Source: Chiloscyllium plagiosum (Eukaryota). Taken from it: DNA of 64,000 bases. Location of the stretch: contig NC_057719.1 in NCBI RefSeq assembly GCF_004010195.1, positions 16,111,744 to 16,175,743 of the forward strand, written 5' to 3'. Position numbers and translations under genes: made by a program. Shown here piece after piece: positions 1-64,000 of this stretch. Positions within the stretch are counted from its first letter, which is position 1, and each line of letters starts with the position of its first letter. The notes beneath the pieces are model-generated. The model saw nothing but the letters and a program-made list of their open reading frames with translations. It did no database searches and was not told where the DNA came from.

Positions 1-410
1 CTTCTCCCAATTGTAAAACCTACCCTGTTGCACGGACCTATCTCTCTCCATAACCAAGGTGAAAGTCACAGAATTGTGGTCACCATCACCAAAATGTTCA
101 CCCACTAACAAGCCCATCACTTGTCCCGGTTCATTACCGAGTACCAAATCCAATATGGCCTCCCCTCTGGTCGGACAATCTATGTACTGAGTTAGAAAAG
201 CTTCCTGGACACACTGCACAAACACCGCCCCGTCCAATCTACTTGATCTAAAGAGCTTCCAATCAATATTTGGGAAGTTGAAATCGTCCATGACTACGAC
301 CCTGTGACTTCTGCACCTTTCCAAAATCTGTTCCCAATCTGTTTCTCCACATCTCTGCTGCTATTGGGGGGCCTATAGTAAACACCCAACAAGGTGACTG
401 CTCCTTGTTG
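1..410 (-). mobile_element. CR1-type LINE fragment (APE endonuclease region)
   Basis: Minus-strand translation VTLLGVYYRPPNSSRDVEKQI and downstream DFNFPNIDW-like motifs typical of the CR1 endonuclease. Confidence 0.85.
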
Positions 411-622
411 AAAATCTTGCATATCGACACGTTTTTCTGAAAAGGAAAGATTTGAAGCCTCCAATCCCCAATCAGGAGAGGAGGAGGGGATACATTCTGA
501 AACTGAAGAGTATGAAACCTGGATATAAAACATAACTCCAGCTAATAAATTGTTACTTATCTGCTGTTGCCATGTCCTATTTCAATGTGAAATATCTTTT
601 TCTATATTTAGTCACATAAATA

Positions 623-988
623 CAGCAAACATTTTATTAACCGGCATCTATAGGACCAGGAATGCGCCGGTTGATCAAATATTCCAGGTAATCCAGAGAT
701 CCACATAATCCATTGAAAAATATACACTAACCAATGGAAACATAATACAAGGGTATACACATTACTGTTACACTTTATTTACAGCATACGTCACTTAAAT
801 AATAATGCAACTATGCCTTAAATAAAACTTACTGGCAGATAGCCTTCTCACTCGCACCTTCAAATGACTACTTGGACATTGCAAAGATTGCAATAATACA
901 GTAAACTTTGCAGTATTTCAGGAATATAGTTTTTGCCAGTTTATCAAGAGCACCAGTTCATAAGTGCCGGTTAAAACAAAGTTTGCTG
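623..988. mobile_element. Tc1/mariner (Tigger/pogo-like) MITE
   Basis: About 24-bp TIRs (CAGCAAACATTTTATTAACCGGCA versus the reverse complement of TGCCGGTTAAAACAAAGTTTGCTG) flanked by TA on both sides; no ORF. Confidence 0.8.
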
Positions 989-1934
989 TAAATACTGAAT
1001 ACATGATTTACACTAAAAGTACACAGGCCCAATTTGAGACCAGTTCTGACCCAGTCCTACTTCAGAGACACTGCCAGGTTCCCTGTTTCTAGACAAGGGG
1101 CTGGATTTTATGGGTGGGCAGACTCTCACTTGCCCCATTCCTGGAAGAAACGTGGGCCTAAACGAAAACAGCCTTAACTAAGCTGAGCATCAGACTACAA
1201 GTAGTTCCACAAAGCAGCTTCATGGATGCCAGAGTCAGGTATATCCTGGAGTTTGGGCCAGGGAGGGATCAGATACCCAAAGCAAGAGAATGGGGATGTG
1301 CTGGTGTGGCTGTGCTTTTTGGGGGCCAGACACAGAGAGAAGAGCAAGTCCAGACGATCTTAGGTAGAGTGCTCCCCCCACCAACATACATCGGCATATG
1401 CCACAGTATGTATCCTCCCCTCTTCTTCCTGCCTGTCATCACATTTGGTGACAAGTTGGCCTTTTCTATCTCACTCACCTTCTACTGCCGATTGTATTAT
1501 GGCAGTGGAGGCAGATTGAGGGCCTTAAGGGAGCAATAATTTGATCATTTGGACCTCAATAGAAAGATGGACAGGCAGGAGTAGAGACTATACCCTCCCT
1601 CTCCCACCCCCATTAATCTCACCTTCGCGACTCCACCTACCCCGTATCATGGAGACAATGTTTGGGGTTGTCGTAACAATATCAGTCTAGCCACCAAACA
1701 CGCTTAGTTTTGGGGGAGATGAGGATGGGAAATAAAATCCACTTGCACATTCCCCAAATTAGGAAATATTGAATAATTATATAAAGGTGAAGAGCAGCTC
1801 GCAAAAGAATGGACTTACAGATTATTGTTGCAACAGTAATAGAAACACCAGCAAATTGGACACCATCATTCAGGGGATGGGTTGAAAAGTGGAGAGAAAA
1901 TAAATTGTAGCAACACTACAACACAGCTTCCACT

Positions 1935-2160
1935 GTACAGAAATATAAAACAAAGAACTGAGGATGCTGGAAAACGGAAATAAAAACATAATTTGCTGAA
2001 AAAATCAGCAGGTCTGGCAGCATTTATGGATTGATTTTTGAATTCCAGTAACTTTTCTTCAGAACTGAAGAAGGGTTACTGGACACAAAATGTTCACACT
2101 GCTTTCCCTCCATAGATGCTGCCAGACCTACTGAGTTTCTCCAGTGAGTTCTGTTTTCAT
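1935..2160. mobile_element. Old PLE-terminal-repeat-like element (family D), inverted plus direct halves, next to the TC2N donor site
   Basis: Contains CTGAAGAAGGGTTACTGGACAC...AGATGCTGCCAGACCTACTGAGTTTCTCCAG and, upstream, the reverse complement of its 3' part. Related copies at about 10160, 15140-15370, 22870, 34600, 35310 and 63500. Confidence 0.6.
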
Positions 2161-2185
2161 TACCAAGGGCTCGGTTAGGCCTTAC

Positions 2186-2271
2186 CTGTACTATGTTGAT
2201 CCAGATTTGTTCCACATTTGGGTTGTAACTCAGTTTCAGGTTGAGCTTTCCAAAGTCATCAGGAAGTGTAT
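2186..2271 (-). CDS. TC2N: TC2N exon starting the C2A domain ((D)TLPDDFGKLNLKLSYNPNVEQIWINIVQ)
   Basis: DFGKLNLKLSYNPNVEQIWI matches TC2N [20 protein letters not shown], the first strands of a synaptotagmin-type C2 domain. Acceptor tttttccag, donor CAG|gtaagg; 86 nt, phase 1-0. Confidence 0.92.
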
Positions 2272-2589
2272 CTGGAAAAAGACCGTAAACTTCTAAATGC
2301 GTATATCTTCGGTCATCCCCACATGCCATGTTTCTTGCTCTATAAGGTCCTCCATGTATTTGTGACATCCATATTTTTCCATTATGGAGATCCAGGCTGA
2401 GAAATTTTCATTTCTAATAATGCTTTGAGTAACCTGACATCCCACAGTCACTACCATTTGGTTAAAACAAATATTCTTGTACACAATAGATAGACAAATG
2501 GAATCATGGTACAGATCAGCCACAATGCAACCAAATGGGGTAGCATGCTTGAGGGGCTGACTGGCTTAGTAGTGTTGTCATAAAAGTAA

Positions 2590-3960
2590 GTAGTCGAGTA
2601 ACTACTGGAGAAACTTCTGAATGAGGGAATTAATGTCCACTTGGAGAGTCAAGGATTAATCAGGGATAGTCAGCATATCATTGTCAGAGGAAGGTCTTGC
2701 TTAACAAATTTGATGGAATTTTTAAGGGGAGGTGACCAAGTATGTATATGAGGGTAGTGTTGTTGATGTAGTATATGGATTTCCACAAAGTCCACAACAG
2801 GAGTCAGATAAATAAGGTAAAAGCATCTAGAGTAACTTGGCAAGTTGGAGCTAAAATTGGGAGGAGACGGAGGGTGGTGGTAGAAGGCTGTTTGTGTGAC
2901 TGGAGACTGGTGTGCAGTGGCATAATACAGGAATCAGTGCTGGATCCCTGCTTGATCATGATATATATAAATGATATAGAAGAAAATATGGGGTGCGGGG
3001 GATGATAAGTAAGTTTGATGACACAAAGATTGGCTTGATGGTTCACAGTGAGGAAGAAGGTCTTAGGTTACAGGTGGACATCGACAAATTAGTCAGATGG
3101 GTAGAACAGTGGCAGATGGAATTAAAACTGTGAGGTGATGCACTTTGGAAGAAATAACAAGAAGAGGGAGTACTCAATGAATGGCAAGACACTAGGAAAC
3201 ACAGAGGAACAGTGGAATCTTGAGGTGCTAGTGCACAGATCCCTGAAGATGGCAGGGCAGGTTAATAGAATAGTTAAGGTGGCATATAGAACACTTGCCT
3301 TTACCAATTGTGGCAGAAATTATAAGAGTAAGGAGGTTATGTTGGAGCTGTACAGAACTTTGGAGCTGGATTACTGTGTGCAGGGTCGCTGCACTATAGG
3401 AAGGATGTGACTGCACTGGAGGAGATGCAGAGGAAATTCATCCAGGTTGCTGCCTGGAAAGGAGAAGTTTAGATGTGAAGAGAGGCTGGATAAGCTCGAG
3501 TTGTCTTCTTCAGGCACAGAAGGCCTGATTGAGATGTACAAGTTTATATGAGGGGCCTTGAAAGGCCTCATGGAAAGCAGCTGTGGCAATAACAGCAGGG
3601 GCATTGTTTAAACTGTTTAAGAGAAATGCTTTCAGCCAGGGATCGGTGGAAACTTGGAATGCATTGCATGGATGAGGAGTTGAGGTGAAAAACCAAGGTG
3701 AAAGTGAGGACTGCAGATGCTTGAGATTAGAGTTGAAACTGTGGTGCTGGAAAAACACAGCAAGTCAAGCAGCATCCGAGGAGCAAGAGAATTTACGTTT
3801 CAGGCAAAAGCCTTTCATCAGGAAACCTCACAACTTTTCAAAGTACTTGAATGAGCACTTGAGTGATGGAAATTGGGACTAGAGTAGGTTTAGACTGGTT
3901 TTTTGTTGATACATTTTTGATGGGCTGAAGGGCCTCTTCAGAACTGCATGAATGTATGAC
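2590..3960 (+). mobile_element. Degenerate CR1 LINE (RT domain to 3' end), interrupted by a PLE repeat
   Basis: ORF fragments RRRVVVEGCLCDWR...YINDIE and MHFGRNNK...LYRTL; CR1-type 3' UTR. Confidence 0.9.
3695..3824 (-). mobile_element. Solo Penelope-like terminal repeat (family A) with hammerhead motif
   Basis: Minus strand reads TTC-CTGATGA-AAGGC-TTTT-GCCT-GAAACGTA. Homologous to the terminal repeat attached to the GIY-YIG ORF remnant at about 14 kb. Confidence 0.8.
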
Positions 3961-4317
3961 AAAAGAGTTATAGATCATGGTCTAGCTACCTAAAGGAATC
4001 TTATTATAACTAATATCCTTCACAAAAGGTTGAGTAAGCTTTATTCTTGTTATTATGTAAATAGGTCACTAAGGGAATGAGGGCGGGAGAGAAAAAAAAT
4101 GAATAGGAACTGTCTGAAATAAATGGCCATTGCAAGTGCTTTAGTCCAAGGTGCTAAACAGAAAATGACTCTTCTATTCAGTATACACCTTTTACTGGAA
4201 GATTGCAGTTTTAAAATATCTTCACCAGCAAGTGCTCCAAGTGAGATTGTAAGATACAGGGTCCAAATTTAACACTATCCAGTCAATGGCAATGGCTGAG
4301 TGGAGGTGAGAGTTGAG

Positions 4318-5201
4318 CGCAGCAGGTCAGGCAGCATCCAAGGAACAGGAGAATCTACGTTTCGGGCATGAGCCCTTCTTCAGGAATGTTTGCCCAGCAG
4401 GCTAAGATAAAAGGTAGGGAGGAGGGACTTGGGGGAGGGGCGCTGGAAATGCGAAAGGTGGAAGGAGGTCAAGGTGAGGGTGATAGGCCAGAGTGGGGGT
4501 GGGGGCGGAGAGGTCAGGAAGANNNNNNNNNNNNNNNNNNNNNNNNNNNNNNNNNNNNNNNNNNNNNNNNNNNNNNNNNNNNNNNNNNNNNNNNNNNNNN
4601 NNNNNNNNNNNNNNNNNNNNNNNNNNNNNNNNNNNNNNNNNNNNNNNNNNNNNNNNNNNNNNNNNNNNNNNNNNNNNNNNNNNNNNNNNNNNNNNNNNNN
4701 NNNNNNNNNNNNNNNNNNNNNNNNNNNNNNNNNNNNNNNNNNNNNNNNNNNNNNNNNNNNNNNNNNNNNNNNNNNNNNNNNNNNNNNNNNNNNNNNNNNN
4801 NNNNNNNNNNNNNNNNNNNNNNNNNNNNNNNNNNNNNNNNNNNNNNNNNNNNNNNNNNNNNNNNNNNNNNNNNNNNNNNNNNNNNNNNNNNNNNNNNNNN
4901 NNNNNNNNNNNNNNNNNNNNNNNNNNNNNNNNNNNNNNNNNNNNNNNNNNNNNNNNNNNNNNNNNNNNNNNNNNNNNNNNNNNNNNCCTCCTTCCACCTA
5001 TCATTTCCAATGCCCCTCCCCTAAGTCCCTCCTCCCTACCTTTTATCTTAGCCTGCTGGACACACTTTCCTCATTCCTGAGGAAGGGCTCATGCCCGAAA
5101 CGTCGATTCTCCTGTTCCTTGGATGCTGCCTGACCCGCTGCGCTTTTCCAGCAATACATTTTCAGCTCTGATCTCCAGCATCTGCAGTCCTCACTTTCTC
5201 C
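4318..5201. mobile_element. Penelope-like element with inverted terminal repeats spanning an assembly gap (N 4523-4986)
   Basis: The two arms are reverse complements of each other. A 17-bp direct repeat TGGAGGTGAGAGTTGAG at 4301-4317 and 5202-5218 is the TSD. Hammerhead motifs at about 4353-4388 (-) and 5071-5110 (+). Confidence 0.85.
5071..5110 (+). ncRNA. Candidate minimal hammerhead ribozyme (family A)
   Basis: UUC-CUGAGGA-A-GGGC-UCAU-GCCC-GAA-ACGU-C-GA. Confidence 0.6.
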
Positions 5202-5525
5202 TGGAGGTGAGAGTTGAGTCTAACCTCTCCCATGCACTACTGCTGCTGGAACCAGTCCAATGCCTGCGATTTTGCCACATTAAATAATAACTGCGACATG
5301 TCCTTCCCCAGGCTCCACTTACATTCAAATAAAAATGTGTCTTTGATTATATGCTTGTCACTGCTGCCCAGTCTGAGGAAAATTAAGAAGATTTTTCAGT
5401 GACTCAATGTACAACTTATGGACATGGGATACAAAACAGCCTCCAGCAGGGCTCTACATTGAAAACTTTGTGCTTTTGCTACAGCCCGGTGTTTGGTATG
5501 GATAGATAAGGGGTATTATGTTTCT

Positions 5526-5750
5526 GAGAGAGTGTATTTGAGAGAAAGAGAGAGAGAGCAAGAGAGGGAGAGAGAGAGAGTGTGCATCTGCAAGAGCAGC
5601 AGATGCCTAAAGTGCAGTGCAAAGTATTATAGAAGGAGTTGCGGTGGGGGGGGGAACAAGATAGAGGGAGAGAGAGAGAGGGAGAGAGAGAGTGAGTGCG
5701 TGTGTAAGAGAGAGAGAGAGTGACAGAGACAGATAGACAGAGAGAGAAAA
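5526..5750. repeat. Imperfect (GA)n/(GT)n microsatellite cluster
   Basis: Runs of gagagaga and gtgtgt seen directly. Confidence 0.9.
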
Positions 5751-5903
5751 ACATTAACTAATTCAAGGTCAGGCATGCCATCAAACCTGTAGTGCAGAAA
5801 ACCAAGGGGTTGCATTCCTTGAAACAGTTCAGTTGTACAGCTATCAACTCTATTAAAAATGCACTGTGAACTAGATCCAGGTGATATTGTTTTCAAAACT
5901 CAC

Positions 5904-5979
5904 CTATGCTTCGAGAGCTTCCCTGGGAATCCATCAAAGAAGACAGTGTGCTGCTTATACTGGAGGCTGAACTAAACCT
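5904..5979 (-). CDS. TC2N: TC2N coding exon (RFSSASSISSTLSSLMDSQGSSRSI)
   Basis: Resembles TC2N [25 protein letters not shown]. T-rich tract plus cgcag acceptor, donor TAG|gtgagt; 76 nt, phase 0-1. Confidence 0.9.
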
Positions 5980-8442
5980 CTGCGTTCATAAAAAGAAAAA
6001 ACACAAGTTTGATTCAGGAATGGGAAAACATTTTGTCACTTGAGCAGGAAATAGAGGAACGTGGTATTCAATTCCTTAGCATTCTTCACAGAATCACAGA
6101 ACTATTAAGGTACAGAAGGAGGTCATTTAGCCTATCATGCCTGCACTGATTCTATTCCCTTGTGACAATCTTTTGTGTTATCTCTATACTCCAAATATTC
6201 ATCCAATGCCTCAGCTGAACTTGCCCCCGTTTCATTGCCAGGCATTTCCTCATATTGTGAATTAATGTTTTATGTTTATATTAAACTTCGGTCAACTGCT
6301 TTGTACATGACTGCTGAAAACACACAGTTCTCCTCCATGTACTGAACAGTAAAATTAGCAGGCATTAAAGAGAACAAAGTTAAAGAAATACTGGATAGGG
6401 TGACAAGAGGTATACAATATGCAACAATTGATCCAGGTTGTGGACTGAACTATTGTGAAATCATTAGCTTCAGTGTTCTAATTTTACTGAAACTCTTTTT
6501 GTTCTAATTTTACTGAAACTCTGCTGAAACTTAGCCTAACTGATGACCCACAGAGATTTTCTCCTCACGTTGCTGGAAACAGTTGCACAGGAAATTAATC
6601 TTTTCTCTATCTTATTTTTGAGTGACTTCAGGATAATTCTGGAATGTTGGCAATTCAAAATTGATGTGTGAGGATAGTGGGTGTGGGTGGCTATCTTAGT
6701 TACTAACTTGGCAAAGTTTGTCTTAGGTTTGAAAAAGAATATACTGTGCACAGTGAAAGGAAATTCTAAACAGTGATTGCTCATTTTCTGGAGAAGTGCT
6801 TTCTGAACCACAAGTGGCAGCTTGCTGACTCACTGCATGGTACAAAGGAAAGGACTCCTCCCTTCCCTTAATTTAAAGGGATTATTCCACATAGCATTGC
6901 TGTCCATTGAAATCTTTTCAAGGCATGGTGTTTAAAAACACATTGGCACATACCTGAAGAAAGTTAATTAAAGCTACTGTGAAGGAGCAGTCACGCTGCA
7001 TTATTGCCAGAAACCGAGATAACCTTGTCGAATGTCTTTAAGGAAAAGGTATATTTTTGAACAGTAAAGGAATTAAGTGTTACGGTGAGTTGGTGGGTGA
7101 GTGGATCTGAGTCCATGAAAAGATCAGCCATGATCTTATTGAATGGTAGAGCGGACTTGAGGGGCCAGGTAGCCTACTCTTATGTAACCTTCTTCCGTGC
7201 TGAAAAACCGTCAATCAGAAAGGGTTCACCAAGTATTGAAGGTGCGTACATTTCTGTTGCATGTCACGGTTGAATGAAAAACCCTGACGTCAATACTCCA
7301 AGGCAAGATGTGAAGCATAGCTTTTTTAAAAAGAAATCTGGTAAATGAGGGTTATAAAAATAATTACCGAGGTTTTCCAGCTTGTTGAAACCCCCCGCGC
7401 CCCCCCCAATGTACATTCGTCAAACACATGTGTATATAGTCCACTGACGTAGTCTAGTAAGCTACTCCACTGCAAGAAAAATATCTAGCCAGTCTAACAT
7501 TATGGGAGGTTCCTCGCCTTAAAAAACTGCACTGTTCTACACAGAAGACCAATACTGCTGTCAAAGAAAGCATTTTTGGAATCAGTGTTACTTGAAATAG
7601 CTAACATAACAATCTTATCTGAAAGGCACCTCAATGACTGACATTCATTGAATCCCCACTTGGACTTTCCAGTAACATCACTCAACCCTTACACTGTAGC
7701 ACTGGATTCCAATGCTTTGGACAGAGAGGCCATGAGGATTTCCAAAGATTTACGGAATGGCTAGAGCATCAAGAGAGGCCATTTAGTCCATCATTCTGTG
7801 CCTGATCTCTGCAAGAGAAACTGAGTTCACTCACCATTACCCCAGTCTTTCATTGCTAGCATTGCCAATGTTCTGACTTACGGTGATTTCCCATTCCTTG
7901 TTGAGATCTATGAGTGAACCTGCATTGGTTGTGTCAGGTCTTTAGAGGGGGGTGAGGAGAGTGGTGTTAAACTGGAGGCGGCTGTGCAATTAGGAAGGGA
8001 TATGCAGAGAGAAAGAAAGGGTCTGGTCAGGGAAAGGGTTGGGTGGAGTGGTAGGGTTAGGGGTCTGGGCTTTAAGGAGTTAAGGTTATAATTGGTGCAG
8101 GGGTAAAAGGAGGTGGGTGAGTCTGACATTCAGTTTAATAATTACTCAGAAATTGAAGTAGGTTTTTAATCCTCTACCTTTCCCTCAATAATTATCAGTT
8201 TAACTGCACCAGAACCCTCCAAAATGTAATCATTTGTTTCAGGTGGTTTCAGACTCAGGGAAATTGTCCAGCAGAATCTGAGTAAATTCCTGCTACATCT
8301 GGAATTTCTCATGGTTCTTGCACACAGTCTGAGCTCGTCCAACAATTCCCTAACCATTGGCATATCCAGGTCTTTAATTCCCCAGTGGTTCAGTCGATCT
8401 TTTGTCTGCATCACAGTTAGACCAAGCAAGGGAAGGGCAGAG

Positions 8443-8658
8443 AGGCACAGCAGGTCAGGCAGCATCCGATGAGCAGAAAAATCGACGTTTTGGGCAAAAG
8501 CCCTTCATCAGGAATAGAGGCCAATCAGGAATAGATGAAGGGCTTTTGCCCGAAACATCGATTTTCCTGCTCCTCGGATGCTGCCTGACCTGCTGTGTTT
8601 TTCCAGCACCACGCTGATCTAAACTCTGGTTTCCAGCATCTGCAGTCCTCACTTTTGC
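8443..8658. mobile_element. Short palindromic PLE-derived insertion (family A)
   Basis: Inverted arms around about 8520; near-identical 16-bp flanks CAAGGGAAGGGCAGAG (8427-8442) and CAAGGGGAGGGTAGAG (8659-8674). Confidence 0.8.
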
Positions 8659-8712
8659 CAAGGGGAGGGTAGAGTCCTATCACTTTGGGAGAATACCAGG
8701 TAGTTTCTTTTA

Positions 8713-9062
8713 ACTCATTCACAGGACAAAGGCATCACTGGCTAGGCCAGCCTTTATTGTCCATTCCTAATTGCCCAGATGGCAATTAAGAATCAATTAC
8801 ATTGCGGTGGGTCTGGAGTCACATGTAGGCCAGACCAGGTAAGAATGGCAGTTTCCTTCCCTAAAGGGCATTAGTGAGCCAGATGGGTTTTCCCTGAAAA
8901 TTGACAATGGATTCACAATCATCATCAGGGTTGTATTTCCAGATTTTTATTGAATTCAAATTCCACCATCTGTCATGGCTGGATTCAAACCTGAGTCCCC
9001 AGAACATCACCCGAGTCTCTGGACTAATAGTCCAGCAATAATGCCACTAGACTATTGCCTCC
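8713..9062 (-). mobile_element. tRNA-derived SINE (second family)
   Basis: tRNA-like head on the minus strand. Homologous copies at 16406-16745 (-), 38715-39050 (+) and 42835-43162 (+). The tail resembles the LINE end at about 48520. Confidence 0.75.
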
Positions 9063-12000
9063 CCCTGGAAAGTGGGTAAAGGACAAAGGAAATACTCAGA
9101 CCTGTTCAGTTATAAACAGAACAATCCAACTCACTGGGTGTATGTTATAATATCATTTAGAAAGATGCCAAGAATATTCACTCACAGCTTTAAGAGACAC
9201 TTAACAGTGGGAGGCAGATGGAATCCCTCTCAAACGAAAACAATGTTTCACAAACTCAGAGGTGCTTTTTTGGATTTCATTTGGTACTTATTTTTTTAAA
9301 TCATCTAAATGAGTAGAAGTGGCAGAATTTGCAACACACTTTTATTGGCTAAATTGGCTCATTAGATTTTAAGCTTTTTTTTCCATCTTCAGAACACATT
9401 AAAAAATTAAAATATATTATTGAGAATTATGAGAAAGCTCTCCAAATTTTGAGGAAAAATGAAAAGAGAATCCAATATAAGAGCAAAGGACTGGGGGAAA
9501 AGGTGATTGTGCATGCTGATTGCTTATTTATCTGATAACATTGAAAAAAGTTTCCATTTTAATCTTTTGGCTTGTTCACCTTCATTGTGTTCTATTTCCT
9601 TCAGATAGTTTGATAAAGTGTTCACCAAAACTCATTTTCAGAGCCACATCCCCTTCCTGAATGATTGTCTCCAGCTCTGTTATACCCTGCACAGATTCCA
9701 AATGAAGGTCCATCCTTCATGTTTTGAATCCTCTCAAGATGACAACTATCTTAGAGACGTACAGCACTCTTCATACTGCTACTCCCACCACATCCTGAGA
9801 TCTACACTCAGTGTTGTTGTGCACTGCCGCACGTACACTCTGGACCTCTCTGTCCATTAGCACCATCTCAATCCCAAAGGTGTCCCATGCCCCAGTTCTA
9901 TTTCTTTCTTTATTGTATTCGCACTTAACAAGAAACGTTTTCCTCTTTGTTTGAGGTGTAAAGGCATGCAAACTCCAAAAACACTTAGGAGCAAAAGCTC
10001 CTCTGGAACTTTCCTCCCCCAGACTCCAACCTCATCTCTTCTTTTAATCTTGCTGTGTATTTGCTATACTCTCTGAACCTTCCCTCCCCCCAACATCTGT
10101 TCCATTTTGTCCTCTCCCGACTCTGTCAACGGTATAAAAGAATACCATTTTCCAGCCCATTCCAATTCTGAACAGTCATATCAGACTCAAAACAGCAATT
10201 TTGTTTCTCTTTGCAGATGATACTAAACCTGCTGAGTTTCTCCAACATTTTTTGTTTTCTGTATTTGAGATTTTCAGCATCCGCAATATTTTGTGTTCAG
10301 TTATTATAGCAATGAGCAGGCTGGCTATTGATTTTACTTACTTTTGGAGATCTGTTTCCAGGTTTACATGGGGAACTTGCTGTTTTGCTTATATTCTACA
10401 GATAAGTCCCCAGGCAACTGAGACAATAAAGTGGCACTGCAGCTTAGAGCTGCTTCCCAACTAGATGCTAGGTCACCGCATCACAGAAGTGTTAAAGTGC
10501 AGAAGGAGGCCAATTAGCCCATTATACTTATACCTGCAATGATGACTGCATGGTAAAACTGTTGACAAACTATTGGATTGCAACAAGCACATCCATACAT
10601 GATTCCCCGACATTATGTCCAATCCAAGTGCAGGTCAGTGGGATTATTGCAAAGCCAATAACATCAGACTGACATAGTGGGTCGGAAAACATGCCGTCAT
10701 AAGAGCAAATGTAGGACATTGGCATCCTGTACTTGGAAAATGAGGCTTTGCGTGAAAGGTATGGCCTACGAGGGTCTGACTCACACTGCATTTGATGTTT
10801 TTAAGCTTTTCAGACCAATAGCCAGGGGCCCACTTTTGGGTCATGGGTGGTCTTCTTCATATCATTAGTTGGTACATTTCCAATGAACCAGTGCATGCAG
10901 AAAGCCCACCTGGGAGCTGTACCTGCAGTTAAATGCTACCGTGAGGAGAGTTTATCAGGCATACTTCAAAGATGTAGTCCCTGCTGCTGTCCGACATAGC
11001 CAGATCAACCAGCAGCCATACCATTCCCAGCTCATGGAGCAGCACTGACCTCGCTATATACAGGACCTTGAAAAACTCACCAAGAAAGGCATTTAAAACT
11101 CTGTCAGATATCCTGTGAAACAGTAGGTTCTATTCATACATCTGGCATCAAATCATCATCAATATCTATGGAACCCTGGAATTTATGCACCACATACAGC
11201 CACCACCTCAGCACCAATCCAACAGGAGAGAAACTTGTCTTTGACATTCCTTGAAGACAACTGGCTGCGCTCAAATGAATGCACAAAGGATCGAGGCACT
11301 CTCCTTAAGGTGAAAGGTGAGGGGGAATGACCTGAAGTATATTTGTGGCTATGAGGATCAAACCATGCAGCACATCAAAGCAATCTGCCCACTAACATCA
11401 GTTGTGGGAGGCACATAATTTCTTCACTCAATACCTCAGAAGGTCAAACCAGCCATCCAATTTTAACCAGACACCATCATAGAAAAAGACAAATGGTAGG
11501 GTTCCCCAACATGAAGTGTCAATGAAAAACAATTCACCAAGAACACTTGACTAAAAACAAGATCACAAATCATATCAAATTTCAAAGAATCTTGCGAACT
11601 ATTTCAAATTATAAAATGATTTGCCAATTGGTCAGTGTGAAAATATCTAGTAGCAAGAGAAGACATAATTGATCTATATTTACCTTATATTTCCGCTCAC
11701 ACAAAATAAGCCTCTTATGTAGAGGCTGGGATTTGAGAAGGTATACACCTATTCCATTTTCTGTATCCATTTGTGCTGCAGAAGCTAGCAGCCTGTGGAG
11801 ATGGTATCATCTGAGTGCAGGACTTCCCACTGCTGGTGACATTTGCCCAGTAATTAGAGTCCATCTGGGACTGTTTTAATGGGTTCAAGAGTCATTTGTC
11901 AGTCAGTCATTTTTGGTCAGTTAGAGGCAGCTGAAACTTAGTGCAGCTGAAAGACTGAAGTATGGGGAAACCCTGATGTAGAGTCAGCCTTAGCTAAATT

Positions 12001-12697
12001 GTTTGTGTACTCCATAGAGGACACAGGTTCCCGAGGAGAGCTAAGGAGCTGAGTGGTGAGCAGCCAATGGGCTCTCCTAGGTTTGAGCAATCATGCCTGA
12101 CAGCTCTTGCAGGTTAAGAAAAAAGCAGGAAAGTCTCCAGGCTGAATAGGATCTGTTAAACAAGTTTCATGGCGAGATTTCAGAAACTGAGTCATTGGAA
12201 TCCCTTGTTAAGGAGTCGCAGTTATAAATGAGATTCGGTGACTCATAGAATCTGGGTATGTTGCTGAGAAATCTCTGGGGACTGCCTTGACCACATTTAT
12301 TATTTGTGTACTTTGTGAGTGTTCAGCCATGTTTCTCTGTTAACTCACATTTACCTAATATTAATTCTGGACGTTGAGAGTATAAGTGGTATGTGTTTGT
12401 GTGTGTTTTGTTTGTGTGTTTGTTTCTTTTGTTTGTTTAAAAATACTGTTGGACCTTGTGCATTTATTCTCTTAGCCACAGCCTGAGATTTTAAATTTCA
12501 ACTTCTTTAAACAATAAAGTTCTGAGCCAGATTGTAAAATAAATTGAGCAGCTTTGTCTGGGATTGTAATATAATTTCACAGTTTCATCTAGGATTATAA
12601 GAGAAGATGCACACCTATTCCAACAATATCAACTTCAGACTCCAATAAGATTGTAATCAGGGTTGGTGATAGAAGTCAAAGTTAATTGAAAACTTAC

Positions 12698-12783
12698 TTG
12701 CATGCGCTGTGGATTTGAAAGATCCAACATGGAACTGCTTAAGCCTTGTGCATTACTCATTTTTGGGATCCTCAATTCCCAAG
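12698..12783 (-). CDS. TC2N: TC2N coding exon ((A)WELRIPKMSNAQGLSSSMLDLSNPQRMQ)
   Basis: Resembles TC2N CDLR...PGLSKSMFDLTNSSQRFIQ. Acceptor tttgtgtttcag, donor CAA|gtaagt; 86 nt, phase 1-0. Confidence 0.9.
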
Positions 12784-13448
12784 CTGAAACACAAAGAGCA
12801 CATCGGGCATTTCAAGAAAGAATAATAATTCAAGAATGATTATGGACTTTGATGATCATGTGTGCTAACCTCTGTTATAGGGTTGGTTCCCTGATCCAAG
12901 GGGAATGGTGTGGGGGCTTGCGAGATCAGAAAGCCCTGGGGAACCCAGAATACAGTATTGCCCTGTATGCTCTTGATATTGAACGTGTGTGTGTGCATGA
13001 CAGAGAGAGAGACATCATCAAATCAGTTACCTGCTAATTGATAGCTTCCAGTTAAATGGGAATGGGTCAACAAGGATTATTGGGTTAGCTGGGCTTGTAT
13101 CATAGGTACAGGCTATCAGTTGATATATTTAAAGTGATTAGATCACAGGGTATTATTAATGGAAGAGAGTTGCCAGGTTTCCATCAAGGTTAAAAGATCA
13201 TATTCCTCCCGCCCAAATACTGTCTTTAGTTAATTGACAAATAATTCTAATCACCTCTGCGTTAATTAATAAAAACGGCACACCTGACTCTTTCATTCTT
13301 CCATATACACCGTGCCCCTCCAGTTTTGTTTATTCTTTCCTTCACTGTCATCTCTATTATCTGCCCTTAAGTTGTGTCTTTCCATATTTTTAACTTTCCC
13401 AATCACTATCCTTTCTCTTGGGTCAATTAATTCAAGAGCATTTCATAC

Positions 13449-13619
13449 CTGACCCAGACAGAGTGCCTGGGTTTCCTGCAGATAGCGTGTGACGACCTCC
13501 TCCTTGGCTAACTTGCTTCATCATAAAACTAGGATTGTAGATTTCATCAAACTGTGCCCGGTGTTGATGTAAATTGGATAGCTCTTGTTTTCTTTCAGTA
13601 TATTGAGCTCTTGAGAAAC
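13449..13619 (-). CDS. TC2N: TC2N coding exon ((G)FSRAQYTERKQELSNLHQHRAQFDEIYNPSFMMKQVSQGGGRHTLSAGNPGTLSGS)
   Basis: Resembles TC2N SARASFGDRKVELS...DVYNPFYM...YGS. Acceptor ccggcag, donor CAG|gtatga; 171 nt, phase 1-1. Confidence 0.88.
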
Positions 13620-13941
13620 CTGCCGGTAAAAATGGATATCGACTATTTTAAAAGGTCGACTTGTTCAACACATTGGCTCAGCTGAGTAGTTATAAAAAAT
13701 ATTCATCTGCACATGATTGTTTCCAATATGCATCAAGAGTTGAGTTCAGAAGTAAGGATGTCTCGCTGCAGTTATACAAGACCTTGGCGAGACCACACTT
13801 GGAGCAGTGAGTGCGGTTTTGATCATCCTACCTAAAAAATACATGCCACAGAGAGAATGCAGCAGAGGTTCTCAAGGCACTCACTGGGGATGGCAGGACT
13901 ATTTTAGGAGGATAAATTGGATTGACTAGGCAATATTCACT

Positions 13942-14898
13942 AAGGTAAAAACAATGACTGCAGATACTGGAAACCAGATTCTGGATTAGTGGTGCTGAAA
14001 GAGCACAGCAGTTCAGGCAACATCCAAGAAGCAGCAAAATTGACGTTTCAGGCAAAAGCCCTTCATCAGGAATAAAGGCAGAGAGCCTGAAGCGTGGAGA
14101 GATAAGTTAGAGGAGGGTGGGTTGGGGAGAGATGAGGCGTTCTTCTTCCATGCGTCTGGTGGTGAGGGAGCAGCGGTGAAGGAGGCCCAGGACCTCCATG
14201 TCCTCGGCAGAGTGGGAGGGGGAATAGAAATGTTGGGCCACGGGGAGGTGTGGTTGATTGGTGCGGGTGTCCCGGAGATGTTCCCTAAAGCGCTCTGCTA
14301 GGAGGCGCCCAGTCTCCCCATTGTAGAAGAGACCGCATCGGGAGCAACGGATACAATAAATGATATTAGTGGATGTGCAGGTAAAACTTTGATGGATGTG
14401 GAAGGCTCCTTTAGGGCCTTGGATAGAGGTGAGGGAGGAGGTGTGGGCGCAGGTTTTACAGTTCCTGCGGTAGCAGGGGAAGGTGACAGGACGGGAGGGT
14501 GGGTTGTAGGGGGGCGTTGACCTGACCAGGTAGTCACGGAGGGAACGGTCTTTGCGGATGGCGGAAAGGGGTGGGAAAATATATCCCTGGTGGTGGGGTC
14601 TTTTTGGAGGTGGCGGAAATGTTGGCGGATGATTTGGTTTATGCGAAGGTTTGTAGGGTGGAAAGTGAGCACCAGGGGCGTTCCCAATTCCTCCGCCTCC
14701 GCCTCCGCCGTATCTGCTCCCAAGAGGACCAGTTCCACCACAGAACACACCAGATGGCCTCCTTCTTTAGAGACCGCAATTTCCCTTCCCACGTGGTTAA
14801 AGATGCCCTCCAACGCATCTCGTCCACATCGTGCATCTCCGCCCTCAGACCTCACCCCTCCAACCGTAACAAGGACAGAACGCTCCTGGTGCTCACCT
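13942..14898 (-). mobile_element. Penelope-like retroelement remnant with GIY-YIG endonuclease, terminal repeat and inverted 5' segment
   Basis: Translation PCYRRNCKTCAH...SFTCTSTNIIYCIRCSRCGLFYNGETGRLLAERFREH...VAQHF shows the PLE CCHH motif and GIY-YIG domain. Segment 14681-14898 is inverted. Hammerhead motif at about 14039-14073. Confidence 0.92.
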
Positions 14899-15399
14899 TG
14901 TTGGACTGAAGAGCCTGTTTCTACACTGTAGGGAATCTAATCAAAGGAATGGAGGGATGATGGACCCTGTGCAAGCAGAACGGATTAATTTAATTTGGTA
15001 TTTTATTCAGCACGACATCATGGGCCAAAGAGCTCGTTCCTGTGCTGTATTATTCTATGTTCTGTGTTCTAGGAGAACTGATAGAAGTGTATAAAATTCT
15101 AATTGGGTTAGACAGATTAGATGCACAGACAATGTTTCTCCTGGTTGGGGAGAAGCAGGGATTAGCGTCTCAGGTCTAGCAGCATCTATGGAGTGTAATC
15201 AGAATTAACATTTGGCTCAATTGACCCTATCTCCGTTCTGAGGAAGTGTCACTCAACACAAACCATTAACTTTGATTTCTCTCCACAGATGTTGCCAGAC
15301 CTGCTGAGCTTTTCCAGCAATTTCTATTTTTGTCTCTGATTTACAGCATTTGCAATTCTTCCAACTTTTTTTAAAGATGGCATTAAACAGTTTTTAAAA

Positions 15400-17060
15400 A
15401 AGCATATACCTGTAATTGCATTGGTCAAAAGATTGGATAAAATATTAAAAGACAGCAAAGAATGATTAAAAGGGTAGTAAGGAGGGGGAAAATTAGAGTA
15501 CAAGAGAAAGCTGGCTAGAAATACAGACACACAGTGTTTCTATACATATGGATGAAAAAAAGGAGTTAACAAAGTGATTATAGATCCTAAGAAAAGTGAG
15601 GGAAAATAAGGAGATGGCGGATGAATTGAACAGGTATTTTGTTTTAATCTTCAATACAGGGGATACAAAAGACAACCCACAAATAGCTGTAAATCAGGTC
15701 AAAAATCAAACAACACCAAGTTAAAGTCCAACAGGTCTATCTGATATTGCAAGCTTGGAGAAAGCTTTCCATTTCAAATAAATCTGTTGGACTCTAACCT
15801 GATGCCATTTGACTTTTGACGTTGTCTATTTCAGACCAACTCCAGCATCTCCCCATCATAGCTGTAAATCATGAAAGAGAACAGAAAGATGAATTCAAGA
15901 AAACCAAAATCACCACAGACTTTAGTTGAGCAAATTGTTGAAGCTGTGGACTGACAATTCCCATGTCCTGGTAGATTCCATCTTAGGGTCTTCAAAGAAA
16001 TGGCTAGTGAGATAGTTGATGTGTTGGTTTTAATATTCGAAACTCCCCCTTATTCAGGGAAGGTTCTATTCAAGTCAAAAATAATGACTATAGTTCCTTT
16101 CGTTAAAAAGGGGTGGAGACAGAAAGCAAGAATCTACAGGCCAGTTCACATGTGCCATAGGAAAGATGTTAGAAGCTAATATTAAAAACATCATAGCAGG
16201 GCACACAACAAAATTCAAAATAATCAGGCACAATCAACTTTTAATGAAAAGGAAATCATGTTTTTCCACTTTTTTGAGAGGGTAACATGTGCTATGGATA
16301 ATGGGGGGGGGGGGCACTGGATGTAATTTGTTAGATTCCCAGAAGGTGTAAATTATCACACGAAAGGCTATTGAAACAAGTAAAAGCTGTAGAGATTTTT
16401 AAAAATTCATTCATGGGATGAGGGAATCTCTGACTAAGTCAGTATTTATTGCTATCCCCAATTGCCCAGAGGGCAGTTAAGAGTCATTGTTGTGGGTCTG
16501 GAGTCACATATATGTCAGACCAGGTGAGGATGGCGGTTTCCCACTCTCAAGAACATTAGTGAACCAGATAGGATTTTCTGACAATCGACAATGAATTCAT
16601 GGAATCACTAGACTCTTACTTCAAGACTTTTATTGAATTTAAATGCCACCATCTACCATGGCAGGTTTGCAACACTGATTCCCAGAACATTACCTGGGTC
16701 TCTGAATTAACAGTCCAGTGATGATATCACCAGGCCATCGTCTCCCCATCAGGTCAGGGGATATTAACATAATGGCATGGAAACAAGATTGGCTGGCTAA
16801 CAGAATCTGACGGTAGACATAAATGTGTCTTTCTTTGGTTGGTAAGATGTAATGAGTTACATGTCACATGGACAGATGCCAGGGTCTCAACCTTCTAGAA
16901 GTTATATAAATGACTTTGATGAAGTTGGAAATTCGCTAGGAAAGAAACAATAGGTAGGGAAGCAAGCTATGAAAAAGACATGAGGAAGCTATTAAGGTTA
17001 AGTAAGGTTAAATTGGTTAAGTAAGTAAATAAAGATCTGAAAACTGAGGTATAGTGCAGG
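15400..17060 (+). mobile_element. Old degenerate CR1 LINE with nested PLE (about 15700-15860) and SINE (16406-16745) insertions
   Basis: CR1-like decayed motifs (gagatggcggatgaattgaacaggtattttg, aatctacaggccagtt, ggaaatcatgttt) interrupted by other repeats. Confidence 0.7.
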
Positions 17061-18311
17061 TCAGTACGTCAGTGTGCCTTAAAGAAACATGCTCATGATA
17101 TCAACACTACATCATAACTGGTGACCTAAGGGCATAAAGATCTCAAACTCCACCTTATCTCAAATCACTTGAAAAATGACATTTGACTTGAAGCATGCTC
17201 CTCTGTTGTAAACCAAAAAATTATTATTAGCCCAAATGGGTGTGCTTGGGAATGTAATATATGTAATAAATGTTTTTGGATTCTTCATTACCTTGATATC
17301 CATGACCAGATTTTTTTAATGTTATTGAAGATGACCTAAGCATAGGTGCATCAGCTATAGCATACTGTTTTAGGAAAACTCACACAAGTAAGAAGTGTCT
17401 TAACTGAAACATAAGATCCTATGGGTCTACAGGGTGCCTGCAGAAAGAATGTTTCCTTTTGGGTTTTTTTAAGTCATCCAAAGCACGTTGTCTTTGCTGG
17501 CTGGGCCAGTTGGTGGTGAGCTGCCTTCTTGAACCACTGCAATCTATTTGTGTAGGTACAACAACAATTCTGTTAGGGACTGAGTTATAGGATTTTGACC
17601 CAGTGACAGTACAAGGTCCAGAACCAGGGGTTACTATTCAAAATTAAGGGATAACCCAGTTAATACAGAGATAGAGAGAATTTTATTTTTCTTCACAGAG
17701 ACTTTGGATATCTTTTTCTCAAAATGTAGTGAAAACTGAAACCTTGAATATTTTTAAGTTAGATTCTTGATAAGGAAGCGAGTATAAGATGGTAAGAGGA
17801 TAGGTAGGAATGTAGAATAATCAATCAGATTGGCCACGGTCTTATTAAATAGTGGAGAAGGCTTGAGGACCAAGTTGCATTTTCCTGCTCTGAATGAGTA
17901 TGTTTGTATATTTCTATGTATCCATGTTCTTGTCTCTCCATATCTGTATACTTTCCTCCAATACTATAACCAGCCCACTCCAAACTCTCCATTTCTCTCT
18001 CTGGTGTCTCCTCTGCCCTTTGCCCGATCAGTGATGGCTTTGCCTTTTGGACAGCCAGGTCTCACACTCTGAAATTCCATCCAGTTATCCCTTCAAATCT
18101 TCACTCAGCTTTCAAATGTCTCAGCGTTCACTTTTTACACCAAATGAAACGACTTAGTCATTCTTCTATGTTGCTCTAATTGAATGCAAATTATTGCTGT
18201 TGTCATGATTAGGATCAGTGTAAAGATTACAGTCAGAAGTTAAAGTAGAACATTCTCAACAATTAAACAAACATTCAAACAATCAGAGCAATGTCTATGT
18301 TGTTGGCATAC

Positions 18312-18503
18312 CTTGCGCAGAGTCTTCATACTTCCAGTTAAAACCTGGTTGTATATAAGTCGGTGTTAAATTTGGTACCACAAAGCGTACCTCCTTACCA
18401 TCAGGAGGCAGTTTGGACAGCAAGATGTCCTCAGTAAATCTGAGCTTCTTCTGGCTAGCACTGGACTCTGGTTTAGAAGATGGACTTGCAGGCTCTGTAG
18501 GAA
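18312..18503 (-). CDS. TC2N: TC2N coding exon ((V)PTEPASPSSKPESSASQKKLRFTEDILLSKLPPDGKEVRFVVPNLTPTYIQPGFNWKYEDSAQ)
   Basis: TEDILLSKLPPDGKEVRFVVP...YIQP matches the TC2N motif [21 protein letters not shown]...YIQP. Acceptor cttctcag, donor AAG|gtatg; 192 nt, phase 1-1. A second in-phase cag acceptor lies 9 nt inside. Confidence 0.9.
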
Positions 18504-18920
18504 CTGAGAAGATTTTAACTTTGTTTGATTTTTGCAATAATTATTCTTCATTATCAACCTTGTTAATATTTGAGCCATTTGTGTATCAACACTACCAAAA
18601 TTGTAATAATACTTAATGAACAAAGCAATAACTAGCAATTTAATTCTGTTCTATTCATCTTTTTTTTAAAAATGTCAGACAAAAATCTCTCCGGCTACTC
18701 TGACAATTTTTAACACTTCGCACTGAGTTCATGACACCAACAGCCTCCTATTGGCCCCTGGGCTAAGTGATGACAAGGAAGCGAGTATAAGATTACAAGA
18801 GGATAGGTAGGAATGTAGAATAATCAGGTTGGCCAAGGTCTTATTAAATAGTGGAGAAGGCTTGAGGGCCAAGTTGCATTTTCCTGCTCCGAATGAGTAT
18901 GTTTGTATATTTCTATTTAT

Positions 18921-19230
18921 CCTCCATCGCCAGACCATAGCAACATGACGTTTGGAGGAAGAGCACCTCATCTTCCACCTAGGAACCCTCCAACCACAAG
19001 GGACGAAAGGCTTAACAGACAATCAATTTTTCAATGTATAATTTCAGTTACATCACACTGTAAATTTTTGCTATAAATTCTGTGTTAGGATTGAGCCCTC
19101 CACTATCACCTGATGAAGGAGCGTCGCTCCAAAAGCTAGTGTGCTTCCAATTAAACCTGTTGGACTATAACCTGGTGTTGTTTGATTTTTAACTTTGTAC
19201 ACCCCAGTCCAACACCAGCATCTCCAAATC
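18921..19230 (+). mobile_element. PLE fragments: GIY-YIG C-terminal piece plus family-B terminal repeat with hammerhead motif
   Basis: LEEEHLIFHLGTLQPQG-like coding remnant, then TATAAAT...CAC-CTGATGA-AGGAGC-GTC-GCTCC-AAAAGCTA-GTG. Confidence 0.75.
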
Positions 19231-19860
19231 ACTTCCTCAAGTAAGGAGACCAAAACTTGACACAGTACTCCCGATGTGTTCTTACCACTGCCTTATATAA
19301 CTGTAACAATACTTCTTTACTTTTGTAATCCAGTTCTTCTGCAATAAGTGCCAGGATTTCATTTGCCTTTTTATTATATGCTGCACCTGCATACCCATTT
19401 CCTGTAATTCACACACAGAGATGCCCAGATCCTTCTGCAGTAACACACTTTGAATCAACTTCTTATTTAAATAATAATTTGCCCTTTTATTTTTCTGGCC
19501 AAAATGGACACCTTTGCGTTTATCCACATTAAACTCCATTTGCCTGATTCTGACCCATTCTCCTAGCCTATCAATATCCATTTGTAAACTCTTTATCTCC
19601 TCATCACTGCCTGCTTCTCCACCTATTTCAGTATCATCCGCAAATTTCACTATGTTACACTCTGTCCCTGCTTGCACATCATTTATACAGATTGTAAATA
19701 GTTTAGATCTGAGAACTGAACCCTGCGGCATCCCAGTTACAGTTCGCCATCCAGAGAAGGACTCATTTATCCCAATCTACTATTCAGTATTAACCAGCCA
19801 ATCCTCTATCCAAGCCAATACTCTACCCTTAACCATCTGGGATCTATCCTTCTGGATCAA
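19231..19860 (-). mobile_element. CR1 LINE RT fragment
   Basis: ORF 19282-19731 reads PQGSVL...FTICIND...KFADDT...QMEFNVDK. Confidence 0.9.
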
Positions 19861-19925
19861 TCTTATATATCAGTTACTACATTGTGACCACAAAATAAAA
19901 TTTAACATGAGAAAGAGAACCCTAC

Positions 19926-20014
19926 CTTTAATTTTGCTGTCATCTCCTTTGTTGTCCTTTGAAAATGATTTACAGCAATTCTTTAGAAAATCTGCTGTGA
20001 GCCCCAGTATGACA
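19926..20014 (-). CDS. TC2N: TC2N exon encoding the conserved N-terminus (VILGLTADFLKNCCKSFSKDNKGDDSKIK)
   Basis: Acceptor ttgcttag and donor G|gtaggg; 89 nt. LTADFLKNCC aligns with the mammalian TC2N N-terminus MATEFIKSCC as recalled. Ends in phase 1, compatible with the next exon. Confidence 0.8.
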
Positions 20015-20617
20015 CTAAGCAACAATCCAACGAAAACTGGAATAAGCAACCAAAGCGATGCTGGAAGAGATTGGGATGTTAAGTTTTAAGAGAAATGCAG
20101 TGTAAGCTATGCTTGAGCATTTGCTCAATATAGGCTTACAAAGAGAATCATATTAGCAAGTCTATGGAGAACCAGCAATGAGGAATGAGCTAGGGCAAGT
20201 GGAGTCAAAAGGTCGCTCTTTCAAGAAGTCAGAACAAGCTTGAAGAGTTTGTGTTAATTTACTCTTCTCAAGTTAGTGTTTTTTTCCATTGGGTGATGCA
20301 TCTATTCTACATTACCTGTTATTCATAAACAGTTTAGTGGAAATTTACTTTTCTTTTATTTTCTGAAGACACTAAGCTTTTAGTTCAGGTGATAGGTTTC
20401 AAGGATATTATTCATTTATATTCAAAGAGAACTCTCAACTTCACTGTCAATGGAGTGTATAAAATAATTGATCTGATTTAATTAGTTCTACATCCTGCCA
20501 GAATGAAAAAGTTATGCAGAATAGATGAGTTCACAAATGTCCAATAGCTATGTTCAGGTGAACAAATATATTGTTCTGCACAATGAAATAGATAACATGA
20601 GGTATATACACCATCAA

Positions 20618-20928
20618 TGTGATGGCTCAGTGGTTTGCACTGCTGCCTCACAGTGCCAGGGACCCAGGTTCGATTCCAGCCTCAGGCGACTGTCTGTGTG
20701 AAGCTTGCATATTCTCCCCATGTCTGTGTGGGTTTCCTCTGGGTGCTCCAGTTTCCTCCCACAATCCAAAGATTGCAGGTTAGGTAAGTTGGCCATGCTA
20801 AGCTGCCCATAATGTATAGTTTAGGTGCATTAGGGTAGGGGAATGGATCTGGGTGGATTACTTTTCAGAAGGTCAGTATGGACTTGTTGGGCCAAAGGGT
20901 ATGTTTCCACACTGTAAGAATTCTATGA
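20618..20928 (+). mobile_element. HE1-type shark tRNA-derived SINE
   Basis: A box TGGCTCAGTGG, B box GGTTCGATTCC, core GTGTGGGTTTCCTC, and a CR1-like tail ending GTTTCCACACTGTA. Confidence 0.88.
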
Positions 20929-21824
20929 ACTTTGACATTTTCAATTAGCTGATTAATAAATTAGAAATCTAAACAAGATTTTGTTGAGGTGGTCATCAGG
21001 AAGGCAAATCAAATGCTAAGATATATAATTGGTATTTAATTGAAAGATAATACAAGCTGATTTCAAATCGATTATCAGTGAATATGCTTTTCAAATATCA
21101 CGAAACAATTTTGACATATAATTCTGGATAAGGATAAGTTGGAGATTATGTAGGGGACAGGATGATGAGAGATAGGGAGAAACCCCCTCCCAACCCCTGG
21201 AGATAAATATATTTTTAGAGTTCGGGATAGGGAGAAAGAATGGCATTGATGAGGTAATAGCCATTTCAATATTTAACTTTATTATATTTACTGTGAAGGA
21301 TGTACAACACTGTGTTCTTATTCAAATGGAATTTTTGATGCAACCCCAAAATATCAGATAGCCAGATTTCTGATATCACCTCCCCTATAATTAACCAAAG
21401 AGAGATGATTACGCTACATCAGGCAAGGAATAATAAGTGATCAACTTCCTTAAATGCAAAAGGTCATAAGATCAGCAAATGGTGGATTCTACTTTTTGAT
21501 TGGTGACAGAAAGTCTGTCATTCAACCTTTCTGACTTTGTAATTTGCACTAGTATTAGCTCAAGGTCTGTTATCAACAAATCATGTGTACAAATGGAGAC
21601 ATGAATGTTGGTGTAATAACAGTGCACACTTATAAAGCAAACTCATAAGTAGTTAGATTTGTAATTGTTATCAACACAAGGATGTTAACCTCCCACTGTA
21701 AAATATATGATAGAAATATAGCAGCCTATTTCTGACAGATTACAGCCACTTTTTCCTTTTATACATGATCTTAAATGCACTTCAGTATTAATCAGCAGTT
21801 ATTGTAAATATAAAGTAAAAAGTA

Positions 21825-22012
21825 AAGCCATAGTTCCAGGGGACGTCAGGGCTGCTCTCTCATTACCCAGGAATTCAACTCAGGTCCTGGAGAAATGAGG
21901 GAGCAGCCCTGTGGTCCTCATTAGAGAGAGCTGACTGGTGGAGAGTTTAACCTGAGGGTCACCATACCTCAGGCAAGAGGAGAAGTTGAGAAGATGGGGC
22001 CTTCATGGTGAT
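21825..22012. mobile_element. Probable SINE fragment with internal inverted duplication
   Basis: GC-richer block in AT-rich DNA; CAGGGCTGCTCTCTCATT is followed by its near reverse complement AATGAGGGAGCAGCCCTG. Confidence 0.5.
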
Positions 22013-24251
22013 CTAATTTAGTAATAGGCTGATGTTCAAGTTATATAATTCTGATATCTAATTCATAAATATGCTTAATTTTAATGCCTCAAGAAAGAAA
22101 TCAATACAAATCCTGTAGTGTGTAACTGTGATTAGAAAATACATCAATATTTATAATTGGTCACAAAGCACTTCACGAGGCACCTAATAACAGGAAAACG
22201 GGATGGCATCTAACCCAGATTACTCTTCCAGGTTATTCTAGAGCAGTGCAAAGAGTGAGACACTGAACTCGTAACAAACATTTCCCTCATTAAAACCGAA
22301 CTCCTAAGTCTTAGTGGAATCCAGCTTTGATATCAGTCACTTACCCGGTGAAGGTGTAACCATCTGTAGACCTGCCATTCTCCCAGATACTCAGACTCCA
22401 AGACTTTTTGGAATTATTTTTAAAGTAAGTTTTGAGAAGATTTGTAGCTCAGGTTGAGGTTCTGGATGTATTTTTAAAGTTATGAATGTTCTCTGCATAT
22501 CACAGGACACCTGTATAAATAAAAGGAATGTTTCTTTATTTTCAAAAAAAGCTTAAGTAGTTTTCAAAGGCATTGAGTATTGTATTAGAAAATCATAAGA
22601 TTAATGTAATCCAATAACTAAAATACAATTGCAAAATAATAAAATGCATATTGTTCAAACTGGAACGGACACCACAGGGACCAGCAACAATGAGTTATTG
22701 CTCTGTATACAAAAAAAAATTACAGTACACAATACATATTAAATTAAATTCAATTGAAGTCAGTGATATTTTGTGTTAGAACCCATAATAAATCAAGGGA
22801 AAATATCCTTTAGAAATTTGCACTTAAAAAGCAGGTGCTTCACTCAACTGGTATTTATCTTTGGTAGCAGTTCTGAAGAAGAATCACATAAATATTAACT
22901 CTGTTCACTCTCCAGAAGATGACAGAACAGCTACATTGCTCCAGAATGTCACGTTTAGCTTTGGATTTCCAGCTTGTCCAGTACATTTTTTTTATTACAG
23001 GAGTTACCTTTGCTGCATTGTAAGATTTAAAATCCTTGCCATGCTGCAATCATAGGTTGGAATTCCAATGCAGTACTGAGTGTAATTCGTGGTCAATAGT
23101 ACTGGTTAGGTCAGACATTGAACTAGTGAGATAAGGCTCCAGTTTAAGTAGCTGTTAAAATCTGAAGACATTATTCAAAAAGAAATACATTCTCGCTGCA
23201 TCCTGGCAACATTACTCCCTAAATGGACAGAGTTGAAAATCAACATCAAATACCAGTTTTTCTTATTATTTTTCCCACAGTTTCACTAAGTGACTGCTAT
23301 ATTTGATCTGTACAACATTATTACATTACAAAGCATAACTGAAGTGGGGTGGTGGTGATGAGCAAGAAGTAAGACATTGATTGACATCTTCATTGGGTCG
23401 TGGATTGTTTCATTATGACTTCATTTGTTTAATTTAATTCTTTGTTATTATATGATGTTCTTGGCTATATAATGCAAGCTGAGAGCATTCCGTATCTTCA
23501 GTTTCCAGAACACACAAGTAATCCAATGATGCTAATTAGTCAAGCGAAATGTTCTCTTTATCCAATCATTCATTTTCTTACAATGGCTTCAGTATGCAGC
23601 CAAAGAAATTTAATGCAAAAAAAACTCAAGATTTTGCTCTTGCGTTTAATGTTTCAGAACATGTATATCAATGTCCTATCAGTCTTCATTCTTTGCTGGT
23701 TTTTGCCGTCACTTCCCAAGATAGTAGGTGAGAGCTGAACTGTTTAGAGTTCAACCAAAGGCTGGTGTTTCAAGGATTTAGAAATTCAATAAAATTGGAA
23801 AGTTTGTGGAGTAAAATTACATTTTTATAGGTTTAGTACAGAATCGTATTTATCTAACATAAATGCATAGCAATAAGGACTTATCTCAAGGAGACCTACA
23901 AGTGCCCATCATTACGAATCCAGGCTGATACTGATTCTAATTAACAGTACTGGCTTTGGTAAGTGGTCAAAGAATATATACATTGACCTTTTTAGCTATG
24001 GACTTGCCTTGGGTGAGAAAAACTCATTAACTCATTTAACCATGAGCTTGCCTTTGTGGAAAAAAAGGCTGTTAATATTTTAATGGAAGTGGCAAAGGCA
24101 CTTGCCAAAGGTAGCTGAAAACCTGTTTGAACAGAACAGCAAGGTCCAATATTTTGCTAAATATTATGCCAAGCAAACATGTCTTAAAAATCAATCTAAT
24201 AATTGTTCAGTTAGCATAACAATTGTTATTGTACACAAATAAATGTTTTTT

Positions 24252-25120
24252 TAGTAGACAGCGAAGGTTTCCTCAGAGTGCAACAGGACTTTGATCAGAT
24301 GGGCAAATGGGCCGATAAGTGGCAGATGGAGCTTAATTTGGATAAATGTGAGGTACTGCATTTTGGTAAGGCAAATCAGGGTAGTTCTTATACACCTAAT
24401 GGTAAGGCCCTGGGGAGTATTGCTGAACAAAGAGAACTTGAGGTGCATGTTCATAGTTCCTTGAAAGTACAGTTGCAGGTAGACAGAGTTGTGAAGAAGG
24501 CATTTGCCACACTTGCCTTTATAAGTCAGTGCATTGAGTATAGGAGTTGGGAGATCATCTTGCAGCTGTACAGGACATTGGTATGACCACTTTTGGAATA
24601 TTGCATTCAGTTCTGGTCTCCCTGTTATAGGAAAGACATTGTTAAACTTGAAAGGGTTAACAAATATGTTGCCAGTGTTGGAGAGTTTGAGGTATAGGGA
24701 GAGGCTGAATCAGCTGGGGCTATTTTCCCTGGAGCATTGATGACCTTGTAGAGGTTTATAAAATCTTGAGGGGCATGGATAGTGTTAAGAGTCAAGCTCT
24801 TTTCCTCAGGTTAGGGGTGTCCAATACTAGTGGGCATAGGTTTAAGGTGAGAGGGAAAAAATATAAAAGGGACTTAAGGGGCAACTTCTTCACACGGGGG
24901 TGGTACGTGTAAGGAATGAGCTATCAGAAGAAGTGGTGGAGGCTGGTACAATTGCAGCATTTAAAAGGCATCTGAATTGGTATATGAAAAGGTAGGGTTT
25001 AGAGGGACATGGGCCAAAAACTGGCAAATGGAACTAGATTAATTCAGGATATCTGGTCAGCATGGATGGGTTGGACCGAAGGGTCTGTTTCCCTGCTGTA
25101 CATGTCTACGACTCTATGAC
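24252..25120 (+). mobile_element. 5'-truncated CR1 (HER1-like) LINE 3' end
   Basis: ORF WADKWQMELNLDKCEVLHFG...LYRTLV; ends in a CTATGACT-type tail. Confidence 0.93.
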
Positions 25121-25693
25121 TTCCTCATAGTGTTGGTTTTAATGGAATGAAATTTGACAGGTTCAACAAAAGGCAGCAAGATCATTTGACTAGATCAGTA
25201 CTGAAGCAGTGAACATAATACTCCACCCCTAGATCTGTTCCCATAAATTAGAGGAAAGAAGGAAATGATGATGTGTACAACATCACTTTCATTTTTAGAT
25301 TAAGGTGCTCATCTAATCATGCTTCAAATCTCCAAATCTCTCCCTGATACCACTCCCTCAAACCTCTCCTATATACAAATTGGATTTATACTGTGTCTTT
25401 AACATAATTAATGTCTGGAAACACAATGAAAAAAATCAACCTGTATGCAATCAACAAAGTACTTAATTATGTGTGACGCACTTTGATGTCTAAGAAACAA
25501 GAATACCAATCCCCTGCTAATTGACAGATAACCAGTGGTAGATAAATAGAATGATTCTTCCATTCACAAGGTGATTGGAAGAGCTGTATTGTGGCAAAGC
25601 GGACTCTGAGCAATTTATGGGCAACCTGTATAATGACATACAGTTATCAAATGATGCAAGAACAAACAAAAACAAGTTAATGTTTCTCCTCCG

Positions 25694-25722
<29 letters not shown>
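25694..25722. repeat. (TA)n microsatellite
   Basis: Perfect TA run seen directly. Confidence 0.95.
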
Positions 25723-25725
<3 letters not shown>

Positions 25726-26065
25726 CATTAGCACAGTTTTGAAATGATTATAGATATAAAATTGTGTATGACTTCAATTAAATTCACAGTTGAGATATCA
25801 TCCACTGCTGTTGCTTGCTAATTATATGTATATGTTGTTGGTAAATATTTAACTGAAATAGTCATAAACATACACCATAAAATGAGGAAACATAGTGAAT
25901 ACAGCTTCTGCATTTCATGTAAACATAATTGTTTCTTTACTCTTTTTTTTAACCAAAGGTCAGAAAGTCATTTTAACTTTTGACAAGAGGCAACTCTACC
26001 AAGAAATCACATGATTGAAGTTAAATGACTCAATCAACTACCAAAGGATTGCTGAATGCTTACAA

Positions 26066-26254
26066 CATAGACAGGCCGGAGGCTGGGAGAACACAACAAG
26101 CCAGGCAGCATCAGAAGGTGGAGAAGACAACGGTTTGGGTGAACACCATAACGTTGACTTCACCTCCTGACGCTGCCTGGCTTGCTGTGTTCTTCCAGCC
26201 TCCTGCCTGTCTACTTTGGATTCCAGCATCTGCAGTAATTTTGTCTCTAACCAA
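26066..26254. mobile_element. Palindromic PLE-terminal-repeat-like insertion (family E)
   Basis: About 70-bp inverted arms; flanks GAATGCTTACAA (26054-26065) and GAATGCTCACAA (26255-26266). Shares the GATTCCAGCATCTGCAG tail with family A. Confidence 0.7.
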
Positions 26255-27977
26255 GAATGCTCACAAAAGTGGCAAAGCTACAAAGCATGGATGCAGAGAG
26301 GTGGGAGAACAATAAGAAAGACATTGGTTTACATTTTCACTGGGTGGTGGATTGTCCCATTATGGCTTTTAGATGGAGTAGATTTCAATGGAATGAAATT
26401 TGACAGATTCATGTTTCTGGTAGATAGATTGCCCTGCACTACTTGTAGGTTGCTTTCAGAAGAAGAGAAATCATCCTAGCAGAAGGGCAGGTTTTTTTTA
26501 ATTTTAAGAAGACTTCAGACTATGAGGCTTTAGTTTGTAACAAATTTCAGGTTGCGACATTTTATAGAACTCTCTAGGCTGTCAGAATTGAAAACAAATC
26601 TTCAGGACTTCAGAGCTTGGAGTAAAGAAATCTTAAGCTGCTTCAGCAGCTATCTTCAGCAGTCCAAGGAGAAAGACTGAAAAGAATTATTTAAGGTAGA
26701 AATCAAAGTAGGATTAATACTTCACTGGGATTGATTGTCTGTAAAATGCATTGCTGGGAAAGAGGCTGAATCTTTCCATTTGCTGTTTATGTCAAGATCT
26801 TTCCATATTGTCATTTTATCATATGAACAGTTGCGAGAAGTAGCAGCATTTTATGAATTATCAGAATTACTAATTAAAATGAGAATCTTGTCATTTCCAT
26901 TTTAAGCTTTCACAATGTTTGTGATTTTTGTTAGGGTTTTAATTTTGAGAAATACTCTTTGTTAAATAAAAATGAGTTTTTCCTGCAATGGCAGAAATTC
27001 TTGCCTTAACTTTTGCACAGATGGAGAGGCTCTTACCAAACATAGTATAGGAGGCTGAAATACAGAGGTCTTGCTCCCTAAACTGGTCTCTACCATTTCT
27101 GAAATGGCTGGTTTGGGGAGGAGCAGGTTGAACAGTACCAGGCTGTAATTTGCACTTAGCTCATAGAGGCAACTAGATATTTAAAGTACATATGCTTTCC
27201 ATAAGTTTTAATGGTAGGTTGGTCAAGATATGACATGTGCACTTCAGATGTAACGAGAGAAGTTCTAAAGTTACTGGTTTCTTTGAAGAGGTATAGTAAT
27301 CCTTTTGGAGATGGTCTCTAAACATGTTTGGAAGAGATCAGTTGCTCTTTGACAGAGGTAAGATGATCTTTTTGGATTGATCGAAGTAGACATGAATATA
27401 ATTAAGATGTGGATAAACTCATTGGAAATGTCCAGCTCATTGGATCTGTTAGACGTCTTTCAGCGGAGCCATTAGAGCATTTACATATCTTGTCCTGCTA
27501 TTTAACTCTGTCTTCTGACACACGTTTGAAGGCTATCATCAAAGTGTAAGCATCAACCTATCAACATCTCAGTCAGCTGCCTGTCAGTTCAGATTTAATG
27601 ACAGTTCCAAATGATTATGAAGTTTTTGAAATGGGTCTATGAACACAAGTGCTAGTTTTAATAAAGGATTAAACATTTGAAGGAAGTTAAACGCACTGAA
27701 TGATTTTTCATTGAGAGCACTGTTTTGGAATAGTGAAGTTATCAATAGTTGCTTATGAAATGTATCTACCACAGTAATTTGATTTGATTTATTGTTGTCA
27801 CATATACCTAAGAACAGTGAAAAGTTTTGTTTTGTGAACAGTACAAGCAGATCATAACATACAAGGACATACAGATCATAGGGTATTTAGACAGAGAGAG
27901 GCATACAAAGTTATGGCCACACAGAAGGTACATAAAAGATAAACATCAGATTTGAAATTAGAGAGGTCCATTCAGTA

Positions 27978-28098
27978 TGATTCCTGAAGAAGAGCTTATG
28001 CCTGAAACGTCGATTCTCCTGCTCCTTTGATGCTGCGCTTTTCCAGCAACACATTTTTCAGTTCTGATCTCCAGCATCTGCAGTCCTCACTTTCTCCT
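27978..28098 (+). mobile_element. Solo family-A PLE repeat with hammerhead motif
   Basis: ATTC-CTGAAGA-AGAGC-TTAT-GCCT-GAAACGTC; TSD AGGTCCA(T/C)TCAGTA at 27964-27977 and 28099-28112. Confidence 0.82.
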
Positions 28099-29399
28099 AG
28101 GTCCACTCAGTAGTCAAATAACAGCAGGGAAGCTGTTTGTGAGCCCATTGGCATGTGTGTTTAAGCTTCTGTATCTTCTGCCTGATAGAAGAGGTTGGAA
28201 GAGAGTATTACTGGGGTGGGAGGGTCTTTGATGATGTTGGCAGCAACGGCAATGAGAAGTGTGGGTGGAAGGTTGGCTTGAGTGGTGGTCTGGGCTGTGT
28301 ACACAACTTTCTGTAGTTTCTGACGGTCCTAGGCAGAGCTATTGCCATACCAGCTCGTTATGTATCCAAATAGGCTGGATCTGTTAATCTGAGTCATGAT
28401 ATTACTTCCATTTCCCCAGTCTGTATTCACTTGTATGGAATTTGTATGGTTTGTGTAAATTGGCTGCTGTGTTCCCTACATCACAACAGTGACTATACTT
28501 CCTAAACAGTTCATTAGCTATAGAGGGCTTAGAACATCCGGAGGTCATGAAATATATTGTATAAATTCAGGAGTTTTTCTGCAAGACTAAATGTTTTGTT
28601 CTGTAATTGCTCAATCTACTTTTATAGGGAGTGGAGCTAAATCTACCACCCATCATTCACTTCTACATCCGTTAATTTTCTTTAATTACCTCTGATCCTT
28701 GCCACTGCTGCCCTAAAAGGAAATAAACTCACCAACTGAAAGTGTAATTAGAATAAAGATATATTGGTTTTTGAGGCTGAGGCTTCATTTCGATTATATT
28801 TCCATTTAGGAGTCTTGTGAGTAAGCAAAAAGAATCTGTAATCGCAACAAATCAGAAATATAAAGAAGATGCTGAAATAAACAATGAGGCAGAAGGATTA
28901 AAGCTAAGGCAGATTAAAGCTTCTGATGTAAATGTTTCAGGATAAACATCTCAAGTAGGGAATATCATTCTTTCCTTTCACTGATCTGTGTAGTTTTGTA
29001 TGCAAATTCCCAAAATCAAAACCTGCTTCCTGTCTAATTTCCTGTACGATGAATGGGAGAGATCCGCGAATAGAACCAGGCAGTGACTCAAAGAAATGTC
29101 AGCAACATCTCTGACCTACACAAGGTTTTTGACAAGAGACACAGTCATTGCTAATGTGTGATACAGTCTAGAAGTTGTTGATTGAACACTTCCAGTTTAA
29201 TTGTGCACAGGTCACACGCTGACCTGCAGGCAGGAAACATGGATGTTTTCACACAGTTGATTAATTACTTGGGATTTACAATTTAAAAACAAGCCTTTGT
29301 TTCAACACCTCCATGCTGCTATTTATGTTTCACATGAGTCTCCTCCACTGTTGCTTCCTCTCACCTTATGTATATATTGCTATTCCTTTCATGTTTTAT

Positions 29400-30900
29400 C
29401 TATCTTTTCCCTTACTCTCCAAAGTCTTTGAGAAAGTTGCCACCCCTCAAACCACATCCATCTTTTCAAGAACTTCATATTTGAATCCCTCCAGTCAGGT
29501 TTCTTCCACCATTATGATACTTTGCAAAGTCATTAGCACATTCTTAATAATGGTGATGAAGGTAACCTATCTTCTTAAAGTAAAATCATTCACTGTCAAC
29601 CAACTGAGTGAGATTGCTTTCATTTGGCTCCATTCTTATTCATCCAATTATAGCCATTTACAAAGGTTTCACTTGCTGCTCCCACAGGGTTACTTCTGGT
29701 GTCCTGCAATGGCTGTCCTTAGACCCATAGTATTTTCTAATCACCATGATGCCTCTCAAGGACATCAACCAATGGTGTTTAATTTTGGTTTTCACACGTA
29801 CGTTGATCAGACTCAGCTTGATCTCACCTCCAGGACTCTCAACTCATAGAATCCCTACAAAGTGCAGAAAGGGCCCATTTGGCCTATTGAGTTCGCATTG
29901 ACCTTCCGAAGACCATCCTAGCCAGATTGATGCCATTCCCACATTTACCACCTATCCTGCACATTACAGGGCAATTTAGCATAGATAATCCACTTAATCT
30001 GCACATCTTTGGCTGCAGAAGGAAACCCAAGCAGATGCAGGGAGAATGAGCAAACACTATGAAGACAGTCACCTAAGGCTGGAATTGAACCCAGGTCCCT
30101 GGCACTGCGAAGCAGCAATGCTAACCAGTGAGCTATCATGTCACCCCAACTCCTCCACTAAACTGAGAGACAATTTACCTGACATTGAGTACTGGATGAA
30201 TAGAAGTTTCCTCCAATTAAATAGTGGGAAGACTAAAGCTATGTCTTTGGCCCCGATTCCCAATCTCTGGTCCCTAACTACAAACTCTAGCCTTCTCCCA
30301 GTCACAATCTGAGGCTAAACCAAATGATTCGCAATCTCGGTGTCGTACCTGACTCTGAGATGGGTTTCAGACCACATCGCTGCTCAATCAGTAAGACAAT
30401 TTATTTTGTTCCCATATCATCATTCCACTGCTGCTGTTCAATCCATTACCCATGTCTTTGTTACCTCTCGATTTGACAAATCCTATGCAGCCCTGGCTGA
30501 CCTCTCATATTCCACCTTTCTCTTAACTTGAGATGATCAGGCCTCTACTGACTATTTTCTAAGTCACAACAAATTTTATTCATGAATAAGCCATGTGCTC
30601 ACTTACCAACACTGGCTCCCTGCCAAGCAACACCTAAATTTCAGAATTCCCATCCTTCTCTTTAAATTCCCCCCCGGCCTCATCCCTCCTTATCTCTGTA
30701 AGCTCCTCAAGCCCCACAGCTCTCTGAAACATCTGCACTCGTTCCATTCTGGCCGCTTGGTGTAGCAAACAAAATTAGGAATACCCATCAGTGCTGTGCC
30801 TTCAGCTGCCTGGGCCCTAACCACAAGAATTTCCTGAGCAAAGCTCTCTCCTCTCCACCTCATTTTCTTCTTTTGAGGTTCTCCTTTAAACCTACTTGAT
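29400..30900 (+). mobile_element. Degenerate L2-like LINE with nested HE1 SINE
   Basis: Decayed motifs LSKVFEKV, FHTYVDQTQL, WMNRSFLQLNSGKT and HVFVTSRFD, typical of L2-clade RT. Confidence 0.75.
29845..30142 (-). mobile_element. HE1-type SINE
   Basis: Reverse complement of the 20618-20928 family with A and B boxes. Confidence 0.85.
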
Positions 30901-31011
30901 TGTTCAAGCAAAAAGAAAATAAATATATCCTCATATTATCTTATGTGCTTTAGTGTATAATTTTACTTCACACTGAACCCAAAGAATTCTTTGGGATATG
31001 GGGGTTCTGAG

Positions 31012-31282
31012 TTTAGATTAGATTCCTTACAGTGTGAAAGTCCACACCGACCCTCCGAAGAGTAACCCACCCAGACCCATTTCCCTCAGACTAATGCACC
31101 TAACACTATGACTGTGTGTGATGTATGTCTGGTTATGTGGAGTTTGCACATTCTCTCTGTGGCTGTGTGGGTTTCCTCACACAGTCCAAAGATGTGCAGG
31201 TTAGGTGAATTGGCCATGCTAAATTGCCCATTGTGTTCACGGATGTGTAGGTTAGGTGCATTAGTCAGGGGTAAATGTAGGG
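31012..31282. mobile_element. Rearranged HE1 SINE (3' part on minus strand, core on plus strand)
   Basis: 31012-31110 is the reverse complement of the HE1 tail; 31110-31282 is the HE1 core in forward orientation. Confidence 0.75.
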
Positions 31283-31817
31283 CAGGGGAGCCATATTAAT
31301 CTAAGTTGTTAGCATTTAAACATCTGTGCTATTCATCTCATTTGTGCCATGTTCCACATTCTAACCACTCTCTAATTAAAGAAGCTTATCTTGAATTTCT
31401 TCCTGACTATCTTAGACTTATGACTTCCAGTTTTGGATTCTCACATAACTAGAAACATCTTTTCCATACTTTCATAAATTTTCAGTCAGCTATCAACTTT
31501 CTCATATCAGAAGACCAAACACAGCCTTTTCCGTCTTTATTTATCGTTATAAGCTCTCCACTCTGAAAGCCTTCCTCCAGTTTTGTTTTGCACCTTTTCC
31601 AGTGTCCCTATATAAAAGAGGGGCAAGATTCAAGTCATTATTAATGATACATTATTGAAATGTATCAATAATGTATTGATCAAAGACAAAGACAGAGACA
31701 TGTAATGTAGACACAATCCTAATTAGTAACTATTCAAAATGCATTTGAGGTACAGACGCCGTGTGAACACTTTTTATAGACAATAACCCTATTTTAAAAG
31801 TTAAATATTCAACTGTA

Positions 31818-32125
31818 TTGGCATAGTGGCTCAGAGGTGCCTCATAGTGCCAAGGACCCAGGTTCGATTCCAGCCTCAGGCGACTGGCTGTATGGAGTTT
31901 GCACATTATCCCTGTGGCTGTGTGGGTTTCCTCCCACAGTCCAAAGATGTGCAGGTTAGGTGAATTGGCCACGCTAAATTGCCCGTTGTGTTCAAGGATG
32001 TGTAGGTTAGGTGCATTAGTCAGGGGTAAATGTAGGGGAATGCATCTACATGGGATAATGTTTGGAGGGTCGGTGTGGACTTGTTGGGTGAAATGGCCTG
32101 TTTCCACACTGTAGGGATTTTATGA
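31818..32125 (+). mobile_element. HE1-type SINE
   Basis: TGGCTCAG, GGTTCGATTCC, core and tail as in the other copies. Confidence 0.88.
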
Positions 32126-34982
32126 TATTAAGTTCCATCCAAGTAGTATCATACATAATGACAAAGCCAATCTGATCTGCACAGCTACTGTGCCTCTAAG
32201 CTTCATGGAAATATTGTTGGAAATACATTTGCAGTGTCATACTGTGTGTATGACAGATGCCCTGTGAATTCCAGCTGATGTTGCTGTCACTAAAAGATAA
32301 ATCCAGCCTTCAAGTATAAGGTCTTGATGTAGCCTAACGATGATCGCTGTTAACATAAAGATTGTGAATTCAAATCCCACTTTGGTAAAGAATGAAACTG
32401 AATTCAACAAAACTAATCATTAGAAAAGGAAAATGGAAGCTGCTAGATGGCTGTAAAACCCTCCTTAATTCATTAATGTCCTTCTGTGAAGGGAACCTTC
32501 TGTTTTCACCTAGTCGGGCCTACATGTCACTCCTTACGTAGTTCAACCCTAACAGGGAAATGAAGAGTAAATAATGGATACAGCTTTGTCAAAAATGCTT
32601 ATAACGTCTATAAGATGCAACGGTTTAGGAGTTCCTTCTATGAACACCAATGGACTAACTAAACTTTGCTAAACATATATTGGTCATCTTCCTCTCTTGC
32701 CAACTATATATGGCAGTTTGAAGTATTTGTCCATCAGTAAAGCTCAGGATAGCAAAGAGAAATATGCTGCTGTCAGACAACACTGATTGAAAGGGTTTAC
32801 TGGTGCGAAACGTGAGAACAGTTTGTATGAATTAAGTGTCTCCAGTTCTTCAGCAAATCAGCAAATGCAGTTGTACAGCACATTGGTAACTACAACATGT
32901 GCCAAATTGCATGATTATTCACAATACATGTTAAATGTTTTTGCTGGAGCTTCATTCTATTTACAGTTTGAAAGAACCACCAATTTGAGGTTTTTAATGA
33001 AGGTTAGGCTAACAGAACTAATGACAGATTGGTTAGACAAAAGAAAGTAGATGGTTAATGAATCATAAAGTTGTAGTTGGATGGAGATGACTAGTAGATT
33101 CATTTATGCATTCCTTATGCTATTCACGTTATTCAAAAATAGCTTAAGGTTGAGTATTCATTAACTGCTTTAATGTTCGAAGAAAGTACCAAAGGGCTAC
33201 GAAGGGATAATGAGATAAAACTGACAAAAAAGTGAAAGATGATGACATAATGAGGGCTGACCAAAAGTTTAAACAAAGAGTTGATTGTTGAAGTTTGTTT
33301 TGTAAAGGAGAAGCAATGGAATAATCAGAAAATTTGCACCCAGGCAGCCTGGAACCATTACTTAGGCAGCACCAAACACACTTTTGAATTATTTATTATT
33401 TGGTTTGAATAAAGAATCCAGGACAACCCAAAACCAGTGATTTTTTTAAACTTTGAGAATGAATTGAGATTGCGCAGGGTCGTGTTTATTTTTTGTGTTA
33501 TCTTCTGTCGGAGAAATTTGCCCAATAGGTTAGATGACAGTCTGTACAGGTAGATCAGATTTCTCTTCCCAGAACTGAGCATGAGACCAGTTTTATAATA
33601 ATGCTGCATAATAACACTGATTAAGAAATGGGAAACTACAATGCATCTGGAAATGGAGTAATCTAGTTGTAAGGATGCTAATTAGAAAACAAAAATCGGA
33701 TGAATGTCCTGTTCCTTCACACAATGCAACATCCTGACAGTATCAATGTTCCATTCCTCTTTATAGATAGGTGTTAATGGTTCCTCTGAAGTGGTGAGGT
33801 GCTTCCATTGTCCTGTTCCTGGAGCATGCCCTTGCTGGTGCCTCTCTGTCTGACCTGCTCTTTGTGTGGCTTTGGTATTGCTGGGTTGTGAAACTGCCCT
33901 TGGGGTTTTGAGATATTTGTTGTGCTCTGTCATTGTTAGTGGGAGCTTGAAGTGTATTGCTTTGTCTGCGTGGGTCTGATTCGGCTTGTGAGCTGCTTGG
34001 GAATTCTGGGTGTTTTGGTACAGTTTGGCCAATTTTGCTTTTGTGGGCCTATCGTGGGTTAGCAAATCTTTTCCCATATCTTCAGAGAGATTAAGCAGGG
34101 GAATTCTACAGAACCATAAATGAGTGGGCAGAATCCATTAAGAGGAGGTGGGGAGCAATGTTGTTGAGAATGAGCTCATGTAACTTTTTTTTAATCCTCT
34201 AGTCCTGCTTAATCTTTTTCACCAGTGTAGAAGTACAATGCTTTAAAAAAAATCAATTATCGGAAGTAAATTTTCAGATGAATCTGAAGTATCTAAATAT
34301 TTGGAACAGATTATCCTCTTGCTTCATTTTTAAATATTCTTGCAACACTGACAAAGCTGCATCAGAGTCACTTCTAATTGCCTGATTGAAAATGAACAGG
34401 TGAACCACAATGTGAGGCATATACATCAGACAAGATAAGGGATCATAGAGTGCAGTGGCAGTGTTCCTAGCTCTGAGTTAGAAGATCTGGATTCAAATCA
34501 CCCCTGCTATAGAGGTGTGTCATAAGGAGAGATATATTTAGTCTCGACAAGTTAAAGACGACAGCTTTTCTTTACAAATGATAGTAACAAACTCAGAGTA
34601 CTGCAAACGCTGGAGACGTTTAGCAGGCCTCACTGCAACTAGGCAGACAGAAACAAAGTTAACACTGAGTCAAAATTAACTTTAAACATTAAACTCAGTT
34701 TGTCATTCCACAGATGCTGTTGGATTTGCTGAGCATCTCAGGCACTATATGTTCTTATCACACGAGCAATCTAGTTGAGTATTTATAATAATCCAGAACC
34801 TTCCAAAGTCCATTTCCAAAACCAAACTTCTTGAAGTCAAATTCACAGTTTATCAAAACTGGATTTGAACTCACAACCTTCAGATTTCTAACATTACAAG
34901 ATGGCCCAGGGCTTATATTTTAATCTCCATTTTTAAAACGAAACCCTTCTTTCTGTGTACCTGTAAGAGGATCTGGAGTGTA

Positions 34983-35194
34983 GTGTTGGTTCTGATATAA
35001 TGCGACAGTTCTGTTTTCGTGCAATTTCGTGCTACGAGAAACTCGCGCAATAGCAGTATCATTTTAATTGATGGGGCTGGAATCACATTATAGCCAATAG
35101 TCAAGTTTGCATTCTACAAACAATGATCTAAATTCTTAAATCACGTTAAAGTCGATTCGTGTTGAATTAACACACATTATAGCAGAACTGACTA
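34983..35194. mobile_element. Tigger/pogo-like MITE
   Basis: Imperfect TIRs GTTGGTTCTGATATAATGCG and CACATTATAGCAGAACTGAC, ending at TA. Confidence 0.65.
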
Positions 35195-35559
35195 TATTAT
35201 CTAACTCCTAACATATAGACACATGGAGATAAACAGACTCTTCTTCAACCTCTTCTCTTGTTCTTCTTCCTATTGCCACCTTCCTTATTTGCCGAAAACC
35301 TCCAACTTTTTCCCATTCTGAAGAAGAAATATTACAGAGCTGAGAAGATAACTCAGTTTCTCGCTCACACAGATGTGCCCAGACCTACAATATTTTGCAG
35401 TGTTTACTGTTTTTTGGTCCAGATTCTCAGCATCACCTTATCTTGTTTTTTGTACTGTCTACTTCCCCGGTTTAACAACTACACCAGTTAAGACTGCTGC
35501 TAATACCATATACTTGATATAACCACAAGTTGTAAAGAAAGGTTAGATAGGCTATGACA

Positions 35560-35950
35560 TTTTTTCACTGACGTGTAGGAAGTTGAGAAGCCACCTTATA
35601 GATGTTGTAAAATAATGAGGGGTATATATAGAGTTAATGGTAGTTGTCTTTTCCCTTGTTTGGGGGATTTCAAGACTAGAGAGCACATTTTTAAGGTGAG
35701 AGGGGAGACACTTAAAAAAGACATGAGAGGCATTTTTTTTTCTACACACAGGTGGTCCACGTGTAGAATGAACTTCCAGATGGATGATGATACAATTAAA
35801 ATGTTTAAAAAACAGTTGGATAAGTACATGAAAAGGAAAGGTTTGGAGAGATATGGGCCAGGAGCAAGCAGGTAGGACTAGTTTAGCTTGGGATTATGGT
35901 TGGCATGGACTGTAAGACTGAAGTGTCTGTTTGACTCTGTGGCTCTGTAC
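35560..35950 (+). mobile_element. CR1 LINE 3' fragment
   Basis: MRGIYRVN...KTREHIFKVRGE...FKKQLDKYM plus CR1 3' UTR. Confidence 0.85.
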
Positions 35951-37130
35951 TTGATATAACCACTACATATTATGTATTAGATATAACTATATATAGTAAA
36001 CTCAAATCCAGTTAAATCATTGTACTCAAATATACTGAGTCTGGATGGTTTAAACACTGCTTCTCAATTCCTTGCACTACAGTCCCTTCTTTAATCCATG
36101 TTCCAGTCAAATGCTAAAAATGGAAAACAGCTTGTCAGTCACCCGCCAAATTCATTGGCTCAACTACAGGTACATTTCAATGTACTGTTGGTACAGTAGG
36201 AAAGTAGTTTCAAAAAGAGGAGGTCCAAACATTGCTGAATATCTCCAGAGCCTGCTCCAGAATGTTTCTGGAGGAGAACTTTGCAAGCAAATACACAGAA
36301 TGCTGGAGAAACGCCACCAGAAACAAAAGTGAGGACCCCCAACAAAACATGGTAAAGCTAAAAGTTCATGTTAAAAAAACTAGCTCTATTGTGCATGTAG
36401 TTTTTGTTGGCCCACGTTAAGGCACCAATCATCACTCACTGTTAAAGCTTTAATACAAGGATACTGTAAATCAATAATCATCGCTCAAATGGTTTCCATT
36501 CACTTTACGATACTTTTGATTTCATAGTTCACACAATAGATTACTGGTGCTGTAATCTTATCAGTAAATTTAACTGACGTCAAAACATGCAAGTAAAGCA
36601 ACAATTCACAATGGCAATCTGAATCCAAGACTAACTCTTGGTTTAGAGATTTATTTTAGTTTTGATTCCACTGTGGAATGAATAATAATGCTTTATTTCC
36701 AGTAAGCCTCCACCTACAGGTGGGAGGGCAGTCAGGAATGAGCAGGTATTTCTTCTCCTTCATTGACAGTGCATAAATGTCACAAGCGTAGTCATTTTTC
36801 CCCATTCCTAATTGTCCTTGAGAAATTAGTGCTCAATCACCTTCTCGAGCCTAGTGTGTATCGACTGCGTGGTTCACTGAGCCATTTGAAAAGGGGTTAT
36901 GATCTACCATGCTTTTGTGGGTTTCCAGGCACCTATAGATCAAACCATTTCCTTTCCTAACAGGCATTAGTGAATTAGTTGAATTTCTATGACAATCTTG
37001 AGTTACAATTACTAATGCCAATTTTATAATGCTAGATTTATTTAATGAACTGAATTTCGCAAGTGCAATGGCAGAATTTGAATTTACAAGTTTTCGTCTG
37101 CATTACTAATCCAGCAGCACAATGAGCACT

Positions 37131-38165
37131 GGGAGAAAGTGAGGACTGCAGATGCTGGAGATCAGAGTCGAGAGTATGATTCTGGAAAAGCACAGCTGGT
37201 CAAGCAGCATCGGAGGAGCAGGATAATCAACGTTTCGAGCATAAGCTCCTCATCAGGAATGAGGCTTGTGGGGCCAAGGGGGCTAAGAGATAAATGGGAG
37301 GGGGTGGGGTTTGAGGGCGGAGTTTCTGTCCTTGTTGTGGTTGGAGGGGTGGGGTTTGAGGGTGGAGTTGTGGGAAGTGGAGGGCATCATCAACCATGTG
37401 GAAGGGGAAACTGTGGCATTTATAGAAGGAGCCAATCTTCTAGGTTCTGTGGTGGAACTGGTTCTCCTGGGAGAAGATGCAGCGGGGGCAAAGGAATTGG
37501 AAATAAGGGATAGCATTATTCCCAATTCCTCTGCCTCCACCGCATCTGCTCCCAGGAAGACCAATTCCATCACTGAACACAACCATATATCCTCCTTCCC
37601 TCCTGGAACCTTCCCCTGCCACCACAAGAATTGCAAAATCTGCGCCCACACCTCCCCCCTTTACTCTGTCCAAGCCCCCAAAGGAGCCTTCCACTTCCAT
37701 CAGAGATTTACCTGTACTTCCTTACACATCATTTACTGTGTCCATTGCTCCCGATGTGGTCTCCTCTACATTAGGAAGACAGGACACCTACTTGCGGAAC
37801 GCTTCAGAGAACATCTCTGGGACACACACACAAAAAAACCCCACTGCCCTGTGGCTGAATACTTTAACTCCCCCTCCCAGTCCCATAAAGACATGCAGGT
37901 CCTAAGCTGCCTCCATTGCTAATTCCTTACCACCCCACACCTGGAGGAAGAATCCCTCATCTTCCATCTTGAGACTCTCCAACTACATGGGATCAATGTG
38001 GATTTCACCAGTTTCCTCATTTCCCCTCCCCCCACATTATCCCAGATCCAACCTTCCAACTCAGCATCACCCTCATAACCTGTCCTACCTGCCCATCTTC
38101 CTTCCCACCTATCCGATCCAACCTTCTCTCCGACCTATCACCTTCACTCCCACCTCCATTGTACT
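37131..38165. mobile_element. Penelope-like element remnant: minus-strand terminal repeat and RT piece joined to plus-strand GIY-YIG region
   Basis: ORF 37311-37922 reads PCHHKNCKICAH...FTCTSLHIIYCVHCSRCGLLYIRKTGHLLAERFREH. Hammerhead motif at about 37226-37260 (-). Confidence 0.9.
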
Positions 38166-39234
38166 CATAGGACTATCTTGGCATATATACTGGGAGCAGC
38201 AGGGTGAACAGAATCTTCCACAACATGCATGGGATTGTAACTCAGAGTAATAGGATACCTCCTAACCTTCAAATTAATAATGGCCATGATTTGTGAGATG
38301 GTGTATTATCGAGTCAGAGAATATTGGTCAGCCTTAGGTAGCTTGCTCAGAATGAGTAAAGGTTAAATTTATCAGGAATATGGTGAGGGTGGAGGATTTA
38401 ACAGTTAAAAAAATATGCTTTTTAACCACACTTATGTAGAATTTTTATGATCTCGGGAGTTTCAAATATCTTAAAACCTTCTAATTTCTGTAGATGTGTG
38501 GTCATTGTTGAAATGCAGAGTAAGGAAGCCAATTCGCAGACAGAACATTCCCACCTCAAGGTAAATAACCTGATCATCTGTTTCTAGTGACATTGCTTGA
38601 GGGATAAATATTGGCCAGCACACCAGGACCTCCTTCAATCTTTGAATGCAATCTTCCGAGTTTTTCCAAGAGAGTATATGAGGCTTTGCTATAATGTCTC
38701 ATCTAAAAGACAGGTTGTTAGTGTAGGCCTTGGCCTTATTACTAGACTATTAATCCAGTGACCCAAATAATGTTCTGGGGTCCTGGGTTTAAATCCCATC
38801 ATGTCAGGTAGTGAAGTTTGAATTCAATAAAAATCTGGAATTAAGAATCTAATGATGACCATGAAACCATTGCTAATTGTCAGGAAAATCCAGTTGGATC
38901 ACTAACGTTCTTCAAGGAAGGAAGCTGCTGGTCTGAGCTTCATGTGTCTCCATGCCCATGCATTGTGGTTGAACCTTAAATGTCCTCTGAGCAATAGGAA
39001 TGGGCCTAGCTGTAAGTGTAGGCCTAGCCAGCAACACCCTAATCCTGTGAACAATCTTTTTTATAAAATGGTTATGGCAAAAGTGGTTTTGGTACTGGAT
39101 TAGCCAATAATGGGGTTGCGATTTCAAAGCTCAAATTGAATTGAATAAGTCACTTGTTCATCACTTATGCCTATGAGTGTCTAGTTTGGCAATGTCACTG
39201 ACAATCAGCACTCAATGTAAAATAAGCCTGAGAT

Positions 39235-41505
39235 AAACTTGACCTACTCTTGGGAAAAAAGGCAGGGCAGGTGACTGAGGTGTCAGTGGGGGAGCACTTT
39301 GGACCCAGCAACCATAATTCTATTCGTTTTAAAATAGTGATGGAAAAGGATAGACCAGATCTAAAAGTTGAAGTCCCAAATTGGAGAAAGGCCAACTTTG
39401 ACGGTATTAGGCAAGAACTTTCGAAAGCTGATTGGAGGCAGATGTTCGGAGGTAAAGGGATGGCTGGAAAATGGGAAGCCTTCAGAAATGAGATAACAAG
39501 AATCCAGAGAAAGTATATTCCTGTCAGGGTGAAAGGGAAGGCTGGTAGGTATAGGGAATGCTGGATGACTAAAGAAATTGAGGGTTTGGTTAAGAAAAAG
39601 AAGGTATAGACAGGAGAGATCGAGTGAATCCTTAGAAGAGTATAAAGAAAGTAGGAGTATACTTAAGAGGGAAATCAGAATGGCAAAATGGGGACATGAG
39701 ATAGCTTTGGCAAATAGAATTAAGGAGAATCCAAAGGATTTTTGCAAATATATTGAGGACAAAAGTGTAACTAGGGAGAGAAGATCAGCAAGGCGGCCTT
39801 TGTGTGTAGCCACAGAAAATGGGGGAAATACTAAATGAATACTTTGCATCAGTATTTACTGTTGAAAAGGATATGGAAGATATAGACTGTAGGGAAATAG
39901 ATGGTGACATCTTGCAAAATGTCCAGATTATAGAGGAGGAAGTGCTGGATGTCTTGAGATGGTTAAAAGTGGATAAATCCCCAGGACCTGATCGGGTGTA
40001 CCTGAGAGTTCTGTGGGAAGCTAGAGAAGTGATTACTGGGCCTCTTGCTGAGATATTTGTATCATCAATAGCCACAGGTGAGGTGCCGGAAGACTGGAGG
40101 TTGGCAAATGTGGTGCCACTGTTTAAGAAGAGCGGTAAAGACAAGCCAGGGAACTATAGACCGATGAGACTGACGTTGGTGGTGGGCAAGTTGTTGGAGG
40201 GAATCCTGAGGGTCAGGATGTACATGTATTTGGAAAGGCAAGGACTGATTAGGGATAGTCAACATGGCTTTGTGCATGGGAAATCATGTCTCACAAACTT
40301 GATTTTGATGAAGTAACAAAGAGGATTGATGAGGGCAGAGCAGTAGATATGATCTATATGGACTTCAGTAAGGCATTCAACAAGGTTCTCCATGGGAGAC
40401 TGATTAGCAAGGTTAGATTTCATGGAATAAAGGGAGAACTAGCCATTTGGATACAGAACTGGCTCAAAGGTAGAAGACAGAGGGTGGTGGTGGAGGGTTG
40501 TTTTTCAGACTGGAGGCCTGTGACCAGTGGAGTGCCACAAGGATCAGTGCTGGGCCCTCTACTTTTTGTCATAAATGATTTGGATGTGAGCATAAGAGGT
40601 ACAGTTAGTAAGTTTGCAGATGACACCAAAATTGGAGATGTAATTGACCTCAGAGTACAACAGGATCTTGACCAGATGGGCCAATGGGCTGAGAAGTGGC
40701 AGATGGAGTTTAATTCAGATAAATGCAAGGTGCTGCATTTTGGGAAAGCAAATCTTAGCAGGACTTATACACTTAATGGTAATGTCCTAGGGAGTGTTGC
40801 TGAACAAAGAGACCTTGGAGTGCAGTTTCATAGCCCCTTGAAAGTGGAATCGCAGGTAGATAGGATAGTGAAGAAGGCGTTTGGTATGCTTTCCTTTATT
40901 GGTCAGAGTATTGAGTACAGGAGTTGGGAGGTCATGCTGCGGCTGTACAGGACATTGGTTAGGCCAATGTTGGAATATTACCGTTGCAAAGATGTTGTGA
41001 AACTTGAAAGGGTTCAGAAAGGAATTACAAGGATGTTGCCAGTGTTTGAGGATCTGAGCTAAAGGGAGAGGCTGAACAGGCTGGGGCTGTTTTCCCTGGA
41101 GTGTCGGAGGCTGAGGGGAGACCTTATAGAGGTTTACAAAATTATGAGGGGCATAGATAGGATAAATAAACAAAATCTTTTCCCTGAGGTCGGGGAGTCC
41201 AGAACTAGAGGGCATAGGTTTAGGGTGAAAGGGGAAAGATATAAAAGAGACCTAAGTGGCAACTTTTTCACGCAGAGGATGGTATGTGTATGGAATGAGC
41301 TGCCAGAAGATGTGGTGGAGGCTGGTACAATTGCAAAATTTAAGAGGCATTTGGATGGGTATATGAATAGGAAGGATTTGGAGGGATATGGGCCGGGTGC
41401 TGGCAGGTGGGACTAGATTGGGTTGGGATATCTGGTCAGCGTGGATGGGTTAGACCAAAGGGTCTGTTTCCATGCTGTACATCTCTATGACTCTATGACT
41501 CTATA
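39235..41505 (+). mobile_element. CR1 (HER1-like) LINE, 5'-truncated, frameshifted ORF2
   Basis: KSPGPD, WRLANVVPLFKK, SQHGF, YMDFSKAF, GVPQGSVLGP and KFADDTK motifs; CTATGACT-repeat tail. Confidence 0.96.
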
Positions 41506-42160
41506 TGCAATTACAGTAAAAGTACAATTTAAATAATGAAGAAAGAAATGACTGTTTCATTTTGTCATTTGTAATGATGTGTTTGTGATTTTTTTCCCCC
41601 TCAACCCTTCAGGTCTTTTCACCACAAATTTCCAGGGTTGCAAAGTGAATGGTACATCTGAGTGGATACTTGTTGAATGTTGGGGCCAGCAATTGATTTC
41701 CTATGAGAATTAAAGGTAAAGAAAGGGAGTCAATATGAAGGAGTAAATGCGGTGCAGGAAAGTCAAATCAATTGCCAAGAAAGAAATATAGGAGGAAATA
41801 ATAATTTGATTAAGATAGCAGGAAAAGAAACAGGAAGAAAAATGTAAGGAAACTTTAACTTTAAAAGCATCATCCAGGATTAAGTTACTATCTATAGGAA
41901 TGAGATTATAGCTGTTTCAATTATTCCAAGTCAGTACTTAATGCTATTGCAAAAAACAGATAGCTCATCGTTAAAAAAGTCTTTAAAACATTGGATTAAC
42001 TTTTTGCACTAAGTTTAGTTTGTTTTCACGGCAAGCATGTGGTGCTTTCTCACAATTCACAAAGAAGTGAGGGTGAATGTGTGATTGCAAACATAATGGT
42101 GCAAATCATCCAGCAGTTTGCAGCATTTCGCAAATCACTGAGTAACTCTTCCTCATCACA

Positions 42161-42480
42161 ATTCGGAGATGCTGGTGTTGGACTGGGGTGTACAAAGTTA
42201 AAAATCACACAACACCAGGTTATAGTCCAACAGGTTTATTTGGAAGCACTAGCTTTCGGAACACCGCCCCTTCATCAGGTTCATCACAACTGCCTGATGA
42301 AGGAGCGACGCTCCGAAAGCTGGTGCTTCCAATTAAACCTGTTGGACTATAACCTGGTGTTGTGTGATTTTTAACTTCATCAGGTTCATCACAACTGCCT
42401 GATGAAGGAGCGACACTCCGAAAGCTGGTGATTCCAATTAAACCTGTTGGACTATAACCTGGTGTTGTGTGATTTTTAAC
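42161..42480. mobile_element. Family-B PLE-derived insertion: one inverted and two tandem 105-bp hammerhead-bearing units
   Basis: Minus copy at 42161-42280; direct units at 42270-42374 and 42375-42479; TSD TTCCTCATCACA at 42149-42160 and 42481-42492. Confidence 0.85.
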
Positions 42481-43434
42481 TTCCTCATCACAGATTCTGA
42501 TTTCTTTTTTAAAAGATACATGTGTGGATTTAACTCCTCACTATTTTCCCAGCAAAAGTGGCCGTCTTCTCCTTGACTTTTTCTGCCTGCATGCAGCTCT
42601 GTACCACTTTGCTGTGAGTTCCACCATAGGTTAGCTGGTCTCAAACCAACACCAGCCAGAACGGTGAGCAAATCCTATGTTGTTGCCACCAATGTGACTC
42701 ATGTCAGGCATCCAGCCGACCTCAACCCCTGTCTCCATTCGCAGTCTGAGATTCCAGAATATTCAGTCATTGCACTGCATTCCCATTCTATTGTTCCATC
42801 AAGCAAAAATGTACATTTTTGGGTAGACGATGACCTAGTGGTAATATCACTATACTATTAATGCAGAGACCCATTAAGGGGACATGGGTTCATATTCCAC
42901 CAAGGCAGATGGCAGAATTTGAATTCAATAATAAGCTGAAAATAAGTTTAATAATGACCATGCACCCATTGATGATTGTCAGGAAAAAACCCCATCTAGT
43001 TCACTAATGACCTTTAGGGAAGGAAACTGCCATCCTTATCTGGTATGCCCTACATGTGACTCCAGAACTACAGTAATGTGAGTGATTCTTAACTACCCTC
43101 TGGGCAATTAGGCTTGGGAAATAAGTAATGGTCCAACCAGTGAAGTACACGTCTCATGAACAAATTTTAAAAAAACCATGGTTATTGGAGACATTGTTCT
43201 AAAGTGGATTTGCCTGTCACAAATCTCAGTATTACAGCAACCCATTGACACATGGAGAGAGGAGAGATGCCTCAAACATTATGCAGAGTCTCTTAACAAA
43301 TGGGATGTTTCCAATCACAGACAAAAATAGAATGAAAGACCAGCCAGCCCTTGTAGCATAGTGAGAATATCCCTACCTCTGAGCCAGGGGACCTGAGGTC
43401 AAGTCCCACACATTCCAGAGGTGGCTAACCAGAA

Positions 43435-43742
43435 ACTATAGGGTGGATAGCCAGAGAGTTTTTCCCAGAGAGTGGAAATGTCTATCATGAGGGGCCACAA
43501 TTTTAAAGTGATTGGAGGAAGCTTTACAGGAGATGTCAGAGGGAAGTTCTTTATTCAGAGTGGTGGGTGTGTGGAATGCACTGCATAGTAGAGTCAGATA
43601 CATTAGGGACATTTAAATGGCTCTTGGATAGGCATATGGAAGCTAGTACAATGAAGGATAGGTATGTTAGTCTGATCTTAGAGTAGCATAAAAGGCCAGC
43701 ACAGCATTGAGGGCTGAAGTGCCTTTACATTTTATGTTCTAT
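43435..43742 (+). mobile_element. CR1 LINE 3' fragment
   Basis: gtggatagccagagagtttttccc...gtggaatgcactg...catttaaa...ttggatagg pattern of CR1 3' ends. Confidence 0.8.
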
Positions 43743-44639
43743 CCCTAAGCAGGTTGATTTGGAAAATATCACAAATGAGAGGTTGATGAGTTTAAGTAAT
43801 AATATTTACCATGATGTGATCTTTTCTATCACCAATCCCCATGCTCTGCACTATATATCTTTTCTCATCTTTTTCCCTGATCAATTCTCCCCATCCCAAT
43901 TCCAAAGTCGCCTCACAACTTAATTCCGACCATACCACTGACCTTTGTTTAGTGCCAACTATCTCCCTTTCCCTTTAGCCCCAGTAAGTATTTCACCAAG
44001 TTGAAAAGTGAGTCGCCACTGCATTAGGTGCCAATTTTAAAGAGTCTCTTGTTTGTCTAACTCATGGGAATGAATCTCAGCAATGAACCAATGATATCTT
44101 CCAGATAAGATGGTATTTCATACAGGAGTAAACAGTTAAAAATAAAAGTTGGGCATCTCTCCTGTAAAAATCCCTGCCTCTTAATCGAGTTTGAGCACAA
44201 CTGGGCTGGTAATTTAAGAAAAAAGTGTCTAAGCACATCTGAAAGTGTACTTACAGCACTGTGTAAATCAGTAAGGTGCCAATGCTGTGCAAATCACTGA
44301 CTGTGAAATTAATCAGTAAACACACGACTGACGAGACATGGCTAAATTTTAACCCTTCCATTTATCCTCTCAAGATAAAGTAGTAACTCAATTTGAATCT
44401 ATGTTTCCAACTGTGTAACAATGGGGGTTCCCCCCACTTAATCTACTAGGCAGAACTATCCACGTTTGGAAGCTATTTGGATAGCTGGACGAGCTTGTTC
44501 AACATTTCTCTGCTGTATTCTGTGATCCAACACCACCCAATGTCATGAAACTTGTTCCAATAAACCTCACAACTCTGGGTGGAAGTTATAGCTGAATGTC
44601 AAGTGAACCTTCTATTGTTCAGATTACTCTTCCCTAACT

Positions 44640-45560
44640 CTCCTGATTCTGTGGCTTCTTTTTAGAAGCATGCCGGGCTCACATACATCCCAAAGGTCAC
44701 TACCGAAGGTATTTTGTTCAAGAGAGAGAGAAGATGACACAAACTCACCTCTCTGTTTATACTGAACTCCGGTCTCCAGAATGGTCCTGGGCTTCCTCAT
44801 GCAGCTCCTTTCCTGGTCCTGGCAATTCGGGTTCACAGCCGAAGGTAATGTAGGGTCAGCTCCCTTCCGACGGATCCTATCGCAGCCGGCACTACAAACT
44901 GAGGAGGAAACTCGCTCAACTCCTACTGCCCTTTTCTCAAAATTAAATCACAGAGGAATTGTTTTGAGCAGGGTGCATCTTTCGTTGGTGTTGTTGTTTC
45001 GAGAATTTGGGACTTAAAATTAGCCTTGGACTGCTTTCTGTTAATTGTAATCGGTTCCAGCCCCAGTGGAAGTTCAGGCTGACAAGGTTACCTGTGTGAA
45101 GTAAGGACAGAGAAAAGTGAACTTCTCTGTAATTTTCGCCCACGCCGGCTCCTCAGTGCAGTTCCTGATTTCTTGCCCCTGTCACAGGTTGCCCTTGGTG
45201 TTTCCCAGCTGCTGGCTCTGTCACAAGCCCCATCTTCCCTCCCCGGAGCTCAGCAACCAGCACTCACCCCGATAGGCAAACCTCACACTGTATCTTAACC
45301 AGTACCAAGCGTCCGCTGGGTCCTACAGCTCCCCATTGTCTTGTAAAACTGATCCATTAACCCTCAAGGAACCTGTCGCTTGCGTCTTTTTCTCTCGCTA
45401 TCAATCACCCTGGGTTTTCTTCTGGTGCAGTGATGTGTACCTACCTCTAAACTTGGAAGCATGGATTCGTGTCCCACCAGCTCAGGACGTGTATCAGCAG
45501 GTTTATGAGAAAATATCGAAAACGTCCTTACACGTAACATTTAGTTTGACTCATCAAAAA
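44640..45560 (-). promoter_or_regulatory. CpG-enriched non-repetitive segment, probable TC2N promoter and first exon (splice donor after 44749)
   Basis: CpG and GC content are locally raised in an otherwise CpG-depleted window. A strong minus-strand donor GAG|gtgagt lies at 44749/44748, upstream of the TC2N coding exons on the same strand. Confidence 0.45.
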
Positions 45561-48500
45561 TAAAATCACTTTCAAATTGCACGTTTACCAGCCTCTAGCA
45601 AGCATCTTTAGACAATTCTCTCAAGTATTTGCATTGCAATTTTTTTAAAATTAAAAAAAAAGTTGCCGTGCAAAACTCGAATATTGGCAATACTTCGCAT
45701 CAAGATTTCTCTGATTACTTATTAATTCAATTTCATTTTGTTCAGATAAACATTTATCAAAAGTTGAATAAGTTCATTTATTATAGGAACCGGTTGGTCA
45801 CTTAACTCACTTGCACTAATTCACTGCCATGTTTATCCAAGACAAGAATGCACTTCAAAAGTCACCCGTTGATTGCCATAGAAGAATTATTCATACCATT
45901 AAAATCAATTGTTTTTTATTATTAATGCAGACATGCAGATATTCTCATGTTTTAGTTTTACTTTTGCAGATTTACTCTGTACAAGAAATTGAAAGGAAGT
46001 CAGTGGCAGAAAATAAAGCCTCAAAATAAATACAGGAAATGGAACAGGAAATCAGTTAATTTGAATATTTCTAAAACTCATGAGAATCCAAGAATGTAAA
46101 AGATTAGGGGAATTCAATGAGGTCTTCTAAAAGAAATAATTCAAGTTTAATAACAACGCATGAACATTTACAAAGTCTATAGTTACCACTTGCAATGGGG
46201 TCTCAGTTAATCCCAACATATATTTTGTTTTAATTGAAGTAACATTACAACACCCAATGCTTATAATTGTAGCACCATTCACTTATCTGCCACGGTGACG
46301 GTGATATATTAAAGATATTTGGAGATTATGCACATAGGAACATTTGTAACCAAATTTTTTTTAATTAACGTGCACTTTTTCAGATTACCAATATTGTAAC
46401 TCTATCTGTACACAGCTCCTATAATACCTTACATAGATGAGCACTAAAAAAAAACCCCTGAACACACAAATGGAATATGTCCACACTTTGTGCCTTTTTC
46501 AAAAAAAAACTCAGGGGATGGCCATTCCTGATTATTTGCCATGACAATACATTGACCAGTCAGAGTTGGCTTGGTTGCTTTGAATTTAAAAGAAAGTTAC
46601 TAAGTGAACTGTTTCTTCTGAATTTACCATGGTAACATCTCCACCAATCAGAGTCTACTTTCCAACCAATTAGCACCATCTTCTAATGCAGCATAAATTG
46701 TTGTTCCCTCTGAAATTTGGTGTTCTTACGATTCTGTCCTGATGAATACAAACTTTGACAGCATGCATCTTTTTCAGCTTTACTTAAAATCCTCTTTGCT
46801 ATACAATAAAGACTGACATAGAATTCACAGGAAAGAAATAGGTCATTCAGTCCAACGGATCTTAAGCTCCAAACAAATCTCCTCATGCATTACTTATCAT
46901 GTTTCAACCAGACCTTGGATGATGTTCCCCAAATTATAACAGGTTTAGACAGAATACCCTAAATTGTCCACTCCTGGATGAAGATGAATGAAATAGCTCC
47001 CTTTTATTCACCTGCCTCCCTTAGTTGGTCACAACAAGGTTAATTTACAAAGGGTCTTCTCCCTTGTGAATACATTTCTCCCAGACCAAATGGAGTTATG
47101 TTTTAAAAGGAACAAATTTTAGCAAGTTTACATGAGAAATAAAAGAGTAAGCTCACTAGTTATTAGAACTAGTGTGCATCGTTACAGAATAAGTACTTAT
47201 GTAAAACTAAAATTTCTTCTCTCAGAGGCTACTTTTCCAAAATTCTCTATCCCAGAGAGTTACAGAGGCTAGATCACTGAAAGTATTTAAAGAGAAGGTG
47301 GATAGTTTTAAAATATTGAGGAGTTGAGGACTATGAAGAGCCATGATTTTATAGAATGGTGGGTTGGGTTTGAAGGCTGAAGGTCTCACTTCTGCTTCTA
47401 TTTCTTATGTTCTTAGACATGAAAAGAAGTAAAGATAGAAAACATATACAAATAAATTAGAAATGAGAAGTCAATCTAATAAAAGATAAAAGTTGTACAC
47501 GTCAATCTCTGGGTTGTTCAGAAAGAGTAATTAATTCATCATTGATAGTTAAGCAGTTGATTTTGAGATTCTTGGATTTGCATATTAGTTCAAATTCTTT
47601 TGTCTTGTTTCCTTCTGACTGACTTGCTGCCTAGCTAGTTCTCAGCTCTCAGAACAAAAGAATCCTCCACATGCAAAGTAGGAGCGACTAATTGATTGTT
47701 CTTCAACTGTGACAATGTAATACATCAGCACTTGAATCCAGGCTAATACAAGTACCTCTGCCACAGAAACACACAATCTCCTCAGTTCAGTATCACACCT
47801 TCTTCCACCAGCATCTCACAGTCATTTTGTTTCCAACCTAAGCAGAATGTAGCTGTAACTCAGGTAATACTAAAAGGATTTATGTTCCACATTAGGAATT
47901 TTGGACCAATACCTAACATTAATTCAGGACCTTCGAAAAATACAAATTGAACAATTTTAAGTCTTTTCCTGCAGAAAATTAGTGACTTTAGTGCTGCATA
48001 CAGACTAAGCTTGTGTGCAATTCATTTGAATTCCTGACACTGCATTCCTGGAACAATGGGAGATCTTGAAAGAAGTTCTTTAATTTGGAAAAAATTTTTC
48101 TCAAGGATTCACCCATCAAAAAAACTTGTGAATTTATCAGTGGAATTTGGTAAAAGCCCTTTTTTAAAGGTATCACATAGCATCTATGTAATTTGTACTG
48201 TATTTCTTAGAAATCTTTGCTGTCCCAGGTGGAATAAGCACAGTTCTGGTTTATGTTTCTTCTTCTTGAGTTCTTTGCCCAAAGGCAGGTCTGACTAGGA
48301 TGGAGGCAATCCCAAAGCTATGTGAGACAGAATGGGAACCGAACCATGTGTTGTTGACCTCAATGTGATCCACAATGTCCATCTTGCCTGCATATAAGGT
48401 GTTTCGTTCCAAAGAGGTTACAGTTACAGAGTTTTAAGCTCCACCCAATGTATTGAAGTCTTAAGGACCTGGAATGGGAGAACAGCTCTGGATCCTGAAG

Positions 48501-49476
48501 GAGATGGACTTTTTAAAATTAATTTATGGGATGTGGGCATCGTTGGCTGACCAGCATTTATTGTCTGTACCTAGTTACCCATGGGAAGGTGACGGTGAGC
48601 TTCCTTCTCGAACTGCTGCAGTCCGCCTGCTGTAAGTTTCCTCACAACTCCATTAGAGAGGGAATTCCAGTATTTTAATTCAGCAGTAGTGACAGAATGG
48701 CGATATATTTCAAAGTCAAAATGGTGAGTAGCTTGGACGGGAGTTTGAAGGTGGTGCTGAAGGTGGTGTTTAAATCTCTATATATCTGCTGCCCTTTTCC
48801 TTCTAGATGGAAGTGATTGTTGAGATTCTGCAGTGTATCTTGTAGATAATACATACTGAGCATCAGTGTGTGGAAGGAGTGGATGTTTGTGGATGTGGTA
48901 GCAATTAAGCGGGCTGCTTTGTCCTGGAAAATGTCAAGCTTCTTGACTGTTTTTGGAACTGCATCCATTCAGGTAAATGGGGAGTATTCCATCACACTCC
49001 TAATTCATGCCTTGTAGATGGTGGACAGTCTTTGGGGAACCATGGAGTGAATTACTCATCATAGTATTCCTAGCCTCTGACCTGCTATTGTAGCTCCTGT
49101 GTTTATGTGTGAGTACAGTTGAGTTTCTAGTTAGATATTGATAGTGGAGGAGTCAGTCATAGTAATACCATTGAATGTCAAGGAGCGGTGATTAGATTAT
49201 CTCATATTGGTGGATGGTCATAGCATGGCATTTGTATGATATGAATGTTACTTGTCATTTGTCAATTTAGCTTGGATATTGTACACACCTTGCTGCGTTT
49301 GAACATAGACTGCTTCAGTATCTGAGGAGTCATAAATGATGATGAACATTGTGCAATCATCAGCAAACATCCCAACTTCTGATAGAGGAAAGGTTATTGA
49401 TAAAACTGCTGAAAATGATTGGGCCTCGGACTTCCCTAAAGAACTCCTGCAGAGATGTCCTGGAGCTGAGATAACT

Positions 49477-52400
49477 AGAACATAGAACAGAGAATAATAC
49501 AGTGCAGAACAGGCCCTTTGGCCCTCAATTTTGCACTGACCAGTGAAATAATCTAAGCCCATTCCCCTACACTATCCCATCATCATCCATGTGCTTATCC
49601 AAGAATTGTTTAAATCTCCCTAATGTGACTGAGTTAACTATATTGGCAGGCAGGGCATTTCACGCCCTTACCACTCTCGCAGTAAAGAACCTGCCTCTGA
49701 CATTTGTCTTAAAACTATCCCCCTTAATTTGTAGTTATGACCCCTTGTACAAGCTGACGTCATCATTCTAGGAAAAAGACTTTCACTGTCTACCTTATCT
49801 ATTCCTCTGATCATCTTGTATGTCTCTGTCAAATCTTGTCTTATCCTTCTTCTCTCCAATGAGAACAGACCCAAGTCTCTCAGCCTTTCCTCATAAGACC
49901 TTCCCTCCAGACCAGGCAACATCCTGGAAATCTCTATGCACCTTTTCCAATGCTTCCACATCCTTCCTGTAATGGGGCGACCAGAACTGTACACAATATT
50001 CCAAGTGTGGCGGTACTAGCATTTTGTATAGTTGCGGAATGACATTACGGCTCTGGAACTCAATCCTTCTACCTATAAAACCTAACACTTCATATGCCTT
50101 CTTAACAGCACTATCAACCTGGGTGGCTATTTTCAGGGATCTGTGTATATGGACCGTGAGATTCCTCTGCACGTCCACATTACCAACAATCTTTCCATTG
50201 ACCCAGTATTCTGCCTTCCTGTTATTCTTACCAAAGTGAATCACCTCAAATTTATCTGCATTTGCCATCTCTCAGCCCAATTCTGCAGTTTATCCAAGTC
50301 CCCCTGAAACTTGCAACATGCTTCCACACTGTCCACTACTCCACCAACTTTAGTGTCATCTGCAAACTTACTGACCCATCTACCTATGCCTGCGTCCAAG
50401 TCATTTATAAAAATGACAAACAGCAGTGATCCTTGTGGCACAGACTCCAGGCTGAATATTTTCCATCAACCTCCATTCACTGCCTTCTTACATCCATTGA
50501 CCCAGTATTCTGCCTTCCTGTTATTCTTACCAAAGTGAATCACCTCAAATTTATCTGCATTTGCCATCTCTCAGCCCAATTCTGCAGTTTATCCAAGTCC
50601 CCCTGAAACTTGCAACATGCTTCCACACTGTCTACTACTCCACCAACTTTAGTGTCATCTGCAAACTTACTGACCCATCCACCTATGCCTGCGTCCAAGT
50701 CATTTATAAAAATGACAAACAGCAGTGATTCTTGTGGCACGGACTCCAGGCTGAATATTTTCCATCAACCTCCATTCACTGCCTTCTTACAGAAAGCCAG
50801 TTCCTAATCCAAATTGCTAAATCACCCTCAATCCCAAGCCTCTGCATTTTCTCCAACAGCCTACCATGTGGAACCTTATCAAAAGCTTTACTGAATTCCA
50901 TGTACACCACGTCAACTGTCCTACCTTCATCCACATGCTTAGTCATTTTCTCAAAAACCTCAGTGAGGTTTGTGAGACATGACCTGCCCCTGACTATCTG
51001 CAATCAAATTGTTGATTGCTAGATGATTATAAATCTTAACTCTTATAATCCTTTTGAAAACTTTTCCTACAACAGATATAAGGTTCACTGGTCTATAATT
51101 ACCTGGGTCATGTCTACTGGCCTTCTTGAACAAGGGCACAACATTTGCAATCCTCTAGTCCTCTGGTACTAAACCTGTAAACTATGATGACTCAAAGATC
51201 AAGGACAAAGACTCCGCCATCTCCACCCTAACTTCCCAGAGAATCCTTGGATAAATCCAATCCGGCCCAGGGGACTTGTCTACTTTCACTCCTTCTAGGA
51301 TTTATAACACCTCTTTCTTACTAACCTTGATCCTTTCTAGTCTAATATCCCATACCTCATGGTAAAAATAATGACTGCAGATGCTGGAAACCAGATTCTG
51401 GATTAGTGGTGCTGGAACAGCAGTTCAGGTAGCATCCGAGGAGCAGTAAAATCGACGTTTCAGGCAAAAGCCCTTCATCAGGAATACCATACCTCATTCC
51501 TCTTCTCTCCAATATTCTCCTTTTCCTGAGTGAAAGCAGACAAGAAAAATTCATTTAGCACTACTCTGATCTCTACAGGGTCCACACAACTTCCCACTTC
51601 TGTCTTTGACTAGCCCTATCCCTAGTCATCCTTTTATTCCTCACATACCTATAGAAAGCTTTAGGGTTCTCCTTTATTCTACCTGCTAAAGACTGCTCAT
51701 GTCCTCTCCTTGCTCTTCTTAACTCTGTCTTTAAGTCCTTCCTAGCTAATCTGTAACTCTCCATCGCCTCATCTGAACCATCTTATCTCAACTTCACATA
51801 AGCCTCCTTCTTCTGCTTAACAAGAGATGCAATTTCTTTAGTAAACCATGGTTCCCTTACCTTATCACTTCCTCCCTGTCTGACAGGGACATACCAATCA
51901 AGGACACACAATATCTGTTCCTTAAACCAGCTCCCCATCCCCTACATTTTGCTACCCCATTTTTTGCATCCTAAGTCTTGCCTAATCACATTATAATTGT
52001 CCTTTCCCCATCTATAACACCTGCCCTGTGGCATGTACCTATCCCTTTCCATCGCTAAACTAAACATAACCAAATTATGGTCACTCTCTCCAAAGTACAC
52101 ACCTACCACTAAATCAAACACCTGGCCCGGTTCATTATCAAGCACCAGATCCAGTGTGGCCTCCCCTCTTGTCAGCCCTTCGATATATTGTGTGAGGAAA
52201 CCCTCCTGCACTCATTGGACAAAAACTGATCCATCCGACATACTAGTGTTATAGCATTTCCAGTCAATGTTGGGGAAGTTAAAGGCCCCATAATGACCAT
52301 CCTGTTCCTTTCATTCCTACCCAGAATCGTTTTGCCAATCCTCTCCTCCACGTCCCTAGAATTCTGCAGAGGCCCTATAAAAAACTCCCAGCAGCATGAC

Positions 52401-52674
52401 CTCTCCTTTCCTGTTTCTAACCTCAGCCCATACCACCTCAGTAGAGGAGTCCTCATCAAAAGTTCTTTCAGCCACTGTTATACTGTCCTTGACTAACAAG
52501 GCTACACCTCCTCCTCTTTTACCATTCCCTGGTCTTAATGAAAGATCTAAATCCTGGAACCTGCAACATCCATTCCTGACCCTGCTGTATCCATGTCTCC
52601 GAAATGGCCACAACATCGAAGTCCCTATCTATGCTGCAAGCTCATCTATCTTATTTTGGATACTTCTGGCATTG
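49477..52674 (-). mobile_element. CR1 LINE (endonuclease to 3' end) with a 299-bp internal tandem duplication and a nested PLE repeat
   Basis: RGGGVALLVKD, GRSCLTNL, FSKAFDKVPH, KFADDTK and LEYCVQFWSP motifs; tail TAGAACATAGAAC on the plus strand. Confidence 0.95.
51361..51486 (-). mobile_element. Solo family-A PLE repeat with intact hammerhead core
   Basis: Minus strand reads ATTC-CTGATGA-AGGGC-TTTT-GCCT-GAAACGTC; TSD CCATACCTCAT at 51350-51360 and 51487-51497. Confidence 0.85.
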
Positions 52675-55139
52675 TGACCTCCAACAACCACAAGCATCTT
52701 CCAATGTGCCATGTATGACTCCAACCACCCGAGAGTTTGTCCCCTGATACCTATTGATTTCAGTTTCAGGGCTGCTTGATGCCTTATTCGGTCAAATGCA
52801 GCTTTAATGTCAAGAGTTTTCACTCTCACCTCACCTCTGGAATTCAGCGCTCTTGTCCATGTTGGAACCAAGGCTGTAATGAGATCAGGAGCTGAGTGGC
52901 CCTGGCAGAGCCAACATTGGGCATCACTGAGCGGGTTATTGCTGAGCAAGGGCTGCTTGATAGCACTGTTGATGACACCTTCCTTCACTTTACTGATGAT
53001 TAAGAGTAGACTGATGGGGCAGTAATTGGCCAGTTTGGATTTTTCCTGCTTTTTATGTTGAGGACATACCTGAACAATTTTCCACTTTGTTGGTAGGTGC
53101 CAGTGTTATAACTGTACTGGAAGAACTGCCTAAGGGAGTGGCAAGTTCTAGAGCACAAGTCTTCAGTACTATTGCCAGAATGTTGTCAGGGCCAACAGCC
53201 TTTACATTATCCAGTGTCTCAAACCGTTTCTTGATGTCACATGGGGTGAATCAAATTGGCTGAAGACTGTAATGCTGGGGACCACTGGAGAAGGCCAAGC
53301 TGGATCATCCTCTCAACATTTCTGGCTGAAGATTACTATGAATAATTCTGCCTTTTTTTTTGCACTGATGTGCTGGGCTCTTCCATGATTGAATATGGGA
53401 TATTTGCGGAGCCTCCTCCTCCAGTGAGTTGTTTAATTGTTCACGACTGTTCACAATTGGATGTGGCAGGACTGCAGAGCTTAGGTCTGATCTGCTGGCT
53501 GTTGGATCGTTTAGCTCTGTCTATCGCTCTCTACAAGTAGTCCTGTTTGGTAGCTTCATCAGGTCGATACCTCATTTTTACACATGCCTAGTGTTGCTCC
53601 TGCACTATCCATTGAACCTACCATCTTCTAATAGTCTTTGTAATAACGTAACAACTGTATAACTTGGACCTGACATCTACCATGCTTGAAACCTTTTCCA
53701 TTAGTCTATCTTTCCCTTAACATGTTGGACAAGGCAAGACCTGTAGATCCCACCCCAAAAGAAGGATGGTGGCAAGAAATTTACCTAATTATGATAATGA
53801 ATTCAGCGAGCACAAACAAAATGATGAGTGGTGGAGTGGAGTTAATGTGCAACATTGTGTATTGCTTTGTCTTACAACACATGCCAACTAGTCCACCAAA
53901 TCATCTGACTTGCAATGGCAACACAATCTTTTACATGCATGTTGTAAATGGAGCTATGAATAGTGATGATAGAGGATTCAATTTCTTTCCATCACATTGC
54001 TAACCAGGAATGTTTTTCATTGTTATCACCAGCCATGGATTTACAAATTTGTCTGAACTATGAATTGGTCATCAAAGTCCTGGAGTGGAAATTGATTCCA
54101 GAGCTCCTGGTTCAGAGGTAGGCGCACTACCCATTGATTTCTTGGTTTGGTGCAAATCGACATGCATTGTTTGATCAAATCAAACTGCCACGTCAGTGAC
54201 TTAGTCCTTTCCTGTATTTTGGTCATTACTTTATCTTCTTTCAATCACACCTCTCTGAAAAATGAAACAATATCATGACAAGAATAAACTGGTCAAAGTC
54301 CAAAACACTCCTTATGTATACTCATATTGTTGGAGAAGGGAAGGGGTGGGGGGGCGGGGGGGAAGGGGGGATGATTAACTAGGGTTAACTAAAGCAGAGT
54401 AGGCTACTGGGCTACCAGGAAAGCATGGCATAGATTAAATGGTTCTGGATTGTTCAGGAAAAAAACCAACACAGATACCTTCAGGCCAAATAGCTCCATT
54501 CTATGCTATAAACTTTAATGTCTTTCCACTCAATTAAACTGTTACCCTTCACACATCCTGAAAGCATTCATGAATTAACCAAAAAAGTGAACACGTCTTT
54601 CAAAACAATAAATTTGATGTTCAGAAGTTGTCTTAAACCTTTCAGCTGCAATTCTACCAAACCGTATTAGGTTGCAGTGAAAATCAAAGGTTTTGTTCCA
54701 TGTGGAATTCAATTCTGGTTTTAAAAAAAGGCTGCAGAGATATTCAGCTGCATTTTAAACCCAAAATAGGCAGGTTTGGAGTGGACTGATGTGGGTTGGT
54801 GGTGGTGGGCCGTGTTCGCTAAAGCCAGGAAGAAACTGTATTCCCATCTAAACATGCCTGTTTTGACATTAACTAAAGACAGAACATGGGAGGTGACTGG
54901 ATGACCAACCTGTTCCAAAGAGGTAGCATGAAACTCTAAATATATGGCCCGAGCCACCACTCTTCATATGCTAGTGGGTTTTTATATCTGCCTTGGCCTC
55001 TCTATAACACTTTGCATTTGCAAGCTAGTTTTGCCTGGCGTCTGACTACACTTTTAACATGTTTCTGAATACTGCACATATTACTTTGAATATACAACAC
55101 AGAAGCAGGATGAAGGAACTGAGGGCATTGTTATTAAAT

Positions 55140-56285
55140 GCAGATGTTGCAAAGATAGGAAGAGAGACAGGTAGTGTTGAGGAAGTGGAAGGCTGCAGAA
55201 GGACTAGGAGAGTGGGCAAAGAAGTGACAAATGGAATACAGTGTGTGAAAGTGTGAGGTTATGTGCTTCGGTAGGGAGAATAGAGGGGTAGACTATTTTC
55301 TAAATGGGGAAAGACTTCAGAAATCTGAAGCAGAAAGAGAGTTGGAAATCTTAGTTCAGAATTCTGTTCAGGTTAACAGACAGGTTCAGTTGGCAGTTAG
55401 AATCGCATATGCAATGCTAGCATTCATTTCCAGAAGGCTAGAATACAGAGGGCAAGGGATGTACTGCTGAGGCTTTATAGGGCTCTGGTCAGGCTGCATG
55501 TGGAATATTATGAGCAGTTTTGGACTCCATATCCAAGGAAAGAGGTTGACAAGAATAATCCTATGGATGGAGGGCTTGACATGAGAGGAGTGGTTGAGGA
55601 CTCTGGGTCTGTATGTAATGGAGTACAGAAGGATGAGAGAGGAACCTGATTTAAACTTACAGAATAATGAGAGGTCTGATTAGATTCACTACAGTGTGGA
55701 AGCAGGCCCTTCGGCCCAACAAGTCCACACCGACCCTCTAAAGAGTAACCCACACAGACCCATTTCCCTCTGACTAATGGACTTAAAACTATGGGCAATT
55801 TAGCCTGGCCAATGGGAGGAAGCCAGAGCAACTGGAGGAAACCCACGCAGATACAGGGAGAACATGCAAATTCCAGATAAATAGCTGCCCGAGGCTGGAA
55901 TCAAACCTGGGACCCTGGTGCTGTGAGGCAGCAGTGCTAACCACTGAGTCACCATGCCGTTGGAGAGAGTAGGCCTGGAGAAGATATTTTCACTAGTTGG
56001 AAAAACTAGCACCCAAGGGCACTGCCTCAGAATGAAGAGATAACCTTTTAGAACTGAGATGAGGAGGGATTTCTCCATTAGATCATGGTTAATGATTAAT
56101 CTTTGGAACTCATTCTCATAAAAGACTGTGGAGGCCAAGTTACTGAGTGTATTAAAACAGAGATGTTAAGGGTTACAGGAAGAAGGCAGGAGAATTGATT
56201 TGAGAAACGTATCAGCCTTGATTGAATGGCAGAGCAGATTCAATGGGCCAAATGGCCTAATTCTGCTCCCATATTTATGTTCTTA
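55140..56285 (+). mobile_element. Degenerate CR1 3' fragment with nested HE1 SINE (55677-55958, minus)
   Basis: YFLNGERLQKSE...AMLAFISRRLEYR; the SINE interrupts the CR1 sequence. Confidence 0.85.
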
Positions 56286-57852
56286 TTGCCTTATTTCCAC
56301 CCAATACCTTTATGCTAGAGTTTACATTTCACACATTTTCCTGAAAGCACAAATAACAAGGGCACAATGTAAAAATGAGGTACTTACGCTGGAAAAGAGA
56401 AATTGTTTTCACTCGTCCTCTAACACAAAAAGGTACGTAGTTTGAGGAATAAGTCAGTGGGAAAGTTCACGACATTCACTAAAAAGAATGGCATAGACAA
56501 TGGATTTCTGAAATATTTAACTAGTGAGAATTGTGGAATTGATTTATGAAAATGAATGAGCTTTTTAATTCTGATAAAAACTTTCCTGTTCCTAAAATAT
56601 CAGGCAGTTTCATAACAACTGAAACAAATGGGAGTAAGTATAAATTCCAACACAACAGCTGAACCTGCATAATATCGACCTACTCTGTCAATATAAATTT
56701 GGCCTTCATTCCCTGTAGACTTTGGCACACATCCAAGGAATATCTTGATTGAATAGGAGGAGGAAGGTTTCAAGTATTGTCCAGACAGATTATCAATGAA
56801 CAACATTCTCTTTCCTCAGTTATTGTTTCTCCACATTGACACTGAAAATGAAAGCAACTAACAAGAATCCAGAGAATGTATATTCCTGTCAGGGTGAAAG
56901 GAAAGGCTGGTAGGTATAGGGATTGCTGGATGACTAAAAACATTGAGGGTTTGGTTACGGAAAAAAAGGAAACATATGTCAGGTATAGACAGGATAGATG
57001 GCACGGTGGCAGTGGGCGGCACGGTGGCACAGTGGTTAGCCTCCACATTGACACTGAAAATGAAAGCAACTAACAAGAATCCAGAGAATGTATATTCCTG
57101 TCAGGGTGAAAGGAAAGGCTGGTAGGTATAGGGATTGCTGGATGACTAAAAAAATTGAGGGTTTGGTTACGGAAAAAAAGGAAACATATGTCAGGTATAG
57201 ACAGGATAGATCGAGTGAATCCTTAGAAGAGTATAAAGAAAGTAGAAGTACACTTAAGAGGGAAATTAGGAGGGCAAAACAGTGACATGAGATAGCGTTG
57301 GCAAATAGAATTAAGGAGAATCCAAACGGTTTTTGCAAATATATTAAGGACAAAAGGATAACTAGGAAGAGAATAGGGCCCCTCAAAGATCAGCAAGGCG
57401 GCCTTTGTGTGGAGCCACAGAAAATGGGGGAGATACTAAATGAGTATTTTGCATCAGTATTTACTGTGGAAAAGGATATGGAAGATATAGACTGTAGGGA
57501 AATAGATTGTGACATCTTGCAAAATGTCCAAATTACAGAGGAGGAAGTGCTAGATATCTTGAAACTGTTAAAGGTGGATAAATCCCCAGGACCTGATCAG
57601 GTGTACCCGAGAACTCTGTGGGAAGCTAGAGAAGTGATTGCTGGGCCGCTTGCTGAGATATTTGTAAAATCAATAGTCACAGGTGAGTTGCCGGAAGACT
57701 GGAGGTTGGCAAACGTGGTGCCACTGTTTAAGAAGGGCGGTAAAGACAAGCCAAGGAACTATAGACCGGTGAGCCTGACCTCAGTGGTGGGCAAGTTGTT
57801 GGAGGGAATACTGAGGGACAGGATGTACATGTATTTGGAAAGGCAAGAACTG

Positions 57853-58074
57853 TTCAAAGTTTGTGAGAAGATTTGTAGCTCAGGTGCTCGTTGTTGTAGT
57901 TCCAGTTGTCAGTTTCAGCCGGAACCGGAAGCGGCAAATTCAAACCACTATAAATACCAGAGGAAACATCACAGAAGCGCTTTACAGGAGGCTCCCAAGC
58001 ACTGAGGATGTCACCTAGACAAGGGACGAAACGTCTGCAACACAAATTCCCAGCTCGGCGAACATAACCATAGC
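57853..58074 (+). mobile_element. Family-C PLE-like terminal repeat with TATA box and hammerhead motif, inserted in CR1
   Basis: TSD AGGCAAGAACTG at 57841-57852 and 58075-58086; TATAAATA then GCA-CTGAGGA-TGTCACC-TAGACA-AGGGAC-GAAACGTC-TGC. Confidence 0.8.
57999..58038 (+). ncRNA. Candidate minimal type-I hammerhead ribozyme (predicted GUC cleavage after 58035)
   Basis: CUGAGGA and GAAA core, stem I GCA/UGC, imperfect stem II, palindromic ACGU in place of stem III. Confidence 0.65.
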
Positions 58075-60651
58075 AGGCAAGAACTGATTAGGGATAGTCA
58101 ACATGGCTTTGTGTGTGGGAAATCATGTCTCACAAACTTGATTGAGTTTTTTGAAGAAGTAACAAGGAAGATTGATGAGGCAGAGTGGTAGATGTAATCT
58201 ATGTGGACTTCAGTAAGGCGTTCGACAAGGTTCCCCATGGGAGACTGATTAGCAAGGTTAGATCTCATGGAATACAGGGAGAACTAGCCATTTGGATACA
58301 GAACTGGCTCAAAGGTAGAAGACAGAGGGTGGTGGTGGAGGGTTGTTTTTCAGACTGGAGGCCTGTGACCAGTGGTGTGCCACACGGATTGGTGCTAGGT
58401 CCTCTACTTTTTGTCATTTACATAAATGGTTTGGATTCGAGCATAAGAGGTACAGTTAGTAAGTTTGCAGATGATACCAAAATTGGAGGTGTAGTGGACA
58501 GCGAAGAGGGTTACCTCAGATTACAACAGGATCTGGACCAAATGGGCCAATGGGCTGAGAAATGGCAGATGGAGTTCAATTCAGATAAATGTGAGGTGCT
58601 GCATTTTGGGAAAGCAAATCTTAGCAGGACTTATACACTTAATGGTAAGGTCCTAGGGAGTGTTGCTGAACAGAGAGACAGGTTCATGGCTCCATGGAGC
58701 TATGAGTGCAGGTTCATAGCTCCATGAAAGTGGAGTCGAAGGTAGATAGGATAGTGAAGGCGGCGATTGGTATGCTTTCCTTTATTGGTCAGAGTATTGA
58801 GTACAGGAGTTGGGAGGTCATGTTGCAGGTGTACAGGACATTGGTTAGGCCACTGTTGGAACACTGAATTTAATTCTGGTCTCCCTGCTATAGCAAGAAT
58901 GTTGTGAAACTTGAAAGGGTTCAGGAAAGATTTGCAAGTATGTTACCAGGGTTGGAGGATTTGAGCTACAGGGAGAGGCTGAACAGGCTGGGGCTGTTTT
59001 CCCTGGAAAGTTGTAGGCTGAGGGGTGACCTTATAGAGGTTTACAAAATTATGAGGAGCATGGATAGGATAAATAGACAAAGTCTTTTCCCTGGGGTCGG
59101 GGAGTCCAGAACTAAAAGGCATAGGTTTAGGGTGAGAAGGGAAAGATATAAAAGAGACCTAAGCGGCAATGTCTGCACGCAGAGGGTGATACGTGTATGG
59201 AATGAACTACCAGAGGATGTGGTGGAGGCTGGTACAATTGCAACATTGAAGAGGCATTTGGATGGGTATATGAATAGGAAGGGTTTGGAGGGATATGGGC
59301 TGGGTGCTGGCAGGTGGGACTAGATTGGGTTGTGATATCTGGTTGGCGTGGACGGGTTGGACCGAAGGGTTTGTTTCCATGCTGTACATCTCTATGACTC
59401 TATGACTCTATAACTCCTCGTGTTCAAACCCCTTCATAGTCTCATTTCTTCCTAACTCTGTGATCTCTTCCAGCACTACAATTGTCCAGAATTATACTTT
59501 TATCCAATTCTGGTCATCTTGTACATCCCCTTCCATTGGCATGTGCCTTCACTCTTCAACTGTGGATATCACTCTCAATGCATTTCCAAGTGTTTTTATT
59601 ACATCAAAACCCTCAAAAAAATTTTAATCAAGCTTTTGGTCATTTGGCCCAATGTCAATTTCTGAGTGATAACCTTCATGGAAGCACCTTGAGATGCTTT
59701 ATTAAATTAGAGGTTCTGTTGTTGAATTATCCTTCTCATGTCCGTGTGCTAACTCTGTTCCACCTGTTGTCTGCATATGGCCAAGACCTTCCTTTAAACT
59801 TCGCCGCTCTGCCACCATAATTTCCAGAGAATGAAAACCCATGTGGAAGTTAAAGCATGTCACTACATGAAGCTGACCATACAATTCTCCCAATGTGCTT
59901 GACAACATTACTTCCCGAAATAGCATCACCATTTGGAATCCGACTTTACGTAAAATATGCGCTGTTGCATTTGCCAACACAATAGTAGTCAATAAACTAT
60001 GGAGTAACTCACCATATGTGAAGTAGTTTACATAAAATGACATTTTTTTCTTTCCTAGTCACTCTGCCTGTTTTTGGTTTGCTTGCACACTTATGTTCAC
60101 TTCTGTATCCAAGCGGTATACATTGTACTAAAATAACAATATTCAATTTCCTCTGGTCCTCCACTTAATAACTCCCTGTTTACCACTACAAACCTCGCAG
60201 ATACTTTCCAATAACTATATTCTGTGTAGTTTTCATGTTTTAATCTGTACTCTTGTGTTCTCTTTTATTTCCACGGGCTTTTATATGATTTGTATTTAAG
60301 TCAAATTTATCACATTGTGTTCTAACTTATTTGTAATGCCTTCAAAAAAGTCATTGAGGTTTAACAAATATGATTATCCATTTCTAAATTCTGTTGGTTG
60401 AATCTTACTAAAATAGTTTTTCCTTACTTTCTTCCTGTAGCTTTCAAAATAAACAATTTAATCTGGGGATTGTTGACATACATCTTTTTATTAGCTTATT
60501 AAATGTACTCACTTCCTGGTTTCAAAGTCCTCTGGATTACTCATGGTATTGCAATAATCAGAACTGTATTTGCAACCAACATAATTCCCTCCTTACTGAA
60601 ATCTGCTACAAAATGATACTTTAGAAATTAGACAAAAGCTCCTTCCTCTTC

Positions 60652-60805
60652 ATAGAATCATAGAGTCATACAGCACAGAAACAGACCCTTCATTCCAACC
60701 ATTCCATGCCAATCATAATCCCAAACTAAAAGACTCCCACTTGCCTGCACTTGGCTCATACCCCTCCAACTATTCATGTACTTATCCAAATGTCTTTTAA
60801 ACATT
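60652..60805 (-). mobile_element. CR1 3'-end fragment (a similar one lies at 61762-61910)
   Basis: CATAGAATCATAGAGTCATACAGCACAGAAACAGACCCTTC is the reverse complement of the CR1 tail. Confidence 0.8.
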
Positions 60806-63499
60806 ACACTATTACTTTTATTTTACATTCCCAACCATTATTTTGTTGTTTTGATCCAGGAAAGAATTTTATTGAACATTAAACTATACTTAATAATTTA
60901 ATCATCTTTTTTATGTAAATTGTTCCGATTCTTATTTTACCCATGCAGAAAATGTTTATGACTATCCATTTGGAATTATATTCCTGTCCTGGAGCTAATT
61001 GAATTCTTTAAGGAAGGGTACACTGCATTTGTGCCGATTCAATTATGAGGCATTAGAAATATTTGATTTTCATTCGTGGTTGCTACAGATTTGGATAACA
61101 TGTTCCTTTTTGCTCCCTAGAGTTGACATCCTTTCCTGTAAGCAAAGACCATGAAAGGAAAGGCAAGGACAAATTTGCACAAATGGCATGAAAGATGTTC
61201 AATATTTGCAACTTGAACTGCTGCCTGGTGCTGGTCATTGAAGGTTAAAAAAAACTTAGATACAATTTCATTATACGATGGCAGGACCTGTTTTTCTATG
61301 GTCAGTTAAGATCAGCCCAATTTAACTACAATTATCTTGGGATTTTGTGAAGCTCAATGGAAGTTACCACAAGTGGTAAGACAAACAATTTTGAAGACTT
61401 TGTGAGATTTCAGAGGGGCCATCAGAATGTATGGCTCTGTTTCTTCTGTTGAAAATACGTGCTATAAAGTTATCAACAATAACCTGCCTTTAAAGTAGTG
61501 CCATTAACATATAAAAGACACCCAAGGCATTTCACAGAAATATAACATAGCAGTTGAGTGTTGTAAATGTCAAATTCCTTGTTTTATTATCCTCAGAATT
61601 TGGGCAATACTGACAGAGCCATGTTTCTGCCTTTCCTGATTTGTCCTCAGATTATTTATAAGAGTAATTTCAGAGTCTAGAGTGCTACTGGATAGGAATC
61701 ACACATACTGGGACAAGGTAGGTGTGCCATTTAAAGGTGCTAACACTACTATTATCAGACTTAGAGTCATAGAGGTTTACAGCATGGAAACAAGCCCCTT
61801 GGCCCAATGTTTCCATGCCACCCAATTTTCATCATTAGTCTAGTCCCATTTGCCTGCATTTGTTTCATATCCCTCCATAATTATCCCATCCATGTTCCAG
61901 TCCAAATGTTTCACCGTCTCAGTTTTGTCACTGAGGTGGTGATTGCCAATAACATTTGGGCAAATTTCCCGAGTGTATGCAATTTTCCCATACTCTTCCA
62001 CCACCATACTATTCCATATTATTATTGTTTGAGAGTTATCTGCATTGAGTTTGATTTGGCAATTTAGTTTCACCAATTGAAATAATTGTCAAACTCAAAC
62101 CGGTTGAAATAGCTGTCAGCTGTTTTTCTTTGTTTCAAAACTGATGACATTTTTTTATCTGTGATCCAGCCAACAGTGCAAAGCTGGTTTAAACAATAAG
62201 CTTTATGGAAAGGTATTGTGAAATAGCAATTTGCAACAGAACTGTAGACGTGGAGCAGTCTTATGTTCTTTTTACGGTAAGAACATTTCTTTAAAGAAGA
62301 ATTTCACTTCCTCATGTCTAACCTGCTAGCCCAAGTTGTCTCTGATTAGTTGTCACGATATCTATTCCCACTTTCACATGAAAGCAACATTCTTATAGTG
62401 TTGCATCATCACATATTTGTAATTCACGACCTGCTCACTTGACAAGGTAATTTACAATTGTGTTGTAACTAGGCACAAACATGATCATGTTATCAAATTT
62501 TCCAGAACACATTCTACTTCTATTTTCTGACCTGCCAACTGATCACAAACATCACAATTTTGTTTTCTTTTTACACTTCAGGATTTTTGATAGACAAGAA
62601 AGGCAAAGATTGTGGATACAGATAGGAAGGTGGCGTCGAGACCAAAACCAGATCAGCCCTGATCCCATTTGATTCCACATATGTATTATGTTAATGACCA
62701 GATAAATGGTTTATTGCTATGTAGATTGAGAGACAAATATTAGTTATGATACTACTTCTCTGAAGTACTATTATGGGATCACTTATACCCACATGAGAGG
62801 TCAGAGAGTGTCTCAGTTTACATCTCATCGAAACGATGGCACCTCTGACAGTGCAGCACCATCTCAGCACACATGGAATTCTCAGCATGGATTAGTGAGC
62901 TCAACAAGCCCTGAAGAACTTGAACCCACAACAAACTGAACCACAGCTCCTCATGGGAGCTAATGTTGGGAAATAACATAAGGGCAAGAATTTCCCAAAA
63001 ACCGATTGAGATTATGCCCAAAAAACGATGACTGAACAATGAGGTTCTAGATATTGCATTATGATTGTTGTGTTTACCAATGTCGAAGGGGTTGCATTGA
63101 CTATCTTGTCATTTTAGAATTTTAAGGAATGACATGGGATGCTTGAAAGACCGAATGATCCACACTTGTTCAAAAGTCCAACGTTTCGCAGGGGTCCTTC
63201 AGATGATGGGAAAGTGATGTCCCTCATACAAGCATCATAACTCTAAGGACTTTCTCATGAGGCAATGTTTCTGCTGCCTGATAAGTGAGCAGATTTTAGT
63301 GAAAGTTGGAAACATTCATGTCTGGTCAGAAAACTATAGCTTCACACCCATTGCAGGAATTAAGCATGAAACTGACACTATTATTCTTGGTGCTGTCTTT
63401 CAGATGAAATGTTTAACCTTTTCTGCTGGTGTGAAGTAGAAAAAAAAAGATGAAGCATGACTATGAGAACTTTTCCAGCATCCAATCAACACCATCTAA

Positions 63500-63630
63500 A
63501 CAGTTCTGAAGACGAGTCACTGGACTTGAAACCTGTTTCTCTCTCCATAAATGCTGCCAGACGTGCTGAGTTTCTCCAGCAATCTCTGTTTTTGTTTCAG
63601 ATTTCCAGCATCAGCAGTTTCTTAGATTTT
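63500..63630 (+). mobile_element. Family-D repeat with decayed hammerhead motif
   Basis: GTT-CTGAAGA-C-GAGTC-ACTG-GACTT-GAAAC followed by the family tail ATGCTGCCAGACGTGCTGAGTTTCTCCAGCAA. Confidence 0.7.
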
Positions 63631-64000
63631 TTTTACCTTCTCAAGGGATTAGCTTTGCCATTCTGGTTTGTGCTATGTTTGTCCGTGTAACCTCAGTAAC
63701 AACACTTTGAAAATAGTAAATTAGCTGTGAGTACTTTGCAATGACCTAAGGATGTGAACAATGCTATTGAAATACAAGTTCTTTCTTTAGCTATTTAGAT
63801 AAAAGGAGGAAGTCTCATTGAGTATGTTACTTATGAGTTGCTCTTTAATAGAATGTTACATTGCCATGACCAGTAGACACCCCAAGGTGTTTTACTGCAA
63901 GTGATGGTATTTTCAGAATATAGAAATTACGGCAGCCAGTTGTGTACAGTCAGGTCCCACATACACTATATGTCTATGATCAGATCATCTGTTTTTGTCC

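Follow-up and report, generated by a model that had tools for sequence, protein, structure and literature searches.

Hammerhead-bearing short repeats are scattered through a 64,000-nucleotide stretch of the Chiloscyllium plagiosum genome (the window). They are best explained as truncated, decaying 3' ends of Penelope-like elements (PLEs) from at least four lineages, and a pile-up of their 5' ends likely marks the 5' end of uncleaved template RNA; as a whole this explanation is judged quite probable. About 1.0 million copies are estimated for the genome, making up about 3% of sampled DNA, and some 140,000 of them would have an intact motif. The elements and hammerheads themselves are of a known kind; the value of the finding lies in the numbers.

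Hammerhead arms in the window and the genome

An arm is a hammerhead together with roughly 90 or 125 nt downstream of it (in family A, measured from CUGA, as are the signed positions below). Family profile searches found 27 arms in the window, or 26 on a re-run against a larger set. These cover every coordinate given in an earlier note on this DNA, which had reported more than 15 short repeats with a hammerhead layout. Arms that it did not name lie near 1950-2069 (minus strand), 8534, 10163, 15171 (minus strand), 15688-15846, 22867, 26045-26250, 34679 and 35313. The units, with their target-site duplications (TSDs), are as follows.

1950..2158, both strands: family D head-to-head pair, both cores decayed, CUGA starts 2 nt apart
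3699..3825, minus strand: family A solo arm, tailed, 5' end at -3 from CUGA (3821); core present, damage in stems I and II
4318..5201, both strands: family A head-to-head unit spanning an assembly gap; minus arm (CUGA 4383) without tail, plus arm (CUGA 5077) with tail, both intact; TSD 17 bp (4301-4317 / 5202-5218)
8443..8658, both strands: family A pair, head to head, meeting at the core; G12->A in one arm, its partner beginning inside CUGA; TSD 16 bp, 2 mismatches (8427/8659)
10163..10297, plus strand: family D arm, decayed
13949..14936, minus strand: family A long copy with ORF remnant, hammerhead and tail; remnant 14107-14766 (CX4CXXC linker, GIY-YIG) directly upstream of the hammerhead (CUGA 14069); stem I damaged
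15171..15374, both strands: family D head-to-head pair, cores decayed
15696..15857, both strands: head-to-head pair of family B, cut short downstream of CUGA, core absent; TSD 13 bp (15683/15858)
19002..19220, plus strand: family B arm preceded by about 108 nt of element sequence, G12->A
22867..22993, plus strand: family D arm, decayed
26066..26254, both strands: head-to-head pair of family E (a fifth, A-related family), truncated inside the hammerhead; TSD 12 bp, 1 mismatch (26054/26255)
27978..28098, plus strand: solo arm of family A starting at -4, with a mismatch in stem II; TSD 14 bp, 1 mismatch (27964/28099)
35313..35437, plus strand: family D arm, decayed; a weaker one at 34679-34756
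37134..37922, both strands: family A arm (minus, CUGA 37256, intact; stem II has changed in a compensatory way), then ORF remnants; the endonuclease remnant (37491-37919) is on the plus strand
42161..42479, both strands: family B unit of three arms; a minus arm with tail (CUGA 42278, intact) and, in tandem, two plus arms without tails (CUGA 42294 and 42399), both with G at position 17; TSD 13 bp (42148/42480)
51361..51487, minus strand: solo arm of family A starting at -5, motif intact; TSD 14 bp, 1 mismatch (51347/51484), with a perfect 11-bp core
57853..58074, plus strand: family C (Poseidon-type) copy, CUGA 58002, intact motif, no tail; 12-bp TSD; the insertion is in a LINE reverse-transcriptase remnant
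63497..63639, plus strand: solo arm of family D starting at -5; core present; stem I, NUH and palindrome lost

The earlier note had given solo copies their own TSDs of 11-17 bp. The duplications are there at the exact coordinates, but several of the supposed solo copies are halves of head-to-head pairs that share one TSD. No TSD was found at 7 of the 15 window units tested.

Across the genome, a structural descriptor applied to 120 evenly spaced 10-kb stretches gave 79 matches, compared with 12 and 6 in two Markov controls, and family profiles gave 350 matches compared with 0 in reversed sequence. A larger sample of 140 stretches holds 409 arms. The suggestion of a very abundant population was right.

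Judged by sequence, the repeats carry genuine minimal hammerhead-ribozyme motifs. The commonest form in families A, B, C and D has a CUGANGA plus GAAA core, one base before G10.1 and a G10.1-Y11.1 pair; helix III is absent, and a palindromic 15.1-16.1 tetramer is followed by H17. The palindrome is ACGU in A (110/171, the remainder mostly CpG decay) and C (14/19), and AGCU in B (26/31); in D almost all have decayed (ACGU in 2/33). Families A and B have C-G at pair 2.1-1.1, where C has A-U and D has U-A, a compensatory series, and within family C pair 2.3-1.3 is G-C, U-A or C-G in 19/19. With 12 copies from each of the four families, stems were paired in 84%, compared with at most 56% in 1000 shuffles, though kinship among copies means that no probability attaches to this comparison.

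None of the 9 Rfam matches in the window at E<=1 is a hammerhead; the Rfam models need helix III, so this is not evidence against the motif. The predicted minimum-energy fold of two copies is a stem II duplex rather than a hammerhead dimer, and that of the monomer is not a hammerhead either; such predictions are uninformative for tertiary structure.

The motif is complete in 6 of the 26 window arms (CUGA 4383-, 5077+, 37256-, 42278-, 51481- and 58002+). In another 6 the core is kept but stem I, stem II, the palindrome or NUH fails, so that 12/26 retain the core; in the other 14 it is mutated or missing. Family D has no intact copy in the window. The statement that copies keep their catalytic core was not confirmed: 8481 and 19107 carry G12->A, in addition to the position-17 changes at 42294 and 42399.

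Parent elements

Matches to the PLE C-terminal region (tblastn) lie upstream of the arms on the same strand, with a best E of 7e-78 for family A and values of 8e-50 for E, 6e-29 for D, 6e-10 for B and 2e-9 for C (locus L116). A single ORF, consisting of a reverse transcriptase and, at the C terminus, a GIY-YIG domain upstream of the 3' terminal repeat, is found as remnants in all families. Full-length relatives of 800-950 aa with RVT_1 and GIY-YIG share up to 50% identity. The motif features and this ORF link agree with the earlier reading of type I minimal hammerheads of Penelope origin. Family A was also said to be joined to GIY-YIG remnants, as is seen upstream of CUGA 14069 (PF01541 at E=0.0035, under the curated threshold).

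The long ORF of family A starts at about +162, beyond the tail. An intact full-length element was not recovered from the gap-rich assembly. A candidate "1051-aa open frame" was rejected, as an assembly gap had been read as X; the ORF is intact in 0 of 6 loci examined.

A CX2-5CxxC linker precedes GIY-YIG in A and B and is decayed in D. Families A, B, D and E are placed provisionally in the Neptune/Nematis clades, which have this linker. In family C the zinc-finger linker is absent from the one translation (L133) that reaches so far, and the flanking residues may resemble those of Poseidon.

Each family very probably represents the 3' end, truncated on the 5' side, of an ORF-bearing PLE of its own, and not an independent non-autonomous family.

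Copy ends and priming

Arm 5' ends pile up about 8-fold at the 5' edge of the ribozyme, and not at its predicted cut site. Ends were scored against a panel of long non-inverted copies; all-against-all extension is inflated by inverted pairs that match one another. The interval between +10 and -12 holds the ends of 106/252 A/E arms (0.033 per nt vs 0.004 on either side), 33/71 B arms (0.036 vs 0.004) and 60/124 D arms (0.059 vs 0.008-0.011), in a pile-up about 20 nt wide. Family C, a small sample of 42 arms and 8 pairs, has 3/42 and no excess. The pile-up is thus seen in the Neptune-type families and not in the Poseidon-type one. A measure independent of the panel agrees: CUGA starts are at most 30 nt apart in 63/97 A/E, B and D pairs, compared with 0/8 C pairs (p=4e-4). 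The commonest 5' loose end among the ends listed is -4, both in public DNA contigs (120) and in RNA reads (104). Copies that retain the ORF N-terminus also end there (6/24 between -13 and +2).

In three of the four families (A, B and D) arms therefore stop at the front edge of the ribozyme, which likely marks the start of the element RNA. Taken alone, the identity of the pile-up with an RNA 5' end is about evenly balanced. An initiator-like YYANWYY motif places its A at -4 in 60/68 A/E and 14/19 D long copies; family B has it in 0/39, though B has the pile-up. A G stands at the first mismatch in 25/61 A/E arms, duplicates and fold-back junctions among them, and in 4/20 B arms, which is suggestive only of an extra G derived from a cap. 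RNA reads show no site where many molecules begin or end; 93% of those placed continue into unlike sequence, on both strands, as passive host transcription would.

Alternatively, the same elements may have acquired these ends without any RNA 5' end being there. In this somewhat less likely account a folded or protein-bound hammerhead makes the reverse transcriptase stall, change template or fold back, or GIY-YIG cuts the cDNA at the edge of stem I. The modal end, -4, is where stem I begins, so a structural or nuclease cause fits equally, and B piles up without the initiator motif. About half of the A/E arms end outside the pile-up, many passing beyond it. At -4 the family A sequence is ATT, a triplet that the Anolis enzyme favours near its ORF-pLTR junction (PMC11167929), but the corresponding place is AGT in D and E, and neither of the two in B. 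Moreover, a polymerase moving 3' to 5' would meet the 3' side of the fold (about +32) first, yet most ends lie beyond the whole fold; and family C, with an equally good hammerhead and a longer stem II, has no pile-up.

At the predicted cut site (+27 to +29) 9 A/E arms end, where 2.6 are expected (nominal p=0.002), and about 5-6 of these are true junctions by inspection. CpG decay just upstream can halt alignment there, so the excess is only a weak hint. A splice acceptor, considered for the pyrimidine tract upstream of the core, was rejected: short copies share no 5' exon, and RNA reads contain no spliced joint.

Head-to-head pairs contain 44% of arms. Most pairs join one tailed and one tail-less arm within one TSD, and exactly one arm is tailed in 85/105 (p=5e-11 vs one half). 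The hallmarks of EN+ PLE insertion are all present, namely partial tandems, an inverted 5'-truncated copy, a tail at one end and a TSD. Twin priming at two start sites is the probable cause. By analogy with an Anolis Poseidon element studied in vitro, the protein would bind RNA downstream of the tail, make a nick in each target strand (with a spacing of about 14 bp here) and start reverse transcription at two internal sites. In the shark, one nick would prime at about +124 and the other at about +89, both cDNAs would run to an RNA 5' end near -4, and they would then be joined to each other or to the target. Against the explanation stands an account by Arkhipova et al. 2013 (PMC3846280), in which palindromic head-to-head junctions arise through self-priming, the template being antisense.

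The Anolis element, PAc (Frangieh et al. 2024, PMC11167929), has the same two internal start sites bracketing the tail, with both strands nicked and extended. Its TPRT in vitro starts about 120 nt downstream of the core, and the main template is uncleaved RNA. It differs in that its ORF starts in stem II, while the long ORF of family A starts about 162 nt downstream of CUGA, and in that its start site showed no strand difference in vitro, while 85/105 genomic pairs here are one-tailed. Canonical EN+ units (Craig et al. 2021; Arkhipova et al. 2013, PMC3846280) combine 5' truncation, an adjacent inverted copy and a 30-40 bp tail at one end. The shark units likewise have arms placed head to head, one of them with a tail of about 35 nt, as well as short TSDs and palindromic junctions; they differ in mostly comprising only hammerhead and tail, with a junction concentrated at the hammerhead 5' edge in Neptune-type families only.

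Short copies, decay and the role of the ribozyme

The earlier note had proposed at least four families of short derivatives in their own right. That these are retrozyme- or SINE-like elements propagating as units with their ribozyme is very unlikely. Solo short copies flanked by TSDs are very common (37/202 vs 8/201 in a control), and non-LTR retrozymes, tandem elements made from PLE ends, have been reported for vertebrates, among them one chondrichthyan (bioRxiv 10.64898/2026.07.22.740005). These are likewise ORF-less, hammerhead-bearing kin of PLE terminal repeats, but they form tandem arrays with one hammerhead per unit, unlike the dispersed singles and inverted pairs found here, which form no separate lineage. 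A few short tandem units do exist (3 intact same-strand neighbour pairs among the 409 arms in 140 stretches), but arrays are rare. The 5' ends are not fixed but form a continuous range that reaches the ORF. Short copies also have long neighbours as close as short ones, which largely refutes the idea: for short A copies the best identity is 0.899 with other short copies and 0.902 with long ones, and a long neighbour lies within 2.5 points for 75/76 A, 22/27 B and 42/51 D short copies. By the Anolis analogy, the protein-binding site would lie downstream of the tail and so be missing from short copies. They are better read as truncated PLE ends.

Sequence comparison indicates that inserted copies decay neutrally, the catalytic G12 included. 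G12 is changed in 17/122 family A copies, and neighbouring CpG sites in 15-32 of 122. Conservation of core and tail is 0.95 vs 0.96 in A/E (best-kept half of tail columns) and 0.93 vs 0.92 in B (whole tail). The core conservation that the earlier note had made its test holds between families, where the core is kept and stems covary, and not within them, where the core decays like the tail; this points to selection on active parents and not on inserted copies.

A host-retained pool of ribozymes processing host transcripts is scarcely credible, despite about 140,000 motif-intact copies and their sequence in RNA reads from both strands, since core positions decay like the tail (A/E, B), G12 is lost at the CpG rate, a schistosome monomer is inactive in vitro (PMC4209133), and a single motif without helix III cannot obtain a dimer from a head-to-head partner on the opposite strand.

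The ribozyme would then be selected only in active parents. Long copies would need a template that continues upstream, either a tandem read-through RNA or a circle arising by dimeric hammerhead cleavage and ligation. Linear uncleaved RNA would give only a dead copy of 90-130 nt, so making a circular or permuted template could be the job of the ribozyme. The full scheme is tentative: a Neptune-type transcript starts at the first base of stem I, a protein dimer twin-primes two fixed sites, and the ribozyme yields the circular or permuted template that enables the ORF to be copied.

In 2014 Cervera and De la Pena (PMC4209133) already described solo minimal hammerheads as "probably related to truncated PLEs", and the portion of that paper available reports them in fish Xena, Poseidon and Neptune elements. 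They share with the shark motifs the type I form, the lack of helix III, the extra base between A9 and G10.1, the G10.1-C11.1 pair, the palindromic tetramer, several families per genome and mostly single copies. The vertebrate maxima given there are about 4,000 (coelacanth) and 9,000 (Xenopus tropicalis), compared with about 140,000 intact and 1.0 million in total here, although the descriptors differ. The same portion names no cartilaginous fish and has no analysis of copy end positions. Searchable literature outside Repbase, Dfam and subscription papers contained no description of these families, their cartilaginous-fish copy number or the 5' pile-up, in keeping with the earlier remark that they may be poorly described in this group. 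Scale and pile-up go beyond that literature; Repbase, Dfam and paper supplements may hold shark PLE families.

A hammerhead motif search in genomes of this sort mostly turns up dead ends of retroelements. On the role of the PLE hammerhead, the start of the template and the origin of the one-tailed inverted unit, a genome with about a million insertions yields predictions at base level: the RNA should begin near -4 and reverse transcription near +89 and +124, and Neptune should differ from Poseidon. If the tentative scheme is true, the million insertions would be a fossil record of the switch from a linear to a circular or permuted template.

Identity of the repeats

The hammerhead-bearing repeats are truncated ends of Penelope-like elements (PLEs), with two classes of 3' end, head-to-head pairs in which one arm is tailed and, in the Neptune-type families, a pile-up of 5' ends at the edge of stem I. 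Here an arm is one match to the hammerhead plus tail, positions take the C of CUGA as 0, and A/E pools family A with a fifth, related family, E.

Every family has copies that connect, on the same strand, with the end of a PLE open reading frame (ORF), as translations also show. Families A, B and D have a CX2-5CxxC linker, which Craig et al. give as a mark of Neptune and Nematis. The linker is absent from the only family C copy read that far. Family C presumably has a Poseidon-like appearance; one of its eight ORF matches, in copy L153, is probably due to an A copy next to it. Intact relatives of the family A endonuclease remnant carry a reverse transcriptase and a GIY-YIG domain, and a first-look genome search for the remnant yields 102,556 candidates, a figure that is not a copy number.

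Nearly no A/E arm continues past the tail: sequence common beyond it has one true case among 162 arms, which runs into the element's 5' region. Since the long ORF starts at about +162 in natural family A copies, past the tail, the short (5'-truncated) A copies are ORF-less, as the earlier note had claimed. Its treatment of the short repeats as elements in their own right does not hold up. A long neighbour lies within 2.5 identity points of the best short neighbour for 75 of 76 short copies in A, 22 of 27 in B and 42 of 51 in D; judged by sequence, the short copies form no separate lineage.

L085 (about 330 bp) and L002 (about 1.2 kb) are internally deleted pLTR-to-pLTR units. L085 carries two intact hammerhead motifs in tandem and would be a natural candidate for dimer cleavage. 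Family A also has a short upstream frame, some 41 codons long (+46 to about +170), which opens within the tail region and extends over the start of the long ORF; both of these copies retain its stop.

Occurrence in the window and the genome

Self-BLAST and motif scans, both exact and fuzzy, re-find the repeats where the earlier note had placed them. A search with profiles from natural copies gives 27 arms in the window, or 26 on a re-run; an Rfam scan of the window lists no hammerhead. An arm is called intact if it has the core, G10.1 with four stem II pairs (in the conventional hammerhead numbering), the palindromic tetramer, the NUH site and two stem I pairs. By this rule 6 arms are intact, 6 have only the core and 14 have lost it, so that the core is kept, as claimed for the copies, in 12 window arms and gone in the others. 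The target site duplications (TSDs) of 11-17 bp claimed for several copies are present at 8 of 15 insertion units.

Other repeats in the window
24215-25121, 39232-41500, 57036-59407: larger LINE reverse transcriptase ORF remnants (RVT_1 matches)
3257-3363, 19282-19776, 49668-50791, 52629-53105: other LINE reverse transcriptase ORF remnants (RVT_1 matches)
50194-50791, 56829-57211, 31129-32037: local near-identical duplications (299-bp tandem, 99%; 171 bp, 99%; 154 bp, 94%)
8704-9046, 16485-16722, 38731-38891, 42986-43174: first dispersed family lacking a hammerhead
20620-20925, 30020-30138, 31838-32122, 55681-55954: second dispersed family lacking a hammerhead

The three largest non-LTR (LINE) remnants are 79-95% identical to one another, and the family C unit interrupts the one at 57-59 kb. 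Some of the local duplications may be assembly artefacts. The two dispersed families (74-81% identity) are probably SINE- or LINE-related.

Genome-wide abundance was estimated from 140 evenly spaced 10-kb stretches of contigs C1-C36 of the assembly (1,332,045 non-N bases; small contigs left out). The first 120 stretches yield 79 matches to a structure descriptor, where the Markov controls yield 12 and 6; the profile search gives 350, and 0 in reversed sequence. All 140 contain 409 arms, spread over 123 stretches and making up 3.2% of sampled bases; 130 have the core and 55 are intact. Scaled to the assembly, the total would be 1.04 million arms, with a bootstrap range of 0.91-1.17 million; 330,000 would be core-bearing and 140,000 intact (97,000-186,000). 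This genome-wide estimate bears out the description "very abundant". For coelacanth and Xenopus tropicalis, Cervera and De la Pena (PMC4209133) report about 4,000 and 9,000 motifs, respectively; the number here is far higher, but the descriptors differ.

A head-to-head partner is found for 178 of the 409 arms. In A/E the 3' ends form two groups, near +89 (tail-less) and +124 (tailed). Exactly one arm is tailed in 85 of 105 reciprocal pairs, both in 9 and neither in 11. Pair TSDs are 10-19 bp (36 pairs), shorter ones being beyond the search's reach. Such inverted one-tailed insertions are already described in Craig et al. and PMC3846280, and the two 3' ends correspond to the pair of internal start sites used in vitro by a Poseidon element of Anolis (PMC11167929).

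Genome-wide, about 200,000 short head-to-head pairs would form near-perfect RNA hairpins in read-through host transcripts. Two pairs in the window weakly match models of miRNA precursors, and PLE pairs are likely to give rise to false miRNA calls.

The hammerhead and its decay

At the family level the motif appears, from sequence comparison, to be a real minimal hammerhead. Stems I and II carry compensated changes between and within families, with CUGANGA and GAAA constant. In 48 of 260 parsed copies, whose sequences are related, pairing at six stem positions reaches 84%; none of 1000 shuffles exceeds 56%. Among inserted A/E copies, the majority fraction is 0.95 in the core and 0.96 in the best-kept half of the tail, and G12 is altered in 17 of 122 A copies, similar to other CpG positions. 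The expectation that the core is kept better than its surroundings is supported between families, where the stems covary, but not within them. A core constant across families and unprotected in inserted copies argues that selection on the ribozyme acted in the replicating parents.

The 5' ends and a proposed mechanism

Panels of long non-inverted copies served to map the 5' ends of the systematic sample and of copies present by chance in fetched loci; arms cut off by a gap or by the end of a stretch were treated as censored. The 5' end falls between +10 and -12 in 106 of 252 A/E arms (0.033 per base), in 33 of 71 B arms (0.036) and in 60 of 124 D arms (0.059); the density on both flanks is 0.004-0.011. 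Family C has no pile-up, with 3 of 42 arms ending there.

Because a panel lacking some subfamily could mimic a pile-up, three panel-free checks were applied. TSD-defined solo 5' ends lie from -2 to -16 in 12 of 27 A/E cases. At the pair junctions, no more than 30 nt separates the CUGA starts of the two arms in 63 of 97 A/E, B and D pairs, against 0 of 8 in C. Finally, in public data from an organism that is possibly of the same species or a near relative, one of the best-supported 5' loose ends listed is at -4 (DNA contigs 120, RNA reads 104). The predicted cut site is at +28 and the ends pile up elsewhere, so most templates would be uncut at that site. Ends at +27 to +29 are slightly in excess, which is a hint only.

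Twin priming at two internal start sites, followed by run-off of reverse transcription at an RNA 5' end near -4, would yield such copies. Run-off is favoured by an initiator-like YYANWYY motif with its A at -4 in 60 of 68 A/E and 14 of 19 D long copies, and by the ORF-bearing copies, 6 of 24 of which stop at the pile-up. It is also favoured by Drosophila Penelope, whose promoter is internal and TATA-less. Against it, the motif occurs in 0 of 39 B copies, the cap-G signal is weak, and no RNA start is seen in a poly(A) single-cell library, although such a library is poorly suited to reveal one. The pile-up may instead have a structural or nuclease cause. Run-off after twin priming can be compared with the Anolis element, for which PMC11167929 reports internal initiation with a binding site downstream of the start sites, nicking of both target strands, cleavage only with protein, and uncleaved RNA as the main template.

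Five of 24 copies with the ORF N-terminus (L214, L216, L217, L220 and L222) have 5' ends at +90 to +119, adjoining the two reverse-transcription start sites, as expected if a circular or tandem template is copied at unit length. Directly upstream of the hammerhead, at about -17 to -30, long family A copies have a splice acceptor-like pyrimidine tract ending in YAG. This resembles Drosophila Penelope, whose intron ends at helix I.

The motif class, its occurrence in fish PLEs, truncation-derived solo copies and the inverted one-tailed unit are already published. In searchable main texts neither a copy number for cartilaginous fish nor any mention of the pile-up was found, and the word Penelope is absent from the text of PMC11979771. 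The feature that the earlier note presented as four families is real, but as a catalogue it is an ordinary one of truncated PLE ends; it is the copy number and the clade-specific pattern of ends that deserve a targeted test.

Follow-up and report, generated by a model that had tools for sequence, protein, structure and literature searches.

Mammalian TC2N is presented, in passages of PMC7778556 and PMC6748156, as a tandem-C2 protein of the nucleus and cytoplasm, and a term search of the TC2N review PMC8674203 returned neither "transmembrane" nor "N-terminal". The synaptotagmin family, as the main text of PMC2823689 describes it, is defined by an N-terminal helix, a linker and tandem C2 domains, and also includes the anchor-less Syt16 and Syt17; according to the same text, vertebrate Syt16 exists with and without a transmembrane segment. 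Syt17 (B/K) binds membranes via acylated N-terminal cysteines, as stated in a passage of PMC6684635. The terms Tac2, TC2N, MTAC2D1 and shark have 0 occurrences in the main text of PMC2823689, the supplements of which may hold such sequences under another name. Here we find it very probable that TC2N of the shark Chiloscyllium plagiosum starts at an in-frame ATG (22378) in an exon joined to the acceptor at 20060, and that a CTG proposed earlier as its start, together with a neighboring CTC, are leucine codons of a predicted N-terminal anchor that likely existed in the ancestor and disappeared in bony vertebrates.

The window, i.e., the whole stretch of 64,000 nucleotides analyzed (contig NC_057719.1), carries the 5' part of the gene on its minus strand, the remainder of TC2N lying beyond the left end. 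The coding chain consists of seven exons, 22378-22345, 20060-19926, 18503-18312, 13619-13449, 12783-12698, 5979-5904 and 2271-2186, with GT-AG introns throughout and no stop. Its translation is identical at 260/260 residues to RefSeq XP_043553066.1 (P0008, C. plagiosum TC2N), the limits of the last three exons having been picked by best fit to that record, which includes the ATG leader and is named "tandem C2 domains nuclear protein", a name that gives no hint of an anchor. The second exon (135 nt, phase 1 to phase 1) was placed from the sequence and by tblastn. The third, which holds the TEDxLLSKLP motif, the fourth, where Met153 and Met154 are internal, the fifth and the sixth follow from the chain translation, and the seventh, in which C2A starts, from tblastn, the chain translation and AlphaFold2. 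A 464-base assembly gap (N) at 4523-4986 falls in the intron that separates exon six from exon seven, and the chain is complete regardless.

The first coding exon (22345-22510), recognized by tblastn, from the sequence and from the chain translation, contributes 34 coding nucleotides (22378-22345) that end in phase 1, and a GTAAGT donor follows directly after 22345. Its 5' limit is probably at 22510, where an AG (22512-22511) stands after a pyrimidine-rich tract. The start codon is the ATG at 22378-22376, flanked by A at -3 and G at +4; a TGA in the same frame (22393-22391) lies 12 nt upstream of it, and a second in-frame ATG, that of Met6, is found at 22363. When the longer exon 2 was used as a query, the 78 candidates included five shark TC2N proteins, all of which span the query in full; in a tblastn search of these five against the window, N-terminal residues mapped to 22378-22343 for three of them. 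Met1 is present in 25 of the 26 chondrichthyan entries, and the remaining entry is a fragment.

The first-pass annotation had begun the second exon at 20014, 46 nt further downstream, and stated that the gene has no ATG at the conserved start. From 20014 the earliest in-frame Met is indeed residue 153, in exon 13619-13449, and splicing from a donor at 44749 to 20014 does place an in-frame TAA just upstream; the absence of an ATG was nevertheless concluded because the upstream exon had been missed and the acceptor was wrong. The acceptor at 20060 fits instead. It is a CAG with the AG at 20062-20061, the first of three AGs in this stretch, with a 46-nt AG-free zone and a branch-like TTAAC motif at -22, and it matches the phase of the 22345 donor. 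The AG at 20016-20015 is the third, and no TTAAC-like branch motif was found within 45 nt of it. Joined to the donor after 22345, the 20060 acceptor is in frame, while the 20014 acceptor leads to a stop at codon 22. The TC2N frame is open from 20085 through exon 2, behind a TAA at 20088-20086, and the 29 open codons upstream of the CTC are strongly hydrophobic. An acceptor at 20036 (AG 20038-20037) would also be in frame, but no database entry supports it. In five probable RNA runs, 0.23 of the words were present, the expectation being 0.22 if the exon has 135 nt and 0.13 if it has 89 nt; this is a word share only, and we give it no weight. In C. plagiosum the 22345-20060 junction is probably used as the database gene models have it.

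Of the two readings offered by the first-pass annotation, an additional upstream coding exon or initiation at CUG, the former stands: the ATG at 22378 and the additional 46 nt amount to a 31-residue extension. Database models of 18 species, among them an NP_ record of Callorhinchus and the open reading frame P0019, contain such an upstream exon with an ATG in frame. The Callorhinchus accessions NP_001279089.1/AFK11637.1, which carry the leader, presumably derive from cDNA. P0019, an ORF of 506 aa that includes the leader, comes from contigs whose length does not exceed 3412 nt; as 260 codons extend over 20 kb in this window, a spliced transcript is implied. These records are indirect evidence of the leader in real transcripts. 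The leader, comprising Met1, the helix and Cys-Cys, is of equal length in 17/17 full-length leaders of sharks, rays and chimaera, where one entry was taken per species with a leader of 31 residues. In the alignment, protein conservation from sharks to chimaera runs 29 residues upstream of the CTG, to Met1.

As for the two codons themselves, the CTC (20001-19999) does pair with the bony-vertebrate Met1 in the alignment (human P0322) and encodes Leu32, a position occupied by L in 12, I in 4 and V in 1 of the 17 chondrichthyan leaders. The CTG (20007-20005), read within GTC ATA CTG G with A at -3 and G at +4 as had been noted, encodes Leu30 of the helix, which is leucine in 17/17 leaders; position 29 is V in 14 and I in 3, and position 31 is G in all 17. 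A purine at -3 and a G at +4 of the CTG follow from these residues, because the codons of I/V29 start with a purine and those of G31 with G. Based on window frequencies, the chance of such an in-frame CTG within 10 codons is about 2.5%, and that of any near-cognate codon in this context 12.5%. The CTG context is therefore barely beyond chance.

The hydrophobic codons correspond to a predicted transmembrane helix, Leu14-Leu32 (19999-20055, minus strand), with a Kyte-Doolittle 19-mer mean of 2.67. AlphaFold2, run on a 33-row alignment, places helices at residues 12-15 and 17-42 with moderate confidence (pLDDT block means of 57 for residues 11-20 and 72 for 21-30), followed by a low-pLDDT linker to about residue 235 and confident C2 domains at 240-501; Pfam likewise recognizes C2 in two stretches. 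Right after the helix, Cys40-Cys41 (19972-19977), located at the same position in 17/17 leaders, are candidate acylation sites. Residues 1-13 contain no K/R and residues 33-47 contain 3 K/R versus 2 D/E, a charge pattern which weakly fits an N-out topology. Both membrane insertion of the anchor and acylation of shark TC2N are predictions. The predicted helix Leu14-Leu32 conflicts with the description of the mammalian protein as nuclear and having no transmembrane segment. The gene model is already in RefSeq, whereas its reading as an anchored protein is undescribed in the open-access text searched, i.e., listings and the starts of abstracts, subscription journals being outside this scope.

Bony-vertebrate TC2N (Tac2-N; human NP_001122067.1 = P0322) is orthologous to the shark protein, with about 46-57% identity among the best 120 of 488 hits and common membership of a clade supported at 100/99. 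Both share the Cys-Cys pair, TEDxLLSKLP, the tandem C2 domains and a C-terminal WHxL-type motif (proteins of 17/17 leaders), but the bony-vertebrate proteins start at the Met aligned to shark Leu32 and lack the 31-residue leader with its helix. A Met before the Cys-Cys motif is found in 123 of 133 bony-vertebrate entries and is residue 1 in 102. We called an anchor where a hydrophobic 19-mer scoring at least 2.0 lay upstream of the conserved linker motif, in entry sets made up of the best 120 of 488 hits and three cluster look-ups. By this measure, it is present in 26/26 chondrichthyan entries (minimum 2.34; sharks, rays and a chimaera, representing 18 named species plus one entry assigned by similarity) and in 3 of the 131 scorable entries of the 133 from bony vertebrates. 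All three exceptions, and P0149 from a separate search (2.25), are sturgeon GenBank models. In these four (P0149, P0305, P0306 and P0309) a hydrophobic stretch precedes the conserved Met, so the absence of the anchor from bony vertebrates has possible exceptions. RefSeq sturgeon models and three other entries of that cluster are 495 aa long, and in those displayed the conserved Met is preceded by three residues.

In-frame N-terminal extensions before the conserved Met were also seen in the lizard entries P0073, P0319, P0112 and P0321 and in P0333 of the human cluster, the one from Zootoca being moderately hydrophobic (1.67). We considered whether a vestigial helix persists in bony vertebrates, but the upstream stretches of sturgeon, lizard and human were indistinguishable from control helices or shuffles, and the lizard and human extensions have no detectable homology to the helix of shark.

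The history of the anchor was approached through cyclostome and sturgeon relatives obtained in a profile search of 1.84 billion representatives. A predicted helix occurs in lamprey P0148 (annotated as synaptotagmin-6-like or uncharacterised) and in the sturgeon paralogue P0146, while the TC2N-like models of lamprey (P0141/P0277) and hagfish (P0143/P0279) are without it. In a tree of the last 300 residues (20 rows, careful mode; 30 rows of the larger set were left out), the TC2N clade, supported at 100/99, includes lamprey, hagfish, the sturgeon paralogue and jawed-vertebrate TC2N. The three cyclostome rows group at 99/94, and chondrichthyans (100/98) are sister to bony vertebrates (85/84). The branching order among the three deep TC2N branches is weakly defined, as is the sister group of TC2N, most outgroup rows being without names. 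This tree replaced a 50-row quick-mode tree that put chondrichthyans inside bony vertebrates.

A predicted helix is present in P0146, P0148, the chondrichthyans and most outgroup rows. Each of the three deep branches thus includes a helix, as do most outgroup rows, and this favors an ancestral anchor lost at least twice, the second loss being required by the helix-free lamprey and hagfish models, which speak against a simple single loss; these anchorless cyclostome models may be incomplete. We therefore regard an ancestral anchor that was lost in bony vertebrates as probable, and the "nuclear" TC2N of mammals likely descends from a membrane-bound ancestor. The converse course, in which cartilaginous fish gained the anchor by upstream extension of the frame from an older Met start, would agree with the hagfish and one lamprey copy that, like the bony-vertebrate proteins, begin just before the cysteine pair and have no helix. 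It also draws on the fact that sequence homology of the helix across clades is not demonstrable: for the helix alone, 4/41 unrelated control helices score above P0148 and the sturgeon upstream stretches rank 23-26 of 54, and homology of the lamprey and sturgeon helices to that of shark is inseparable from general hydrophobicity. Set against a gain are the helices of the lamprey and sturgeon paralogues inside the TC2N clade and of most outgroup rows, as well as the leader comparisons, in which the P0148 leader ranked 1 of 54 with the whole shark leader as reference (1 of 200 shuffles) and the leader of paddlefish P0026 ranked 1 of 54 with the first-exon peptide as reference (1 of 200 shuffles), both by a narrow margin. 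A gain would moreover require a Met-to-Leu change and a new exon, and we judge it unlikely.

P0148/P0285 represent the sea lamprey gene LOC116943175, whose leader is similar to that of rays, and the other lamprey copy apparently begins at a Met that corresponds to one inside P0148/P0285. In paddlefish P0026 (isoform X1), a 14-residue leader resembles the shark first-exon peptide and has no helix; it may be what is left of the former start exon, or the likeness may be due to chance. P0146 and P0282-P0284 constitute a second, divergent TC2N-like gene of sturgeons whose product has a helix at the N-terminus and a short linker, and among 3997 candidates P0146 had only itself as a relative at E 1e-30 or better, with none outside sturgeons.

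The anchored ATG form could be the main product of the shark gene and be accompanied by a minor anchor-less one, made by leaky scanning or reinitiation at the CUG or by alternative splicing. A candidate upstream ORF of 35 codons in the main frame (22498-22391), real only if the exon starts at 22510, stops 12 nt before the main ATG and could dampen its translation. Use of the in-frame AG at 20038-20037 would delete 8 helix codons, and according to the main text of PMC2823689, synaptotagmin genes commonly have splice variants that lack the anchor. Yet 0/26 chondrichthyan entries are without the helix, and the ATG of Met6 (22363) would catch leaky ribosomes first, which makes a minor form of this kind quite improbable.

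Farther upstream, the segment 44800-44749 with an ATG at 44800 and a candidate GTGAGT donor is supported in no protein examined. As a source of the main start it was rejected, the peptide from ATG 44800 beginning 0/26 chondrichthyan entries. Splicing to 22510 would yield an upstream ORF of 20 codons; with 20060 as the acceptor, the frame stays open from ATG 44800 and the result would be an alternative in-frame leader that retains the helix. The segment is possibly a 5' UTR exon near the promoter, and the several RefSeq accessions per single protein in other sharks suggest alternative 5' UTR exons. The adjoining kilobase (45001-46000) has raised CpG, with an observed/expected ratio of 0.55. Elsewhere in the window, self-repeats make up about 23% of the sequence, and broken retroelement-like reading frames with reverse-transcriptase-like motifs, recognized by eye, lie at 39200-41420, 57280-59330, 24215-24590 and 37287-37922.

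It is highly improbable that the leader represents a signal peptide that is cleaved off, or an artefact of annotation produced by read-through of an intronic pyrimidine tract. Some short bony-vertebrate fragments in the database (P0203, P0240) do have hydrophobic leaders resembling intron read-through, but the shark leader is of fixed length and conserved in amino acids over 18 species, its junctions are phase-matched and GT-AG, and it recurs in the NP_ record and in the ORF on transcript-sized contigs. Cleavage of a signal peptide would put the C2 domains in the lumen, and we know of no tandem-C2 relative in which they are found there. Initiation at the CUG at 20007, giving a product like mammalian TC2N, had been inferred from the A at -3 and the G at +4 and from a position two codons before the mammalian Met1, and Leu30 is invariant, but it keeps next to no probability and appears refuted at the level of the gene model, since a conserved in-frame AUG in good context (22378) and a second in-frame AUG (22363) lie upstream, conservation passes the near-cognate codon and covers the 29 residues before it as protein, the context is set by the I/V29 and G31 codons, and the "in-frame TAA" needs an acceptor out of frame with the ATG exon.

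With translation from the ATG at 22378, shark TC2N would be a single-pass signal-anchor protein whose short uncharged N-terminus lies outside the cytosol, an orientation shared with synaptotagmins. The Cys-Cys pair after the helix might be acylated and would be followed by a disordered linker and by cytosolic C2A-C2B domains without calcium ligands. Of the positions corresponding to the aspartates that act as calcium ligands in Syt7, 0/10 are acidic in the TC2N alignment (C2A and C2B loops, by eye); hence, a calcium-independent adaptor rather than a calcium sensor is expected, and shark TC2N may act as a synaptotagmin-like adaptor in trafficking or tethering. In the ancestor of bony vertebrates, the codon of an aliphatic residue on the cytosolic side of the helix, at its end, would have changed to ATG and provided a new start. 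The resulting protein would have been soluble, or tethered by its cysteines, and capable of nuclear entry.

Most work on TC2N now treats it as a nuclear oncogene or tumour suppressor; these results suggest that it should be grouped with the synaptotagmins and may be directed to membranes by its N-terminal cysteines. We tentatively propose, with slightly less than even confidence, that TC2N is an unrecognised, vertebrate-specific, calcium-independent synaptotagmin which kept its anchor in cartilaginous fish, while bony vertebrates lost it via a new AUG at the last helix residue and kept the juxtamembrane cysteines, so that mammalian TC2N would be an acylation-tethered trafficking protein like Syt17 and its nuclear pool would be derived. 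If this is true, mutating the cysteines or adding the shark leader could switch the nuclear pool of mammalian TC2N. The gene represents a natural experiment, since its product is predicted to be an integral membrane protein in cartilaginous fish (sharks, rays and chimaeras) but is anchor-less in bony vertebrates, where translation begins at the position that ended the former helix.

The solved structures nearest to shark TC2N, by sequence and by fold, are those of Syt1, Syt7 and Syt3, and matches in the ESM Atlas were generic synaptotagmin look-alikes only. By prediction, the shark protein has the architecture of this family, with an N-terminal transmembrane helix, a variable, poorly conserved linker and C-terminal C2A and C2B domains. 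On the other hand, identity in the C2 region is just about 21-26%, and TC2N lacks the acidic calcium ligands. Loss of an anchor has precedent in Syt16 and Syt17, which are likewise anchor-less tandem-C2 proteins, but these are different genes. Unlike them, TC2N would have lost its anchor at a defined node, in bony vertebrates, with the start codon placed at the end of the old helix.
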